Part shown: piece by piece, positions 1 to 64,000 of the stretch
Numbering within the stretch: the first letter of the stretch is position 1
How the letters are laid out: each line of letters starts with the position of its first letter
NCBI GenBank assembly: GCA_951406725.2
Contig: OX597820.1
Span: 79,546,001 to 79,610,000, forward strand
DNA: 64,000 nt
Direction: 5' to 3'
From: Octopus vulgaris
Lineage: Eukaryota
Notes under the pieces: model-generated
Databases searched by the model: none
What the model saw: the letters and a program-made list of their open reading frames with translations, nothing else
Told to the model about the DNA's origin: nothing
Position numbers and translations under genes: made by a program

Positions 1-1276
1 ACCCATTCCCCAAAACCATTTTATCATAATACAAGGATAAAGATAACGGAAATGATACAGAAATCTGACCACACAATGCAGGTAGTGCACTATAGTGTAT
101 TGCACAACAGTATATGGTATAATACAATTTAATTGACTAATTTGTGTTGTATACATGTGTGTGTGTGTGTGTGTGTAAGACACATCTAATGAACTGAATG
201 GATGGTAGACTGACTGGCAACACGATCAAACAGGCTGGTTATATGAATGAATTGATAAGGGAAAGAGATGGCAATGAAACAGATAAGTAAAACCAAAATA
301 ACACACACACATTGAGATGCATATATATGCACATGTACATGTGTGCATAATGAAAATGAAAATTGTGATAGAAACATGCACACACACACACACACTCGCA
401 CATGCATACATGAATACTCACTGCCGTATACAGAGGTATGTATGGCACCTCAGCCAAAATTGCATATAGAAGCACGTATCTGCATATTCAAACACACACC
501 AATATGAAACACGAAGGGAAACGTTTGCATTTTACAGAGCTTGTATAGAGAGAGTGTAGGAGGTCAGTGAAAGGTCACATTAGCGTGACAAAAGGCTTTA
601 TGTAACTAATTAATCAGTTGATTACGAAACAGAAGTGAACCAGAACCAGTGCTTTTTTTGCTTTTTGCTATTACACAGAATGACCCTCCCAAAGTACATG
701 TACACACACACATATATCATCCCCATCATCCTTTTAACATCTGCTTTTCTATACTCTCACATGGGTCAAATGGAATTAGTTGGGGCAGATTTTCTACCAT
801 CAGGTGTCCTTCCTGTCACCTGCTTTCATCTGTTTCCAAGCAACATAATACTTCTCCTATAGATATGTTTTTCACGGAAGACTGGAAACAAACAACACTG
901 CTTGTATAACAGTGATTCTCATTTACAACCATCACAGTATAGCATATAATATAGTGTAAAATTGAGAAGGTACTTTAGTCTTGTCATGACTCTTTAGTCT
1001 TTAGTCATGACAACCTCTCTAGTGCTGGTGCCATGATAAAATACATCCAATAAACTCTGTAAAGTGGTTGGTAATTAGAAGGGCAGCCATTGAAAACAGC
1101 TGATGATTAAGATCATCACCATCATCATCTTACATTACCTTTCCTCATCGTATTTTCTATTTTCAGCATGATTGTGTGTAATAATAAATTTGTATGAGAT
1201 AAAATGATTTTGTTTTCTTTCTTTTTTTCTTTTAATGTTGTGATTTAATGTTTGTTTTGTTTTGTTTTGTTTGTAG

Positions 1277-1470
1277 GGTTATCTCTTTATCACAGTGCTC
1301 ATCAGTGCTGGCAGTGACCTCATGAAATTGGTCATTCAGTCAATCAAGAACGACCTTAACAGCCGCAACCCAGTACATGTTAACCTAGCTTTACAGTGCG
1401 TTGCCAATATTGGCAGCCGAGAAATGGCAGAAAACTTGGGGACGGAGATTCCACGTTTACTCGTATCGGG
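1277..1470 (+). CDS. AP2A: AP2A exon (194 nt), adaptin N-terminal trunk
   Basis: ttgtag|GGTTAT...TCGGG|gtcagt; [65 protein letters not shown]. Confidence 0.95.
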
Positions 1471-4400
1471 GTCAGTCATTTTCCACTCTTTCTTAACTCT
1501 CTTTAAATGTATGAGTTTATTTTTTTTAACCAAACACATCATTTCAAACAAATTTAGTCTTTGTTCATCATTAGATGTTGTATATGTCTATTTGTCTATG
1601 CCTGTCTGTCTGTCTGTGTGTCTGCTGTCTTTGTGTGCCCGTCTGTCTATGTCTGTCTGTTAGAACTACACTAAATTTTTCCGTCCTCTTCAAGAGATTC
1701 TGCCAAACTCTTTATTGGTGGTTAGCTGATTAGAGTTTAGGTTATTCTGTTTCACATTCTATATTTAACTAGCATTCTTGTATCCTTTTTGTGTTACATC
1801 TAAACAAATCCTTTTTCTTTTTGGTGAGGACTTCACATAACCCCCCACACCACCACCAAATTTGTGTGACAGAAATTATTCTAATTTCTTTCCTTTGATC
1901 TGATAGTCTACTTCTAATTATTTGTGATGTTCCAATAGTCCATTATTAATTAGATCTTACACTCTGTTGCTTGTTTCATGGAAAGTCTTTGTTCTGATCT
2001 AAATAATATCTGTTTACATTATTCCTTGTTTTCTCATTTTCCTTCACAAAAAGAAAAAAACCATTTGTCCATATCATATAAGAACCTGTATTTTACTTGT
2101 CTATCTTTAGCTATTTAAAAAAAGTTGTTTTTTTTTAATGTACTTTTTGTTTTGTTTTGTAGGGAGACTATTGACTCTGTAAAGCAAAGTGCAGCCTTGA
2201 CATTGCTGCGTTTATTGCGCACTTCACCTGACTTGATCCAGATGGGTGAATGGACATCTCGTGTTATTCACTTGTTGAATGACCAACATATGGTAATAAT
2301 TTCTCATTTTACTGTCCAGCATTTCGATTACTCTGTCAAATGTAAAGCTCGTTTATTCATACTGTTTTGAATTAATCATGCATTATCTTCAAGGTTTCAG
2401 TGACGTGATTGTTTATTTTTAGAATTACATAGTAGGGTAGGTGTGACAAGCTGGATCTGGTCAGTTTGGACATTAAAGAGATAGAATATATGGGCCTGAT
2501 ATGGTCAGTTTAAATAGATCTTATGTGGTCACTGAAATGTTTTGAGTAGAAATATCACTGATATTCAGTAGATGGCTATTGTAATAACTTGACCATCCAG
2601 CTCATATATAAGTAAGACTTTATTCTCCACCATAGATTTAAACATAAAATCTACTTTTACCAGTTTTGATATGACAGGACTGTCCTAAATTTGTGTTACT
2701 TAAATTATGATTAGTTCATGGTACAATTTTGCCAGTTCATCATTATCATCATTGAATGTTTGCTTTCTGTGTTGGCATGGGTTGGACGGTTTGATTGAAA
2801 ACTGATAGGCCTGGGAGCTGCACCAAGTTCTGATCTGATTTGGCAAGGTTTCTATGTCTGGATGCTCTTCCTAATGCCAACCACTCGGAGAAGATAATGG
2901 GTGCTTTTTATGTGCCACTGGCACGACACCGGCATCAGCCATGACTATGATCTCACTTGGTTTGACAGGCCTTCACAAGTATACCATCAAAGGTCTTGGT
3001 CACTTGTCACTGCCTCTGTGAGGCCCAACGCATGAACAGTGCTTTTTATGTGCCACCGGCATCGGTGCCAATCTGACAGCACTAGCATCAGCCATGACTA
3101 CAATATCACTTGGCTTGACAGGTCTTCTCAAGCACAGCATATCACCCAATGTTTCAAGGGTGCTTTTTATGTGCCAGTTATGCCACACTGGCATTGACCA
3201 TGAATACGATCTTACTTGGCTTGACGGGTCATCTGAAGTAGGTATAATGCCGAAGGTCTCAGACACTTGTCATTGCCTCCATGAGGCCCAAGATTCAAAG
3301 ATCATTCTTCATCACCTGTCTTCCTGGGTCTACCTCTTCCTATTAATATAAAATTAATCACCTTATCACAGAAGTAAAATATACAAAATAAATGCATATT
3401 TGTTATATACATCATAATATATGTCATCCCTTCTTAATTTTTTAAAATATAGTTAATGTGTGTTTTGCCTTTTTGTCTTGCAAGGTACTGGGTGACTCTG
3501 TCAGTGATGGTGCCATGTAAAAAGCACCATTTATGATACCACATAAAAAGTGCTGGTGCTGGGGCCACATAAAAGGAACTGATACTGATACCATGTGAAG
3601 AGCACCTAGTACACTCTGAGAAATGGTTGGTGTTTGGAAGGGCATCCAGCTGTAGAAAACATTCCAAAACAGATAACTGGATCTTTGTGCAGCTCTCCGG
3701 CTTGCCAGTTCCTGTCAAACCATCCAACCCAACCATGCCAGCATGGAAAACTACCATTAAATAATGACAGTTGAACATAATTGCTACCCCTCAAAATATT
3801 TTGTTGGTTTATGTTATTATTTAAATGGAAAATACATGCTTTAACCCTTTTGTTATTGTATTTATTTAGAGATGCTCTGTGTTTCTTTCAGTTACTTTAA
3901 ATATAACAAAGAATTTAGTAAAATAATTTAGTTATCATTAAGCTAGTGTTAGGAACATAAATTGTGACTAAGGTTTTGTGGAAGATTTTAATTCAAAACT
4001 TATGAAAACAAGACATTTGCACTCAGCCAGAGCCGGTTTCGGACGGTTTATAACAAAAGGGTTAATATTCATTGCAAATATTGGGGTGAGTGTAATATCC
4101 CTGTGCATCTTTTATGCTATCAGATCTGTTACTGTCACTGCAATTTGCTAGTCTATGTTCTACTAAAGTCACAGGTAGAAAGGACAATGGATACAACAAT
4201 CTTAATGATTTTTAATAGTTTGATCACAAATTAGGGGGCAACCAAAAAGTGACTTAGTAAAGACGAAAGTAGGACAGTGAGATGCAACAGGAATGCATTT
4301 ATTGATAGAGAGAAAGAGCATTATGTAAAAAAAATGTAAGACATGTTATAGAACAAAAGTAATGAAGAAATAACGTGATCTAAAGTAGAAACAATGTACC

Positions 4401-7235
4401 GTGACCTTTTATGGGTCATATCATTTGTGGCATTAGGTTTTAAAAGGTTGAATAATAGTTTACAATATAAAGATAGACTGCATGCAGTTCATTATGCAAG
4501 CATCAAAATTTTAAACTAAAATTTTTTTTATGTCACAAACCTTAAATTGTTATTGGATTGTATATGCTATGAAGGGTGTAATAAATTTTTTATTAGCGGA
4601 AAATAAATACTTTTCTATAAGCCTTAGTACTTATGCACACACACACCAAAGAAAAGCAATATTTTTCCATTGTGGTGTCTGTTACATATTCCCCGGTGGA
4701 AATATTACTATGCATGTAGCCAAGATTTTCTGATACATAATCACATTAAATTACTTAGTAAATTAACTACTGTGTGACCTGACAGCCAATTTCTCGGCTG
4801 GAGTGCTTACTGTGAGATCTGCTTGATTCTCCAAGTCCAACTTTCTACTTTGTGTGTGTGTATGAGTATAACAAATTACGATCTAATTTATGATCTTAAG
4901 TTTTCTGTTAATAATATTTATAATATCATTTATTAAATTTTCATTTTTGCAATTTATTTTTAGGGTGTTGTCACCTCTGCTGCAAGTCTTATTGAAGCTC
5001 TTGTGAGAAAGAATCCTGAGGAATACAAAGGCTGTGTGTCATTGGCTGTATCTCGGTTGAGCAGAGTGAGTTACTCTTTTCCTTCTTACTTTTTGTGTGT
5101 TTCATACAATAGCATTTCACAGTGAAAGATATAATTATTTGCTTGACTGACAGACAAGCTAAAGGAAGGATGCTGCTTCACTCTAAATTCCTGGTGAGTA
5201 ATTTTCTGTGAAAGGGATTCTAATTTGGCTAAAATATATTTCTGTTCTCAATGCATTTAAGTACGTTGCTTCATACTGAAAGGTCAACAGTTGGGGATGT
5301 ATTGGCTGTAATTATAAGCTATTATTTCTTCAGACTCTAAGAACTCTGAGCTGGCAGAATTGTTCACACATTGGATGAAAGTTTAGTGGCATTTCCTCCG
5401 GTGCTTTACATTCCGAGTTCAAGCTCTGCCACAGTCAGCTTTGCTTTTTATCTTCTCAGTTTTGATAAAATATGTACCAGTCATGTATTGGTGTCAGTGT
5501 AATCAAGACACCCCCTCCTCTTCCTCCTATTCCTACTCTGCTGGCTTTGTACCAAAATTTAGAACCAATATTTCTTCAGGCTTTAAGGCAGCAACCGGGC
5601 AGAATCATTTGCGCATTGGATAAAAACTTAGAATGTAAAGAACCAAAAGAAATGCTGCTAAGTTCAAAGTTTGTTGCCGTTGACTTTTCCTTTCACCCTT
5701 CTTTTGTGGGGTCCATAAAATAATTATGAGTTACCCTTAAAACTAGTGGCCTTGTTTCAAAAATAGAAATGAATTACATCTTCATACACTTCTATTCCTT
5801 TTTTTCTAATTCTGTTTTCCAATGATAATTCTAAATGATTTAAGTTTGAGTGGCTGTGTAGTAAGTAGCTTGCTTCCCAACCACATGGTCCTGGGTTCAG
5901 TCCCACTGTGTGACACCTTGGGCAAGTGTCTTCTACTATAGCCTCAAGCTGACCAAAGCCTTAGGAAGAAACTCATTGTATATATGTGTGGGTTGGGGTT
6001 AGTGTGTGTGTTTGTGTCTGTGTTTGTCCCTACTACCATTGCTTGACTACTGATGTTGGTGTGCTTACATCTCCATAACTTAGTGGTTCAGCAAAAGAGA
6101 CAGATATAATAAGAACTAGGCTTTGTTCAACTAAAGCCGGTGCTCCAGCACGGCTGCAGTCAAATGACAAACAAATAAAACAATATATATATGTATATAT
6201 AAGGCATGGCTGTGTGGTAAGAAGCTTCCTTCCCAACTGCAGAGTTCAAGGGTCAGTCCCACTGCATAGCACCTTGGGTAAGTGTCTCCAACTATAGCCT
6301 CAAGCTGACCAAAGCCTTGTGAGTGAATTTGGTAAGCAGTAACTGAAAGAAGCCTGTCATATGTATGTGTGTGTGTTTGTGTCTGCGTTTGTCCTCCATC
6401 ATAGCTTGACAACTGGTGTTTGTGTATTTACATCCCCATAAATTAGTGGTTTGGCAAAAGAGAGTGATGGAATGAGTACCAGGCTTTAAAAGAAAAATAT
6501 GTTCTGTGGTTGATTCATTTGGCTAAAATAATTTCTCAAAAGCAGTGCTCCAGTATGGCTGCTATCTTATGAGTGAAATAAGTAAATGATAAAAGATACA
6601 CACACACCTTATAATTTCTCAAGTTTATCACAGAATCACACTTTTATTACTTGCTGCTAAATGACTTTTAGGTTTTGTTAATGCTTTACCAAAAGGTTTC
6701 TCAAATAGATAATATTCCAAGTCAACTGGTGTTGTCAGTACAATGTCTTCTTTCATAAAATTCTTATGGCTTCTCTTTTCTATATTCTCAACCATACCTT
6801 AGCAATGCTCCAGAATTCATTTATTTATTTACATTGTTGTTGCTTAATTTTCATTTTGGCATTATTATAGTTTTTATTACAAGGTACATTAGCTTTAATA
6901 TCTACTGGCATACTATTATGTTGCTATGCTTTGCTGCAAAGAAAATGCTAATACCATTCCAATTCCATTAGTGTGTAACGAAGTTAAGAAAAATAGCTTC
7001 GTTACCAGGGAGTGGGTGGCAAAATATTTGCTAATCCTTCTTTCTGCTTTCATGTGTGTGTGTGCGTGATATGTATCAGTCATTGGACAGTGCCCATGCT
7101 GGGGTACCACCTTGAAGGATCACAAATCAACCCCTTTTAAGTCCTGTACTTATTGGTCTCTTTTGCGGAACTATTAAATTACGTAGAACATAAATGAACC
7201 AACAACGTTTGTCAAGTGGTGGTAGGCGACAAACA

Positions 7236-7275
<40 letters not shown>

Positions 7276-9962
7276 ATAGGCTTCTACACAGTTTCCATTT
7301 CCTAGATTCCCTCACACGGCATTGGTCAGCTCACAACTATAATAAAGTCGAAGTAATTTTGTTGTTCTTTCTGTTTTACTCAGTCTCCTTTATTGTCTTC
7401 TAATATACATTATTAAATAACATAAACTTCATCTTCAATATTAAACCATCATTTTCCTGTTTTTCTTTTCTCTATAAATAACCTCTTTATTTAATATTTC
7501 AATGCAAAGGTATATCAAAAGAACACAATATTTTCAGCAGTTATTTCTTCTTCTTCTTTATTTGTTTGTTTTCATAAGCTTTATATATTCTTATTTCATT
7601 TGGCCAATTTCATTTAGTTGTTCAATTTTCCTAAGTATAAATCTAATGGGTTTTTTTTCAACATTTAATCTTCTGAGTATTGCACCTCATAAAATAATAC
7701 AGTTTTTCTTGGCTAATTTTATTCTCCCTCCTCTTTTTTCTCAGCATTTGTCTGTGTTTCTTTCTCTCTCTCTCTCTCCTCGTGCTCGCACAAAACTTTC
7801 TATGATGACCTATTATTGACCAAATGTATATTATGTTCGTCTAGTACACTTAATCTACTTATGGCTAAGACAGCATTTTAAAGTTTAGATGCTCAAGAAA
7901 AATTCCTTCCTGTGTTATATGATATCTTCAACATCTTAATGCCAGTCTATTCTGATAGAGTAAATTTTGCACATCAGCTTGATCATTCCGTTTTAATTTT
8001 CTTTCGAGTAGACTATAGACAACAGACCAATCAGTGCTTATGAAGTGAGTGAGTGTACGTGCATGTTAATTGATGTATGTTAGGAATGCATAATGAGCAT
8101 TTCATTTTATAGAGATGGGAAGCATTTCAGAAGTTGAACTTAGGAACAAAGAAGTTGTTAACTACGTTTCCTGAAGTGATTAGTCTGGTCGGCTACTCAC
8201 TTGTCTACAATTCATATCCACCGACTTTATCATCATTATTTAATGTCCTCTTTTCCATGCTTGTATGGGTCAGATAGAATTTGTTGAGATAGATTTTGTT
8301 TCCAAGCAAGGTGATATTCCCTCATGGCCAGACACATTTCTCATAGAAGACCACCTTTATTTGTATGACAATGATGCTCATTTAAAGCCATCATGTGATG
8401 TCTACACAGGCTTACATCCTAACACACACACTCATTCCCAAACGACACTTATTTTAGTGCTGTTGACACCACTGGATTGAATGGTACTGCCCAGGTGTCG
8501 AAACCATAATGATATCCGTGGGACAGCTGATGATGGAAGTATGCTGGATTGCTGGTATGGCTGTGGAATAGTATTATAAAAGATCCTTTTAATATATATT
8601 TATGTATATTGTTGCTATTATGCAAAAGGTGTCATAAGTCCAAAACGTTGCTATTTCAGAAAACGAAAATATAGTTTCACCATTCCATAGCAAAACCATT
8701 GTACTACACTTTGACAATTTTTGATATTTTGGTGTCTGAAGCAACTGGAGTTATGATAGTTTGACCAAAAGGACCAGCTATTGCAAGTAAAAATAGATAT
8801 TGAAAAACACGCATTTGGTCAAATTTAGCGTAACAGCAACAATACACACACATATACACACACACTAGGGAGTGCTGAAAAGTTCCTGGCTTTGGATATA
8901 AGAAAATACAGGAGGATCAGTAAATTATGATTTTATTCACCATATTCCCCTCTCAGATTCACACACTTGTTGCAGTGGCCCTTCAGTTTTTCTAAACCCT
9001 GTAAAAGAACTTGGAAGGTTAGGCCACCAACCAGGCCTTTCGCAATACCCTTAAAGCCTGGAACTTTTCAGCATGCCCTCATATATATGCATACATACAT
9101 GATGGGCTTCCACACAATTCCTGTTTAACAAATCCACTCACAAGGCTTTGGTCATCCTGAAGCTATAGTAGAAGCCCAAGGTACCAACCAGTGGGACTGA
9201 ACCTAAGATTACATAGCAGGGAAGCAAGTGTCTTCTACAATAACTCTGTGCCAACCAATGCCTTGTGAGTGAATTTGGTAAAACAGAAACTGTGTTGAAG
9301 CCCATTGTGTGTGTGTGTGGATTTGTGTTTGTACTTTCAACACTACTTTGTGTCTGTGTGCGTGTGTGTGTGTGTGTAAGAGAGAAAGAGAGGGGGAAGG
9401 GTGACAGAAATAATGAGAATTAGATTGAACACTAATTGACTGTATCAGATTAAATTCTTCTTTGGATATAAATTCATTTGGCATCTTAAAACATTCCTCT
9501 CTTTCAATATTAGAACAAATGATTAGATTTTTTTTTTCTATTTGTTTTTATACCAGTTTTGCTTTGCTTCCATTATCTTTACCTTCAATTCCTCTGTTTT
9601 TTCCAGTTTAACATAAAGCAATCGTGCAATCTATCTTGGAATTAATTCTTGCAATGGTTGAATTTTCTTGTTTTTGTTTTCCTGAGGTTGTTCCCATTTT
9701 TTTTTTAACCATTCTCCTTTACCATTTCGTTCCATAATAACTAACTTTGTAATGTTTATTCATTCCTCTGTTGCAGTTTACTTTCTGGAAGAATAGTTAA
9801 CTAACAAACATACTCTCTTTCTTCAGATCAATTAATTGTTTCTATTTAGATAAGGCTCTCTAACTAAAATCTTCATTATTAGATTTGTTAAAATTATTCT
9901 GTTCTCTATGCTATTTGTAGCCTCAAAAGATGTAAGATTCTTAAAATTAATTCTCTTGTTAC

Positions 9963-10019
<57 letters not shown>

Positions 10020-13000
10020 TCAATTGTAATTTGATATGCTTAATTTTGCTTCAAGTTAGTTTATTGATTTTTCTGGATAATGTCGTTGAAGCATATTTGC
10101 TTCGAGGTTTGAAATTTGAAAAAGAAATACTCAAGACATTTGGGAATTTCACGCTTGTTTAATCTTTGATAACTAACTCTGAAATTGTTAATTTATGTAG
10201 ACAAATATTTAGTGAAAATTTCCTCAGTGAAAAGTAAAAAATATTATTAAAATGATATTGTTATTTTGTTTATTGTTTTAATTGTCATGGGGCACTCTAA
10301 AATCCTTTTGCTTCCATTTTCTGCCACATCAATAAGAATGTTAGATTATCAGAAAGGTTTCTAAATAAAAGCAAAATAGAAAAGATCATCATCATCATCC
10401 TATACTGTGTTAGTTTGCAGGGATATTGTCTTGAGGTTTGGTGACAACAAGTCTCCTCAAACCTGAAGAATCTTTAAGATTCTTGCAGAATAAAGGATTG
10501 CACTTTTCTGCAGGTTGACGTTGCAAGTCCCAATTCCAGTATTTCTCAACCTCTTTGGCAGCAGTTCTGTATTGTGCCAAGTGCACCAATTACCACTGGA
10601 ATAAGTGTTGCCATGGTCTTCCACAGCCCTTCTTCATGTTGCTGGCTAGGTCCTGGTACTTCTCAATTTTTTACCAGTTCCAATCTTTTATCATATGATT
10701 TTGTGGAGTCTATGATTTCACACTTTTTTGTCCCCTATAATCACATCTGGTCTTGTAGTTTCTTTTGTATGGTCAGTCTTTATGGGAAATCCCATAAAAT
10801 CCTGCATTTATTATTCTCCACCATAGCTTCTGGCTCATGTTCTTTCCTCATTATTAATGCAGCAAGCAGGCAGAATTATTAGCACGTTGGGCAAAATGTG
10901 TAGCAGTATTTTTTCCAACTCCTTGTGTTTTGAGATCAAATCCTGCCATGGTCAACTTTGCCTTTTATCCTTCTGGGGCCAATAAAATAAGTACCACAAC
11001 ACTAGGGTCATTGTAATCCCCCTTCCTCCACTCCCCTAAAACATTGCTGGCCTTGTGCCAAAATTTCAAAACATTTGTTTCTCTCTTCTGGATTTGCCAG
11101 TCTTGAGCATGTTTTGCTTTCTGATGTCATTTTCTTGATTTGGAGGAAGAGAAGATTTGCATTTTGAATTTTTTATTCCTCACCTCAGACAATAAAAAAA
11201 AAATTTGTAAATATAGTCACAGGTATGGCTGTATTGTAAGGAGCTTGCTTCCTGACCACATAGCTCTGGGTTCAGTCCTACTGCAAGGCATCTTGGGCAA
11301 TTTTCTTCTAGTATAATATTGGGCCAACCATATCCTTGTGAACAGATTTGGTAGACGGAAATTGAAAGAAACCTGTTGTGTATATATATTTGTGCGTGTG
11401 TGTGTGTGTGTCTATGTTTATCCCTTTCCACTGCTTGACAACTGGTGTTGGTGTGTTTACACCCCTATAACATAGCAGTTCAGCAAAAGATACCAATAGA
11501 ATAAGTATCAAGCATTAGAAATTAAGCACTGGGGTTGATTCGTTCAACTAAAGATTCTTCAAGACTGTGCCCCAGTATGGCTGCAGTCTAGTGACCGAAA
11601 CAAGTAAAAGGTATGTCATTCATTAAGGTGATGACTCTAATGGTGCTTCTATAAAGGTGAGAGTAACGTTTAGGTCTTCAAATGAAAATGCTTTGCATAT
11701 TTGTTCTAACTCTTTACTTTCTGAATTCAAATCCTGTTGAAGTCAACTTTGCTTTTCATCCTTTCTGGATGTTTCTCCTGAATTGCTTTCAGCTTTTACA
11801 GATAATAACATCAGTAATTACATACTGGGAGAGATACCACTTGGAATTAATGGCAAGCTATTGATATGGTAACATGTGGTTTGCGCAACATAACTGGAAA
11901 CATTTGTTCTATATTTGTGGTGACAAAGGTTTCTGTCACCTATCTGTGTCATCTGTCTTAGCCATCATCCTGTCTCATATGGCTGGTAAAATTGCTCACC
12001 AAATGGTTTTTATAGGGAACTGGAAGTCAAATTCTAGAATGTTTGAGAAAACCTGTCCGTGCCATTGCTTTACATTGATTGTTTGGTTTTACATGAAATC
12101 ACATGAAATTATGATGGTTTGTTTGTGATCTTTGATGATGTATCCAGGGATTTGGTTTTGAATCTCTGCTACAGTGTCGTTGCCTTTTTAAAGTTTTGAT
12201 TTGCTTTTAATCTACAAACTGTATCAAATGTTTTCGTGTTTATCATTACAGATTGTTACTTCATCATACACTGACCTTCAGGATTACACTTACTATTTTG
12301 TTCCTGCACCTTGGTTATCAGTGAAGTTGCTAAGGCTGCTACAGAATTATCCTCCTCCAGGTAACCAATTCCTCACTACTAAATCTTGATTTGTTTCTTG
12401 TTTCACTTTGATGTCTCTAACACCCCAAGTGTTCAGAGTTAATCTTTAATCAAGGAGTTACTGCAAGGTGGGAGGTATAATCTATTGCCGAGTTTAACTC
12501 TATCATCTGGCACTTTGGATCCTTTAGCAGTGTCCCTTCTATTACGAGTATTTGGGGTGGATCTCCAGTTTGAGGAAAGCTTCTTCTCTCTCTTTTAGCA
12601 ATCTTATAGACTCTCTATAGGTCATGGGTATTGCCATCCCATCCTAGTAAAATGTTTTAGAAAAATGGTTTTCGTGTATTTATCATCATCATTGTTTAGC
12701 ACATGTTTTCCATGCTGGGTTGGACGTTTCGACAGGAGCAGAGGGCTGTAGCAGGCTCCATTGTCTGCTTTGGTATGACATTGGAGTTGCCATTAGGAAG
12801 GGTGCCACATTTGCACCTATAAAACTGTAAAAATTAAAAATAACATCGCATTCATGCTACAGATAAAACAGGTGAGAAATATGAAAAAATATAATGTAAA
12901 TTATATTTGACTTAATTTGATGTTTTTTTATCACCTAATTTAAGATCAAGCTTCAATGTAAAAAAATAATCTCTTAATTTTTCAAATGTTAACCTTAGAC

Positions 13001-16000
13001 AAGGATATCAATATCTATTTCTTGTGTAAGATTTTATTTATTATGAAATAATTATATCATGGTTGGCAGTGAATTTAGTGAGAAATCATGTAGAAAAGGT
13101 GCCCCTCTTCCTTTTGTTTATTATAATTCTTATGATTATAACACAAGAGTTCAAGGCTGGTTGGTTTTGGGAATATATTTCTGCTGATAATCTGGTTTGA
13201 AGTGCCAAAGATCAAAGTATTTGTTAACATGAGAGAGTGTGATTTCCTAATGTCATTTGTTATGATGCGTTGCTTTGATGTAGGAAGGAAATAGATTGGA
13301 AGTTGATAGTGTGTAATTAGTGCAAGCACTCGGTACATGAAACAGTGGGCTAATAGAGAACCAGGACTTTGAGTATAGTAGATTCACTGCAGAAGTTTAT
13401 AGAAAGAATAGCCATGAATTGCTAAGACAGAATGAGATGATTGGGTATGAATGTTTGGTTGTTAATGATTTGGCCCAGCCGATTGGATTGTGAACCTGTC
13501 TTATTTTGATAGTACAGTTTGAACTGAGGACAAAGACACACATACATACGTGTGCAGAAATATATTCATTTAGAGAGAGGAAGAGAGACAGTCATCATCA
13601 TCATTTAATGTCTCTTTTCCTTGCTGGCATGGGTGGGACTGTTTGACAGGAACTGGAAAATTGGAGAGCTGCAGCAGACTCCAATTGTCAGTTTTGGCAT
13701 GGTTCTGACAGATGGATGCCCTTCCCAATGTGAGCCACTTTACAGTGTACAGAGTGCCTTTTACTTGACACCAGCACAAGTGCTTTACACATGGCACCAG
13801 CATGGGTGCTTTTTATGTGGCGCATGTATGGAATGTTAACACTTCCTTCTTCTCATGTACATCATCATCATCATCATTGTTTAACATCCGCTTTCTATGC
13901 TAGCATGGGTTGGGGGCGATTTGACTGAGGTCTGGCAAACCAGATGGCTGTTACCAGATTCCAGTCTGATCTGGCAGAGTTTCTACAGCTGAATGCCCTT
14001 CCTAACGCCAACCACACCGAGAGTGTAGTGGGTGCTTTTACGTGCCACCGGTACGAGGGCCAGTTAGGCGGTACTGGCAACGGCCACACTCAAATGGTGC
14101 TTTTTATGTGCCACCTGCACAGGAGCCAGTCCAGCAGCACTGGCAACGACCTCGCTCGAATGTTTTTTCACGTGAGAAATCTGCTTATGCTCATAAACAG
14201 AGAGCAGGAGAGAGAGAGTCAATGGAAGAAACATTAAATCCTCTGATGTCTAGTAAGCAAGCATCAGATTAGCAATGCCAAATAAGCATGGCCAAAACAG
14301 CTGTGCCAAAATGCCTCATGCTCACACGAGATAATGCAGTTGATAATGTTTGTTACCTTGGGTGAGCTAATTAGTGCTGGGCTTAATTATAGTGAAAGTA
14401 TGGGTGTTAGGGTAAGGAAACGGTGGGGGAGGGGGTAGTTTGTTCTTTTGTCATCAACAAAATATTACTGTTTTCATATAAACAGCAGACAGTGTAAGTA
14501 GGTTGTACCTCTGCTTGTTATAAAGGGTAAATAAAATGGTTGGCATTAAGGACAGGAACAAGTGGCTTGCAATAGAGGATGACTACCCCAGTTGGAAAAA
14601 GAAGAGGTGGGTGATTAGGATATGTCAGGATGTCCTCCCAAGTTCAAACCCAGACTATGTCTACTCTGATAATCAGTGAATCCTCTGTGTGTGTATACAT
14701 GTGACTAGGGTCCACATGTGAACATGTATTTCCACTGAGACTCTGTACATGAACTTTATAACCCATTCTATGTGGTTACTCAACTGGAACTTTTAGGGGT
14801 GATCTAATATCATTTCTCTTTTTATCAATTTATCTATCAATTCCAAAATTGGAATTACTTCAGTTAATTTTTTCAAAACTTACTAATAGGTGCAGGTGTG
14901 GCTGTGTGGCAAGAAGCTTGCTTCCCAGCCACATGGTTCCAGGTTCAGTCCCATGGCATGGCACCTTCAGCAAGTGCCTTCTACTATAGCCTCTGGCCAA
15001 CCTAAGCCTTATGAGTGGATTTGGTAGGTGGAAACTGAAAGAAGCCCATCAGATATGTGTGTTTGTGTTTGTCCCCATTGCTTGACAGCCAGTGTTGGTG
15101 TGTTTATGTCCCTGTAACTTAATGGTTTAGCAAAAGAGGTTGATAGAATAAGTACCATGTTTAAAAAAAAAATAGGTATTGGGGTTGATTCATTCAACTA
15201 AATATTCTTCAAGGTGGTGCCCCAGCATGGCCACAGTCTAATAACTAAAACAAAAGATAATGTTTATTTATTTCTATTTGCTCCCATGGGATAATTACTT
15301 TGTTTTGCATATCTTTTTTTGCCACTTACATCTAATGTAAGAAATTTTCTTTCTGCAGAGGATCCAGCCGTTCGCACACGTCTCACGGAATGCTTGGAAA
15401 CTATACTCAACAAAGCACAAGAAGCACCGAAATCTAAAAAGGCACAGCATTCCAATGCCAAAAATGCAGTATTGTTTGAAGCGATAAATCTAATCATTCA
15501 CATGGACAGTGATCCTAACCTTTTAGTTAGAGCTTGTAACCAACTTGGACAGTTTCTTCAGCACAGAGAGACCAATCTCAGGTATATTGTGGTTTTATCC
15601 ATATTAAAAAAATGTCCCCTTCTTTATCTTACTCTCTAACTTCCTCTCCTTTCTCTTACAACTAGGGCATCCATCTATCTACTCTATAGCAAGACATGTT
15701 TCTGTTCTTCTATACATTTAATCTCTCAACTAATACAAATCCACCATCACCACCACCATCCTGCCTCAACACCACTCACCACCTCCCAGCTGAGGAATTT
15801 TGTCTTGCAAGTCGCTTGGTGACCCTTTTGGTGCTTGTGCCTTGTGAAATGTGCTGGTGTTATGTAAAAAATAAAAAAGGCATTGGTGCCATATAAAAAG
15901 CACCTAGTACACTTTTGTAAAATGTTTGGCATAAAGAAGGGCATCCAGCTGTAGACACCATGCCAAACAGACAATGGAACCTGGTGTGGCTCCTGGCCCT

Positions 16001-19000
16001 TACCAGCCCCTGTCAAACCATCCAACCCATGTCAGCGTGTAAAATAGATGTTTGATGATGAGGAATATTATCTATCTATGGTATCATTTTTTATTTAACT
16101 TTTTTGTTCTTCAACAAGTTAGCGCATGCCAAGGTCAAACTTGTTAAATAGATTAAGTTTTATTGTGTGGTTAAGCATACTTCCCAACCATCTGATCTTA
16201 GGCTCGGTCCTACTTCACATCATCTCAGACAAGTACTGGGGTCGATTCATTTTACTAAAATTCTTCAAAATTCTTCAGCTTGGCCGCAGTCTAATGACTG
16301 AAGCAAGTAAAAGAGGAAAGATACTAAATGCACCCCAATTTCAGTAGTGAATATTTAAGAAAGAAACATTTTAGAGAGACCCAACTTTACATATAGGGGT
16401 GACATTTTGAGGCATTTTTTTTAGAAAAAGAGTGCATTTTATATGGTATCAAATACAGTAAATACATGATGTACATGTATAACATTTTGTTTTTTACATT
16501 ATTTACATTTGATGGATATTTGTTTGTTAACACAACGTTTTGGCTGACATACCCTCCAGCCTTCATCAGGTGTCTTGGGGAAATTTTGAACCTGGGTTCT
16601 CATTCCTAAGGTATTTTTCAATGTATTATCATTATTATCATCATCATCATTATTATTATTATATGCCCATGGGCATATGGCATAGTGATTAAGAGCATGG
16701 GCTACTAACCTCAAGATTCCAAGTTTGATTCCAGGCAGTGACCTGAATAATAATAATAATAATAATAATAACAACAACAACATCAAAAAATACTTTAGAA
16801 ATGAGAACCCAGGTTCAAAATTTCCCTAAGACACCTAATGAAGGCTGGAGGGTATATCAGCCGAAACATTGTGTTAACAAGAAGCAAGATGAGGACAAAT
16901 ATCCATCAAATGTAAATAATGCACATGATTCCTCATCTCTTAAATATAGAACTGTATTTTGTTTTGTTTTTTCCTTAATTTTTTTTAATTAAAAAAAAAT
17001 TCTTGTTGCAGATATCTAGCATTGGAGAGTATGTGTTTGTTAGCAACATCTGAGTTTTCCCATGAGGCCGTAAAGAAGCACCAAGAAACTGTTATCACCT
17101 CTTTGAAGGTAATATGTTGTCTTTTTCTTTCTTTATCCCCCCCCCCCCCCGCCCATTTCTTATTTCTTTATTATTGAATATTTCCACTTGACTCTATGAA
17201 AGAACACATGTAACTATGTTTATTTGCACATTTACAATAGGCGCAGAAGTGGCTGTGTTGTAAGTAGCCCGCTTACTGATCACATGGTTCTGGGTTCAGG
17301 CCCACTGCGTGGCACCTTGGGCAAGTGTCTTCTACTATAGCCTCAGGCCGACCAAAGCCTTGTGAGTGGATTTGGTAGAAAGAAAGTAAAAGAAGCCCAT
17401 CGTGTGTATATGTATATATATATATATACATACATATATATATGTTTGTGTTTGTCTCCCCCAACATTGCTTGACAACCGATGTTGGTGTGTTTACGTCC
17501 CTGTAACTTAGTGGTTCGGCAAAAGAGACTGATAAAATAAGTACTAGGCTTACAAAGAATAAGTCCTGGGGTCAATTTGTTCGACTAAAAGCGATGCCCC
17601 AGCATGGCTACAGTCAAATGACAGAAACAGTTAAAAAGTAAAAAAAAAAAAAAGTAGCACATGGTATCTGTAGCCACTTGCCATAGAAGCAACAGCTTTC
17701 ACTGTTCATTCGCAACAGAAGCAACTTTTGTAACTGTCCATTTGTGATAGAGGCACCATTTAATATAAAGGTGCCATTTGTTGCTGTCTGTGCTAAAGGA
17801 AATATTTGTGAATAGTAAAAATGTTTGTGGATAAACTTGTGAATTTCCATTTGTAATGAAGCATAGAATATCGTTAGTGTTGGTCACTTGTATGAAGTAG
17901 GAAAGACCTTAGAAAAGAAACACAACAAATATTAAAATGCTACTTGCTGTTAGTTGAGTTCGTGATAGGGCTTTGAGCCTAAGTTTTAGCCATTTCTCCG
18001 ATGTTCTTAATGCTCCTGAGATGCTGCTTGTCTTCAAGTGCAAAACCCAGTGTCCATGTAAGAAATTGAGTTTTCTCACCAACTTGTACAAAACAAGAAA
18101 TTATTATTGTTTAATTTTTCTTCAGACGGAACGAGATGTGAGTGTGCGTCAGCGAGCTGTCGACTTATTATATGCCATGTGTGACAGGACCAATGCGGAA
18201 GAGATTGTGGCAGAAATGTTGGAATATCTGGAATCTGCTGATTACTCCATTCGAGAGGAAATGGTAGGTTTTCAGATTTTTATTTTTTCTTTGTTTTTTT
18301 TTGTGTACTTGCACTCTTTAACCCTTTAACTGAAAAATTAAATTTATTGGTTATTCCAGTAATTATGTTAAATATCTACCAAAAAAAAAAAAAAAAAGTA
18401 AAATTGATATTTTCTGCCAGTCACATTTCCTCCATAAACTTTGCATATCTCAACTAAAAGTAATTTCAGATATGACATTCCTCAACAAAAGATTGGTTTA
18501 TAAAACTGCCTTCTGCAGTTAAGGGTAATAAAATTTTGAGTGGATGTATCTGATTTTTGTAGTAAAAGGGTTAAAAGCTTTGCAGGAGTCCAACTTCACT
18601 GGCATATATTTTCTCAGAGATGAAAATTCTGCCCATTTTAAATCAGATTCTTTATTACAGATTCTTATTAAAAAATCAATAGTTTAAATTATTGATTTCT
18701 GTTATTTGCAATATTTTTTTATTGATTGCTTTGTAGAGAGGTTGAACCAGTAAATTTGAATCTGTAACATTGATAATTGTAATAATGATAATAGTGATAA
18801 TAAAAATAATAATTTCAAATTTCAACACAGTCATACATTTTTAGGGGAGTAACTTCACTCATTTTAATCTGATACTAATTTTATTAGTCCCACAATAGTA
18901 AAAAGCAAAATTGATTTCAGTGAGATGTGAACTCACCATGTCATCTGACAAAACTCAATACTACAATACATTTCATTTGGATTTCACTCTTTTCTACCAC

Positions 19001-22000
19001 TCCAGCTGTTTGGCTTCAGAGGAAAGACCATGATATATGATAATATTTATAGTATAACATTTATTATATAACAATATTTATTGTATGATATCTCATGTAT
19101 TCTAATATTTATGCTTTCCTCAGAAGCATCATAAATGAAGTGAAATAGTTTTTATTAGAGACTGAGGATTGAAACCACATTGCAACCTTGACTAGGAAGC
19201 AGCTTACTTCAACGGCATGGAAAAGTGAACATTAAAAGGATGATGAACCCCTGATGCTAAACTTGTTACATCATATTTATTAATACAGCTGTAAAGATTC
19301 GTTATAATTTTTTATTTAATTAATTGCTTTTCCAATTTTTTCCAGGTCCTAAAAGTGGCCATTTTAGCTGAGAAATATGCTGTAGATTACACCTGGTATG
19401 TGGATGTAATTCTAAACCTGATCCGAATTGCTGGAGATTATGTGAGTGAAGAGGTAAGCAAACACGGTATCATGTTCATTTTCTTACTTGAAATTTAAAT
19501 GGACTTTCTGGTCACATTGTAATATTTGGTGTATATGTGTATGTGCAGATGTACCTGCATATGTATATGTGTGTATTTGATCTCTAACAGAATGCAATAA
19601 AGTTGTCCCCTGGTGATCCATTGCAGATAGGTATTCAAATGTACTTGAAACCTCCAATGCTGCATTCTACATGTTCAAACATACATAGGATCTAATGAGT
19701 TATATTTGTGTTCATCTTAATTTTCCATTCTGTGCGTATGTATATCAGAGCTAGTAACTTACACTCTGTCATACGTGCACACTGACATTGCACACACACA
19801 CACACAAAATAATGTAGATTATTTTCTTAAATAGTCCTAATTTTTTTTGTCAAATTGTAAACGCATTTATCTTTAACCAGGTTGATGGAAAGATGTGATG
19901 CTGTGTCCAGTGTCACTGATCACCACAAGGCTTTGACTCTTTAGCTTTCAGCTTATTCTGTCAAATGTAATCCTTATTTACTCACATTGTTTTCAACTAA
20001 ATATTCATTATCTTGTAGTTTTGAGATTTCAATGATGAGATTGTTTATCTTTAGAATGATATTGTAGGGTAGGTGCAAGAGGTTGAATCTGACCAGTATG
20101 AGTATAAACAAGTAGAATATTTGGGTTAGGCCAATTTAAATGCTAAAAGGATAACATGGAACGCATTCAGGTCAGTGTGGGCTGTATGGTGACCCCTCAC
20201 TAGTGCTGGTGATATGAAAAGAGCACTCAGTAAGTGCTGTAAACTGGTTGGCAATTGGAAGGGCACCCAGCTGTAGAAACTATGCCAATGCAGATAGTGG
20301 AACACAATGTAGTCCTTGCACCAATCAGATCATGTTAAACCATCCAACCCATGTCAGCATGGAGCTTTAACATTAAATGGTACTGCTGGTACCACATAAA
20401 AAGCACTGGTGCTGGTGCCATGTAAAAGCACTGGTGCTGGTGCCATGTAAAAAGCACTGGTGCTGGTGCCACGTAAAAAGCACTGGTGATGGTGCCACAT
20501 AAAAAGCATTGGTGCTGGTGCCACATAAAAAGCACTGGTGCTGGTGCCACATATAAAGCACCCAGTACACTCTGTAAAGTGGTTGGTATTAGGAAGGGCA
20601 TCCAGCTGTAGAAACCAAGACAAACAGACTATGGAATCTGGTGCTGCTCTGCAGTCTGTCAGATCCTGGCCTTGCCAACTCTTGACAAACTGTCCAACAA
20701 ATGCCAACATAGAAAAAGGATGTTAAATGATGATGATGATGATGATGTTTATCATTATCATCATCTTCAAATTGCAAAAACTTGAAAAAGGAAAGCAGCT
20801 TTAGTATCAACCTTAGAATTTTAAGACTAAAACAAAGAAGAAAGAAAGAAAACTTCTGCAGATAGGATACAAATAGTATTGTTGTTCTAATTACAATCTA
20901 GAGTTGTCAAAAAATTAAACCAATATGTTATGCAAATGTAATACATATTAAAGTAATTAGCTGTTTTAAATTCAGTAAAGGGAGATGGAATGAATATGTT
21001 TCTCATTGATCATTAACTACAAAAATATTGGGTATTGGTTTTTACTTGTGATTGATCTTATCTTAATTCTATGTTACTTGGTGTTAATTAAGAGACTGAT
21101 TAACAATACACATTCTGTTTTCGTTATCTTACAAGGTCTGGTATCGAGTTATCCAGATTGTCATTAACAGAGATGATGTACAAGGATATGCTGCCAAGAC
21201 AGTCTTTGAAGTAAGGAATCTTTTAATTATTCTTTGTATTTTTTAACTTTTCATTGTTTTTGACATTGGACTGCAGCCTTTCTAGGACCCTTTCTAGAAG
21301 TGTTTCAGTCAAACAAATTGACCCCCAATATTTATTTTTGATGAAATAAGTACCAAACTGCAGTCTTTTTTGCTGAATCACTCTAAGGATGTAAACATAA
21401 ACAAACCAACACCTTTTGTCAAGCAGTGAGGGAACAAATGCCAACGGATCTGGTTGTGGGGAAATATTACCTTGCTTGGATATGGGTGAAAGTTGACGGT
21501 CACAGTATATCTGCCTCAACAAATTCTATCTGACCCATACAAGCATAAAAAGTGGACGTTAAATGATGATGAAGCTATTGTGGGTGAGTTGAAGTCAAAT
21601 AAAAGGGTAAAAATCCCCTTCTGTCATGAAGACCTTGGGATTGCATCTAGAAAAGTTCTCCCCTAAGGCACAAGTCTGGACAAGGTTGTTTATAGAAAAC
21701 CAGCAGTCACCCATGCATGCCAGCCTCCCCTCTCCACGCTACTGATGTTATCCTAGGGAAAGGCAAAGGGGCCCAACACAGCTTGGCACCAGTAATGTTG
21801 TAACTCATTCCTACAGATGAGCGAACTGGAGCAACGTGAAATAAAGTGTCTTGCTCAAGGACACAGCACACAGTTTGGTCTGGGAATTGAACTCACTAGT
21901 TCATTATTGTGAGCCTAATGCTCTAACCACTGAGCCATGCACTTTCACCGAAGTCAAATAGTTCAGTTGGAAAATAACCATATCTCACCAGTATAGGTGC

Positions 22001-22900
22001 AAAATTTAAACATTTGAAAGGGATTTTGACTTGGTTATGTTAAGGTGTCATCATTGCAAATAAAATGTTTAAACAAACTGTCAACAGTTGTCAAGAGATG
22101 GTGGGAGACAAACACAGAAACACACGCATAAATATATACACATGTATGTATAAATGATGGATTCTCTCATCGAAGACTGCATATGAGTTTTTAGTTTTTT
22201 GTTTATAGTGATGAAATGTTTATGCTGTATGTTAGCTCCCTCTCTCCATCAAATCAATGTTGCCTGTATAGGGGCACAAGTGTCCCATATGGGCTTCTTT
22301 CAGTTTCTGTGTACCAAATCCACACACAAGGTTCTAGTCTTGTATGAAACCAATCCCTGGTGCCAAAAAGGCTGTGGACCTCTTCCATGGGTGGCACCAT
22401 TTCTTCAACTTTTTCATGAATTAAAATAATGATTGTGATGTTTCTGCCATTGATAATAATGTTGAAAATTGCAAATGAAAACAACCCATTCATTATATTT
22501 CAGTTCTGACTTACCGAACTGATGGTCTTTGATGATTTTCTTCACTTTCGTTGTAGGCTCTACAAGCTCCTGCCTGTCATGAAAACATGGTCAAAGTTGG
22601 AGGTTATATTCTGGGCGAGTTTGGCAACCTTATTGCTGGTGACCCAAGATCAAGGTAAAATACTTTCGCTGCCATCAGTCTCTCTCTTTCTCTTTTACTT
22701 GTTTCAGTCATTTGACTGCAGCCATGCTGGAGCACCGCCTTTAATCGAGCAACTCGACCCCGGGACTTATTCTTTTGTAAGCCCAGTACTTATTCTATCG
22801 GTCTCTTTTGCCGAACTGCTAAGTAACGGGGACATAAACACACCAGCATCGGTTGTCAAGCAATGCTAGGGGGACAAACACAGTCACACAAACACACACA

Positions 22901-22956
<56 letters not shown>

Positions 22957-24297
22957 TACGACGGGCTTCTTTTCAGTTTCTGTCTACCAAATCCACTCAC
23001 AAGGCTTTGGTCGGCTCGAGGCTATAATAGAAGACACTTGCCCAAGGTGCCACGCAGTGGGACTGAACCCAGAACCATGTGGTTGGTAAACAAGCTACTT
23101 ACCACACAGCCACTCCTGCACCTACTCTGTTTCTCTGTTGACATTTTCAAATGAGAAGTTAGGATTTTGCTAATGGACCCTCCCATAGAGCAACCAGTTT
23201 TCTCTGCAATGAAAAATATGCCCTTTAAAATTACTTGCTTTGACAGACCTTTTGATTTGGTCATTTGTTATCATTCATTACGCTTAGTTGGTTAATTTGC
23301 TGCATGCGCACATGTGCGTGTAATTTTTTGTCTATATATATATATATATCTCTGCAGATTGGCTGTGTGGTTGAGAAGCTTGCTTCTCAACCTTGCAGTC
23401 TTGTGTTCAGCACCTTGGACAAGTGTCTTCTATTATGAACCCAGACTGACCAAAGCCTTGTGAATGAATTTGGTTGATGGAAACTGAAAGAAGCACTGTG
23501 TGTTTGTGTGTGTACATTCTCCTGACATCAGGTGATGGTTGTTAATGAGTATTACCATTATACAGTGATGTTGTTTGCTTCCAGTTATCCATAGAAAACA
23601 TGTCTGGCCATGGGAAATGGGTGAGGATTGGCGACTGAAATGGCATCTGGCCGTAAAAAAATCTGCCTCAACAAATTCTGTGTGATCAATGAAAGTATGG
23701 GAAAGTGGATGTTGAATGGTAATGGTGATATGCTTCTGCCCATGAAATATTGTTGGTGTTGAGAAGCCATCCAATAATGTCTCTAGTATTTTAAAGTAAA
23801 GATTATTTGCCAACATAATGTGGCAGTCCTGGTTGAGATGAATGTTACTGTTGTTTTAGCCCCAGGAAACATCATCTCCAGCTAGCTATAATAACACACA
23901 TTTGTGTCGTATCATCAACATCATCATTATTAAGGCTATGTTCTAAGTTCAAATTCCACCAAGGCCGACTTTATCTTTCATCCTTTCGGAGTCAATAAAT
24001 TAAGTACCAATTGAGTACTGGGGTTGATGTGATCGACTGTCCCCCCACCCCTACAAAACCCAGACCTTGTGCTTTTAGTAGTGAGCTGGCAGAATCGTTA
24101 ACACACTTGCAAAAATGCTTAGCAGCATTTCATCTGTCTCTGTGTTCTGAGTTCAAATTCCACCAGGGTTGACTTTGTCTTTCATCCTTTCAAGGTTGAC
24201 AAAATAAATACCAGTGAAATACTGGGATTGATGTAATCAACTACTGCCCTCCCTCAAAATTTCAAGGCCTTGTGCCTTCAGAAGAAAAGATTACAAT

Positions 24298-24328
<31 letters not shown>

Positions 24329-27300
24329 GTTGGTGGCGGCGTCGAGTGGAAAGTGTTCAATATGTTAAATCTGTAAACTAGTTTTTGATTCCCATTTTTA
24401 GTTGGCTTGGTAATTCCTTTGGGAAAAGAATACCAACCTGAGAAAAACAGAAAGTAAATGAAATCATGATGATCCATGTTAGTGAAATGAGATGATTGGG
24501 CGCAGCTGTTTGGGCACTGGGGATTTGGCCTGGCAGAATGGATATTCAGCTTATTTGAGCTGCAGTACTTTTCGATACTGGAGGCAAACAAACACACACA
24601 CACACACACATACATGCTGAAATATACATGTATAAAATAGACAGAGAGATAGATAGATAATAGAGAAAGAGAGAGAAAGAGATTATCATTTATTAATTGA
24701 ACATGACCTAAATACCTGCTTTCTCTTCTCAAACATAAAGAAATATGTTCACTGAGAGTGAGAGAGAGAGAGATAATGAAAAATTGGTTTTAAATTTTGG
24801 TGCAAAGCCAGCAATTTTAGGGGAGGAGATAAGTCAATTGCATCAACCCCCTGTGTCTAATTGGTATTTTATTGTAATGACCCCAAAAGGAGGAAAGACA
24901 AAGTCAACCTTGGTGGCATTTGAACTCTGAATGTAGAGACAAACGAAATGCTGCTAAGCATTTTTGCTGGTGCACTAATGATTCTGCCAGCTCGAAGCTT
25001 TAGAGAATGGAAGAAATATTAAAAATGTTCTATGTCAAATAAGTCAGCAATGCCAAATAAACAGCGCTAAAACTGCTGTGCCAAAATGTCTCGTACTCCT
25101 ATCTTGCATTTGTATTCTCCTCCCCTCCCTTTATTTTTTTCTAAAGCTTACTATGTTTCACTTAGACACCAATCTATATTCTTCTTTGTGATATTTTCTG
25201 TTCTAATAAAAGTGAAATTTTGAATAATATTTATATTTTCAGTCCTATTGTTCAGTTTGAGTTACTCCATTCAAAATACCACTTATGTGGAGCAGCTACC
25301 AGAGGCTTGCTACTCTCAACTTATATTAAATTTGTTAATTTGTTTCCTGAGATTAAATCATCTATTCAAGAGGTATGTACAACAGTCTTGTTTATAACCC
25401 AAATCATGTTTTGAAAATAGATTTTGTTGTGTCTTGGGTGGGTCATTATGCCATCAAGACACTCACTGGTTCTACTTCATTTTTTTATTTTTAATTTGTC
25501 AGTTGGTTAACCATTTAACCAATTAATTAATCCTTTTGATTAATCATTCAGTCAATCACTCAATCACCTAGGTTTGCTCTCTCTCTACTCTAGGTCACCT
25601 TCAGGAGTGGGAATTTCATTGATGAAGTCATGAATGGTGTGAAAAGGACTTTGAACTGATTGAGTGATTCACTGAATGATTAATTAAATAATTACTTGAT
25701 TAAATGGTTACTTAATTGACTAGTAAAATTTAAAAAGTGCAATAAAACCCATATAAGTGTATGTTTATTATTGGTCTAATGACCCTCCCAGCATGCAACA
25801 AAATCTGTTTCAACATGCAACTTCATATCAAATATCTTGCAAAAAGCAAATTTTGAATAATGTTTAACCCTTTTGATACCAACTTGCCTGAGATCAGCCC
25901 AAGTTCTTTGACATAGACCGACTGTTTCAAAGTAGCCAAAATCATAATCTGCCATCAAAATGTTATGCTAAATTGTGCCAGGCTCCAGCATAATAACTAG
26001 AAAGTTATTTTATTAAATTCTTCATTATCTTAAAAATTACTTGAAACAAAAGCAGCATATGTTAACAGAAATATGCTAACAAAATTTTATTTCATCTCAA
26101 ATTCTGGTGGCTTGATCAAATCTTTGTAATAAAGAAGATTTGATCTTTTTAATATTGAGGATTTTATTACAGCTGTTGTGAGGTGGTTGTGGTTGGTGTT
26201 GGTGGAGAATGAAAATGTCTTTCTAGGGTTGGTTGTGTATGGAATTAATGGCACTCAGAAACAATTAACAGAAGCTTTATTTACTGCACATAGTGTTGTC
26301 TGTGTTGGTCTTTGGATGAAAAACAACACCATTAACCCTTTAGCATTGAGATTGGTCTGGCAAAAAGCAGTGCTTATTTAATCACGTTGTTTTGAATTAA
26401 TCCTGAATTATCTCATAGCTTTGAAATTTTGATGATATGATTGTGTGTTTTTAGAATGACATTGTAGGTCGTCTGAACATAATGACATCGCCTGGTCTAA
26501 ACACAAAACAGAATGTTCTGGCTGGATTTGGCCGGTTTAAATACTAAAGGGTTAACATGCCAAGAGAGACATATTATTGGAATCTATGACAAACTAACTG
26601 GTACCTATCAACCTGTGGCTGGTTTGCCACAACTGGAAAATAATCCTGATACATTCATGGTGGCAAATTTGTGCCATGAGAATGGAGATGTCAAGCAGCT
26701 GCCTCAACATTCTGGAGCTGCCCCTAAAAGACCCATTTTTTTTTTATGGGGCTCATAAGAAAGATGTAGAAAGTTGTATCACATGATGGCTTGATGCTGA
26801 TTGGTCAGTTAATTGTCTAATCACATGAAACATCAGTGGTCCTATCATGGTATCTGCTATCTGGCGATTCAGTTTTGAATCTGCTACACAGCCATTTGAA
26901 TAATAAGAGAATTGATAGTTACCCTCGGCTGTCATATGGCAGCATGTACCATGCCTTCACACTTTGTAAATGGCACCTTTTAGATGATGATTTCTCGACA
27001 GTAATTTGGTCTGCTGAAACACAAGAACCATATCTCTTTCAACAAAATTCCTACCATCTTTCAAACAGAAACTAAATCTATCTTGTCCTAAATATTATTC
27101 TTGACAACCACAAATGTTCTGATAATCAATGCTTTGGTTACCTTTAAATCATGGATCTATTCATGAGTTAAAAGTAGCTCCCCAACAGTAACAGTAATAA
27201 TAGCCTGTCACGGAGTGATGTTAATGGTAAAGAATTATGTCTCGACTACTCAATCAATACTTTGAGAGCCAGGATAATATTCCCTTTGCAACATCTGCAA

Positions 27301-30300
27301 TATGGAATAAAGAAAAAAAAAATAAATAGAAAAATGAATAAATTATGTTTTCTTGATTCAACAGTCCTTACCATTAACCTCATTTTTATATATGAAACAT
27401 AAGGCTGTGTGGTTAAGAAGCTCACTTTGCAATGATGCAGTTTCAGGTTCAGTACCACTGTGCAGCACTGTGAATGCAAGTGTATTCCACTAAGGCCCTG
27501 GGCCAACCAGTATTTTGTGAATGAATTTGGTAGACAGAAAGTGTGTGTGTGTGTGTGTTTCCTCCTGTACCACCACTTGACAACCAGTGTTGTTATATAT
27601 GGTCCTCTAACTTAGAGATTTGGCAAAAGAGGCTGATAGAATAAGAACCAGACTTGGAAAAATAAGTCTTGGGGTTGATTTGTTCAACTAAACCCTTCAA
27701 GGGCAATGCCCCAGAATGGCCACAGTCCAATGGCTGAGACGAGAAAAAGAAAATGAAATTTCATTTTCCAAATTCAAAAAACATATTTCTAAGATAATGG
27801 TTTCTTTGTGTCATTAAACCTCATTCTTATGCCAGGAACATGTTTAACATATGTTGTTTGTGAAGAGAGTGCAATTATGAATACAAGGGGCTGAAATGGC
27901 ATTCCTCCAAAGGGTCTCTGGAGTAACATTACACTGCAGGATGCCATAGTTGAGAGATCAGGGAGTCTCTCCAGGTCAAGTCACTTCTGTTTCTCATTGA
28001 GAGGTCACGGTTCTGGTACAACAGATACATGATTAGAATGTCTCTGGGAATAATTACAAAATAGGTTCAAGCTGAACCAACTGGCAGGAGACCTAGGGGT
28101 AGACCAAGAATGAGATGGTTGGAAAATATCCATAGTCTCTGTTGGTCATGCTTGAGAAACCATCTGGAAAGTATAATGACAGTTACTTCTGATTAGACCC
28201 TATGGGGGTATGTTAGGACTCTGCATCCCATGACCCTCTCCAGGAATAGTGAGCGGAGAAGGTAGATGGATAGAGGGAAGGGCTCTACATTGTTTTACTA
28301 AGAAATTTTTTATGTTTTCTAAATAGAAATTTGTTTTTAATGGCAATATTTTTCTGTTTAATAGTTATTGTTTTGTGTTTTTTCTTTTTTTTTTTTCGCA
28401 GGTCCTTAAAAGTGGTAACAACTTAAAAAATCCAGATGTAGAAATCCAGCAACGTTCAATGGAATATTTACAGCTCAGTACTGTGGCCACTGCTGATGTC
28501 TTGGTGAGAGCAATTAACAATGTTTTACATCATTCAGAGGGGAAACTGAGTCAATAAGATTATGAAACTGGATTAAATCAAACATCTTCTTTAATTCGGA
28601 GCCTCTAAATTGTATTTTTAACTTCCAAAAATTAAGCTGTGCTAGTGGCACGTAAAAAGCACCAACTGATCATGGTTGTTGCCAGCCCCCTCTGCCACTG
28701 GCACATAAAAAATACCCACTACGCTCTCAGAGTGGTTGGCGTTAGGAAGGGCATCCAGCTGTAGAAACACTGCCACATCAGACTGGAGCCTGGTGCAGCC
28801 ACCTGACTTCCCAGACCCCAGTCAAGCCGTCCAACCCATGCCAGCACAGAAAATGGATGTTAAATGAGGATGATGATGACTCGGTTATCATAGATCAGTA
28901 GTTTATACTCTAATCTTACAGCTTGGGAACTGGCTGTCCTCATAACTTGAAAAAGACTATGAGGCATATTGCTTCTTCTGGCTGTAATCATAACCTTTAC
29001 TTTCTAACTTTTAATTGTAATTTTAAGAAAAAAGATGGAAGAATATATTTCATTGTTAATGATGTTGGAAGGGTAAAATTATTACTTCTGGAGGATGAAG
29101 TTCAATTATGGACATATCTGAGAACTCATATTAACAATAATAATAGTTTGTGATTTTCTTTTATGGGCACAAGGCCTCAGAATCTGGGTGAAGGGGTTAG
29201 TCAATTTACTTGACTATATCAGTGCTTAACTGGTACTTGAACTCAGAATGTAATGAGTTGGAAGAAGTACTTTGAAGCATTTTGTCTTCTGTGCTAATGA
29301 TTCTGCTAGCTTGCCACTTTTTACAATGATAATAATAATGATAATGATGATGATGGTAATTATATTTACAAATAGTCTTAACTCTTTATTTCTAATTGCT
29401 TTTCTACATATCATATTGATGATATGATTAGCACTGCTATTCATATATTTATTAATAATTCATTATTAATTTTAGTGTTCATGTTATATGCTTCATTTTT
29501 AAAAAAAATTGCTATATGTAATTAACAAGTTTGATTACACAGTTTTAAAGGGTTTACTTCTATATTTCTCATTTTAACTAAGTATATTGTTTTATTATCA
29601 AAAAGGCTACTGTTTTGGAAGAAATGCCTCCATTCCCGGAACGTGAGTCTTCGATTTTGGCTAAACTGAAGAAAAAGAAGCCATCAAGTGTGCCCGAAAC
29701 AGCAGAAATAAAGGAACATAAACATATACCTCAGGCCCAGATCAGCAACAATTTGGAACATGCTAGCTCACCTCCATCATCACAGGTCAGCTTTGAAAAA
29801 TTTGCTCTCTCTTCACCATTTCTGGTAATTGATATTCTTTGTAGATATAGTTGTATAAAAATGGTGAGATAAAAGTGTTAGCTGTGAAAAGAAATCCCAC
29901 ACAAACTGCTTCAGATAAAAACTTCACCATAGATAATAATAAAGAGAATTTGATAGATATACATACTTATATTTGTGCATTCTTGATGTTGCTTGCTTTC
30001 TGATTCATATTTTCAATCCAGTCTCATACTGTGAAGAGATAATTACCTCCCTTCGTATTAAAGGTCATCCAGAGACCACCACGCGCGTGTCCTAACGAAA
30101 GACAATCACTTAAAAAAGTGGTAGCCGTTTAGAAATGTATAACAGAGAAAGAAAATACTTGTGCATTATTTAATAATTTGTAAAATTTAATGAGAAGCAA
30201 TCTTTCAAATGTAGGAAATAATATTCTTGAGTCAGTTTTTACAAAACTTCTTTGTAAAATATTTCTGAATCTTTCCACTAATTTCTTCTAAGTTGGTTTT

Positions 30301-33300
30301 TGTTTTGGAGATTTAAAGTTTTACTTCTTAAAATATCCTTTGTTTACGATGGATTGTTATAGTGTCTTTTGTTGTTTCACAGGGCAACTTTAAATCAAGG
30401 GTAAGTGGAAGCACTACAACCCTCCCTCTATGCATTATCTTGGATTAGATCCCAGTGTAGCTACTTTAAAACTACTTCAGATGTAGACATTATTTTCAAG
30501 TGTTTTCTAGAACTTCACAAATTTCATCTGCATAACTGGCTTCCCTTTCTGCATCTGTGTGTGTAGATTGATTCATTGAATCTCAAATAATACAGAAATT
30601 ATGCCATTTCTTTCAAATTCTGCTACTCTTAATTCAATGTATTTTTTTACCCTTTTCCCCATTTCAGCATTCCACTCCTAGCAACACAGGTGTCTCTATA
30701 GATCTTCTTGGGCTGGGATCTTCTACACCTTCCACTACAAATAAGCTAACATCAGCAAGTGGTCTGCTGGTCGATGTTTTTGCTGATAATTATCCTACTG
30801 CATCAAACGGCTTAGAATCATCCGGACTAACGTTGGGAGCAGATGAAAGTTTTAAAAAGTACGTATTCCTGCCTGTTTGTTATTCATTTATTTGTTTCAG
30901 TCATTTGACTGCAGCCATGCTGGAGCACCACCTTTTAGTCAAACAAATCAATCCCAGGACTTAATCTTTGTAAGCTTAGTACTTATTCATCGGTCTCTTT
31001 TGCTGAACTGCTAAGTTACAGGGACATAAACACACCAGCATCGGTTGTCAAGAGATGGTGGGGGGACAAACACACAGACACATAGATATACGAAGGGCTT
31101 CTTTCAGTTTCCATCTACCAGATCCTCTCACCTATTTCTTTACTACCCACAAGTATCTGTCTTATCATATATTTTCTTGTTCTTATTGGATAGTATGGGA
31201 AGCATGTTTTTTATATATCAATATTATTATTATAATTTTATAATTTTATAGTTAGATGAGGCCTTTGGTTATTTAAACAGACAAATATAATCTTTAATGC
31301 CTAAGACTATACTACAATGGCATATATGGACAATTTAAGTTGGATCGTCTCTTGACCATAGGCTAAAACAGCTGTAAGGAGCAGTTTATTTGTATTATTT
31401 TTATTTTATTATTAATTTACATGTTGATGTATATTGTTTTGTTAGATTTTCACGTTCCTATTTGTATAATTAATAAATAATATGAAATTGTAATATCCAT
31501 AAGTTGATGATCGAAATGAATTTGTTCCCCCATTTTCTTATTTGTATTATGAATTTACGGTAAAATATTTTTTACCTTCACCCATTCAATACAGTAACTG
31601 AATTAATTGCATTGCAATTATAAGCATTTATGTATTTAATATTTGGGTACTTTACCAGCAGTATATTGGATAACTGATATCCCATAGTGGGTTAACTTCA
31701 TAACCCCTATCTTACTTTGTACTATATATATATGTTTCTCCCCTACCCACTGCTTGACAACCTGTGCTGGTGTGTTTATGTCCCCATAATTTAATGGTTT
31801 GGCAAAATACCAGGCTTTGAAAAGAAGTACTGTGGGTTGATTTATTCAACTAAGATTCTTCAAGATGGTGCCCCAGCATGGTCACAGCCTAATGACTGAA
31901 ACAAGAATAAGATACAAGATAAAATGCATTGAGGGACTGACTGACCATTAGATACATCAGTTAATCCGTGCCCTTCTCAAATGCTTGTAGAGTTTTGTAG
32001 ATTTTTTCCTTGCTCCAAAAGACTTTTGTTGATTTTACATTCTGTTTCTGTTTGGGTTTTCTTCCTCTAATTTGGTAAAACCCAACGATATGATAGAAGA
32101 TACTTGCCCAAGGTATCACACAGAAGAATTGAACCCAGAACCTCATTGTGACGTGACTTTCTTAACCACTCAGCCATCATCATCATCATCACCATCATCA
32201 TTTAACGTCCGCTTTCCATGCTGACATGGGTTAGACGGTTTGACTGAGGACTGGCAAGCCAGGAGGCTGAACCAGGCCCCAATCTGATCTGGCAGTGTTT
32301 CTACAGCTGGATGCCCTTCCTAACGCCAACCACTCTGAGAGTGTAGCAGGTGCTTTTTACGTGCCACTGGCTCAAGGGGCCAGAGGAGCTGGCATCGACC
32401 ACGATCGGATGGTGCTTTTTACATGCCACCAGCACAGAAGCCAGTCAAGGCAGCACTGATATCAGCCACGTTCAGATGGTGCTATTTATGTGCTACTGGC
32501 ACAGGGCTCACAACTACAAATTCTATTTGATTTGATATTGCTGATGTTGATGTACTTGACTCGGCATCGGCATCGGCCACCATGTTGGTATTATTTGTCC
32601 ATTTGTTAATTTATTTCAAAATATCAATTTTGTGTTTTTAAATATCTATTTTACAGTTTGTATAAAAATTATTTCATATCATTTCAAAAAACAAAAAACA
32701 AAAAAAAAACCACGTGTATTGACTCAACTGAATATCTTTGTTTTTTCTTTTTTTTCTTTGCAGATTTATCTGTAAAAACAATGGTGTGCTTTTTGAAAAT
32801 GACCTTTTGCAAATTGGAGTTAAATCTGAATACAGATGTAACTTGTGCCGATTAGGAATGTTTTACGGAAACAAAACATCATTCCATTTCACAGCTTTCT
32901 CCGTTGATATAGAATGTTCAGATAGAATTAGCAGTCATATCCTTTTATTGGCATAGAACCGTATTTTGATGGCATAAAAGATGTACAGACATACTTGAGG
33001 CACCACAATTTCAGTAGTGCATATTCAGGAGAAGACGTTTTTAGTACTTTAACTCTTTCATCACTACCACCACCATCATCATCATCATCATCATTATCAT
33101 CATCATCAAATGTCCTCCTCCCATGTTGGCATGGGTTGGATGGTTTGACAGGAGCTGTCAAGCTGGAGAGCTGCATCAGGTTCCAATTGTCTCTTTTGGC
33201 ATGGTTTCTGTAGTTGGATGCCCTTCCTAACATCAACCACTTTACAGAGTTTACTAGGTGCTTTTCACGTTGCACTGGCATCAGTGCTTTTTACATGGCC

Positions 33301-36300
33301 ACCAGCACAGCTACTTTTTATGTAGCACTAGCACGGGTGCTTTTTACATGGCACAGCACAGGTGCTTTATATGTGCCACAACCATATTCCTGTTGATATA
33401 AACTGCGTTTGTTTCAAATAATTTTGAAAAGAATGAAGAATTTAATAAAATAACCTTTTTATTAGGATGCTGTTTGGAGCATAAATTAACATGAAATTTT
33501 GAGTTAAAGAATGTAATATAGGCCCAACATTGCATATTGGGTGATTTCTTGAGACAGTTTTTGGAGGGGGACAAAAGTGCATCTTATGTGCCATCAAATA
33601 CTGTAAATTATTTTAACAAGTAATTTTAAAAAATTTACTTGAACTCTGTGTATTTTGGTATTTTGTCTGTTTGTCTTTTTCAATAGTTGTTGTATTTCCT
33701 TAACCTGTAGTACAGTTGAATATACAACCAAAACCTGTTGGAACTGTAATAGAAGGTGGGGCTCAGGTCCAGCAGATATTCAACGTAGAATGTGTTGAAG
33801 AATTTACTGAATCACCAATTGTTCACATAAAATTCATGTAAGTGGTAACTCAACTCACTTCAGAACCCTTCAAAGGGTAAAATGACAGCTTATAATAGTT
33901 GATGGTATCTGAAGTGAATTTAGTTTTAATGGGGGAAGTTTTTGTTCTGTATTGGGAGGATCATTATGCCAATAATAAACACTAGTTCTCCTTCACCTTC
34001 TTAGTTTTAATTTGTCAATTGGTTAACTATTTAACCAAGTAATTCATTGATTGTTTGGTCAATCAGTCAATCAATCAATCAATCAGCTTGGTTTGTCAAT
34101 GTCCCTTTTGTCACCATTCATGATCTCATCAGTACTATGCCCTCTTTCCACTGCAGATCTACTTCAGGTCACAGGAGAAACCTGCTTGATTGATCAAACA
34201 ATTAATCAAATCATTGATTGGTTAAATGGTTGACTAATAATAATAATAATAATGTTGAAACATCAAGAGGCTTCATCCTCAAGGCCTGCAAGTATTATTG
34301 TCAAATGGTTAATACTTAATAATTACTGGTTAAAATGTATAAAAATAATTTAGTTACTTAATTATTCCACTGTTAAAGCAGATATTTTATCACTAACATA
34401 AGACAATGAATATTTAACTTAATAATGAATATATGGTATCCTACATACTAGGTTCAAGTCCTGTTCAAATCAACTTTAGCTTTTTAGTTTTCATAATTGA
34501 TTAAAAAGAGTACCAAGTGTCCTGGGTAGGACTTCAAACTGCATCCTGTAGTGAGGGCCCTGGTTTCAAAGTTCCAGGGTTTTGAGGAGTATGGAACCAC
34601 TTCTTAGCTACTTTTGTCCCCAGATCTACTCTGACCTGGAGTAGAAGCACTTGCCAGGCTCCCAGATATGGGTTAATTAGTATGTCATGGAATTATCTCC
34701 AAAAGAAGATCCCTGACAGACACCCCAAAAGACCCAAGGCAGAGGTCATTTAGCTCTTTAACAACTCATCTAAGAGAAGGTAACTCCATACAAATCTTGC
34801 ATCCTGTTAACTAGTGGGCTTGTGGAACTTGTTGTACTAGAGTTTTCTACATAATTCTATGTGTTGTATATGCACCTTTGATGAGTTGTAGTGTGCCTGA
34901 ACACTATACACAATAATTTCATCATCATCATCATTATTATTTAAAACGAGTTTGCAAGACGAAAGAGTGGGACCAGCTCTACTCAAATCTTACCCACTAT
35001 AATAATATTCATTACACAGGGTTCAACAAGGCGCAGCTGTAGAGTGTTCCTAGTATACTGTATTGTTGTTTGAAACCTACATCTGTCCCCAAGTCTGTGG
35101 AAAATGACCATTGCCCTATGGCTGCCTGGGTACAGGGTCAAAGCTGATGATTTCAAGTGGAATCTATTCTACAGCTGCGCCTTGTTGAACCCTCCTTCAT
35201 CATAGCAACAAGAGAGTCCAGTCATAATTTTAGTTCATTTACTCTCCATCTACAAATTTCTGTCCTTATGGCATTGTGATAAATTATTATAAATGACATT
35301 ACCAATATGATCACCATGAAAATGCCCAAAACAATTGTTCCTGAATATAATACCATTTCCTACTTCTCTGTTTCAGGTATAGTGGTGCTCAACAGAAAAT
35401 CAGTTTAAAGTTACCTGTCACTCTAAACAAATTTATTGAATCAGTTGAAATGAATACCGAAGTATTCTTTGCTCGATGGAAAGCACTCAATAAGTGAGTA
35501 AACTATAAATTGATAAAGCAGAAAAGTTTGTTCAGTTGTCTAACATAAGCTTTGTCTTTCTACATCATCATCGTTTAACGTCCGTTTTCCATGCTGGCAT
35601 GGGTTGGACAGTTTGACTGAGGTCTGGAGCTCCAATCTGATCTGCCAAGGTTTCTACTGCTGGATGCCCTTCCTAATGCCAACCACTCTGAGACTGTAGT
35701 GGGTGCTTTTTATGTGACACCAGCACAGGTGGCACTGGCATCTATCACGTTTGGATAGTGCTTTTTATGTGCCACTGGCATAGGAATCAGTCAGTGGGTA
35801 TTGGCATTGGCCACATTCACATGGTGTTTTTTACATGCTACTGGCATGGGAGCCAGTCAGGCGGATCTGTCATCGACCAGAATTGGATGGTGTTTTTTTT
35901 ATGTTCCACTGGCACGATAGCCAATCAGGGGACACTGGCATCAACCATGTTCGAATGATGCAATTTACATGCCACCGGAATGGGAGCCATGCAAGATAAA
36001 GGGAAAATACAGTATAACTTTGTTGTTGTCTGCCTTTAACATTTCTAAAATTGACTATTCTCTGTAGGGGATTTGCTAGAGAAATTGCTCTACATAGTAC
36101 TGTATTTTACTCTCCCAAAATTGACTTGCATTCCTTCATTTTTGGATCAAGATCATCATCAACATTATCTACCATCCATAAAAAACACCTGTGCTGGTGC
36201 CATTTAAAAACACCCATGCTGGTGCCGCATAAAAAATTACCTGTGTTGGTGGCATCTAAAAAGCACCTGAGCTGATGCTATATAACAGGTACAAAGTTTA

Positions 36301-39300
36301 TCTTGGTATAAAAGATGGGCTACAGCAAATATACCACAGATTTGCTTGTTAGCTGTTTGACCTTAACCAGTTGAGCATGTCCCTTGGTTCCTGACGATAT
36401 GTGCATCTCTGGTCATGATTAGAAGTAGTAGGGGAGCATCATATCCATGTGTTGAGAGGAATTCTTTGGAGTTTGGGTAATTCACCTTTAGAAACATGGA
36501 TGTTTCATTCATCATCCTTAAACCAACCTTATTCAGGGACCTTTTAAACAGGATGGACTACTCAACCTGAACTAAATTCTCACTGGACCCTACCTGCAAG
36601 GTCATGCACTATTTATCTTGGTATTAGGTCACCATGCTGCACACATACGGTTCTGATGCATGTACCTGGTGTACTCTTATCAGACGGGTAGTCATGATGA
36701 GCATATTGGGCTTCATATGTTTGTACCCCAGTGTCACTTTGAGGGGGTGTACTGCTCTCTCACTCAATAATGATAATAAGGCCTGCAATTTCAGGGAAGG
36801 GAGTAAGTTAATTACATTGACCCCAGTGTTCAACTGGTACTTATTTTATTGACCCCGAAAGGATGAAAGGTAAAGTCAACCTCAGCAGAATTTGAACCCA
36901 GAACACGAAGACAGACGAAATACAGCTAAGCATTTTGTCGTCTGTGCTAATGATTTTGCTAGCTTTCCTAATAATAATAATAATAGTAATAATAAAACCA
37001 GACAGTGGCTATCTGGTTTTACCAAGGGAACTTGGTAAACTGAATGTTCAGTGGTGTAGCCACTGGGGCAGTCTTTGGATGTCTCCCCACAAAAGTGTTG
37101 CCCAGGGCATATCCCCACCCTCCACTACACTTCTGAGAACATGCTACTGCTGCTACAACTCTTTTGCACTTATCCACTGGCTGCTCTCCAGAATTTTTCT
37201 ATTTCGATCTCTCTCCCTTACTAAAATATTTATTCCTACAAATCATAAACATTGACCCCCCCCCCTCAAACCGTTGCTAATAAAAGTAAAAGGAGGCAAC
37301 TTTAATCAATTATTTAATTAATTAATTATCAATATCAATTTGAAGGATTTCACTTTTTTGTTGTTCTTTATTATAGTCCCCAGCAAGAATCCCAGAAGAT
37401 ATTCCAGGCTCAGAATCCAATGGATGCAGAACAATCAAAGGCCAAGGTCAGGATCCTGTTGAATTCTTATATTTAATGACAAAAGAATTAATGAGATAAC
37501 ATGTTAAGTGTATGATCCGTTATGTTAATCACTTTGTATTGATTTTTCTAATTAGATTTTCTTCTTTTCTAAACATTTCAGATCCTTGGCTTCAACTTGA
37601 GTGTTTTAGAAGGCATTGATCCTAATAAAGATAACTTTGTGTCAGCTGGTATCTTACACACCAAATCCCAGCAGATTGGTTGTTTAGTACGATTAGAACC
37701 CAACTTACAAGCTCAGGTATGAAAGGTTTATGTCTTATGCCTCATCACTACACTTATCATTATCATCATCATCATTTACTGTCTGTTTTTCATGCTGGCA
37801 TGGGTTGGATGGTTTGACAGGAGCTGGAAAGCCAGAAGACTGCACCATATCATTATCTGTTTTGGCAAGGTTTCTGAAGCTGGATGCCCTTCCTAAAGCC
37901 AACCACTTTACAGTGTTTACTGGGTGGTTTTTGTGTGGCATCTGCTTTTTACGTGACACCAGCACAGGTGCTTTTTATGAGGCCCCAGTACAGATGCTCT
38001 TTACTACTTGGCACCAGTATGGGTACTTCTTACATGGCACCAGCATTTGTGCTTTCTATACAAGGAATCACTTGTTTGATTGACCAAATTCTTTACTCTT
38101 TGAATTTATGTATGAGTGGCTGACTATTCCAGAACCACTTATAATTCTCTGACGGAATCTCCATGACACAGTGTTTGATAAAGCTGTTACATCTGGCATG
38201 GGTTGCACTGTTTGGCAAGCGCTGGCAAGGCCAGGAGCCTATCAGGCTAGATCATCCTTCCTAACACCAAAGTGTAACTGCTTTACAGAATACATAAGTA
38301 CTTTAATCCCTCATCTCCTTGCATAAAGCCACCATCTCCCTTGGGGTTCATAGTCTTGTAAGCTGCATGGCAACCTCACTAGTGCTTGTCTTACAAAAAA
38401 TAAAGCAACCTTTACATGCTGTAAAGTGGCTGGCATTAGGGGTGAGAGGTCGAGGCATAGAAACCATGCCAAAGCAAACACTGGAACATGGTGCAGTCCT
38501 GGATCCCATCAGATCCTGTCAACCCCCCTGATTCATGTTAAGCTGGAACATGTATGTTAAATGGTGAATATATATATATATATATATATGAGTCCTCTCT
38601 GCTGAGTTGTTGGTGTTAGGAAGGACATTCAGCTGTAAAAATCCTACCAAAACAGTCACAGAAATCCGGTGCTGGCTCCAGCTTGGCTGGCTCTTGTGGT
38701 ACTGTCCCACCAATGCTAGTATGGAACATGGATGTTAAATGATGATGATACACACACACTCTCACACCACAGAACTTCCCAAAACTAGAAACCGGTATCT
38801 AAACATTATCTGAGCCTAATTAGGTTACCTATGAAGAAAAACCAAACAATACCAAAGTAAGCGATCCCTACAGACTATGAATCCACAAATACTTTCCACT
38901 TTACAAGATTGATGGACAATTGAGAATCACAAGGCTAAGATACATATATACACACACTCTGTCAATCCTTAGTGAGGTCCCTTTTTTATTGACAATTGAA
39001 GTTGACCATTGGACGAAAAAATTGAGAGACACTGCTGGACACCCAAACTGTTTTTTCCTTTTTTTTTTTTTTTTTGAATGACTCATTCACTGTTCACTTT
39101 CTGCACATTATTCCATGTACTGTTCTATGCACTTTTGGCTACTTTTGCTGATGAGTTTTATTGCACTAGCCGAGCACTATATGCAATAAGTTCATCATCA
39201 CCATCATCATCATCGTCATTATTATTATACTATGTAACACATTTCCTGACTTGAATAGAATCCGAATGATGTATGTTTTGTTGTGGTTGTTGTTATTATT

Positions 39301-39422
39301 ATTATTATTATTATTGCTTTTTTTTAATGATTTTTGTTTTGCAGATGTATCGTTTGACTGTCAGAGCAAGTAAAGATACGGTGCCAAAGGCTATTGGGGA
39401 CCTGTTGGCATTGCAGTTCTGA
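1277..39422 (+). CDS. AP2A: AP-2 complex subunit alpha (alpha-adaptin), multi-exon gene, 5'-partial (N-terminal exons upstream of window)
   Basis: Twenty exons join in frame (2574 nt including TGA). They give [15 protein letters not shown]...[32 protein letters not shown]...[24 protein letters not shown]...LLALQF*, which matches the alpha-adaptin trunk, hinge and appendage. All introns are GT-AG except one AT-AC. Confidence 0.97.
2163..2292 (+). CDS. AP2A: AP2A exon (130 nt)
   Basis: ttgtag|GGAGACT...CATATG|gtaata; [43 protein letters not shown]. Confidence 0.95.
2738..3340 (-). mobile_element. RTE-derived 3'-end repeat (ORF tail plus 3' UTR)
   Basis: Minus strand RGRPRKT coding remnant near 3340, followed by the common tail repeat ending in (ATG)n. 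Confidence 0.65.
3841..4065. mobile_element. piggyBac-type MITE
   Basis: TTAA-CCCTTTTGTTAT...ATAACAAAAGGG-TTAA (12-nt TIR, TTAA target duplication). A related partial copy lies at ~25864-26085. Confidence 0.8.
4964..5065 (+). CDS. AP2A: AP2A exon (102 nt)
   Basis: ttttag|GGTGTT...AGCAGA|gtgagt; [34 protein letters not shown] (absent from ORF track). Confidence 0.95.
8865..9083. mobile_element. Tc1/mariner-type MITE
   Basis: TIRs agggagtgctgaaaagttcctggcttt / aaagcctggaacttttcagcatgccct. Confidence 0.8.
10385..10840 (-). mobile_element. R4/Dong-like non-LTR retrotransposon 3' fragment (restriction-like endonuclease)
   Basis: Minus strand [33 protein letters not shown]...KIEKYQDLA...[19 protein letters not shown], with frameshifts. 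Ends in an (ATG)n tail. Confidence 0.8.
12252..12360 (+). CDS. AP2A: AP2A exon (109 nt)
   Basis: ttacag|ATTGTT...CCTCCAG|gtaacc; [36 protein letters not shown]. Confidence 0.95.
15359..15581 (+). CDS. AP2A: AP2A exon (223 nt)
   Basis: ctgcag|AGGAT...CTCAG|gtatat; [75 protein letters not shown]. Confidence 0.95.
16529..16574 (-). ncRNA. Minimal hammerhead motif, G12A mutated (probably inactive)
   Basis: Minus strand GACAC CUGAUGA A GGCUG..CAGCC AAA ACGU U GUGUU. Confidence 0.6.
16830..16875 (+). ncRNA. Minimal hammerhead motif, G5A mutated (probably inactive)
   Basis: GACAC CUAAUGA A GGCUG gaggguauau CAGCC GAA ACAU U GUGUU. Confidence 0.6.
17012..17108 (+). CDS. AP2A: AP2A exon (97 nt)
   Basis: ttgcag|ATATCTA...TTGAAG|gtaata; [32 protein letters not shown]. 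Confidence 0.95.
17239..17640 (+). mobile_element. tRNA-derived SINE, family A
   Basis: Same consensus as 22681-23123. Other copies at ~5848-6180, 6202-6598, 11219-11612, 14888-15260, 27400-27752, 30870-31110(-), 55553-56880, 59540-59875. Confidence 0.85.
18126..18263 (+). CDS. AP2A: AP2A exon (138 nt)
   Basis: cttcag|ACGGAA...GAAATG|gtaggt; [46 protein letters not shown]. Confidence 0.95.
18318..18574. mobile_element. piggyBac-type MITE
   Basis: TTAA-CCCTTTAACT...AGTAAAAGGG-TTAA. Confidence 0.65.
19346..19453 (+). CDS. AP2A: AP2A exon (108 nt)
   Basis: ttccag|GTCCTA...GAAGAG|gtaagc; [36 protein letters not shown]. Confidence 0.95.
20379..20560 (+). repeat. 26-nt tandem minisatellite (~7 copies) within an RTE-tail family repeat
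   Basis: Unit CTGGTGCTGGTGCCACATAAAAAGCA repeated head to tail with no spacers. Confidence 0.9.
21136..21210 (+). CDS. AP2A: AP2A exon (75 nt)
   Basis: ttacaag|GTCTGG...TTTGAA|gtaagg; [25 protein letters not shown]. Confidence 0.95.
22557..22654 (+). CDS. AP2A: AP2A exon (98 nt)
   Basis: ttgtag|GCTCTA...TCAAG|gtaaaa; [33 protein letters not shown]. Confidence 0.95.
22681..23123 (-). mobile_element. tRNA-derived SINE, family A (well-preserved copy)
   Basis: Minus strand aggtgcaggagtggctgtgtggtaagtagcttg...gggttcagtcccactgcgtggcaccttgggcaagtgtc...gaaacaagtaaaagag, with an internal TA microsatellite and many CpGs retained. Confidence 0.85.
25243..25372 (+). CDS. AP2A: AP2A exon (130 nt)
   Basis: tttcag|TCCTATT...CAAGAG|gtatgt; [43 protein letters not shown]. 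Confidence 0.95.
25420..25806. mobile_element. Long-inverted-repeat MITE-like element
   Basis: gattttgttgtgtcttgggtgggtcatta... pairs with ...taatgaccctcccagcatgcaacaaaatc, and the inner arms are also complementary. A related copy starts at ~33940. Confidence 0.65.
26332..26555. mobile_element. piggyBac-type MITE (second family)
   Basis: TTAA-CCCTTTAGCATT...AATACTAAAGGG-TTAA. Related copies at ~2305-2515 and ~19935-20155. Confidence 0.8.
27980..28270 (+). mobile_element. RTE-clade LINE 3' fragment
   Basis: [21 protein letters not shown] matches the RTE C-terminal G.R.RGRP..RW motif. Confidence 0.7.
28402..28503 (+). CDS. AP2A: AP2A exon (102 nt)
   Basis: tcgcag|GTCCTT...GTCTTG|gtgaga; [34 protein letters not shown]. 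Confidence 0.95.
29606..29785 (+). CDS. AP2A: AP2A exon (180 nt), end of trunk and start of hinge
   Basis: tcaaaaag|GCTACT...TCACAG|gtcagc; [60 protein letters not shown]. Confidence 0.92.
30383..30400 (+). CDS. AP2A: Candidate 18-nt AP2A hinge microexon (GNFKSR)
   Basis: tcttttgttgtttcacag|GGCAACTTTAAATCAAGG|gtaagt. Consensus acceptor and donor, length divisible by 3, no stop, located inside a phase-0 intron. Confidence 0.65.
30668..30858 (+). CDS. AP2A: AP2A exon (191 nt), hinge
   Basis: tttcag|CATTCC...TTTAAAAA|gtacgt; [44 protein letters not shown]...GADESFK. It carries the DLLGL and LLVDVF motifs typical of alpha-adaptin hinges. Confidence 0.9.
32764..32936 (+). CDS. AP2A: AP2A exon (173 nt), appendage Ig-like subdomain; ends at U12-type AT donor
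   Basis: ttgcag|ATTTATC...AGCAGTC|atatcctttt; [57 protein letters not shown]. Confidence 0.93.
32937..33713 (+). other. U12-type (minor spliceosome) AT-AC intron, 777 nt
   Basis: 5' splice site ATATCCTTT at 32937, branch site TTCCTTAAC at 33696-33704, terminal AC at 33712-33713. Splicing joins C+AG (Gln) and keeps the frame. Confidence 0.93.
33714..33837 (+). CDS. AP2A: AP2A exon (124 nt), appendage; begins after AC acceptor
   Basis: tagtac|AGTTGAAT...TTCAT|gtaagt; [42 protein letters not shown]. Confidence 0.92.
35018..35193. repeat. 176-nt element with perfect 26-nt inverted repeats
   Basis: AGGGTTCAACAAGGCGCAGCTGTAGA (35018-35043) / TCTACAGCTGCGCCTTGTTGAACCCT (35168-35193). Confidence 0.85.
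35377..35493 (+). CDS. AP2A: AP2A exon (117 nt)
   Basis: tttcag|GTATAGT...AATAA|gtgagt; [38 protein letters not shown]. Confidence 0.95.
37377..37446 (+). CDS. AP2A: AP2A exon (70 nt)
   Basis: ttatag|TCCCCAG...GCCAAG|gtcagg; [23 protein letters not shown]. Confidence 0.95.
37582..37716 (+). CDS. AP2A: AP2A exon (135 nt), appendage platform subdomain
   Basis: tttcag|ATCCTT...GCTCAG|gtatga; [45 protein letters not shown]. Confidence 0.95.
39345..39422 (+). CDS. AP2A: AP2A last coding exon
   Basis: ttgcag|ATGTAT...TTCTGA; [25 protein letters not shown]. Confidence 0.95.
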   Translation: MYRLTVRASKDTVPKAIGDLLALQF

Positions 39423-40419
39423 GTGGAGAAAGAATAAAGATAATACTTTTGACATTAACATCATCTGTGAACTTTCTTCCTGGCAGATAAAGAGTTAATT
39501 AAATAATATAAAATATCAAATGAAACAAGATTGCATACGACAGCATTAACAAAACATGTTGTGATGAAAAAGAAAGGCAAAAATTAAAGAAAGAAAACCA
39601 TACGGGAGAAAAAAAACATGAGGATGATCGATTCTTTCTTTAGAATTAATAAATATGTGTCCAAAATTGTTAATTTTTATCTACCTTGCCATGTCCAGTG
39701 TAGTGTTTGACTGGTGTTCAGTACAATATGAGGAAGAGGAGACAACTTGGCTTAAGTTTAGATGGAAAAAAAAAATGAATGAATAAATGAATAAAAAAAA
39801 AAGTGGTAACTGAATTCAAAAGACAAACTAATGCTAGGCATCGAAATGGCAGGAGTGCATGGGGAAGAGAATCTAGATTTTAGATAATTACCGGCCAACA
39901 GTTTTAAACGTATTTGTGAATGGTTAAAAAAAAAACCAAAGAAAAACAAATAAAAGCAGCAGCGTAAATAATAAACAAACAAGTTTAATACTTCTTTGAG
40001 TGGAAAAACCAAAAGGAACTGTTGTTGACTGGTAGTGTGTTTCTTAGTTGACTTTGAGATGTTTTTTTTTTTCAAGACCAACAAAAAAAAAAAAACTTTA
40101 AAAAAGAACAACAAAAAGTGAATAAAAAAAAGGAAGTCTAAATAATTCACAATTCCATCATAAATACCAAAGCTCCAACTTTTCCTCTGAGTTAATGCTT
40201 TGTTCTACAAAAATAATGATGACTTCTCTCTCTCTCTCTCTCTCTCTCTTCTTTTGCATTGTTTGCTGCTGCCTTTTCTCTTCTCTTCTCTGTCTCCCTC
40301 ATTCCCCTCAACCATCTTAGTTTCTTTTATCTTTCTCTTACAGACATATATATATATACATGAACATGTATATATGTATGTATATATGTATTATATATAT
40401 ATATATATATATATGTATT

Positions 40420-40470
<51 letters not shown>

Positions 40471-42310
40471 GCATACGCACATACACATAGTAAGAGAGTC
40501 TGGTGCGAGTGCAAGTATGCATACGTATGCGTATTGTGTGTTTTTAAACATTTAGCTCAGTCAACTGAAGCGTTCTACCTCTTTGCTTTCGTTTCCCTCA
40601 ACATCTCCTTCATTTCCAAACGATTAAGAAGGTACAAGATTGTTACGGTTGTGCACTTGGTGTATATAAATAGCTTGGCTAGTGTATTTACTGTTTACTA
40701 GTGGTTGATTATGTTTTCTTCGTTAGTGATATACTGATCAAACTTGCAAATTTAATTGACTAGATTAGTTAACTCTCCATCGGGTTTGATAATTTGTCGA
40801 GACGTAAATTCACTTTCAAGTGTGATAAATGTTGGTGAAGATGAAGGGTGGACATCTATTCGCAGGGAACGAGCTAATAGATGGAAAACACGGAGGTGGG
40901 GAATCTATGTACGAACCAATCATTAATGCCCTTTCTAGTTTGCTGTCATTGTCCCGCTTACGTGTTAGTGGGGTTAGAAAAAGGAGGCCCTAAGTTAAAT
41001 TTCAAATTCTTGCGCCCTACATTCAATTATTTCCCAATCTTTTCCTTTCACATCCATAATTGTCTTAGGTGTCTTAATGCAAATATTTTGCTGTCTCTGC
41101 TATTCTTAGGAAAAAAGGAAAAAAGAATAACTACAGCATTCAGCAATCTGCTGTTCTGAACAACAAATTAAACATATCACATAGAAACTGTGTGAAAAAT
41201 ATTGTTTCATTGATTCTTTTGCTATCGGTTTCTCAATTGTTTCTTAGTTTTATATGTCATATCATCTGTATCCAGTCTTTCTGTCATTCTCTTTGGCAAA
41301 ATCGTATTCATAGCAGTTAGCAATGTTACAATTCAAGTTTGTTTTCAAATGTTTCAATCAAAAAAAGGTAGACATAACACTTTCATTCTTGCTTAGTGCA
41401 TATGTATGTGTGTGTGTTCAGGTTTGCATGAATATGCACACATGATTATGCACATGCATTGGTTTAATGGTAGGTTGGCAGTGGTGATACGAAAGATACT
41501 AAAGTTTTTTTTTTTTTTTGTAAATTTTTTTTTTTTTTTGTAATTTTGTAAAATTCCTAAGACTATTTTTGCTTTGTTCGCAATGTTTGCAAAACGAATT
41601 GTTTTACTCGTTGCTAAATTGTCTCTTAAAATTCAATATTACCACAATTCAAGTTAAAGGTGACTTGGTAACATTTTGTTCCTTCCTCATATATATACAC
41701 GTGTGTATGTGTGTGTATATATACATATATATGCATACATATGTGTGTATGTATGCATACATATATGTGTGTATATATACACACATACATATGTATATAT
41801 GTCTTTGTTTGTTCCTTCTCATTAATCTCCAATCAACAGTTTTCTGTTTTGAATCAATCAAAGCTGTTTGTTTAGGCTTCTGTTTTGTTCTGCAAATTCT
41901 TCACCTCCTCGGGGTGTGATCCCCTTCCCCCAAAAAAACCCACCCACCCACCCACCTATCTACCTACCCACCCACTTACATGACCCCTTGCCCCCATTCC
42001 CCCTTCCTTCTCTCCTCCGTTGCATCACTTGTTTATTTCTGAACTAAAGTGACCTCTGAAAAAAAATAATTACTGAATGGATAAAAAAAAAAAGAAGAAA
42101 AGAAAAAAAAAACATAAAACAAAGGAACACAGAAAACAAACATAAAAGACATGGCATACACACACACACACACACACACGCACACTTACAAGCATGCACA
42201 CACTCACATGCACACATACAAACACACATGCACATTTATATATCTACACGCAAACATACGTATACATACATACATACATACATACATATGCGACACATAC
42301 ATATATATAC

Positions 42311-42347
<37 letters not shown>

Positions 42348-42410
42348 AATATATATATAAATATATATCTTATGAATGAATAAAGTTGTTAATTTGTAAT
42401 GAGTTGCTGT
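39423..42410 (+). other. Putative AP2A 3' UTR, up to ~3 kb
   Basis: Several AATAAA sites (39433, 39648, 39782 and distal 42379). The distal site is followed by GT-rich sequence. I see no SINE copies in this stretch, unlike the introns. Confidence 0.4.
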
Positions 42411-42948
42411 GCATGATGCTGTTTTATTTAGAAAAGTGTGAAAACACAGTTGAATTAATGATTGTTTTGTTGTGGTTGTTATTGTTATTGTTGTTGTTAT
42501 TCAATATATAAATATCAATAGTTTTATAGACTTCCTATACTGCAACACTGTTAGATTTGTACCAGAACCGGGTCTGCTTGGGCTCTTGATGTAAACCATG
42601 TGGAACATGAAGATAAAACTGAAATAATATCTCCTTTTTCTTCCTCTTCTTCTCCTCATTCTGTATTCCCCCCTGCCCCCACACACCACCTCTCTATCTT
42701 TCTTTCTTTCTCTGTTTGTCTATCAGTCTTTATACACACACACACATATTGAATACTGTTTAGTTGTAAAAAGGACACCCAAATGTCCTGAATCCATGCC
42801 AGGGATACTGTGAGCCCTTTCCACCCCTTTTCAGCATGGAAATATTAACGTAAAACAATGGTGATAATACAGTTCTATATTTAAGAGATGAGGAATTATG
42901 TACATTATTTACATTTGACAGATATTTGTCCTCATCTTGTTTGTTGTT

Positions 42949-42994
42949 AACACAATATTTCGGCTGATATACCCTCCAGCCTTCATCAGGTGTC
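42949..42994 (-). ncRNA. Minimal type I hammerhead ribozyme, catalytic core intact
   Basis: Minus strand reads GACAC CUGAUGA A GGCUG gaggguauau CAGCC GAA AUAU U GUGUU. Stem I GACAC/GUGUU, stem II GGCUG/CAGCC, palindromic 4-nt stem III, AUU cleavage triplet. Confidence 0.8.
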
Positions 42995-43184
42995 TTGGGG
43001 AAATTTTGAACCTAGGTTCTCATTCCTAAAGTATTTTTCGATGTTATTATTATTATTCAGGTCACTGCCTGGAATCAGGCATATGGCGTAGTGGTTAAGA
43101 GCATGGGCTACTAACCCCAAGATTCCGAGTTCGATTCCAGGCAATGACCTGAATAACAATAATAATAATAATAATAATAATAAT

Positions 43185-43730
43185 GCCAATCTTGCTTCAT
43201 TGGACACTAAACTCTGCTTGCGAAGACCTCTTGAGGCAAGGGAAATCGAAATTGAACCAAATTCGATGACAGGCACCCGTGCCAGTGGAGCGCTAGCAGC
43301 TCCATCCGAGTGAGATCTCTGCCAGAGCAGCTGCCTGACTTCCGTGCTGGTGGCGCATAAAAAGCACCATTTGAGCGTGATCATTACCAGCGTCGCCTTA
43401 ATAGCCCTTGTGCCAGTGGCACGTGAACAAAACATTCGAGCAAGGTCATTGTCAGTGCCACTGGACTGACTCCTGTGCAGGTGGCATGTAAAAAAACACC
43501 ATTTGAGCATGGCCGTTGCCAGTACCGCCAGACTGGCCCTCGTGCCAGTGGCATGTAAAAGCACCCACTACACTCTCGGAGTGGTTGGCGTTAGGAAGGG
43601 CATCCAGCTGTAAAAACTCTGCCAGATCAGATTGGAGCCTGGTGCAGCCATCTGGTTCGCCAGTCCTCAGTCAAATCGTCCAACCCATGTTAGCATGGAA
43701 AGCAGACATTAAATTATGATGATGATGATG
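43185..43730 (+). mobile_element. RTE-tail family repeat inserted in the (AAT)n tract of fold-back copy 2
   Basis: Diverged ~63-nt internal tandem units, then ttaggaagggcatccagctgta...gatgatgatgatg. Related copies at ~13860-14172(-), 28640-28880(+), 32176-32580(-), 33065-33380(-), 35565-35990(-), 37760-38070(-). Confidence 0.75.
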
Positions 43731-43784
43731 AATAACATCAAAAAATACCTTAGGAATAGGAACCCAGGTTCGAAATTTCCCCAA

Positions 43785-43830
43785 GACACCTGATGAAGGC
43801 CGGAGGGGATATCAGCTGAAATGTTGTCTT
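43785..43830 (+). ncRNA. Minimal type I hammerhead motif, core intact but stems mismatched
   Basis: GACAC CUGAUGA A GGCCG gaggggauau CAGCU GAA AUGU U GUCUU. Confidence 0.65.
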
Positions 43831-44406
43831 AACAACAAACAAGATGAGGACAAATATCTGTCAAATGTAAATAATGGTGATGATGATGATAAATAAACAC
43901 ACACACACATACACACCTTGTTTTTGAACAAGAATATTATTGATAGGAGTTTGAAGTTTCAACCAGTTAAGCCAATTTTGGACAATGGCTTAGCTTTAGC
44001 TCACCAAAACTTCAAAGTTACTATCAACAGTATCCTTGTTTAAGAATACTAAATTTGTACTCTACTAAAGTATAGAGTAACCTTTGAGATTAATCTAAGA
44101 TTGCTTTTATTATAACTGAACATAACAACAAACATTTATGTATATATATTATACACGCATAATACTTTTACAAGAAGCAGGATGACTAACTACAAAGTTT
44201 GAACCTGCTAACCTTTGTCAGACAGTCCAAAGAACGCTAGCAGGTTGATACTTCGAAGTCACTCTCATCCTCCAACTTGTAAAAGTTTAATAAATATATA
44301 CTCTGCAAAAAGAGTATTGAGTAATTCTTCAGTTTAATCTTCTTAAATTGTTTTTATTAGAACTTGACATAAAAACAAACATAAATATCATTCAATCTGT
44401 CTACAT

Positions 44407-44502
<96 letters not shown>

Positions 44503-45137
44503 CTTCAGCTTCATTGGATTGCATCCCTTTCAGATGTGTGCACTTGCCTGTACACACACAGACACACACACATGTCTGCAGGTAAACCCAAACTAACTAA
44601 CTCCATCTTTCTCTTCCTTACTTTTAGTCTCTCACTTTGTCCCCTCTTTTCTATATATTTTTTTCTTTGTTGAAATGATTGATGAAATCAGTTTTTGAGG
44701 CCTCAAAAATATTCAAACATATCCATATATATTCAATTTATATTGAATTATATGGCTATTTGTTACTAGAATGGGTTTAGTACAAAATATATATATATAT
44801 ATATACATACATACATATATATATATATATACAGTACATATATAGTATGAAAAATAAGTTTACCTAATATGAATAAAGCTTACTTATTTATGTACTAATC
44901 AGTTATTGGTACTTTGATCAATTTTGTAACAAAACTTAAGCTAAATATCATTTGTTGCTGATAATTGTTTATCAGCTAAATTTATTTTTAAAATATCTTC
45001 TATGATATTTAGCCTATAGTAATTATATTCCTTAATTTATGAGTTATGATATTGCTAAATATTGCCAGTTCAGTTGTCATTATATGGTAAGTACAAGAAA
45101 GTACAAGGCTGTATATTTTGATAAAGCTTTTTATTTT

Positions 45138-45526
45138 TACTGTTCTATATTTAAGAGATGAGGAATTGTGTACATTATTTACATTAGACGGATATTTGTC
45201 CTCATCTTGTTTATTGTTAACACAACGTTTCGGCTGGTATACCCTCTAGTCTCCATCAGGTGTCTTGGGGAATTTTCGTACCTGGTTCTCATTCCTAAAG
45301 TATTTTTCGATGTTATTATTATTTAGGTCACTGCCCAAGATTCTGAGTTCGATTCCAGGTAGTGACCTGGAGAACAACAACGATGATAATAATAATAATA
45401 ATAGTAATGTTGAAAAATACCTTAGGACTGAGAACCGAGGTTCAAAATTTCCCCAAGACACCTGATGAAGGCTAGAGGGTAATAACAAACAAGATGAGGA
45501 CAAATATCCATCAAATGTAAACAATG
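45138..45526 (+). mobile_element. Fold-back tRNA-headed SINE with hammerhead motifs, copy 3 (head 5'-truncated)
   Basis: Inverted arms. Only the B-box half of the tRNA head remains (GTTCGATTCC). Hammerhead motif at 45219-45264 (-) and a half-deleted copy from 45457 (+). Tail at 45138-45172. Confidence 0.85.
45219..45264 (-). ncRNA. Minimal hammerhead motif, degenerate core and stem II
   Basis: Minus strand GACAC CUGAUGG A GACUA..CAGCC GAA ACGU U GUGUU. Confidence 0.55.
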
Positions 45527-46115
45527 CTTTTGGTTTTTGCTCCCCCCCCCCTTTTGGATTGAAGGATTAGTTTAAAGAATTATAACATTTTGATTTGTTA
45601 ATAATTTCTTCACATTTCATTTCAAACAAAATGCTGCTTTTGATTCTATTTGTAATTTGTTCTCTACTAAATCCTTTTTTATTATAATAACGACTGCCTT
45701 TCAAAACTACTATTGTTATCATAACACTTTATGATTTACCTGTAATTCTTTACGATTTTCAAAGTCATATCTTCTGCAGGTAATATTAGTTTGGTTAGAA
45801 ACCTAGAAATTGAAAACATTTTTTTCTCTCAATTGATCTTTGGTTTTTCAAAAGAGTGACAACTGAATCCTGTTCCAACCACCCACATTTTCTTCTTTCT
45901 TTCTTTTATCAGTTGTTTCTACTACTACTACTACTACTATTACTACTACCACCACCACCACCACCACTACTAACATTGTTAAAACAGACCAATTTTAGTG
46001 ATTTAACAGTTCTGTTCTGTTTTTGTAGAATTGGTGATGGAACTGACCAGTATGGCTCAACAATTTCCATCCATGTTTGCAGTACAAGCATGGAACCATT
46101 TAGTTAAAAGACATT

Positions 46116-47203
46116 TTTCAGGCTGGAAAGACAGTTTTGTCGCATTTTAGGGTGGGAAGGAAACAAATGCTTCTTTGATCTCAGTATATCTTATTAAAAT
46201 TAATATTTTCCCTCATTATTGATAACATAATCTCATCTGTTTGGCACATTGTTGATCCCTCAGGCATAAATATATCTTTCACATTTTGAAGCAAAGAAAA
46301 CACTTAATCACAATTAATGAGTTGTTTACCCTCAGAATAATGTCACAATGATCTGAAAATATGATAGTCAGATGGATTAAGGTCAGGAGAGTAAGAAAGA
46401 TGAGGCAAAACTTTCATATTTAGTACCATCATCTTGAGCGAATTGGCTCATATGTGGTCTTGTGTTGTTATGTAAGAGCAACACACCTTTACAATTGACT
46501 GATGATGGGTGCTTTATCTGCAAATTTTTTGTGCAAAGCTTCCAATTCATGACAATACTTCTCATGAAATGTTTCGTTTTGGTTTAACACTTCATGAGAA
46601 ACGACTCTTTGTATCCCACCAAACACAGTGTGGTCCTGGTTCTTTTAGGAAGGATTCTCCTGTTTCATTGGATGTTAACCATTGTCGTTTTCATTGGATA
46701 TGATTACAGAGAACTCACTTTTCATCACCTCCTATGATTCTACCCTGGGATAGGTTTGGTAACTCGTCTACCCTGCAATAACAAAGGGAAGGCAACTCTT
46801 TGATTAAGCTGAGAAGTCAAATGATGAGGTATCCACTGACCAAGTTAAAACTCTTTTCCTTGTTCATGAAATGTTTTAAGATCAAAAAGAAACTTGAATT
46901 GAAGTGCTTTACTAATTCTTGGGCTGTCTGCTTTGGATTTTCAGAAGCTTAATATTCACAGAACTTAGTTGTCCAGATTTAGAGGAATCTACAAGAGTAA
47001 AATTTTTCGAGCAAAACTATCATTACTATACCTGGACACTTAAAGCTACATTTCCATAGACAGAAACGAATATTTCTTGCTGCTTCAAATGATAAAGAAC
47101 CCCTTAAAAACACTAGAATGTAAAAATTAATACTTATTGTACAATAAGTATTAAAAATATACCCAGTATTAAGTCAAAATTGCGACTGGACTTTCTTTCC
47201 AAC

Positions 47204-47208
<5 letters not shown>
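46116..47208 (-). mobile_element. Old mariner transposon remnant
   Basis: Degenerate TIRs (tcaggctggaaagacagttttgtcgca vs revcomp ttaggttggaaagaaagtccagtcgca). Minus-strand RIIGGDEK*VL and KGVLLLHNNTRPH. Confidence 0.8.
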
Positions 47209-51392
<4,184 letters not shown>

Positions 51393-54300
51393 ATGTGCAT
51401 GCGTGTGGTGAGTTAGTAGAAATAATAATTTCCTCATGGACTTCAGATCCCACTGAATTTCACTTTATCTTTCATGTCTTTAAAAGTTTAATGATAAAAA
51501 CCAATAATAATACATAATAGTGCCAATTCAGTTGACTCTATGGTCTTCCATTTAAAATGTGACTCTCTGCCTATTTATTCCCTCCGGCAAAATGAAATCT
51601 TGCACATGCTGTTCTGCAACATGGCATTTAAAAAAAAAAAAGATTTATTATTATTATTATCATTCTTATTATCCAAAAATGAGGGCAGCAGAATGGCATG
51701 GTTTGCAGTATTTAGTTTAATGTTCATTCATTTCTGAATTCAAATTTTGCAAAGCTTGAGCTTGCATTTCAGTATCAGGTCTGATAATGGCCTAGAATGG
51801 ATTCCTTGGAATGTAGTCCCACCTCAAGAAATTTGTGGCTTTATGCCAGTCTAAGAAACCATTATCTGAAAATGAAAGTAAAAGTTTACATGTGGCTTTA
51901 AACGTAGCGCAGAGGTCATGGAGTGCTTGGTCATCTGTACAACAACAATCAATCAATTGTTGCTATTTGTTTGTTAGTTTTTGACATTTTTTTCTTGCCT
52001 TGTATGACATTTTAAAGCACTAAATAATCATTGTTACAAAGGTCCAGGTTTCAAATCCTAACCCTGTCATGACTCACCCCTTTTTTTTATTTTTTATTTT
52101 TTGTCCCTCCAAGAATGAGAGTTGATAAAATAAGTACCAGTAATATACTGGTATTAGTGGTGGTGGCGATGGTGGGGGTGTGATTTAATTGTATTGTTTT
52201 CTCTACAGATATAAAAAGGGCCAGCTTTGTGTGGAGACAAATGAAATTAAAATCCAAAATAACCAACCACTTGTCGTTGTTGTTTAGTCCCAAATCAACC
52301 CTAATTGGGTAAACCCAATCATCAAAAATACCTTTGCCTTCATCCTGATTATCTCCTTTAGTTTTTTTCTTTGTCATAGTATAACTAGAGTTACATGATC
52401 AATCACGTCCTTCCTTTTTAAGATTGTAAGGATTCGGAAATTTGGATGTCATTTCTAGCAGATTGAGTGGCCATGTAGAGGCTCTTAAAGTACTGGATGA
52501 AATGCCTCATAGAATATTATTTAACACCTGCCTTCCATGCTGGCATGGGTTGGATGGTTTTGGAAGAGCTTGCAAAGCCAAAGGACTGCATCAAGCTCTG
52601 CTCTCTGCTTTGGCATGGTTTCTATGGTTAGACGCCCTTCTAATGCCAACCACTTCACAGAGCAGATTGGGTGCTTTTATATGTGGCACCAGCACTAGTG
52701 GGTTCACCAAGTAACTCACAAGACAAGGTGCCCACCTCATTTGAGAGGGGTTTAATTTTAAGGGAGGTGACTTTGTGCCAGGTGAGGAGAAGTTAAAATC
52801 AGAAGTGTTTGATAGTAAAATGCTGGGCTAAATATCTTATAGAATATGATGGGATATCCAGTTAATTTCCATGAATGGACTTTTACTTGTTTAATCTGTT
52901 GGACAATTATCTACTCACTGAATTATTTTAAGGGGCTGAGTAATCTGTAGTAACATATTGGTCATCTTCGGGTTAGAATCAGTGTGACATAGTCTGTGAC
53001 AAGTTAAGACCTTTCAATTACTCATCAAGTCCATTCACCAGGCTTGGACATAATTTTCATCTCCCTAGATTCACTCAGATGGCCCAAGATGTCGAGTAGG
53101 GGGATTGATTCCAAGGCCTCGTGGTTGGAGCCATGCCTGCATTTATTTTATTATATACAGTTGTGCTTTACTTACTTTAACCCTCCACTCACTGAAGAGC
53201 GTAATACCATCAACAACTTTCCTTCAGTGTTTTTGATTTTAGGCTGTAAGGTGCTGCACTCATGATTGCTAGATTGTGGGTTCAATTCTCAGACCAGGCA
53301 GTGTGTTATATTCTTGAGCAAAACATCATTTCACATATCTCCAGTTCACTTGGCTATAAATGGTTAGTCTTGCAATGGACTCACTTTCCAATCAGGAGCG
53401 ATGTTGGCCTGCTCACCTAGTCATCATTTGAAAGTGAAAAACAATGCAAAGCATATTGTGACCAGTGATGTATAACCACATCCGATAGTCTGATTGATGC
53501 CGTGAGCTTCAGAGTATCCTCTCTTCCCTGTCTCTTGTGGGACATATATTTCCTCGAGGAAGGGCCTCCTTTCCCCAAGTCTTGATTGTTATGAATTGTA
53601 ATCAATGCTTTTGAAACTTTGCTTTTTTTTTCTCTCTAGGTAGGGATGTTGGCCCCTACACAAATTCATATTTATATTCTGGGAAGAGGTGGACCATATT
53701 AGGCCCTTTGACCTGTCCAGCAAGGGTAGTACTACAGGGAGCTGGTGTCCCACTGGTGAAGCTGTTAGGGTCCCTGAGGCACACAGTCCACCCCATCACT
53801 ACAAGTACTGGAAACTTGTAGTTTCCAGTCCTTGTAGACTGGAAGCTTATAGTTTAGTAGGGGTTAATATACTCAGTGTTGTGAACCTATAAATGTTTAA
53901 CAAATCAAAATTACACACATACTAACCTCCTTCAAAAACAAATAATTCATGGCAAGGGACGTAACTCCTAAATTGACTTAAAATTGTGTTGGGCATACAA
54001 TGGTGAGTGTGTCCCGATTTGGCTTTTTATTAACTTTGGACATGTTCCTCACTTAACCTGTATTTACTATCTGTCTCTCTCTCTCTTTCTCTCTCTGTTA
54101 CCATTCCAAAACCAACAGTTGGGACTGTTTGTCATTCAGTAAAATTAGTCTCTGCTAATAAATATATTGGAACCAATTCTTACCACCTGTTATTTTAATC
54201 CTTACAAATCAAGGATATTAGTTGTTGTTTAATACCAGAGTCAAGTTTCATAAATCAGTTCACTGATCAAAAGCATCCCTTTTCTATAAACCCCACTATT

Positions 54301-55721
54301 TGATAACTATCTAGGACCTTGTTATCTAAAATATTTCTTGGACTTTTTAAAAAAAATTGTAGGGTGTGAGTTGTGTGAATTTGGCTGTTATTTCTAGCAG
54401 TCTCATTGTTTTGACAATGATGCTGCCTTCCTAAAACCACTGACTGAAGTACAGTATTATTGCTGATTCTTATTGACAAACAATAAATATATATATCAAA
54501 TATGTATTGGATTGTCAGATATATTTGCTCATTTTTTTAAAATTTAAATTCTTGTTTTTTATCAACAATTTTGAGAAATCCGTGCATTATTTCCTGCAGA
54601 AGATAGGTCTGACACCCAGACAACTGAAGAAAGCTATGGTTGATAAGACACCGTAAGTGGACCCTTCCGTGGGTGAAGACTAGCTCAGTCCTTGCTGTGC
54701 CACTCAGGTGAAGTGTATAGGCCAAGGGGTGAAACACTTGTGACCCTGGGGTACTGGCTTATGATATGGAAGGGTTTCCAGCATTGCAATAGATTTAGAG
54801 CAGCTTGGAAAACGTCCGAGTGACTCCTGCAGTTTCTTTGTAGGGCAAAGCATCTCTGATGTTTATTTCCTCTTTAATTATTTTTTATTAACGATTTTAA
54901 CAAACTACATTCTCCTTCATTGTACATGGCTTCTTGTCAATGTTCCACTAGCTTGTCAATGCCTTGGCAGTAGAAATGACCGAGTGTTGACTTTAAGAAT
55001 TCATTGAGTCATGTTTTCAGTTTCATGTCTCAGACTGCTAGAGAACAACCATAAAAGATGATAATTTAAAGATGCTGCAATCAGGAAAATACTCCTGGAG
55101 TTAATGGAATCTCTTAACTGAGCTCTTGAATAGCATTTTTGGTAAAATTAGTACTGTGGAAGTGAATGTTGTGTTGAAGAAGCATGCCATGTTGCTAGTC
55201 AGATTGTTTTGGATGGATTGCCCATCATGTGAAAGTATCATGAGAACATCCCATCTGCTTAGCCAATTCCTGAATGGAATTGGTGCAGTTTATGAAACTG
55301 AACCGATCAACCAAATTGTGGAGAATCTGTGAGGTTGAATTTCCCTCTCCTTGAAGAATAAAAACAATTCCTGTGCAGTCCTTTCAGTAAGAGCACCTTT
55401 TCTGAACACAGCACAAATGTCTTGAGCAGCTTTGAAACCTTAATTGAAAATGAAGATGTGCAGATGTTGAAAATACTCTTTTTTTTTTTTCTTCTACTTG
55501 GCATTCTGTTGTCATGTCGGAAAAGAGGTAAAATTAATTCAAATTTCAAAAGCATCGGCTGTGTGGTTAGAAGCTTGTTTCTCAACCACATGGTTCTGAG
55601 TTCAGTCCCACTGTGTGACACCTTGAGCAAGTGTCTTCTACTATAACCTTGGGCTGACCAAAAGCCTTGTGAGTGGATTTTGTAGGCAAGAAGAAGCTTG
55701 TCATATATGTATATATATATA

Positions 55722-56648
55722 TATTGGGTCATCCCATAAATAATGCAGTTTTTTTTATACTTTTATTTTTCATTCATTTTCTACAATGCCCTCCCAACTA
55801 TCTGGTAGACTTGCAAGACCCCTTCCAAAATTCACTTGTCCATGACCAAAAATTCTCCTCCAATACTGTTCTGACCGTGTCTACAGAATTCATATTTTTC
55901 CTGTCCAAATGATTTTGAAGACTGCACAATAAATGATAATCAGATGAGGCAATGTCCGACAAATATGATGGGTGTGGCATTGTTTCCCATTCAGACTACT
56001 CCAGCATTTGGAATGTCATCTTCACTGTATGTAGCCGAGAATTATCCTGATGGAAGAACACCTTTCATCTTGAAACCAAAGATGGTCATTTTTCATCAAG
56101 CACCGACTTAAGCTGCTCACAGTAGATCTCTTTTGTTATCGTTTGGTTTGGGTTTAAAATTTCAAAGTGGATTAAGCATTTCATATACCACCAAACAGAT
56201 AACAATGCCTTACATGGATAAAGACCTTTTTTAGCCTGGGGTGCCGGTGTTTCTCTATTCTTTACCCACTGTCCTCAGCACTTGACACTTTTATAGAGAA
56301 CCCATTTCTTATCACCAATCGCTATTCGGTCCCAAAAAGGTTCATTCGTGAGACTTGGCACTTATTGTCCAACCCCCATATACTGCATTAATATTCCTCA
56401 CACTTTCCGTTGCCTTTATTGAACACATAAAGGAAAATATGTTGAATATGCTCCTTTGTCACTTCCATTATATCTTTGAAAAAATGACTGTTAAAATCGA
56501 ATTGCACTCTTCAAAACTTGCACTAAGAATAAGGACAAGGTAAAATTACTACCTGCTTTTATAGCAAGTTGATGCAGGTAGTTTATCCCCCTCCGACTTT
56601 TAGTTCATGTAATTGAAAAAGCTGCATTATTTATGGGATGACCCAATA
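55722..56648 (-). mobile_element. Mariner DNA transposon, internally deleted, nested in a tRNA-SINE
   Basis: TIRs TTGGGTCATCCCATAAATAATGCAG / CTGCATTATTTATGGGATGACCCAA flanked by TA. Minus-strand transposase motifs IGDKKWVLY, VFFHQDNSRLH, PHPSYLSDIASSDYHL. Confidence 0.9.
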
Positions 56649-57335
56649 TATATGTACCTATGTCTTTGTATCTGTGAATGTCCCTCACCACTACTTGACA
56701 ACCAGTGTTGGTGTGTTTATGTCCCCATAACATTGCAGTTCAGCAAAAGAGACCAACAGAATAAGGACTAGGATTGAAAAAGAAAACACGTACTGAGTCG
56801 ATTCAGTTGACTAAAAATTCTTCAAGGTGGTGCCCCAGCATGGCCACGGTCTAATGACTGAAACATGCGAAAGACTAAGACAAAAATCGTAGAGGAGGCC
56901 TAGAGCTTTAAAAAGAAAGGAATGATGAAAATATCTTTTGTGTTTATCCAAATGACGCTGGAAAGAAACAAATGAATTTATCTGACAAACCAATACAAGA
57001 GAAGGAATCTTCTACATCGTTGGTTACAAGAATTCCCTTAGAATCTGCTCTGCTGGGGAGTATGAGTGTAGGTAGTAGGGGAAATGTTGAGTTGTATTCG
57101 AGTCCAGATATTATTTCTGTTGTTATCTCATTTTATTATTATGTTAATCTACAGAGATTGCTGTAAGCTTGTGATTATCCTGCTTGTTGTCAGCCCACAA
57201 CCAAGGTTATTACTATCAGCCTATTTTCACTGGTTGTTTGGTTGGTAACCAATATGTTAACAACCAACAGCAAGTTTGCACATTGTATCCATAGTTCTTC
57301 TAATTTTTGAAATTTCATTTCATTATTATTATTAT

Positions 57336-57765
57336 TATTGTGAACTAGCAGAATTGTTAGCACGCCAGGCAAAATGCTTAGTGGCATTTCGTCCATCTTT
57401 ATGTTCTGAGTTCAAATTCTGCCGAGGTCAACTTTGCCTTTCATCCTTTCAAGGTTGATAAACTAAGTACCAGTGAAACAGTGGGGTCAATGTAATTGAC
57501 TAGTCCCCTCCCCACAGGCCTTGTGCTTTTATATAGAAAGGATCATTATTATTATTATTATTAAGGCAGCGACCTGGCAGAATTATTAACACGCCGGGCA
57601 AAATGTTTGGCAGCACTTTGTCCGTCAAAACGTTCTGAGTTCAAATTTTGCCAAGATCCTTTCAGGATTGATAAATTAAGCACCACTGACACACTGGGGT
57701 CAATGTAGTCAACTAGTCCCCTCTCCCAAAATTTCAGGCCTTGTGCCTAGAGTAGAAAGGATTAT
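57336..57765 (+). mobile_element. Two tandem SINE family B copies with (ATT)n tails
   Basis: ctggcagaattgttagcacgcc...gttctgagttcaaattc...actttgcctttcatcc...ggccttgtgc. Other copies at ~5345-5770, 10860-11070, 23935-24290, 24785-25000(-), 36778-36968(-). Confidence 0.8.
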
Positions 57766-57989
57766 TATTATTGTAAGAAACACTAAATTATATTTTTAAA
57801 GATTTAGACACACACACATGTGTGTGTGTGTATTTGTAATTTGAAAGTTGACAACTGCATTGAATTTTTTCAATCCATGTTCATCACAGTACATATATAG
57901 TGATGAATTCTCCCTTCGTCTTTGAGGTATGAAGGGTTTAACCAATATTATAGATGCTAGACTTCCCACTTAATTTGTTTTCAGTGGTG

Positions 57990-59430
57990 AAGACTTCTGC
58001 TTTCTCACATGTGGTAAACTTCCCAGAAAGTTAAAGGAAGACTTAATATGTTCCATCCGTAAAGGAGGAAGCAGAGCAGATGCTAAAAATTATAGCCCTG
58101 TGTCTCCAGCCTTACATATCAGCCAAGTCATGGAATGAATTACCAGGAGGAAGCTGATCATGTTTCTAGAAGAGAATGATTTGCTTTCAAACACCCAGCA
58201 TGATTTCTTCTGCCTGGAAAGGATCTGCTCTCATTCTTGCAGCAGTATGACAGGGTGCTGAAACAACTAATGAATCGCTTAAACATGAATGTGATATATC
58301 TTGATTTTGCAGAGGCTTTTGATAAGGTTGATCTTAGAATGATATGTCATAAACTACGAAGACTCAGCATAGTCAGAAAATTACATGAAGCCAGGCTGTA
58401 ACAGCCAACAAAGCTCTCTCTCCAAAGAGACATTAATAATGAGAGCAGTGTTTCAGGAACTGTCTTGGCACTGCTGCTGTTTGTGGTGACTCTCTTGGGC
58501 ATGCCATGAGTTATATTGGCAGCCATTCCTACTAGCTATAAAGTGATACTACAAAAATAGCACAAACAATCAAGAATCCTCTTGATTTTAATCTTCTACA
58601 GAAAGGTCTTGATGCCATATATAAATGGGCTGAAAAAAAAACAACATTCAATTTAATGCAGGAAAATTCCACGCCTTTTGTTATCAACCAGCTTGTGTCG
58701 ACCTATTGCATTAAAGATATTTCAAACCAGAAAGAACGGTAATCCCAGACTCAAACTTAGGACAGGGAATTGATATAGGCAACATTTCATGTACATATCC
58801 CAAAGATGGTGGCACTGTGCAGGAAAATGGCAGGAAGGAGTCTGAGAACTTTCAGAACAAAGGACCAGGAAACTGTGGTGGTCCTACAGAGGATATTTGT
58901 CTTCAGTCATTAGGACTACTGCTCTCAACTATGAACACCCTACAATGTGAAATTAATTGTGGAACTCAAGGCAATTCAACAGTGCTACACCAAGAAGATT
59001 GCTTCAGAGAGATGTGAGCTACTGAGAGATGTTGAAAGAATAATAAGTTTATTTCTTGGGATGAAGATGGGAAAGATATGCAGTGATATACACGTGGAGG
59101 ATTCTAAGGGCTGGCACCAAACCTTGGCATCTAGGGTTATACCGACTCACAAATAAGATGTCATTGTACAGTGCCAAAGGTGATAACCATCCAGCTAGTG
59201 TAATGACCAGTAAATGCAACCCTGCAATAGCTTGGGATTTAAGAGCCCCACACCTATTTAATATGTTACCAAAATTTATTTATGTTACCAAAAAATCTGA
59301 GAGATCTACATGGAATGGGGGTAGATGTTTTCAAGAAGCACTTTGAGCCTCTGATCCAGATCCCAGATGAGCCTATATCATAGCAAGAAATTCAAATGAG
59401 AGGAGCAATATCAAGGTCCTACATTCATCA
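57990..59430 (+). mobile_element. Degenerate CR1/L2-group LINE reverse transcriptase (ORF2) fragment
   Basis: IRKGGSRADAKNYSPVS...ME*I.RRKLIMFLEENDLLSNTQHDF; NVIYLDFAEAFDKVD; C-terminal IPDEP. Many stops and frameshifts. Confidence 0.85.
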
Positions 59431-60160
59431 AAACCCAACCACATGAAAATGGCTATTGAAGAGGTGATAATAAGGGTGGTACCCCAGCATGAACACAACC
59501 TATGGGCAGGGACACATAAAGGAAAATACATACATGTATGTGCAGCTTTGTTGTTAAGAAGTTCACTTCCCAATGATATGGTTCCAGGTTCAAACCCACT
59601 GTGTGGTACCTTAAACAAGGTATCTTGTACTATAACCCTAGGCTGACCAATGGATTTTGTAGAAGAAACTGAAAGTAACCCATTGAATACATGTGTGTGT
59701 GTGTGTGTGTTTGGCAACCAGTGTTAGATTCTTAGTAGTTTGGCAAAAGAAACTGATAGAATAAGGATCGGGCTTAAGAAAAGTACTGGGGTTAATCTTT
59801 TAGACTAATCTTTAATTCTTCAAGGAGGTGCTCCAGCATGGCTACAGTCCAATAATTGAAACAAGTAAAAGATAAACGATATGTATGTATTTGGTGCTGG
59901 TGTCACATAAAGAGCACCCAGTCCACTCTGTAAAGTGGTTGGCATTAGGAAGGGCATCTAGCTGTAGAAACCATGCCAAACCAGACAACAGAATCTGGTA
60001 TGGCTCCTGACCTTGTCAGCTCCTGCCAAACCAACTAACTCATACCAACATAATATGGTGTATAAGATTATAAAATATATTTTGTGGATGTACAAGTCTC
60101 CATACTCTTTATTATCAACAACAACAACAACAATAATGATTTTTTTTAATAGTTATCAAA

Positions 60161-60201
<41 letters not shown>

Positions 60202-60211
60202 TATGTATATA

Positions 60212-60497
60212 TCACGTGACCGACCAGACCATCAGACGTTGTTACACATCGCTGGTCACAATGCGTTTGCATTGTTTTAGCCTTCGAATGACGCCACCCC
60301 GCTGGCTAAGCAAGCAGGTCAACAGAAGAAAGAGTGGTGAAAGAGTACAGCAGGGATCACCACCCCCTGCCGGAGCCTCGTGGAGCTTTTAGGTGTTTTC
60401 GCTCAATAAACACTCACAACGCCCGGTCTGGGAATCGAAACCACGATCCTGCGACCGCGAGTCCACTGCCCTAACCACTAGGCCATTGCGCCTCCAC
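60212..60497 (-). mobile_element. Young tRNA-derived SINE (tRNA-Arg-like head)
   Basis: Minus strand ggaggcgcaaTGGCCTAGTGGttagggcagtggaCTCGCGgtcgcaggatcgtggtTTCGATTCccagacc, CpG-rich. Older relatives at ~21605-21950(-) and ~53245-53500(+). Confidence 0.75.
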
Positions 60498-61429
60498 ATA
60501 TGTATAAATAGGTATATATAAATATATAGGTATATACCTGTATATATATGTCTGTCTATATATATATATATACATATATACATGTATGCAGGACTTACCT
60601 TTGGCTACCTTTCAGACATGCATGCTGAAATATGCACAGAGAAGATAAGCTGGTCTTCGTCCCCCAACATTAATCCAAATTCTGTCTCACTGGCCCTCAC
60701 CTGTATTAATTTAACTTAACTAGATTTAATTTAATTTAACTTGATTAATTTATTTAACCTGATCTAATTTAACTGATGCTGGCTCCATCTCTCCTTTCTC
60801 CTGTCATTCTCTTTGTTAACACTTATGAATTTGCTTTGATGTTTACTTATCTGCAATGTGCCCACCCTTTCCCACCCCCACCACCTATACTGGAAATCTC
60901 TCTTCTGAACTGGAAACTCTCATGGCAACCCTTCCTCTGCCACCACCACCACCACCATCCCCCCTGTAGTGTCACCCACATTGCTGCAACACAAACGCTG
61001 TACCTTGTTACTTCACCCCCAAAGAAAACAAAACTAACCATGACCATGCGGCACTTAGTTTATTGCTTAGTCAATTAGCCAACTAATTATATGTAATGAA
61101 TTAATTGCCCTACTCTTATTTATTTGTTTAACTTATTTAATTTGATTAATTGTATTTGTACTAACACCTCTTGTACTAAAGGGGGAGCAGCGAATGTAAT
61201 ATGAATGATGTAATATGAATGATGGGAGATTGAATGTAATATGAATGATGGGAGATTAAATGCAAGGATACCTATTATGACATGTCTGTTTGCAAATGCA
61301 TTTTAGAATCTTCCTTTTAGGTGCCAAAAGCTGCAGATCCCCCACCTCATCTTACCTCCTGTTTCCCCATACATCCCTTCAGAGTTGGCATTGCCAGTAT
61401 AGGCATTTTGAAAGGTAAGTCTGGTCAGA

Positions 61430-61820
61430 TTGTTGAGACGCTTGAATGGAGATATGTGGAAGGAACCTGTTGAAGAGGTAGACTCAGGAAGACATGGGAC
61501 CAGGTGGTGAAGCATTACCTTCAAATGTTGGGTCTTATGAAGGAGATGACAAGTGATCGTAACCTTTGATGATTTGCTGTGCTTGAAAAGATTTCTCAAG
61601 TGAAATATTAGTTGTGGCCAGTGTCAGTGACATGTAAAAAGTACCCACTATATTCTTGGAGTGGTTGACTTTAGGAAGGGCATCCAGCTGTAGAAAGCAA
61701 GACAAAGTCAGACTGGATCCTGATGCAGCTCTGCAGCTTACCATTTCCTGCCAAGCCATCTAATCTATACCAGCATGGAAAGCAGACGTTAAATGATGAT
61801 GATGATGATGATGATGATGC
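61430..61820 (+). mobile_element. RTE LINE 3' end: ORF C-terminus, 3' UTR and (ATG)n tail
   Basis: VEGTC*RGRLRKTWDQVVKHYLQMLGLMKEMTSDRNL**FAVLEK runs directly into the abundant 'ttaggaagggcatccagctgtagaaa...gttaaatgatgatg' repeat. Confidence 0.75.
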
Positions 61821-61834
61821 CTGATGATAATGAT

Positions 61835-62050
61835 ACACAATGAGCATACCAGAAAGAGATTCTCTTAAATGCCCAGATGGTTCACATGAAGTAGTTGATA
61901 GTTTTTGCTTCCAAATTAGCCAGGTAAATGGTGGCTCTGAAAGTATAGTAGGCAAGATAAGAACATTCTGGAAAAAGTTCATAGAACTTCTGCTGTTGCT
62001 ACTGGCAACAAAGGTCTACAACCCCAGAGTGAAGGGCAAAGTGTAGATAG
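61835..62050 (+). mobile_element. RTE LINE reverse transcriptase thumb-region fragment
   Basis: ORF track 61840-62046 RDSLKCPDGSHEVVDSFCF..GGSESIVGKIRTFWKKFIELL.LLATK...RVKGKV. Confidence 0.7.
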
Positions 62051-62269
62051 TTTACCCTTGTTTGTCATTGAACTACAGCTATTCTGGAGCAGCACCTCAA
62101 ATGGTTTGGTCGAACAAATTGATCTCAGTTCATACTGTCACATCTGCTGCTTATTCTGTTGGTCTCTTATGGGATGTAAACAAACCAATGCCAGTTGTCA
62201 AGTGGTGGTGAGTGGGGACAAACACAAGGCCACACACATATTCATTTTATAATCATGTTGCAGTCTGCC

Positions 62270-62490
62270 AGAATCTATGCACATATTTCCTTTCATGTGG
62301 ACATGATCAGAACATCTTGCTTTTGCAGTTTAGATGTCTGAGTGAAGAGAGTTCTTTGTAATTCTTTTCTCTGTCAGGTATAGCTTGCACTTCCTATTGC
62401 TTTCAAAGTAAGACTTCCACCACTCCAGAATTCTCCACTTGATGCTGTAATCCATGGTGTTTTCCTTCAGGGACCAACATCCCACCACAG
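62270..62490 (-). mobile_element. Penelope-like element remnant, C-terminal GIY-YIG endonuclease region (pseudogenised)
   Basis: Minus-strand translation CWSLKENTMDYSIKWRILEWWKSYFESNRKCKLYLTEKRI...(frameshift)LNCKSKMF*SCPHERKY. This fits the PLE C-terminal pattern W.LK...Y.IKW.I...Y...KC.LCL.EK..I...LN.RSE....CRH..K. Confidence 0.7.
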
Positions 62491-62655
62491 AAAATAGATT
62501 TATCAAAAAGTTTTATCCAATTGATGCCCAATCAGAATGCAGATGTAAAAAATGAAATGAAGCAAAATGATTTAAAACAATATACTTACTTATCTCTATA
62601 AGAATCAACATTTTGCCTTATGAAAAATAAAATTATATTTTACCTTTATATATAA

Positions 62656-62952
62656 CTAGCAGTATCACCCAGCATTGCTCGGGTTTGTAAGGGAAATAAC
62701 TATATAAGCATTTTTAGAGAGTTACTTCCCTTATATAAACCAATCAAAAAATGCGAAAAAATGATGGTAAATTTTTTTATCATCATAGACTCATCGTAGA
62801 CACGCACTAATACCCAGAAGGGCTCGTTATGAATCACGACTATAAGATACCCACTTTTAGTTAAACTGTACCGCAAAATGTGGGAGTAGTTAGGAATCTA
62901 AATCGGAGGAGACAGACTCTCACACACACAACTTCAGTTTTATATATAAAGA
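62656..62952 (-). mobile_element. Non-autonomous Helitron
   Basis: Minus strand a|TCTTTATATATAAAA...hairpin CCCGAGCAATGCTGGG (62668-62683)...CTAG|t, inserted at an A/T junction with no target duplication. Confidence 0.85.
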
Positions 62953-63455
62953 TTAATTTTTCTCAAGTAATGAACAATTGAAGATTATTTTTTATTTCAA
63001 TTTTGATTTGGGTTTGTTACTTACTCCAAGCCATTTCACATTACATGTTCTGAAGAGTCAAAAGACGAAAGTCTAATAAAATAGAATTTCTGAATTTGTT
63101 CTTCTTTATTTTTCATTTATTCTATTATTGGGTACAGAAATGGCTGTGCGGTTAAGAAGCCTGCTTTGAATTCACATAGTTTTAGGTTCAGTCCCACCTA
63201 AAGAAGTGTCTTCTACTTTAACCTAGTGCCTTGTAAGTGGATTTAATAGATGGGAACTAGGAGAGACCCATTGTATATATGTATACTATATATTTGTGTG
63301 TGTGTGTGTGTGTGTACCTACCTTTGTTTAGACATCACACTATGGTTGTAAATGAGCATCACTGTCATACAAGCGAGGTTGTCATACCCTGGTTACTATA
63401 CATGCGAGGTTGTTTGTTTCTGGTCTTCCGGGAAAAACATATATGTAACCATAAG

Positions 63456-63670
63456 CACTCACTCCTTCATTTCCTCCCTCCCTCACTCTATCACTCATTC
63501 ATTCACTCCCTCTATCACTCACTCCCTCATTCATTCACTCTATCACTCACTCACTCCCCCTCCCCCTTCCTCACTCCCTCCCTCCTTCATTCACTCACTC
63601 CCTCACTCATTCCTTCACTCCCTTACTCCCTCCCTCACTCAGGCCTTCACTCACTCACTCCTTCACTCAC
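63456..63670 (+). repeat. Degenerate (CACT/CCCT/CATT)n tetranucleotide repeat
   Basis: cactcactccttcatttcctccctccctcactc... directly visible. Confidence 0.9.
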
Positions 63671-64000
63671 ACAAACCTTTGTTATGCGGCCAAGTTATGA
63701 AATACTTTCCCCATTTTATTTTCCAATTGCAAACTTCCACGGTTTAATAAGACATATTTTGTTAACTGCTTTTATCAGATTACTTGGAGTCAGCTTTCTA
63801 CTCGTGCTGCTTAAATTATTACTATATTTAACTGTTTTAGCTTTTGCTAGACTTACAAAGATATTTTGCCAATGTTATGAAATCGAAATCTTTATTATCT
63901 TTGGCAATTTTGATTGCTTGTGTCTTCATCATTGTTTAAAGTTGTGGTCACAAGATATGATTGAGGCATCACATAGCTACAAGTAGCCCAGACATTTAAA

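What the first reader, a model, noticed from the sequence alone, without database searches (positions are those of the whole stretch)
16495..45526. Family of fold-back, tRNA-headed SINEs carrying a hammerhead ribozyme in both arms (putative Penelope-mobilised SINE)
Seen: three copies (16495-16956, 42868-43876, 45138-45526) share the layout [inverted partial copy of 3' part]-[tRNA-like head with A and B boxes]-(AAT)n-[~170-nt 3' part]. The 3' part has the consensus GACAC CUGAUGA A GGCUG-loop-CAGCC GAA ACGU U GUGUU, a type I hammerhead whose stem III is only a 4-nt palindrome. Established: such minimal hammerheads are characteristic of the pseudo-LTRs of Penelope-like elements (PLEs), which also integrate with inverted, variably truncated 5' copies. 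Most SINEs instead borrow LINE tails. Inference: this is a Pol III-driven SINE that captured a PLE terminus and is copied by PLE machinery. Three copies in 64 kb hints at high genomic copy number. I cannot tell whether the family is already catalogued.
Basis: partly seen in the sequence, partly recalled or inferred. Interest (0 to 1): 0.9.

Follow-up and report, generated by a model that had tools for sequence, protein, structure and literature searches.

The report
Penelope retrotransposon with tRNA-headed terminal repeat
The three fold-back repeats are short, decayed insertions of the end repeat of an abundant protein-coding Penelope-type jumping gene; that end repeat unusually carries a tRNA-like segment in front of a hammerhead ribozyme motif, and this segment likely served as a built-in promoter that spawned SINE-like short copies.

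Summary
The three copies, the tRNA-like head, the (AAT)n run and the type I hammerhead motif are real. The family is large (3,710 exact core hits, 0 in the control). It is not a separate SINE that captured a Penelope terminus. In the same genome an RT + GIY-YIG-like Penelope ORF ends about 20 nt before the same head (27 of 30 loci). The same 'tail' runs straight into that ORF's start (27 of 30 loci) and codes for its N-terminus (46% identical to a relative). So head-(AAT)n-hammerhead is the pseudo-LTR of an autonomous PLE. Insertions show PLE hallmarks: one long and one short end (41 of 44) and 10-13 nt target duplications (28 of 44, against 8 of 264 controls). The unusual part is the tRNA-derived A/B-box segment inside the pLTR. 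Of 36 arms reaching it, 28 stop at its 5' edge (3 expected), and the 2.5-kb sense strand lacks T4 runs (P about 0.04). A Pol III start is the likelier cause, but a short palindrome at the same spot explains the pile-up almost as well; RNA reads did not decide. No precedent turned up in 10 paper searches.

The parts
16497..16636 (-). Copy 1, inverted short arm: tail positions ~2-145 with a 14-nt deletion; hammerhead relic at 16529-16574 (GAAA box mutated)
16637..16670 (.). Copy 1 junction: inverted (AAT)n, then a stub of inverted head and the palindrome (fold-back joint)
16671..16746 (+). Copy 1, tRNA-like head with A and B boxes (5' part of the PLE pseudo-LTR)
16747..16779 (+). Copy 1, (AAT)n/(AAC)n spacer
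16780..16956 (+). Copy 1, long arm: start of the PLE ORF (ATG at 16801), hammerhead relic at 16830-16875 (CUAAUGA), long end with the ~30-nt extra tail; T-rich ~11-nt target duplication outside
42868..43045 (-). Copy 2, long arm (tail 1-178); hammerhead at 42949-42994 with both catalytic boxes kept
43046..43076 (-). Copy 2, inverted (AAT)n and head positions 56-75, joined to the full head of the other arm
43077..43152 (+). Copy 2, full tRNA-like head
43185..43733 (+). Unrelated ~550-nt repeat nested in the (AAT)n of copy 2
   Evidence: 15 or more other window copies; 67-nt subrepeat
43734..43876 (+). Copy 2, short arm (tail 1-143); hammerhead at 43785-43830; 9-nt target duplication outside
45138..45313 (-). 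Copy 3, long arm (tail 1-178); hammerhead relic at 45219-45264 (CUGAUGG)
45314..45369 (.). Copy 3 junction: inverted head stub joined to head positions ~40-75 (B box only) on +
45394..45527 (+). Copy 3, (AAT)n and short arm; a 22-nt deletion removes the 3' half of the hammerhead

Best explanation
The three repeats are decayed, two-armed insertions of the pseudo-LTR of an autonomous Penelope-type retrotransposon of this genome, and that pseudo-LTR starts with a tRNA-derived A/B-box segment which likely acted as an internal Pol III promoter, so that short head-hammerhead-tail RNAs were likely made from it and copied in trans like a SINE. Shown: the unit is [tRNA-like head]-(AAT)n-[ATG, hammerhead inside the first codons]-~2.4-kb ORF with RT and a GIY-YIG-like C-terminus-~20 nt-[next head]. 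Insertions have one end at tail ~176-178 and the other at ~143-151, with 10-13 nt target duplications, and 5' ends pile up at head -7..+5. Inferred: the element's protein cuts both target strands about 10-13 nt apart and primes two cDNAs, one from each of two internal start sites, which are joined head-to-head in the middle. Inferred: most cDNAs stop at -6/-7 because the RNA begins there. Inferred, weaker: the same promoter may drive the full ORF in tandem or full-length copies. The hammerhead is predicted to work only as a dimer and is not needed to explain the insertions.
For: PLE identity: ORF end then head in 27 of 30 loci. Tail directly upstream of the ORF N-terminal part in 27 of 30 loci (first seen). 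The peptide read through the hammerhead aligns with the N-terminus of relative P0021 at 46% over 126 aa, E 1e-29. RVT_1 E 1e-9 on a natural piece. A profile of the C-terminus hits the Pfam-confirmed GIY-YIG regions of L079 and L067 at E ~2e-9 in a 5-sequence set. Integration: 41 of 44 two-arm elements have one long and one short end; duplication score >=8 in 28 of 44 against 8 of 264 mismatched-flank controls. This fits the published PLE tail, inversion and TSD (PMC8557442; PMC3846280) and two RT start sites with both strands cut and extended (PMC11167929). Pol III part: A and B boxes are the commonest letters while the acceptor stem is not kept. Of 89 arms taken in order along contig C1, 36 reach head +5 and 28 of these stop at -17..+5, against 3.0 expected from the loss rate inside the head, P 7e-24. 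43 of 52 intact heads were not classed as having PLE sequence upstream, and only 9 of 52 were fold-backs onto an inverted head. The stops have a sharp edge at -6/-7, a T|G step 13 nt before the A box. L383 and L384 begin at head +1/+3 and run into the ORF; L387 and L388 jump from ORF sequence to exactly -6/-7. No T4 run in ~2,500 majority columns (14 T3 runs; synonymous-shuffle P 0.04), whereas four ORFs of other PLE families carry 8-15.
Against: The pile-up zone coincides with a 12-nt palindrome (-7..+5; fold). Palindromes at pLTR 5' ends and inverted junctions are known in PLEs without any tRNA segment (PMC3846280). The T4 signal is weak: G4 runs are also absent (P 0.12), a Dong LINE piece has only 1 T4 run, 3 of 28 copies carry a T4 variant in the ORF, and the shuffle covered 737-816 codons from segments broken by alignment frameshifts. 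No diagnostic variants of a separate short-copy lineage. RNA-seq reads from three runs lie equally on both strands, with no pile of starts or ends at the head or at the predicted cut. Pfam does not call GIY-YIG on this family directly. The sample selected by exact core match leans to younger copies, and the long/short count includes 29 loci chosen for a long arm. D. virilis Penelope uses an internal TATA-less, LINE-like promoter (PMC2377424 abstract), and Pol III is thought too weakly processive for long elements (PMC10886601).
Confidence: 0.57

Rival explanations
1. Ordinary 5'-truncated ends of a Pol II-transcribed PLE. The tRNA-derived piece is a passenger fixed in the pLTR of the master, and cDNAs stop or anneal at the short palindrome, which happens to sit at the head's 5' edge.
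For: Same sequence pool for long and short copies. Palindrome at exactly -7..+5. 9 of 52 heads are fold-back joints there. Published pLTR palindromes of 18 and 38 bp at inverted junctions (PMC3846280). Smooth fall in copy number further up the ORF: 2,840 candidates near the 3' end, 345 and 276 near the 5' end.
Against: Most pile-up ends are not fold-backs but joints to other points of the partner arm or to flank (34 of 52). The edge is sharp at -6/-7 although the hairpin's outer stem reaches -14. The A/B boxes are kept while tRNA pairing is lost, and T4 runs are absent.
Confidence: 0.36
2. One reading: an independent tRNA-derived SINE family that captured a PLE terminus and has its own master copies.
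For: Short head-tail copies outnumber ORF-linked ones several-fold to about ten-fold (3,710 against 877 exact hits; roughly 39,000 against 2,300 arms after scaling by 9 of 95 and 17 of 44 exact-match rates). Historically a tRNA or SINE head must have entered the pLTR once.
Against: The autonomous element itself carries the head at the same place (27 of 30 loci). No SINE-specific diagnostic changes or frame-breaking variants. No other repeat with this head and a different body among all fetched loci; the other tRNA-headed repeats are 64-68% alike.
Confidence: 0.05
3. A fold-back DNA transposon or MITE with terminal inverted repeats.
For: Outward inverted arms and target duplications.
Against: The ends are unequal by ~30 nt in 41 of 44, the duplications vary in length (8-17 nt), the inner joints vary from copy to copy, and the arms are part of an RT-coding ORF.
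Confidence: 0.01

Closest known systems
Endonuclease-bearing Penelope-like elements of the Penelope/Poseidon type (PAc of Anolis, PMC11167929; Adineta Pen2a, PMC3846280)
   Same: Single RT + C-terminal endonuclease ORF whose first codons and hammerhead lie in the pLTR; inverted 5'-truncated partner arm; 30-40 nt tail on one end; short TSD; partial tandems; palindrome at the pLTR 5' end.
   Different: The pLTR begins with a tRNA-derived A/B-box segment and an (AAT)n run; pLTR-only insertions dominate; the described PLE promoters are TATA/Inr-like or LINE-like, not tRNA-type.
Schistosome Sm-alpha / Sj-alpha SINE-like elements (as described in PMC2770079, PMC6765202, PMC8490949; the primary paper PMC108972 was not held)
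   Same: tRNA-type Pol III promoter next to a type I hammerhead in a short, high-copy repeat.
   Different: Sm-alpha is described as tandem repeats with no autonomous element carrying the same head in the passages read; here the unit is dispersed, two-armed and is the pLTR of a coding PLE.
TRIMp3: Cassandra, Helenus, Ajax (PMC10886601)
   Same: Small-RNA-derived Pol III promoter inside a terminal repeat, proposed to arise by SINE insertion into it.
   Different: Those are non-autonomous LTR elements with PBS/PPT and 4-5 bp TSD; this is an autonomous PLE with a pseudo-LTR. The paper has 0 occurrences of 'Penelope'.
Animal non-LTR retrozymes (bioRxiv 10.64898/2026.07.22.740005; PMC7229834, listing only)
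   Same: Non-coding, PLE pLTR-related sequences with type I hammerheads.
   Different: Retrozymes are head-to-tail tandem arrays; these copies are head-to-head inverted pairs with TSDs and a tRNA-like head.

Membership tests
Penelope-like element (EN+) | PLE-type reverse transcriptase ORF | tested here: met
   RVT_1 E 1.2e-9; 28-37% to the L079 PLE protein; 52-68% to seven unnamed database relatives
Penelope-like element (EN+) | C-terminal GIY-YIG endonuclease in the same ORF | tested here: met
   Indirect: own profile hits the Pfam-confirmed GIY-YIG regions of L079 and L067 at E ~2e-9; direct Pfam scans gave no GIY-YIG hit
Penelope-like element (EN+) | Pseudo-LTR containing the ORF start, made by partial tandems | tested here: met
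   Tail runs into the ORF in 27 of 30 loci; L378 and L381 are ORF end-head-tail-ORF tandems; L351 and L352 are whole units
Penelope-like element (EN+) | Type I hammerhead motif in the pLTR | tested here: met
   Core boxes, 5-6 bp stems I/II and palindromic ACGU; Rfam models do not detect it
Penelope-like element (EN+) | Inverted 5'-truncated partner copy with a 30-40 nt tail on one end only | tested here: met
   41 of 44 two-arm elements; 15 of 59 loci were single-armed
Penelope-like element (EN+) | Short variable target-site duplication | tested here: met
   28 of 44 against 8 of 264 controls; mostly 10-13 nt
Penelope/Poseidon clade within PLEs | RT phylogeny with named reference elements | tested here: inconclusive
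   The tree groups it with unnamed P0001-P0007 (100/99), apart from the genome's other PLE families; no named references were available
SINE2 (tRNA-derived SINE) | tRNA-derived head with A and B boxes | tested here: met
   46 of 73 identical to a G000 tRNA-Arg gene, z=8; boxes are majority letters
SINE2 (tRNA-derived SINE) | Non-autonomous family distinct from its partner's own sequence | tested here: not met
   Head and tail are both part of the autonomous element; no diagnostic variants
SINE2 (tRNA-derived SINE) | Transcription by RNA polymerase III | tested here: inconclusive
   5'-end pile-up and T4 absence; RNA-seq uninformative
Type I hammerhead ribozyme | Self-cleavage (as a dimer) | not testable with these tools
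   The dimer-type fold evaluates at -20.7 kcal/mol against -29.2 for the cofold MFE; no read ends pile at the cut; no covariation test was possible because copies differ only by decay
Non-LTR retrozyme | Head-to-tail tandem units each with a hammerhead | tested here: not met
   Arms are inverted pairs; the one tandem array seen (L262) repeats ORF end plus head, not the hammerhead

The most novel reading that the evidence does not exclude
An autonomous Penelope element transcribed by RNA polymerase III from a tRNA-derived promoter inside its pseudo-LTR, through a terminator-free 2.5-kb coding strand. Every inserted long-arm end is then a ready-made SINE source: a SINE born inside its own partner, and in vivo evidence that PLEs insert by two cDNAs started at two different internal sites.
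Probability: 0.3. Interest if true: 0.82.

Novelty: new variant of a known kind. Interest (0 to 1): 0.58.

Why it matters
If the Pol III reading holds, it extends small-RNA promoters in terminal repeats (Cassandra, Helenus, Ajax) from non-autonomous LTR elements to an autonomous PLE, shows one concrete route by which a SINE-like parasite arises, and suggests a testable origin for hammerhead-bearing SINEs such as schistosome Sm-alpha. Whichever promoter is used, tens of thousands of arms give a natural data set on PLE integration: the near-strict pairing of one long with one short end, plus 10-13 nt duplications, matches the two reverse-transcription start sites found in vitro and constrains how the 'tail' arises. 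For annotation, such copies would probably be filed as SINEs or MITEs although they are PLE ends.

Tried and rejected
Rfam scans and ARAGORN: no hammerhead or tRNA call on the family. First hunt for the partner PLE through GIY-YIG Pfam hits and a second PLE protein: none of the 30+20+30+13 PLE loci shared the tail; these are other families with other hammerheads. The partner was found only from the upstream flank of L110/L093. L091/L099 first looked like a partner but are R4/Dong-type LINE pieces in the (AAT)n (label recalled; Pfam gave zf-RVT only). L029 is an insertion beside an unrelated PLE. The repeat finder was swamped by the AT microsatellite. The search for related loci in metagenome contigs found no relative, so whether related PLEs in other animals carry a tRNA head is untested. 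The look-up of sequencing runs: no RNA holder listed. Three raw RNA runs added by species label gave 7,400-10,600 laid reads each, both strands alike, no start or end piles; this shows family sequence in RNA libraries, not autonomous transcription. The search of earlier findings returned nothing three times. Ten paper searches found no PLE with a tRNA-type promoter; one search gave 0 papers. Repbase, Dfam and most subscription papers were not searchable, and PMC108972 and PMC5785218 were not held, so the family may already be catalogued. bioRxiv supplements could not be seen. Covariation of stems I/II was not assessed: the copies derive from near-identical masters and the sample was selected on the core.


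Full report
Observation. Each has two outward-facing arms. A full arm reads tRNA-like head (75 nt), (AAT)n, then a 178-nt 'tail' holding GACAC-CUGAUGA-A-GGCUG...CAGCC-GAAA-CGUU-GUGUU. This has the layout of the minimal type I hammerheads described in PLE pseudo-LTRs: long stem II, an unpaired base after the first box, and a palindromic stem III (PMC4209133, parts 1-2 of 4 read). In the window only 2 of 6 arms keep both catalytic boxes; among 95 arms not selected on the core, 56 do. Rfam and ARAGORN do not call the hammerhead or the head. Against 30 tRNA genes of the same genome the head aligns best to tRNA-Arg (46 identical of 73, z=8). The window lies at G000:C7:79546001-79610000 in a 2.8-Gb assembly. 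An octopus-like genome is my guess from size and repeats, not a tool result. The core pattern has 3,710 exact hits against 0 for the control; scaling by 9 of 95 gives roughly 39,000 arms, a loose figure.

Integration signature. I examined 59 loci: 29 best DNA hits, 27 taken in order along C1, and the 3 window copies, after dropping 4 duplicates. 44 have two arms; 41 of these pair one end at tail ~173-178 with one at ~119-157 (mostly 143-151), 2 were scored short-short and 1 long-long, and 15 loci are single-armed. The 29 best hits were selected for a long arm, so there only the second arm is informative. Target duplications scoring >=8 occur in 28 of 44 against 8 of 264 mismatched flank pairs, mostly 10-13 nt. 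An inverted truncated partner, a 30-40 nt tail on one end and 8-10 bp duplications are described PLE features (PMC8557442 passages; PMC3846280 passages). In vitro, an Anolis PLE protein cuts and extends both strands and starts reverse transcription at two internal sites that bound the tail, and its ORF begins inside the hammerhead (PMC11167929, parts 1-2 of 4). My inference is two cDNAs, one from each target strand and each start site, joined in the middle.

The partner. PLE loci found through GIY-YIG searches belong to other families and do not share the tail. The lead came from L110 and L093, which share sequence upstream of the head. A search with that sequence gave 2,840 candidates; in 27 of the 30 loci fetched a BLAST-detectable head follows directly, about 20 nt after the stop codon, and the other three continue into head remnants, (AAT)n or tail (six of these loci look like two groups of segmental duplicates). 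Walking upstream reached an RT domain and then the tail again: in L278, L281, L284 and L289 it runs without a break into the ORF, and 27 of 30 loci found with the ORF's N-terminal part have tail directly upstream. The first in-frame ATG is at tail position ~21, so the hammerhead is in coding sequence; the peptide aligns with the N-terminus of database relative P0021 at 46% over 126 aa. The C-terminus matches GIY-YIG regions by a self-built profile, though not by Pfam directly. Seven unnamed relatives at 52-68% identity are much closer than the genome's other PLE families at about 30%. All copies seen are decayed, about 7% from the column majority. No ORF body lies in the window.

SINE or truncated PLE? 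Among 89 core-bearing arms taken in order along C1, 41 end in the tail or spacer or lack a detectable head, 12 end inside the head, 28 end at -17..+5 and 8 run further upstream. The -14/-17 values are alignment artefacts of fold-back joints. The loss rate inside the head predicts 3.0 stops in that zone (P 7e-24). Of 52 intact heads, 9 were classed as followed upstream by PLE 3' UTR (one more, L346, looks so by eye), 9 as fold-backs and 34 as joined to other points. Many joints fall exactly at -6/-7 and, by eye, none between -8 and -13. L383 and L384 start at the head and run into the ORF; L387 and L388 join ORF sequence to -6/-7, as a template jump from an RNA 5' end would. The sense strand has no T4 run in about 2,500 majority columns, against 8-15 in four ORFs of other PLE families, but the test is weak (P 0.04; G4 is also absent). 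Against this, the zone is also a 12-nt palindrome, and such palindromes mark pLTR 5' ends in other PLEs. ORF-linked and head-starting arms share one sequence; the few differing columns are CpG sites or follow from selecting on the core. RNA-seq reads cover the family on both strands alike with no start or end piles. I put the Pol III reading at 0.57, the passenger-plus-palindrome reading at 0.36 and an independent SINE at 0.05; the PLE pseudo-LTR identity itself is close to certain.

Comparison and novelty. A tRNA-type promoter beside a hammerhead is known from schistosome Sm-alpha (passages in PMC2770079, PMC6765202, PMC8490949). Small-RNA promoters inside terminal repeats are known from Cassandra, Helenus and Ajax, all non-autonomous LTR elements (PMC10886601 passages). 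PLE-derived non-coding hammerhead repeats are known as retrozymes (bioRxiv 10.64898/2026.07.22.740005, part 1 of 5). The one PLE promoter I saw characterised is internal and LINE-like (PMC2377424 abstract). Ten full-text searches showed no autonomous PLE with a tRNA-derived segment in its pLTR. Two cephalopod repeat surveys (PMC13282606 passages and supplement search; PMC8967140 passages) list Penelope and SINE totals without this structure. Repbase and Dfam could not be checked. Verdict: a member of the endonuclease-bearing PLEs, new variant; not a member of SINE2 as a separate family, though the short copies may work like one.

Noticed in passing
window 1277-37716 (+): Exons of an AP-2 adaptor alpha-like gene (Adaptin_N hits; exon candidates; subunit name recalled). 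Copy 1 ends about 35 nt before the 3' splice site at ~16990, its T-rich duplication beside the polypyrimidine tract.
   Followed up: partly
window 43185-43733 and 15 or more other places (e.g. 13862-14174, 32183-32508): Another very abundant dispersed repeat with 26- and 67-nt subrepeats, nested in the (AAT)n of copy 2.
   Followed up: no
window 47300-51400: About 4 kb of AT/ATAC microsatellite with higher-order periods; it gives spurious Rfam miRNA hits.
   Followed up: no
window 60428-60486 (-): Head of a different tRNA-derived repeat, 64% like this head, also seen in many fetched loci.
   Followed up: no
L091 / L099 (L141:6331-8155, L142): Two loci with 1.8 kb of an R4/Dong-type LINE 3' part, (AAT)n and the PLE tail, 97% alike with different 3' flanks and a shared rare loop variant (7 hits in the genome, only these 2 with the LINE): possibly a LINE-pLTR chimera copied as a unit.
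   Followed up: partly
L079:1664-4006, L144:1796-4747, L147:1900-5172: Other PLE families of G000 with many intact 781-aa and ~980-1090-aa frames; the 781-aa family has a U3-A8 type hammerhead core.
   Followed up: partly
L262 (G000:C2:16238300-16239100): Six tandem 150-nt units made of the PLE ORF end plus the start of the tRNA-like head.
   Followed up: no
P0001-P0007: Unnamed database relatives at 52-68% identity are far closer to this family than the genome's own other PLEs (~30%); horizontal transfer is possible but untested.
   Followed up: partly
L203:2096-2119 (PLE 3' UTR/head border): The last 14 nt before the head are a near-perfect inverted copy of the head's first 10 nt, perhaps a fossil fold-back joint by which the tRNA segment entered the element (inference from sequence).
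   Followed up: no
L390:3387-3693 (about 5.5 kb upstream of the window): A further two-armed copy of the family just outside the window.
   Followed up: no

What the first reader, a model, noticed from the sequence alone, without database searches (positions are those of the whole stretch)
42949..42994. One hammerhead copy keeps a complete catalytic core and a palindromic stem III
Seen: the minus strand reads GACAC CUGAUGA A GGCUG..CAGCC GAA AUAU U GUGUU with intact stems I and II. Stem III changed ACGU to AUAU but is still self-complementary. The other five copies carry G5A, G12A, A9G, stem mismatches or a deletion. Established: loopless palindromic stem III hammerheads are proposed to cleave as dimers. 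Inference: this is the best candidate for live self-cleavage, and it lies antisense just downstream of the putative AP2A 3' end. The double change could simply be CpG decay on both strands.
Basis: partly seen in the sequence, partly recalled or inferred. Interest (0 to 1): 0.7.

Follow-up and report, generated by a model that had tools for sequence, protein, structure and literature searches.

The report
Hammerhead-bearing Penelope-type SINE in octopus
The flagged self-cutting RNA motif is real but is probably a decaying, promoter-less half of an insertion; the repeat it belongs to is the more interesting thing, a short tRNA-headed octopus jumping element that appears to be copied by Penelope-type machinery rather than by the usual LINE machinery.

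Summary
The motif is there: a minimal type I hammerhead at 42949-42994 (minus strand) with all core bases and stems I/II. It is probably not a live ribozyme. One intact copy in six is what neutral decay predicts (1.3 expected). AUAU is a departure from the family's ACGU (about 80% by depth) that weakens the dimer helix by 3.3 kcal/mol and mispairs with ACGU copies. The copy is a 5'-truncated arm without a promoter, antisense to AP2A, and a read-through RNA would pair it with its partner arm.

The six copies are three insertions of one ~285-nt element: tRNA-like Pol III head, (AAT)n, body, hammerhead. Each insertion is a head-to-head inverted pair with a 34-nt tail on one arm only and a flanking duplication (clear at two loci, degenerate at the third). 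The inverted arm and one-sided tail are published signatures of Penelope-like elements (PLEs); other loci show the same joint in public contigs. Best reading: a tRNA-derived SINE mobilised by a PLE. I found no such description in ten literature searches, but did not identify the autonomous partner and could not search Repbase/Dfam.

The parts
42949..42994 (-). Minimal type I hammerhead: stem I 42994-42990/42953-42949, core C3 42989 to A9 42983, extra A 42982, stem II 42981-42976/42967-42962, G12 42961, tetramer AUAU 42958-42955, U17 42954; predicted cut between 42954 and 42953
42868..43077 (-). Flagged arm of insertion B: inverted, 5'-truncated copy of the element; begins inside the B box, no A box; long 3' end
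42869..42902 (-). 34-nt 3' tail present on one arm only of each of the three insertions (PLE-type tail)
   Evidence: 171 contigs with loose ends at 42868 in run X16
43078..43184 (+). 5' part of the partner arm: tRNA-like head with A box 43084-43094 and B box 43128-43138, then (AAT)n
   Evidence: 1 match, 0 of 100 shuffles; weak Rfam tRNA match to model positions 8-63, 13.5 bits, E 7.6, below threshold; ARAGORN finds no tRNA gene
43185..43730 (+). Unrelated high-copy repeat (SINE-like) inserted later into the (AAT)n tract of the partner arm
   Evidence: many partial copies in the window
43731..43876 (+). 3' part of the partner arm: body, hammerhead with intact core but stem I and II mismatches and tetramer AUGU; short 3' end
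42857..42865 (+). Left copy of the 9-bp target-site duplication of insertion B (right copy 43873-43881)
   Evidence: score reached by 0.27% of 3000 random flank pairs
16495..16958 (.). Insertion A, in an AP2A intron: short inverted arm 16495-16670 (-) joined head-to-head to a full-length 286-nt copy 16671-16956 (+); 10-bp duplication at 16484 and 16956 (T-rich)
45138..45527 (.). Insertion C: long inverted arm 45138-45335 (-) joined to a head-truncated arm 45334-45527 (+); degenerate 13-bp duplication (score reached by 3.6% of random pairs)
39270..39422 (+). Context: reading frame holding the last coding exon and stop codon of AP2A (alpha-adaptin)
   Evidence: PF02296 positions 92-113 of 113

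Best explanation
The flagged hammerhead is the neutrally decaying ribozyme motif of the inverted, 5'-truncated arm of one insertion of a short non-coding retroelement. The element (~285 nt) is a tRNA-like Pol III head fused through (AAT)n to the 3' end (pseudo-LTR with minimal hammerhead and tail) of a Penelope-like element. Mechanism, inferred: Pol III transcribes source copies; a PLE RT-endonuclease supplied in trans nicks both strands of an AT-rich target and primes two cDNAs at two internal start sites 34 nt apart; the two cDNAs, truncated at different 5' points, join head-to-head, leaving an inverted pair, a tail on one arm and a short duplication. Shown: anatomy, recurrence, decay. Inferred: Pol III transcription, PLE dependence, order of steps. 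This single copy most likely does not cleave in vivo.
For: Three of three insertions are head-to-head inverted pairs with a 34-nt tail on exactly one arm and a flanking duplication (9/9 and 10/10 exact, third degenerate). [quoted passage not shown] The hammerhead has the PLE minimal traits: extra base between 9 and 10.1, G10.1-C11.1, palindromic 15-16, short stem I, opposite-strand pairs 100-700 bp apart (PMC4209133). Perfect A box, 33-nt spacer and near-perfect B box (consensus from PMC8969392), no T4 run in the 286-nt full-length copy (15% of control windows are T4-free). All three inverted arms run on from the body into head sequence, so head and body were one template; no stand-alone head in the window. 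In public contigs, 6 of 15 listed joints (of 431) link different truncation points of the inverted arm straight to the head start 43078-43081, 4 of these in the two large, probably genomic runs. A related hammerhead family without Pol III boxes, 75-78% alike over 65-110 nt, lies in inverted and tandem arrangement in L002 and has C-G for U-A in stem II. Decay statistics.
Against: No autonomous PLE partner was found: no RT or GIY-YIG hit among the 55 proteins that match the translated 3' part, and no genome is held. The tRNA match is below threshold. Pol III transcription and strand were not observable (contigs only). Covariation on 9 sequences does not beat its shuffle control (110 of 500 for the score). 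Only 15 of 431 joints were visible, and joints with sides under 30 letters can be repeat artefacts. Divergence was measured against a six-copy majority. In the isolated arm stem II forms (p about 0.99) and stem I partly (about 0.43), so cleavage of a forced homodimer in vitro is not excluded.
Confidence: 0.75

Rival explanations
1. The flagged copy is a live, selected ribozyme on an antisense transcript downstream of AP2A, cleaving as a homodimer through AUAU.
For: Core and both stems intact and the tetramer still self-complementary. It is the least diverged copy, 4 of 141 sites. The unique flank is present in contigs of runs X1 and X2, guessed to be RNA (not shown to be RNA, no strand).
Against: Expected by chance; 2 of its 4 changes fall in the dimer helix and weaken it; no promoter on that strand; 42 of 46 nt pair with the partner arm in a read-through RNA; PLE minimal hammerheads are inactive as monomers and weak as dimers (PMC4209133) and the one studied with protein needed the PLE protein and was dispensable for insertion (PMC11167929). 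U17 is recalled as a slow cleavage base (not confirmed, one search found no paper).
Confidence: 0.07
2. No true hybrid element: truncated PLE ends repeatedly insert into the (AAT)n tail of an independent short tRNA SINE because PLEs prefer microsatellites.
For: PLE microsatellite bias is published; an (AAT)n tract separates head and body; an earlier scan note describes such a one-off join in another genome (e1-7811937; unchecked).
Against: All three inverted arms continue from body through (AAT)n into head sequence; the body starts at the same place in all six arms; no stand-alone head in 64 kb; other loci repeat the joint.
Confidence: 0.08
3. The copies are 3' fragments of a longer autonomous PLE or of a tandem retrozyme whose repeat unit happens to contain a tRNA-like stretch; Pol III plays no part.
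For: Non-LTR retrozymes are proposed non-autonomous PLE derivatives (bioRxiv 10.64898/2026.07.22.740005); related 3' parts occur in head-to-tail tandems (P0003, P0009).
Against: Copies begin at tRNA position about +1 at loci A and B and in 6 listed joints; no head-to-tail tandem among the three insertions; A/B spacing is intact.
Confidence: 0.1

Closest known systems
Minimal hammerheads in pseudo-LTRs of endonuclease-bearing Penelope-like elements (Cervera and de la Pena 2014, PMC4209133; Craig et al. 2021, PMC8557442; Frangieh et al. 2024, PMC11167929)
   Same: Type I minimal hammerhead with extra base after A9, G10.1-C11.1, palindromic 15-16; opposite-strand pairs; inverted 5'-truncated arm; 30-40 nt one-sided tail; AT-rich targets.
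   Different: No RT/GIY-YIG ORF; the 5' end is a fixed tRNA-like Pol III head; no head-to-tail pseudo-LTR tandem at the three loci.
Schistosoma Sm-alpha / Sj-alpha SINE-like repeats (known to me through the review PMC6765202)
   Same: Short non-coding retroelement with a Pol III promoter and a hammerhead.
   Different: Those carry canonical, active hammerheads and occur in tandem repeats with the promoter at the 3' end of the cleaved unit; the passages read describe no PLE-type inverted arm or tail. Here the promoter is at the 5' end and the hammerhead is PLE-minimal.
Animal non-LTR retrozymes (PMC7229834; bioRxiv 10.64898/2026.07.22.740005)
   Same: Non-coding, 170-400 nt, type I hammerhead, proposed to depend on PLEs.
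   Different: Defined as head-to-tail tandem repeats giving circular RNAs; no tRNA head described in the text read. These copies are dispersed inverted pairs.
tRNA-derived SINEs (definition in PMC8969392; octopus SINE surveys PMC8967140, PMC13282606)
   Same: tRNA-like head with A and B boxes, 80-500 nt, flanking duplication, high copy number.
   Different: Described as relying on LINEs; here the 3' end and the insertion structure are PLE-type and there is no simple-repeat 3' tail.

Membership tests
Minimal type I hammerhead (PLE type) | Core CUGANGA / GAAA / UH with stems I and II | tested here: met
Minimal type I hammerhead (PLE type) | Extra base between 9 and 10.1, G10.1-C11.1, palindromic positions 15-16 | tested here: met
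   traits from PMC4209133. Family state ACGU, this copy AUAU
Minimal type I hammerhead (PLE type) | Covariation supporting the stems | tested here: inconclusive
   1 of 11 pairs changes on both sides (U-A / C-G); 110 of 500 shuffles reach the score
Minimal type I hammerhead (PLE type) | Self-cleavage as dimer or with PLE protein | not testable with these tools
   needs an assay; contigs show no RNA ends
Penelope-like element insertion | Inverted 5'-truncated copy adjacent at the 5' end | tested here: met
   3 of 3 loci; 6 of 15 listed joints at other loci
Penelope-like element insertion | 30-40 nt tail at one end only | tested here: met
   34 nt, 3 of 3 loci
Autonomous Penelope-like element | RT plus GIY-YIG ORF | tested here: not met
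   286-nt element; 0 of 55 matching proteins carry such a domain
tRNA-derived SINE | Internal A and B boxes 30-35 nt apart near the 5' end | tested here: met
   pattern after PMC8969392, B box used without its first G
tRNA-derived SINE | Head homologous to a tRNA | tested here: inconclusive
   Rfam tRNA 13.5 bits, below 29; none at locus A; ARAGORN 0
tRNA-derived SINE | Target-site duplication | tested here: met
   exact 9 and 10 bp at two loci, degenerate at the third; it flanks the pair, not each arm
tRNA-derived SINE | Pol III transcription | not testable with these tools
   no raw RNA reads listed
tRNA-derived SINE | 3' end shared with an autonomous partner | tested here: inconclusive
   related head-less 3' parts seen but none linked to an RT
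Non-LTR retrozyme | Head-to-tail tandem units each with a hammerhead | tested here: not met
   0 of 3 loci

The most novel reading that the evidence does not exclude
Octopus carries an abundant, so far unrecognised tRNA-derived SINE whose partner is a Penelope-like element rather than a LINE: a 285-nt Pol III RNA holding the whole cis-signal (hammerhead, two RT start sites 34 nt apart) for PLE insertion. Bolder and weaker: some inverted arms start at the ribozyme cut (joints at 42951 and 42952), which would be a genomic record of cleavage in vivo (about 0.15 on its own).
Probability: 0.55. Interest if true: 0.65.

Novelty: new variant of a known kind. Interest (0 to 1): 0.45.

Why it matters
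SINEs are described as riders of LINEs. A Pol III, tRNA-headed element with PLE insertion scars would add PLEs as SINE drivers and would supply a 285-nt natural minimal substrate for the still poorly understood PLE reaction. Thousands of copies, each an inverted pair with recorded truncation points, would make two open questions testable by counting alone: how the inverted arm and one-sided tail arise, and whether the PLE hammerhead ever cleaves in vivo. The single flagged copy matters little.

Tried and rejected
Own genome: none held, so no genome-wide counts. Rfam: only microsatellite noise in the 150 of 342 window matches listed; no hammerhead hit locally. The repeat finder was swamped by the AT array. 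No RNA holder on record was listed; contigs cannot give strand, ends or level, so depth differences along the element were not used. Summed depth (element about 160,000 times flank; about 5,000 after dividing by 31) is not a copy number and is taken only as 'high-copy'. The locus-specific contigs reach only 25-28 letters into the element, short of the 31 needed to count as bridging; run X19 does not cover the junction, no conclusion. Metagenome scan: 1 hit, L001, a chance 21-mer in a bacterial sulfatase-like ORF. Viral scans: 0 and 0. Idea that the 51-codon open frame in the element is a PLE N-terminus: 55 hits, all 34-183 aa, none with RT or endonuclease domains; the best is an 'uncharacterized' Octopus bimaculoides entry that looks like a translated copy of the repeat. 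First duplication search used a wrong right end for locus B; corrected. Lunse et al. (PMC5785218) is not held. No paper found on U17 rates. Earlier-findings look-ups by place and sequence were blank; one search returned only unrelated prokaryotic notes.

Full report
Observation. It is a minimal type I hammerhead: 5-bp stem I, full core, one extra A after A9, 6-bp stem II, tetramer AUAU, U17, predicted cut between 42954 and 42953. A strict descriptor finds this one site in the window and none in 200 Markov simulations. BLAST finds six copies with the listed defects. The copy at 43790-43825 (+) also keeps all core bases but has stem mismatches.

Host and context. The window encodes AP2A on the + strand; the last coding exon ends at 39419, 3531 nt before the cut. 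Several AATAAA signals lie between; the mRNA end is unknown. A translation of the repeat matches an entry labelled Octopus bimaculoides at 80%, so the host is inferred to be an octopus.

Is this copy special? No sign of it. Against the column majority the six copies differ at 47 of 809 sites; inside the hammerhead 16 of 254, outside 31 of 555, in the 11 core positions 3 of 61. Expected copies with core and stems intact: 1.27 of 6; chance of at least one 0.76 (assumes three in four stem changes break a pair). In contigs of four public runs the family letters at 42957 and 42956 give ACGU: 80-83% by depth in X16 and X19, 62-75% in X1. AUAU is therefore derived. The partner arm shares two minority changes with the flagged arm (42957 and 42920; joint frequency about 0.02), which suggests ACGU to AUGU first and G to A later, not a compensatory pair. 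The forced 4-bp duplex is +1.6 kcal/mol for AUAU with itself, -1.7 for ACGU, and AUAU cannot fully pair with ACGU. The arm starts inside the B box; the only perfect A+B box in the window is at 43084-43138 on the other strand. In a minus-strand RNA across the whole insertion, 42 of 46 hammerhead bases pair with the partner arm and stem I and II probabilities fall to 0; the arm alone keeps stem II (0.99) and partly stem I (0.43). If AP2A transcripts reach this far, they carry the complement of the flagged motif. Published PLE minimal hammerheads show no monomer and low dimer activity (PMC4209133, parts 1-2 of 4 read); the anole one cleaves only with the PLE protein and is not needed for insertion in vitro (PMC11167929, parts 1-2 of 4).

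What the six copies are. They form three insertions: A 16495-16958, B 42868-43876, C 45138-45527. The unit is 286 nt at locus A: tRNA-like head, (AAT)n, about 50 nt of body, hammerhead, about 85 nt of 3' end. Each insertion is two arms joined head-to-head, truncated at different 5' points. In each, one arm has a 34-nt longer 3' end. Flanking duplications are exact at A (10 bp, T-rich) and B (9 bp), degenerate at C; random flank pairs reach those scores in 0.13%, 0.27% and 3.6% of 3000 trials. At B a second, unrelated repeat of 546 nt sits in the (AAT)n tract. Craig et al. (PMC8557442, passages) describe for PLEs an inverted 5'-truncated copy adjacent at the 5' end and a 30-40 bp tail at one end; Frangieh et al. 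trace the tail to two RT start sites and show cutting and extension of both target strands. Cervera and de la Pena note opposite-strand minimal hammerhead pairs 100-700 bp apart.

Is the head part of the element? All three inverted arms read through (AAT)n into head sequence, and no head occurs in the window outside these loci. In one search, 6 of the 15 listed joints (431 in all) join arm positions 42920, 42951, 42983, 42989, 42997 and 43009 to 43078-43081, the start of the head; four are in X16 or X19. One more goes 42952 to 43092. These are short-sided joints in a repeat, so each is weak, but they agree with the three assembled loci. In X16, 171 contigs have loose ends at 42868, the long 3' end. 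The head matches the Pol III pattern of PMC8969392 (passages) with a 33-nt spacer, and the full-length copy lacks T4 runs (15% of control windows do). Its tRNA identity is below threshold.

Relatives. L002, an AT-rich, microsatellite-bearing contig that looks eukaryotic, holds four copies of a related hammerhead (75-78% over about 65 nt) in inverted and tandem arrangement with no Pol III boxes; they keep the extra base and U17, three of four keep ACGU, and three have C-G for U-A in stem II. Covariation is not significant against shuffles. Proteins such as P0003 and P0009 look like translations of a similar unit in head-to-tail tandem. This fits a PLE origin of the 3' part but names no partner.

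A lead. Two of the seven arm-to-head joints break 1-2 nt from the predicted cut (42951, 42952), both in X1 and X2 only. A naive chance is about 0.01, but this is post hoc, the two may be one locus, and 416 joints were not shown.

Comparison and novelty. The hammerhead and the inverted-pair-with-tail pattern are known PLE features. Pol III elements with hammerheads are known from schistosomes (review PMC6765202, passages), and retrozymes are proposed PLE dependants (PMC7229834, passages; bioRxiv 10.64898/2026.07.22.740005, parts 1-3 of 5; PMC8969392 says they may count as a kind of SINE). A dispersed tRNA-headed SINE with PLE insertion scars did not appear in ten searches nor in the octopus repeat papers read (PMC13282606, parts 1-2 of 3; PMC8967140, passages; also PMC6685494, passages). 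The library lacks most subscription papers, I opened no supplements, and Repbase, Dfam and the Zenodo consensus set were not searchable, so a prior entry is possible.

Verdict. The family is best read as a tRNA-headed, PLE-mobilised SINE (0.75), a new variant of known kinds. Interest 0.45.

Noticed in passing
window 43030 and matching positions in the other five copies: The three long-tail arms share one letter and the three short arms the other, though the long-arm letter is only about 6% family-wide by depth. A 3:3 split matches long/short by chance 1 in 10; unexplained.
   Followed up: partly
window 42903-43048 with 43731-43876: A + strand read-through RNA would form a hairpin of about 137 paired bases, a possible substrate for A-to-I editing downstream of AP2A; editing not testable on contigs.
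   Followed up: partly
window 16495-16958: Insertion A ends about 50 nt before an apparent AP2A splice acceptor near 17010 and forms a fold-back in the intron.
   Followed up: no
window 43185-43730 and many other places: A second, more abundant SINE-like family with 26-nt and 66-67-nt internal tandem units.
   Followed up: no
window 47200-51400: A 4-kb AT/ATAC microsatellite array that produces the false miRNA matches in Rfam.
   Followed up: no
L002 1-4340: A contig filed in a bacterial genome collection is AT-rich, has microsatellites, a ~120-nt tandem array and PLE-type hammerheads; probably host DNA contaminating the assembly.
   Followed up: partly
P0002, P0018: Database proteins that appear to be translated copies of this repeat; P0018 joins 31 residues of it to an EF-hand_2 domain piece, a mis-prediction or an exonised copy.
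   Followed up: no
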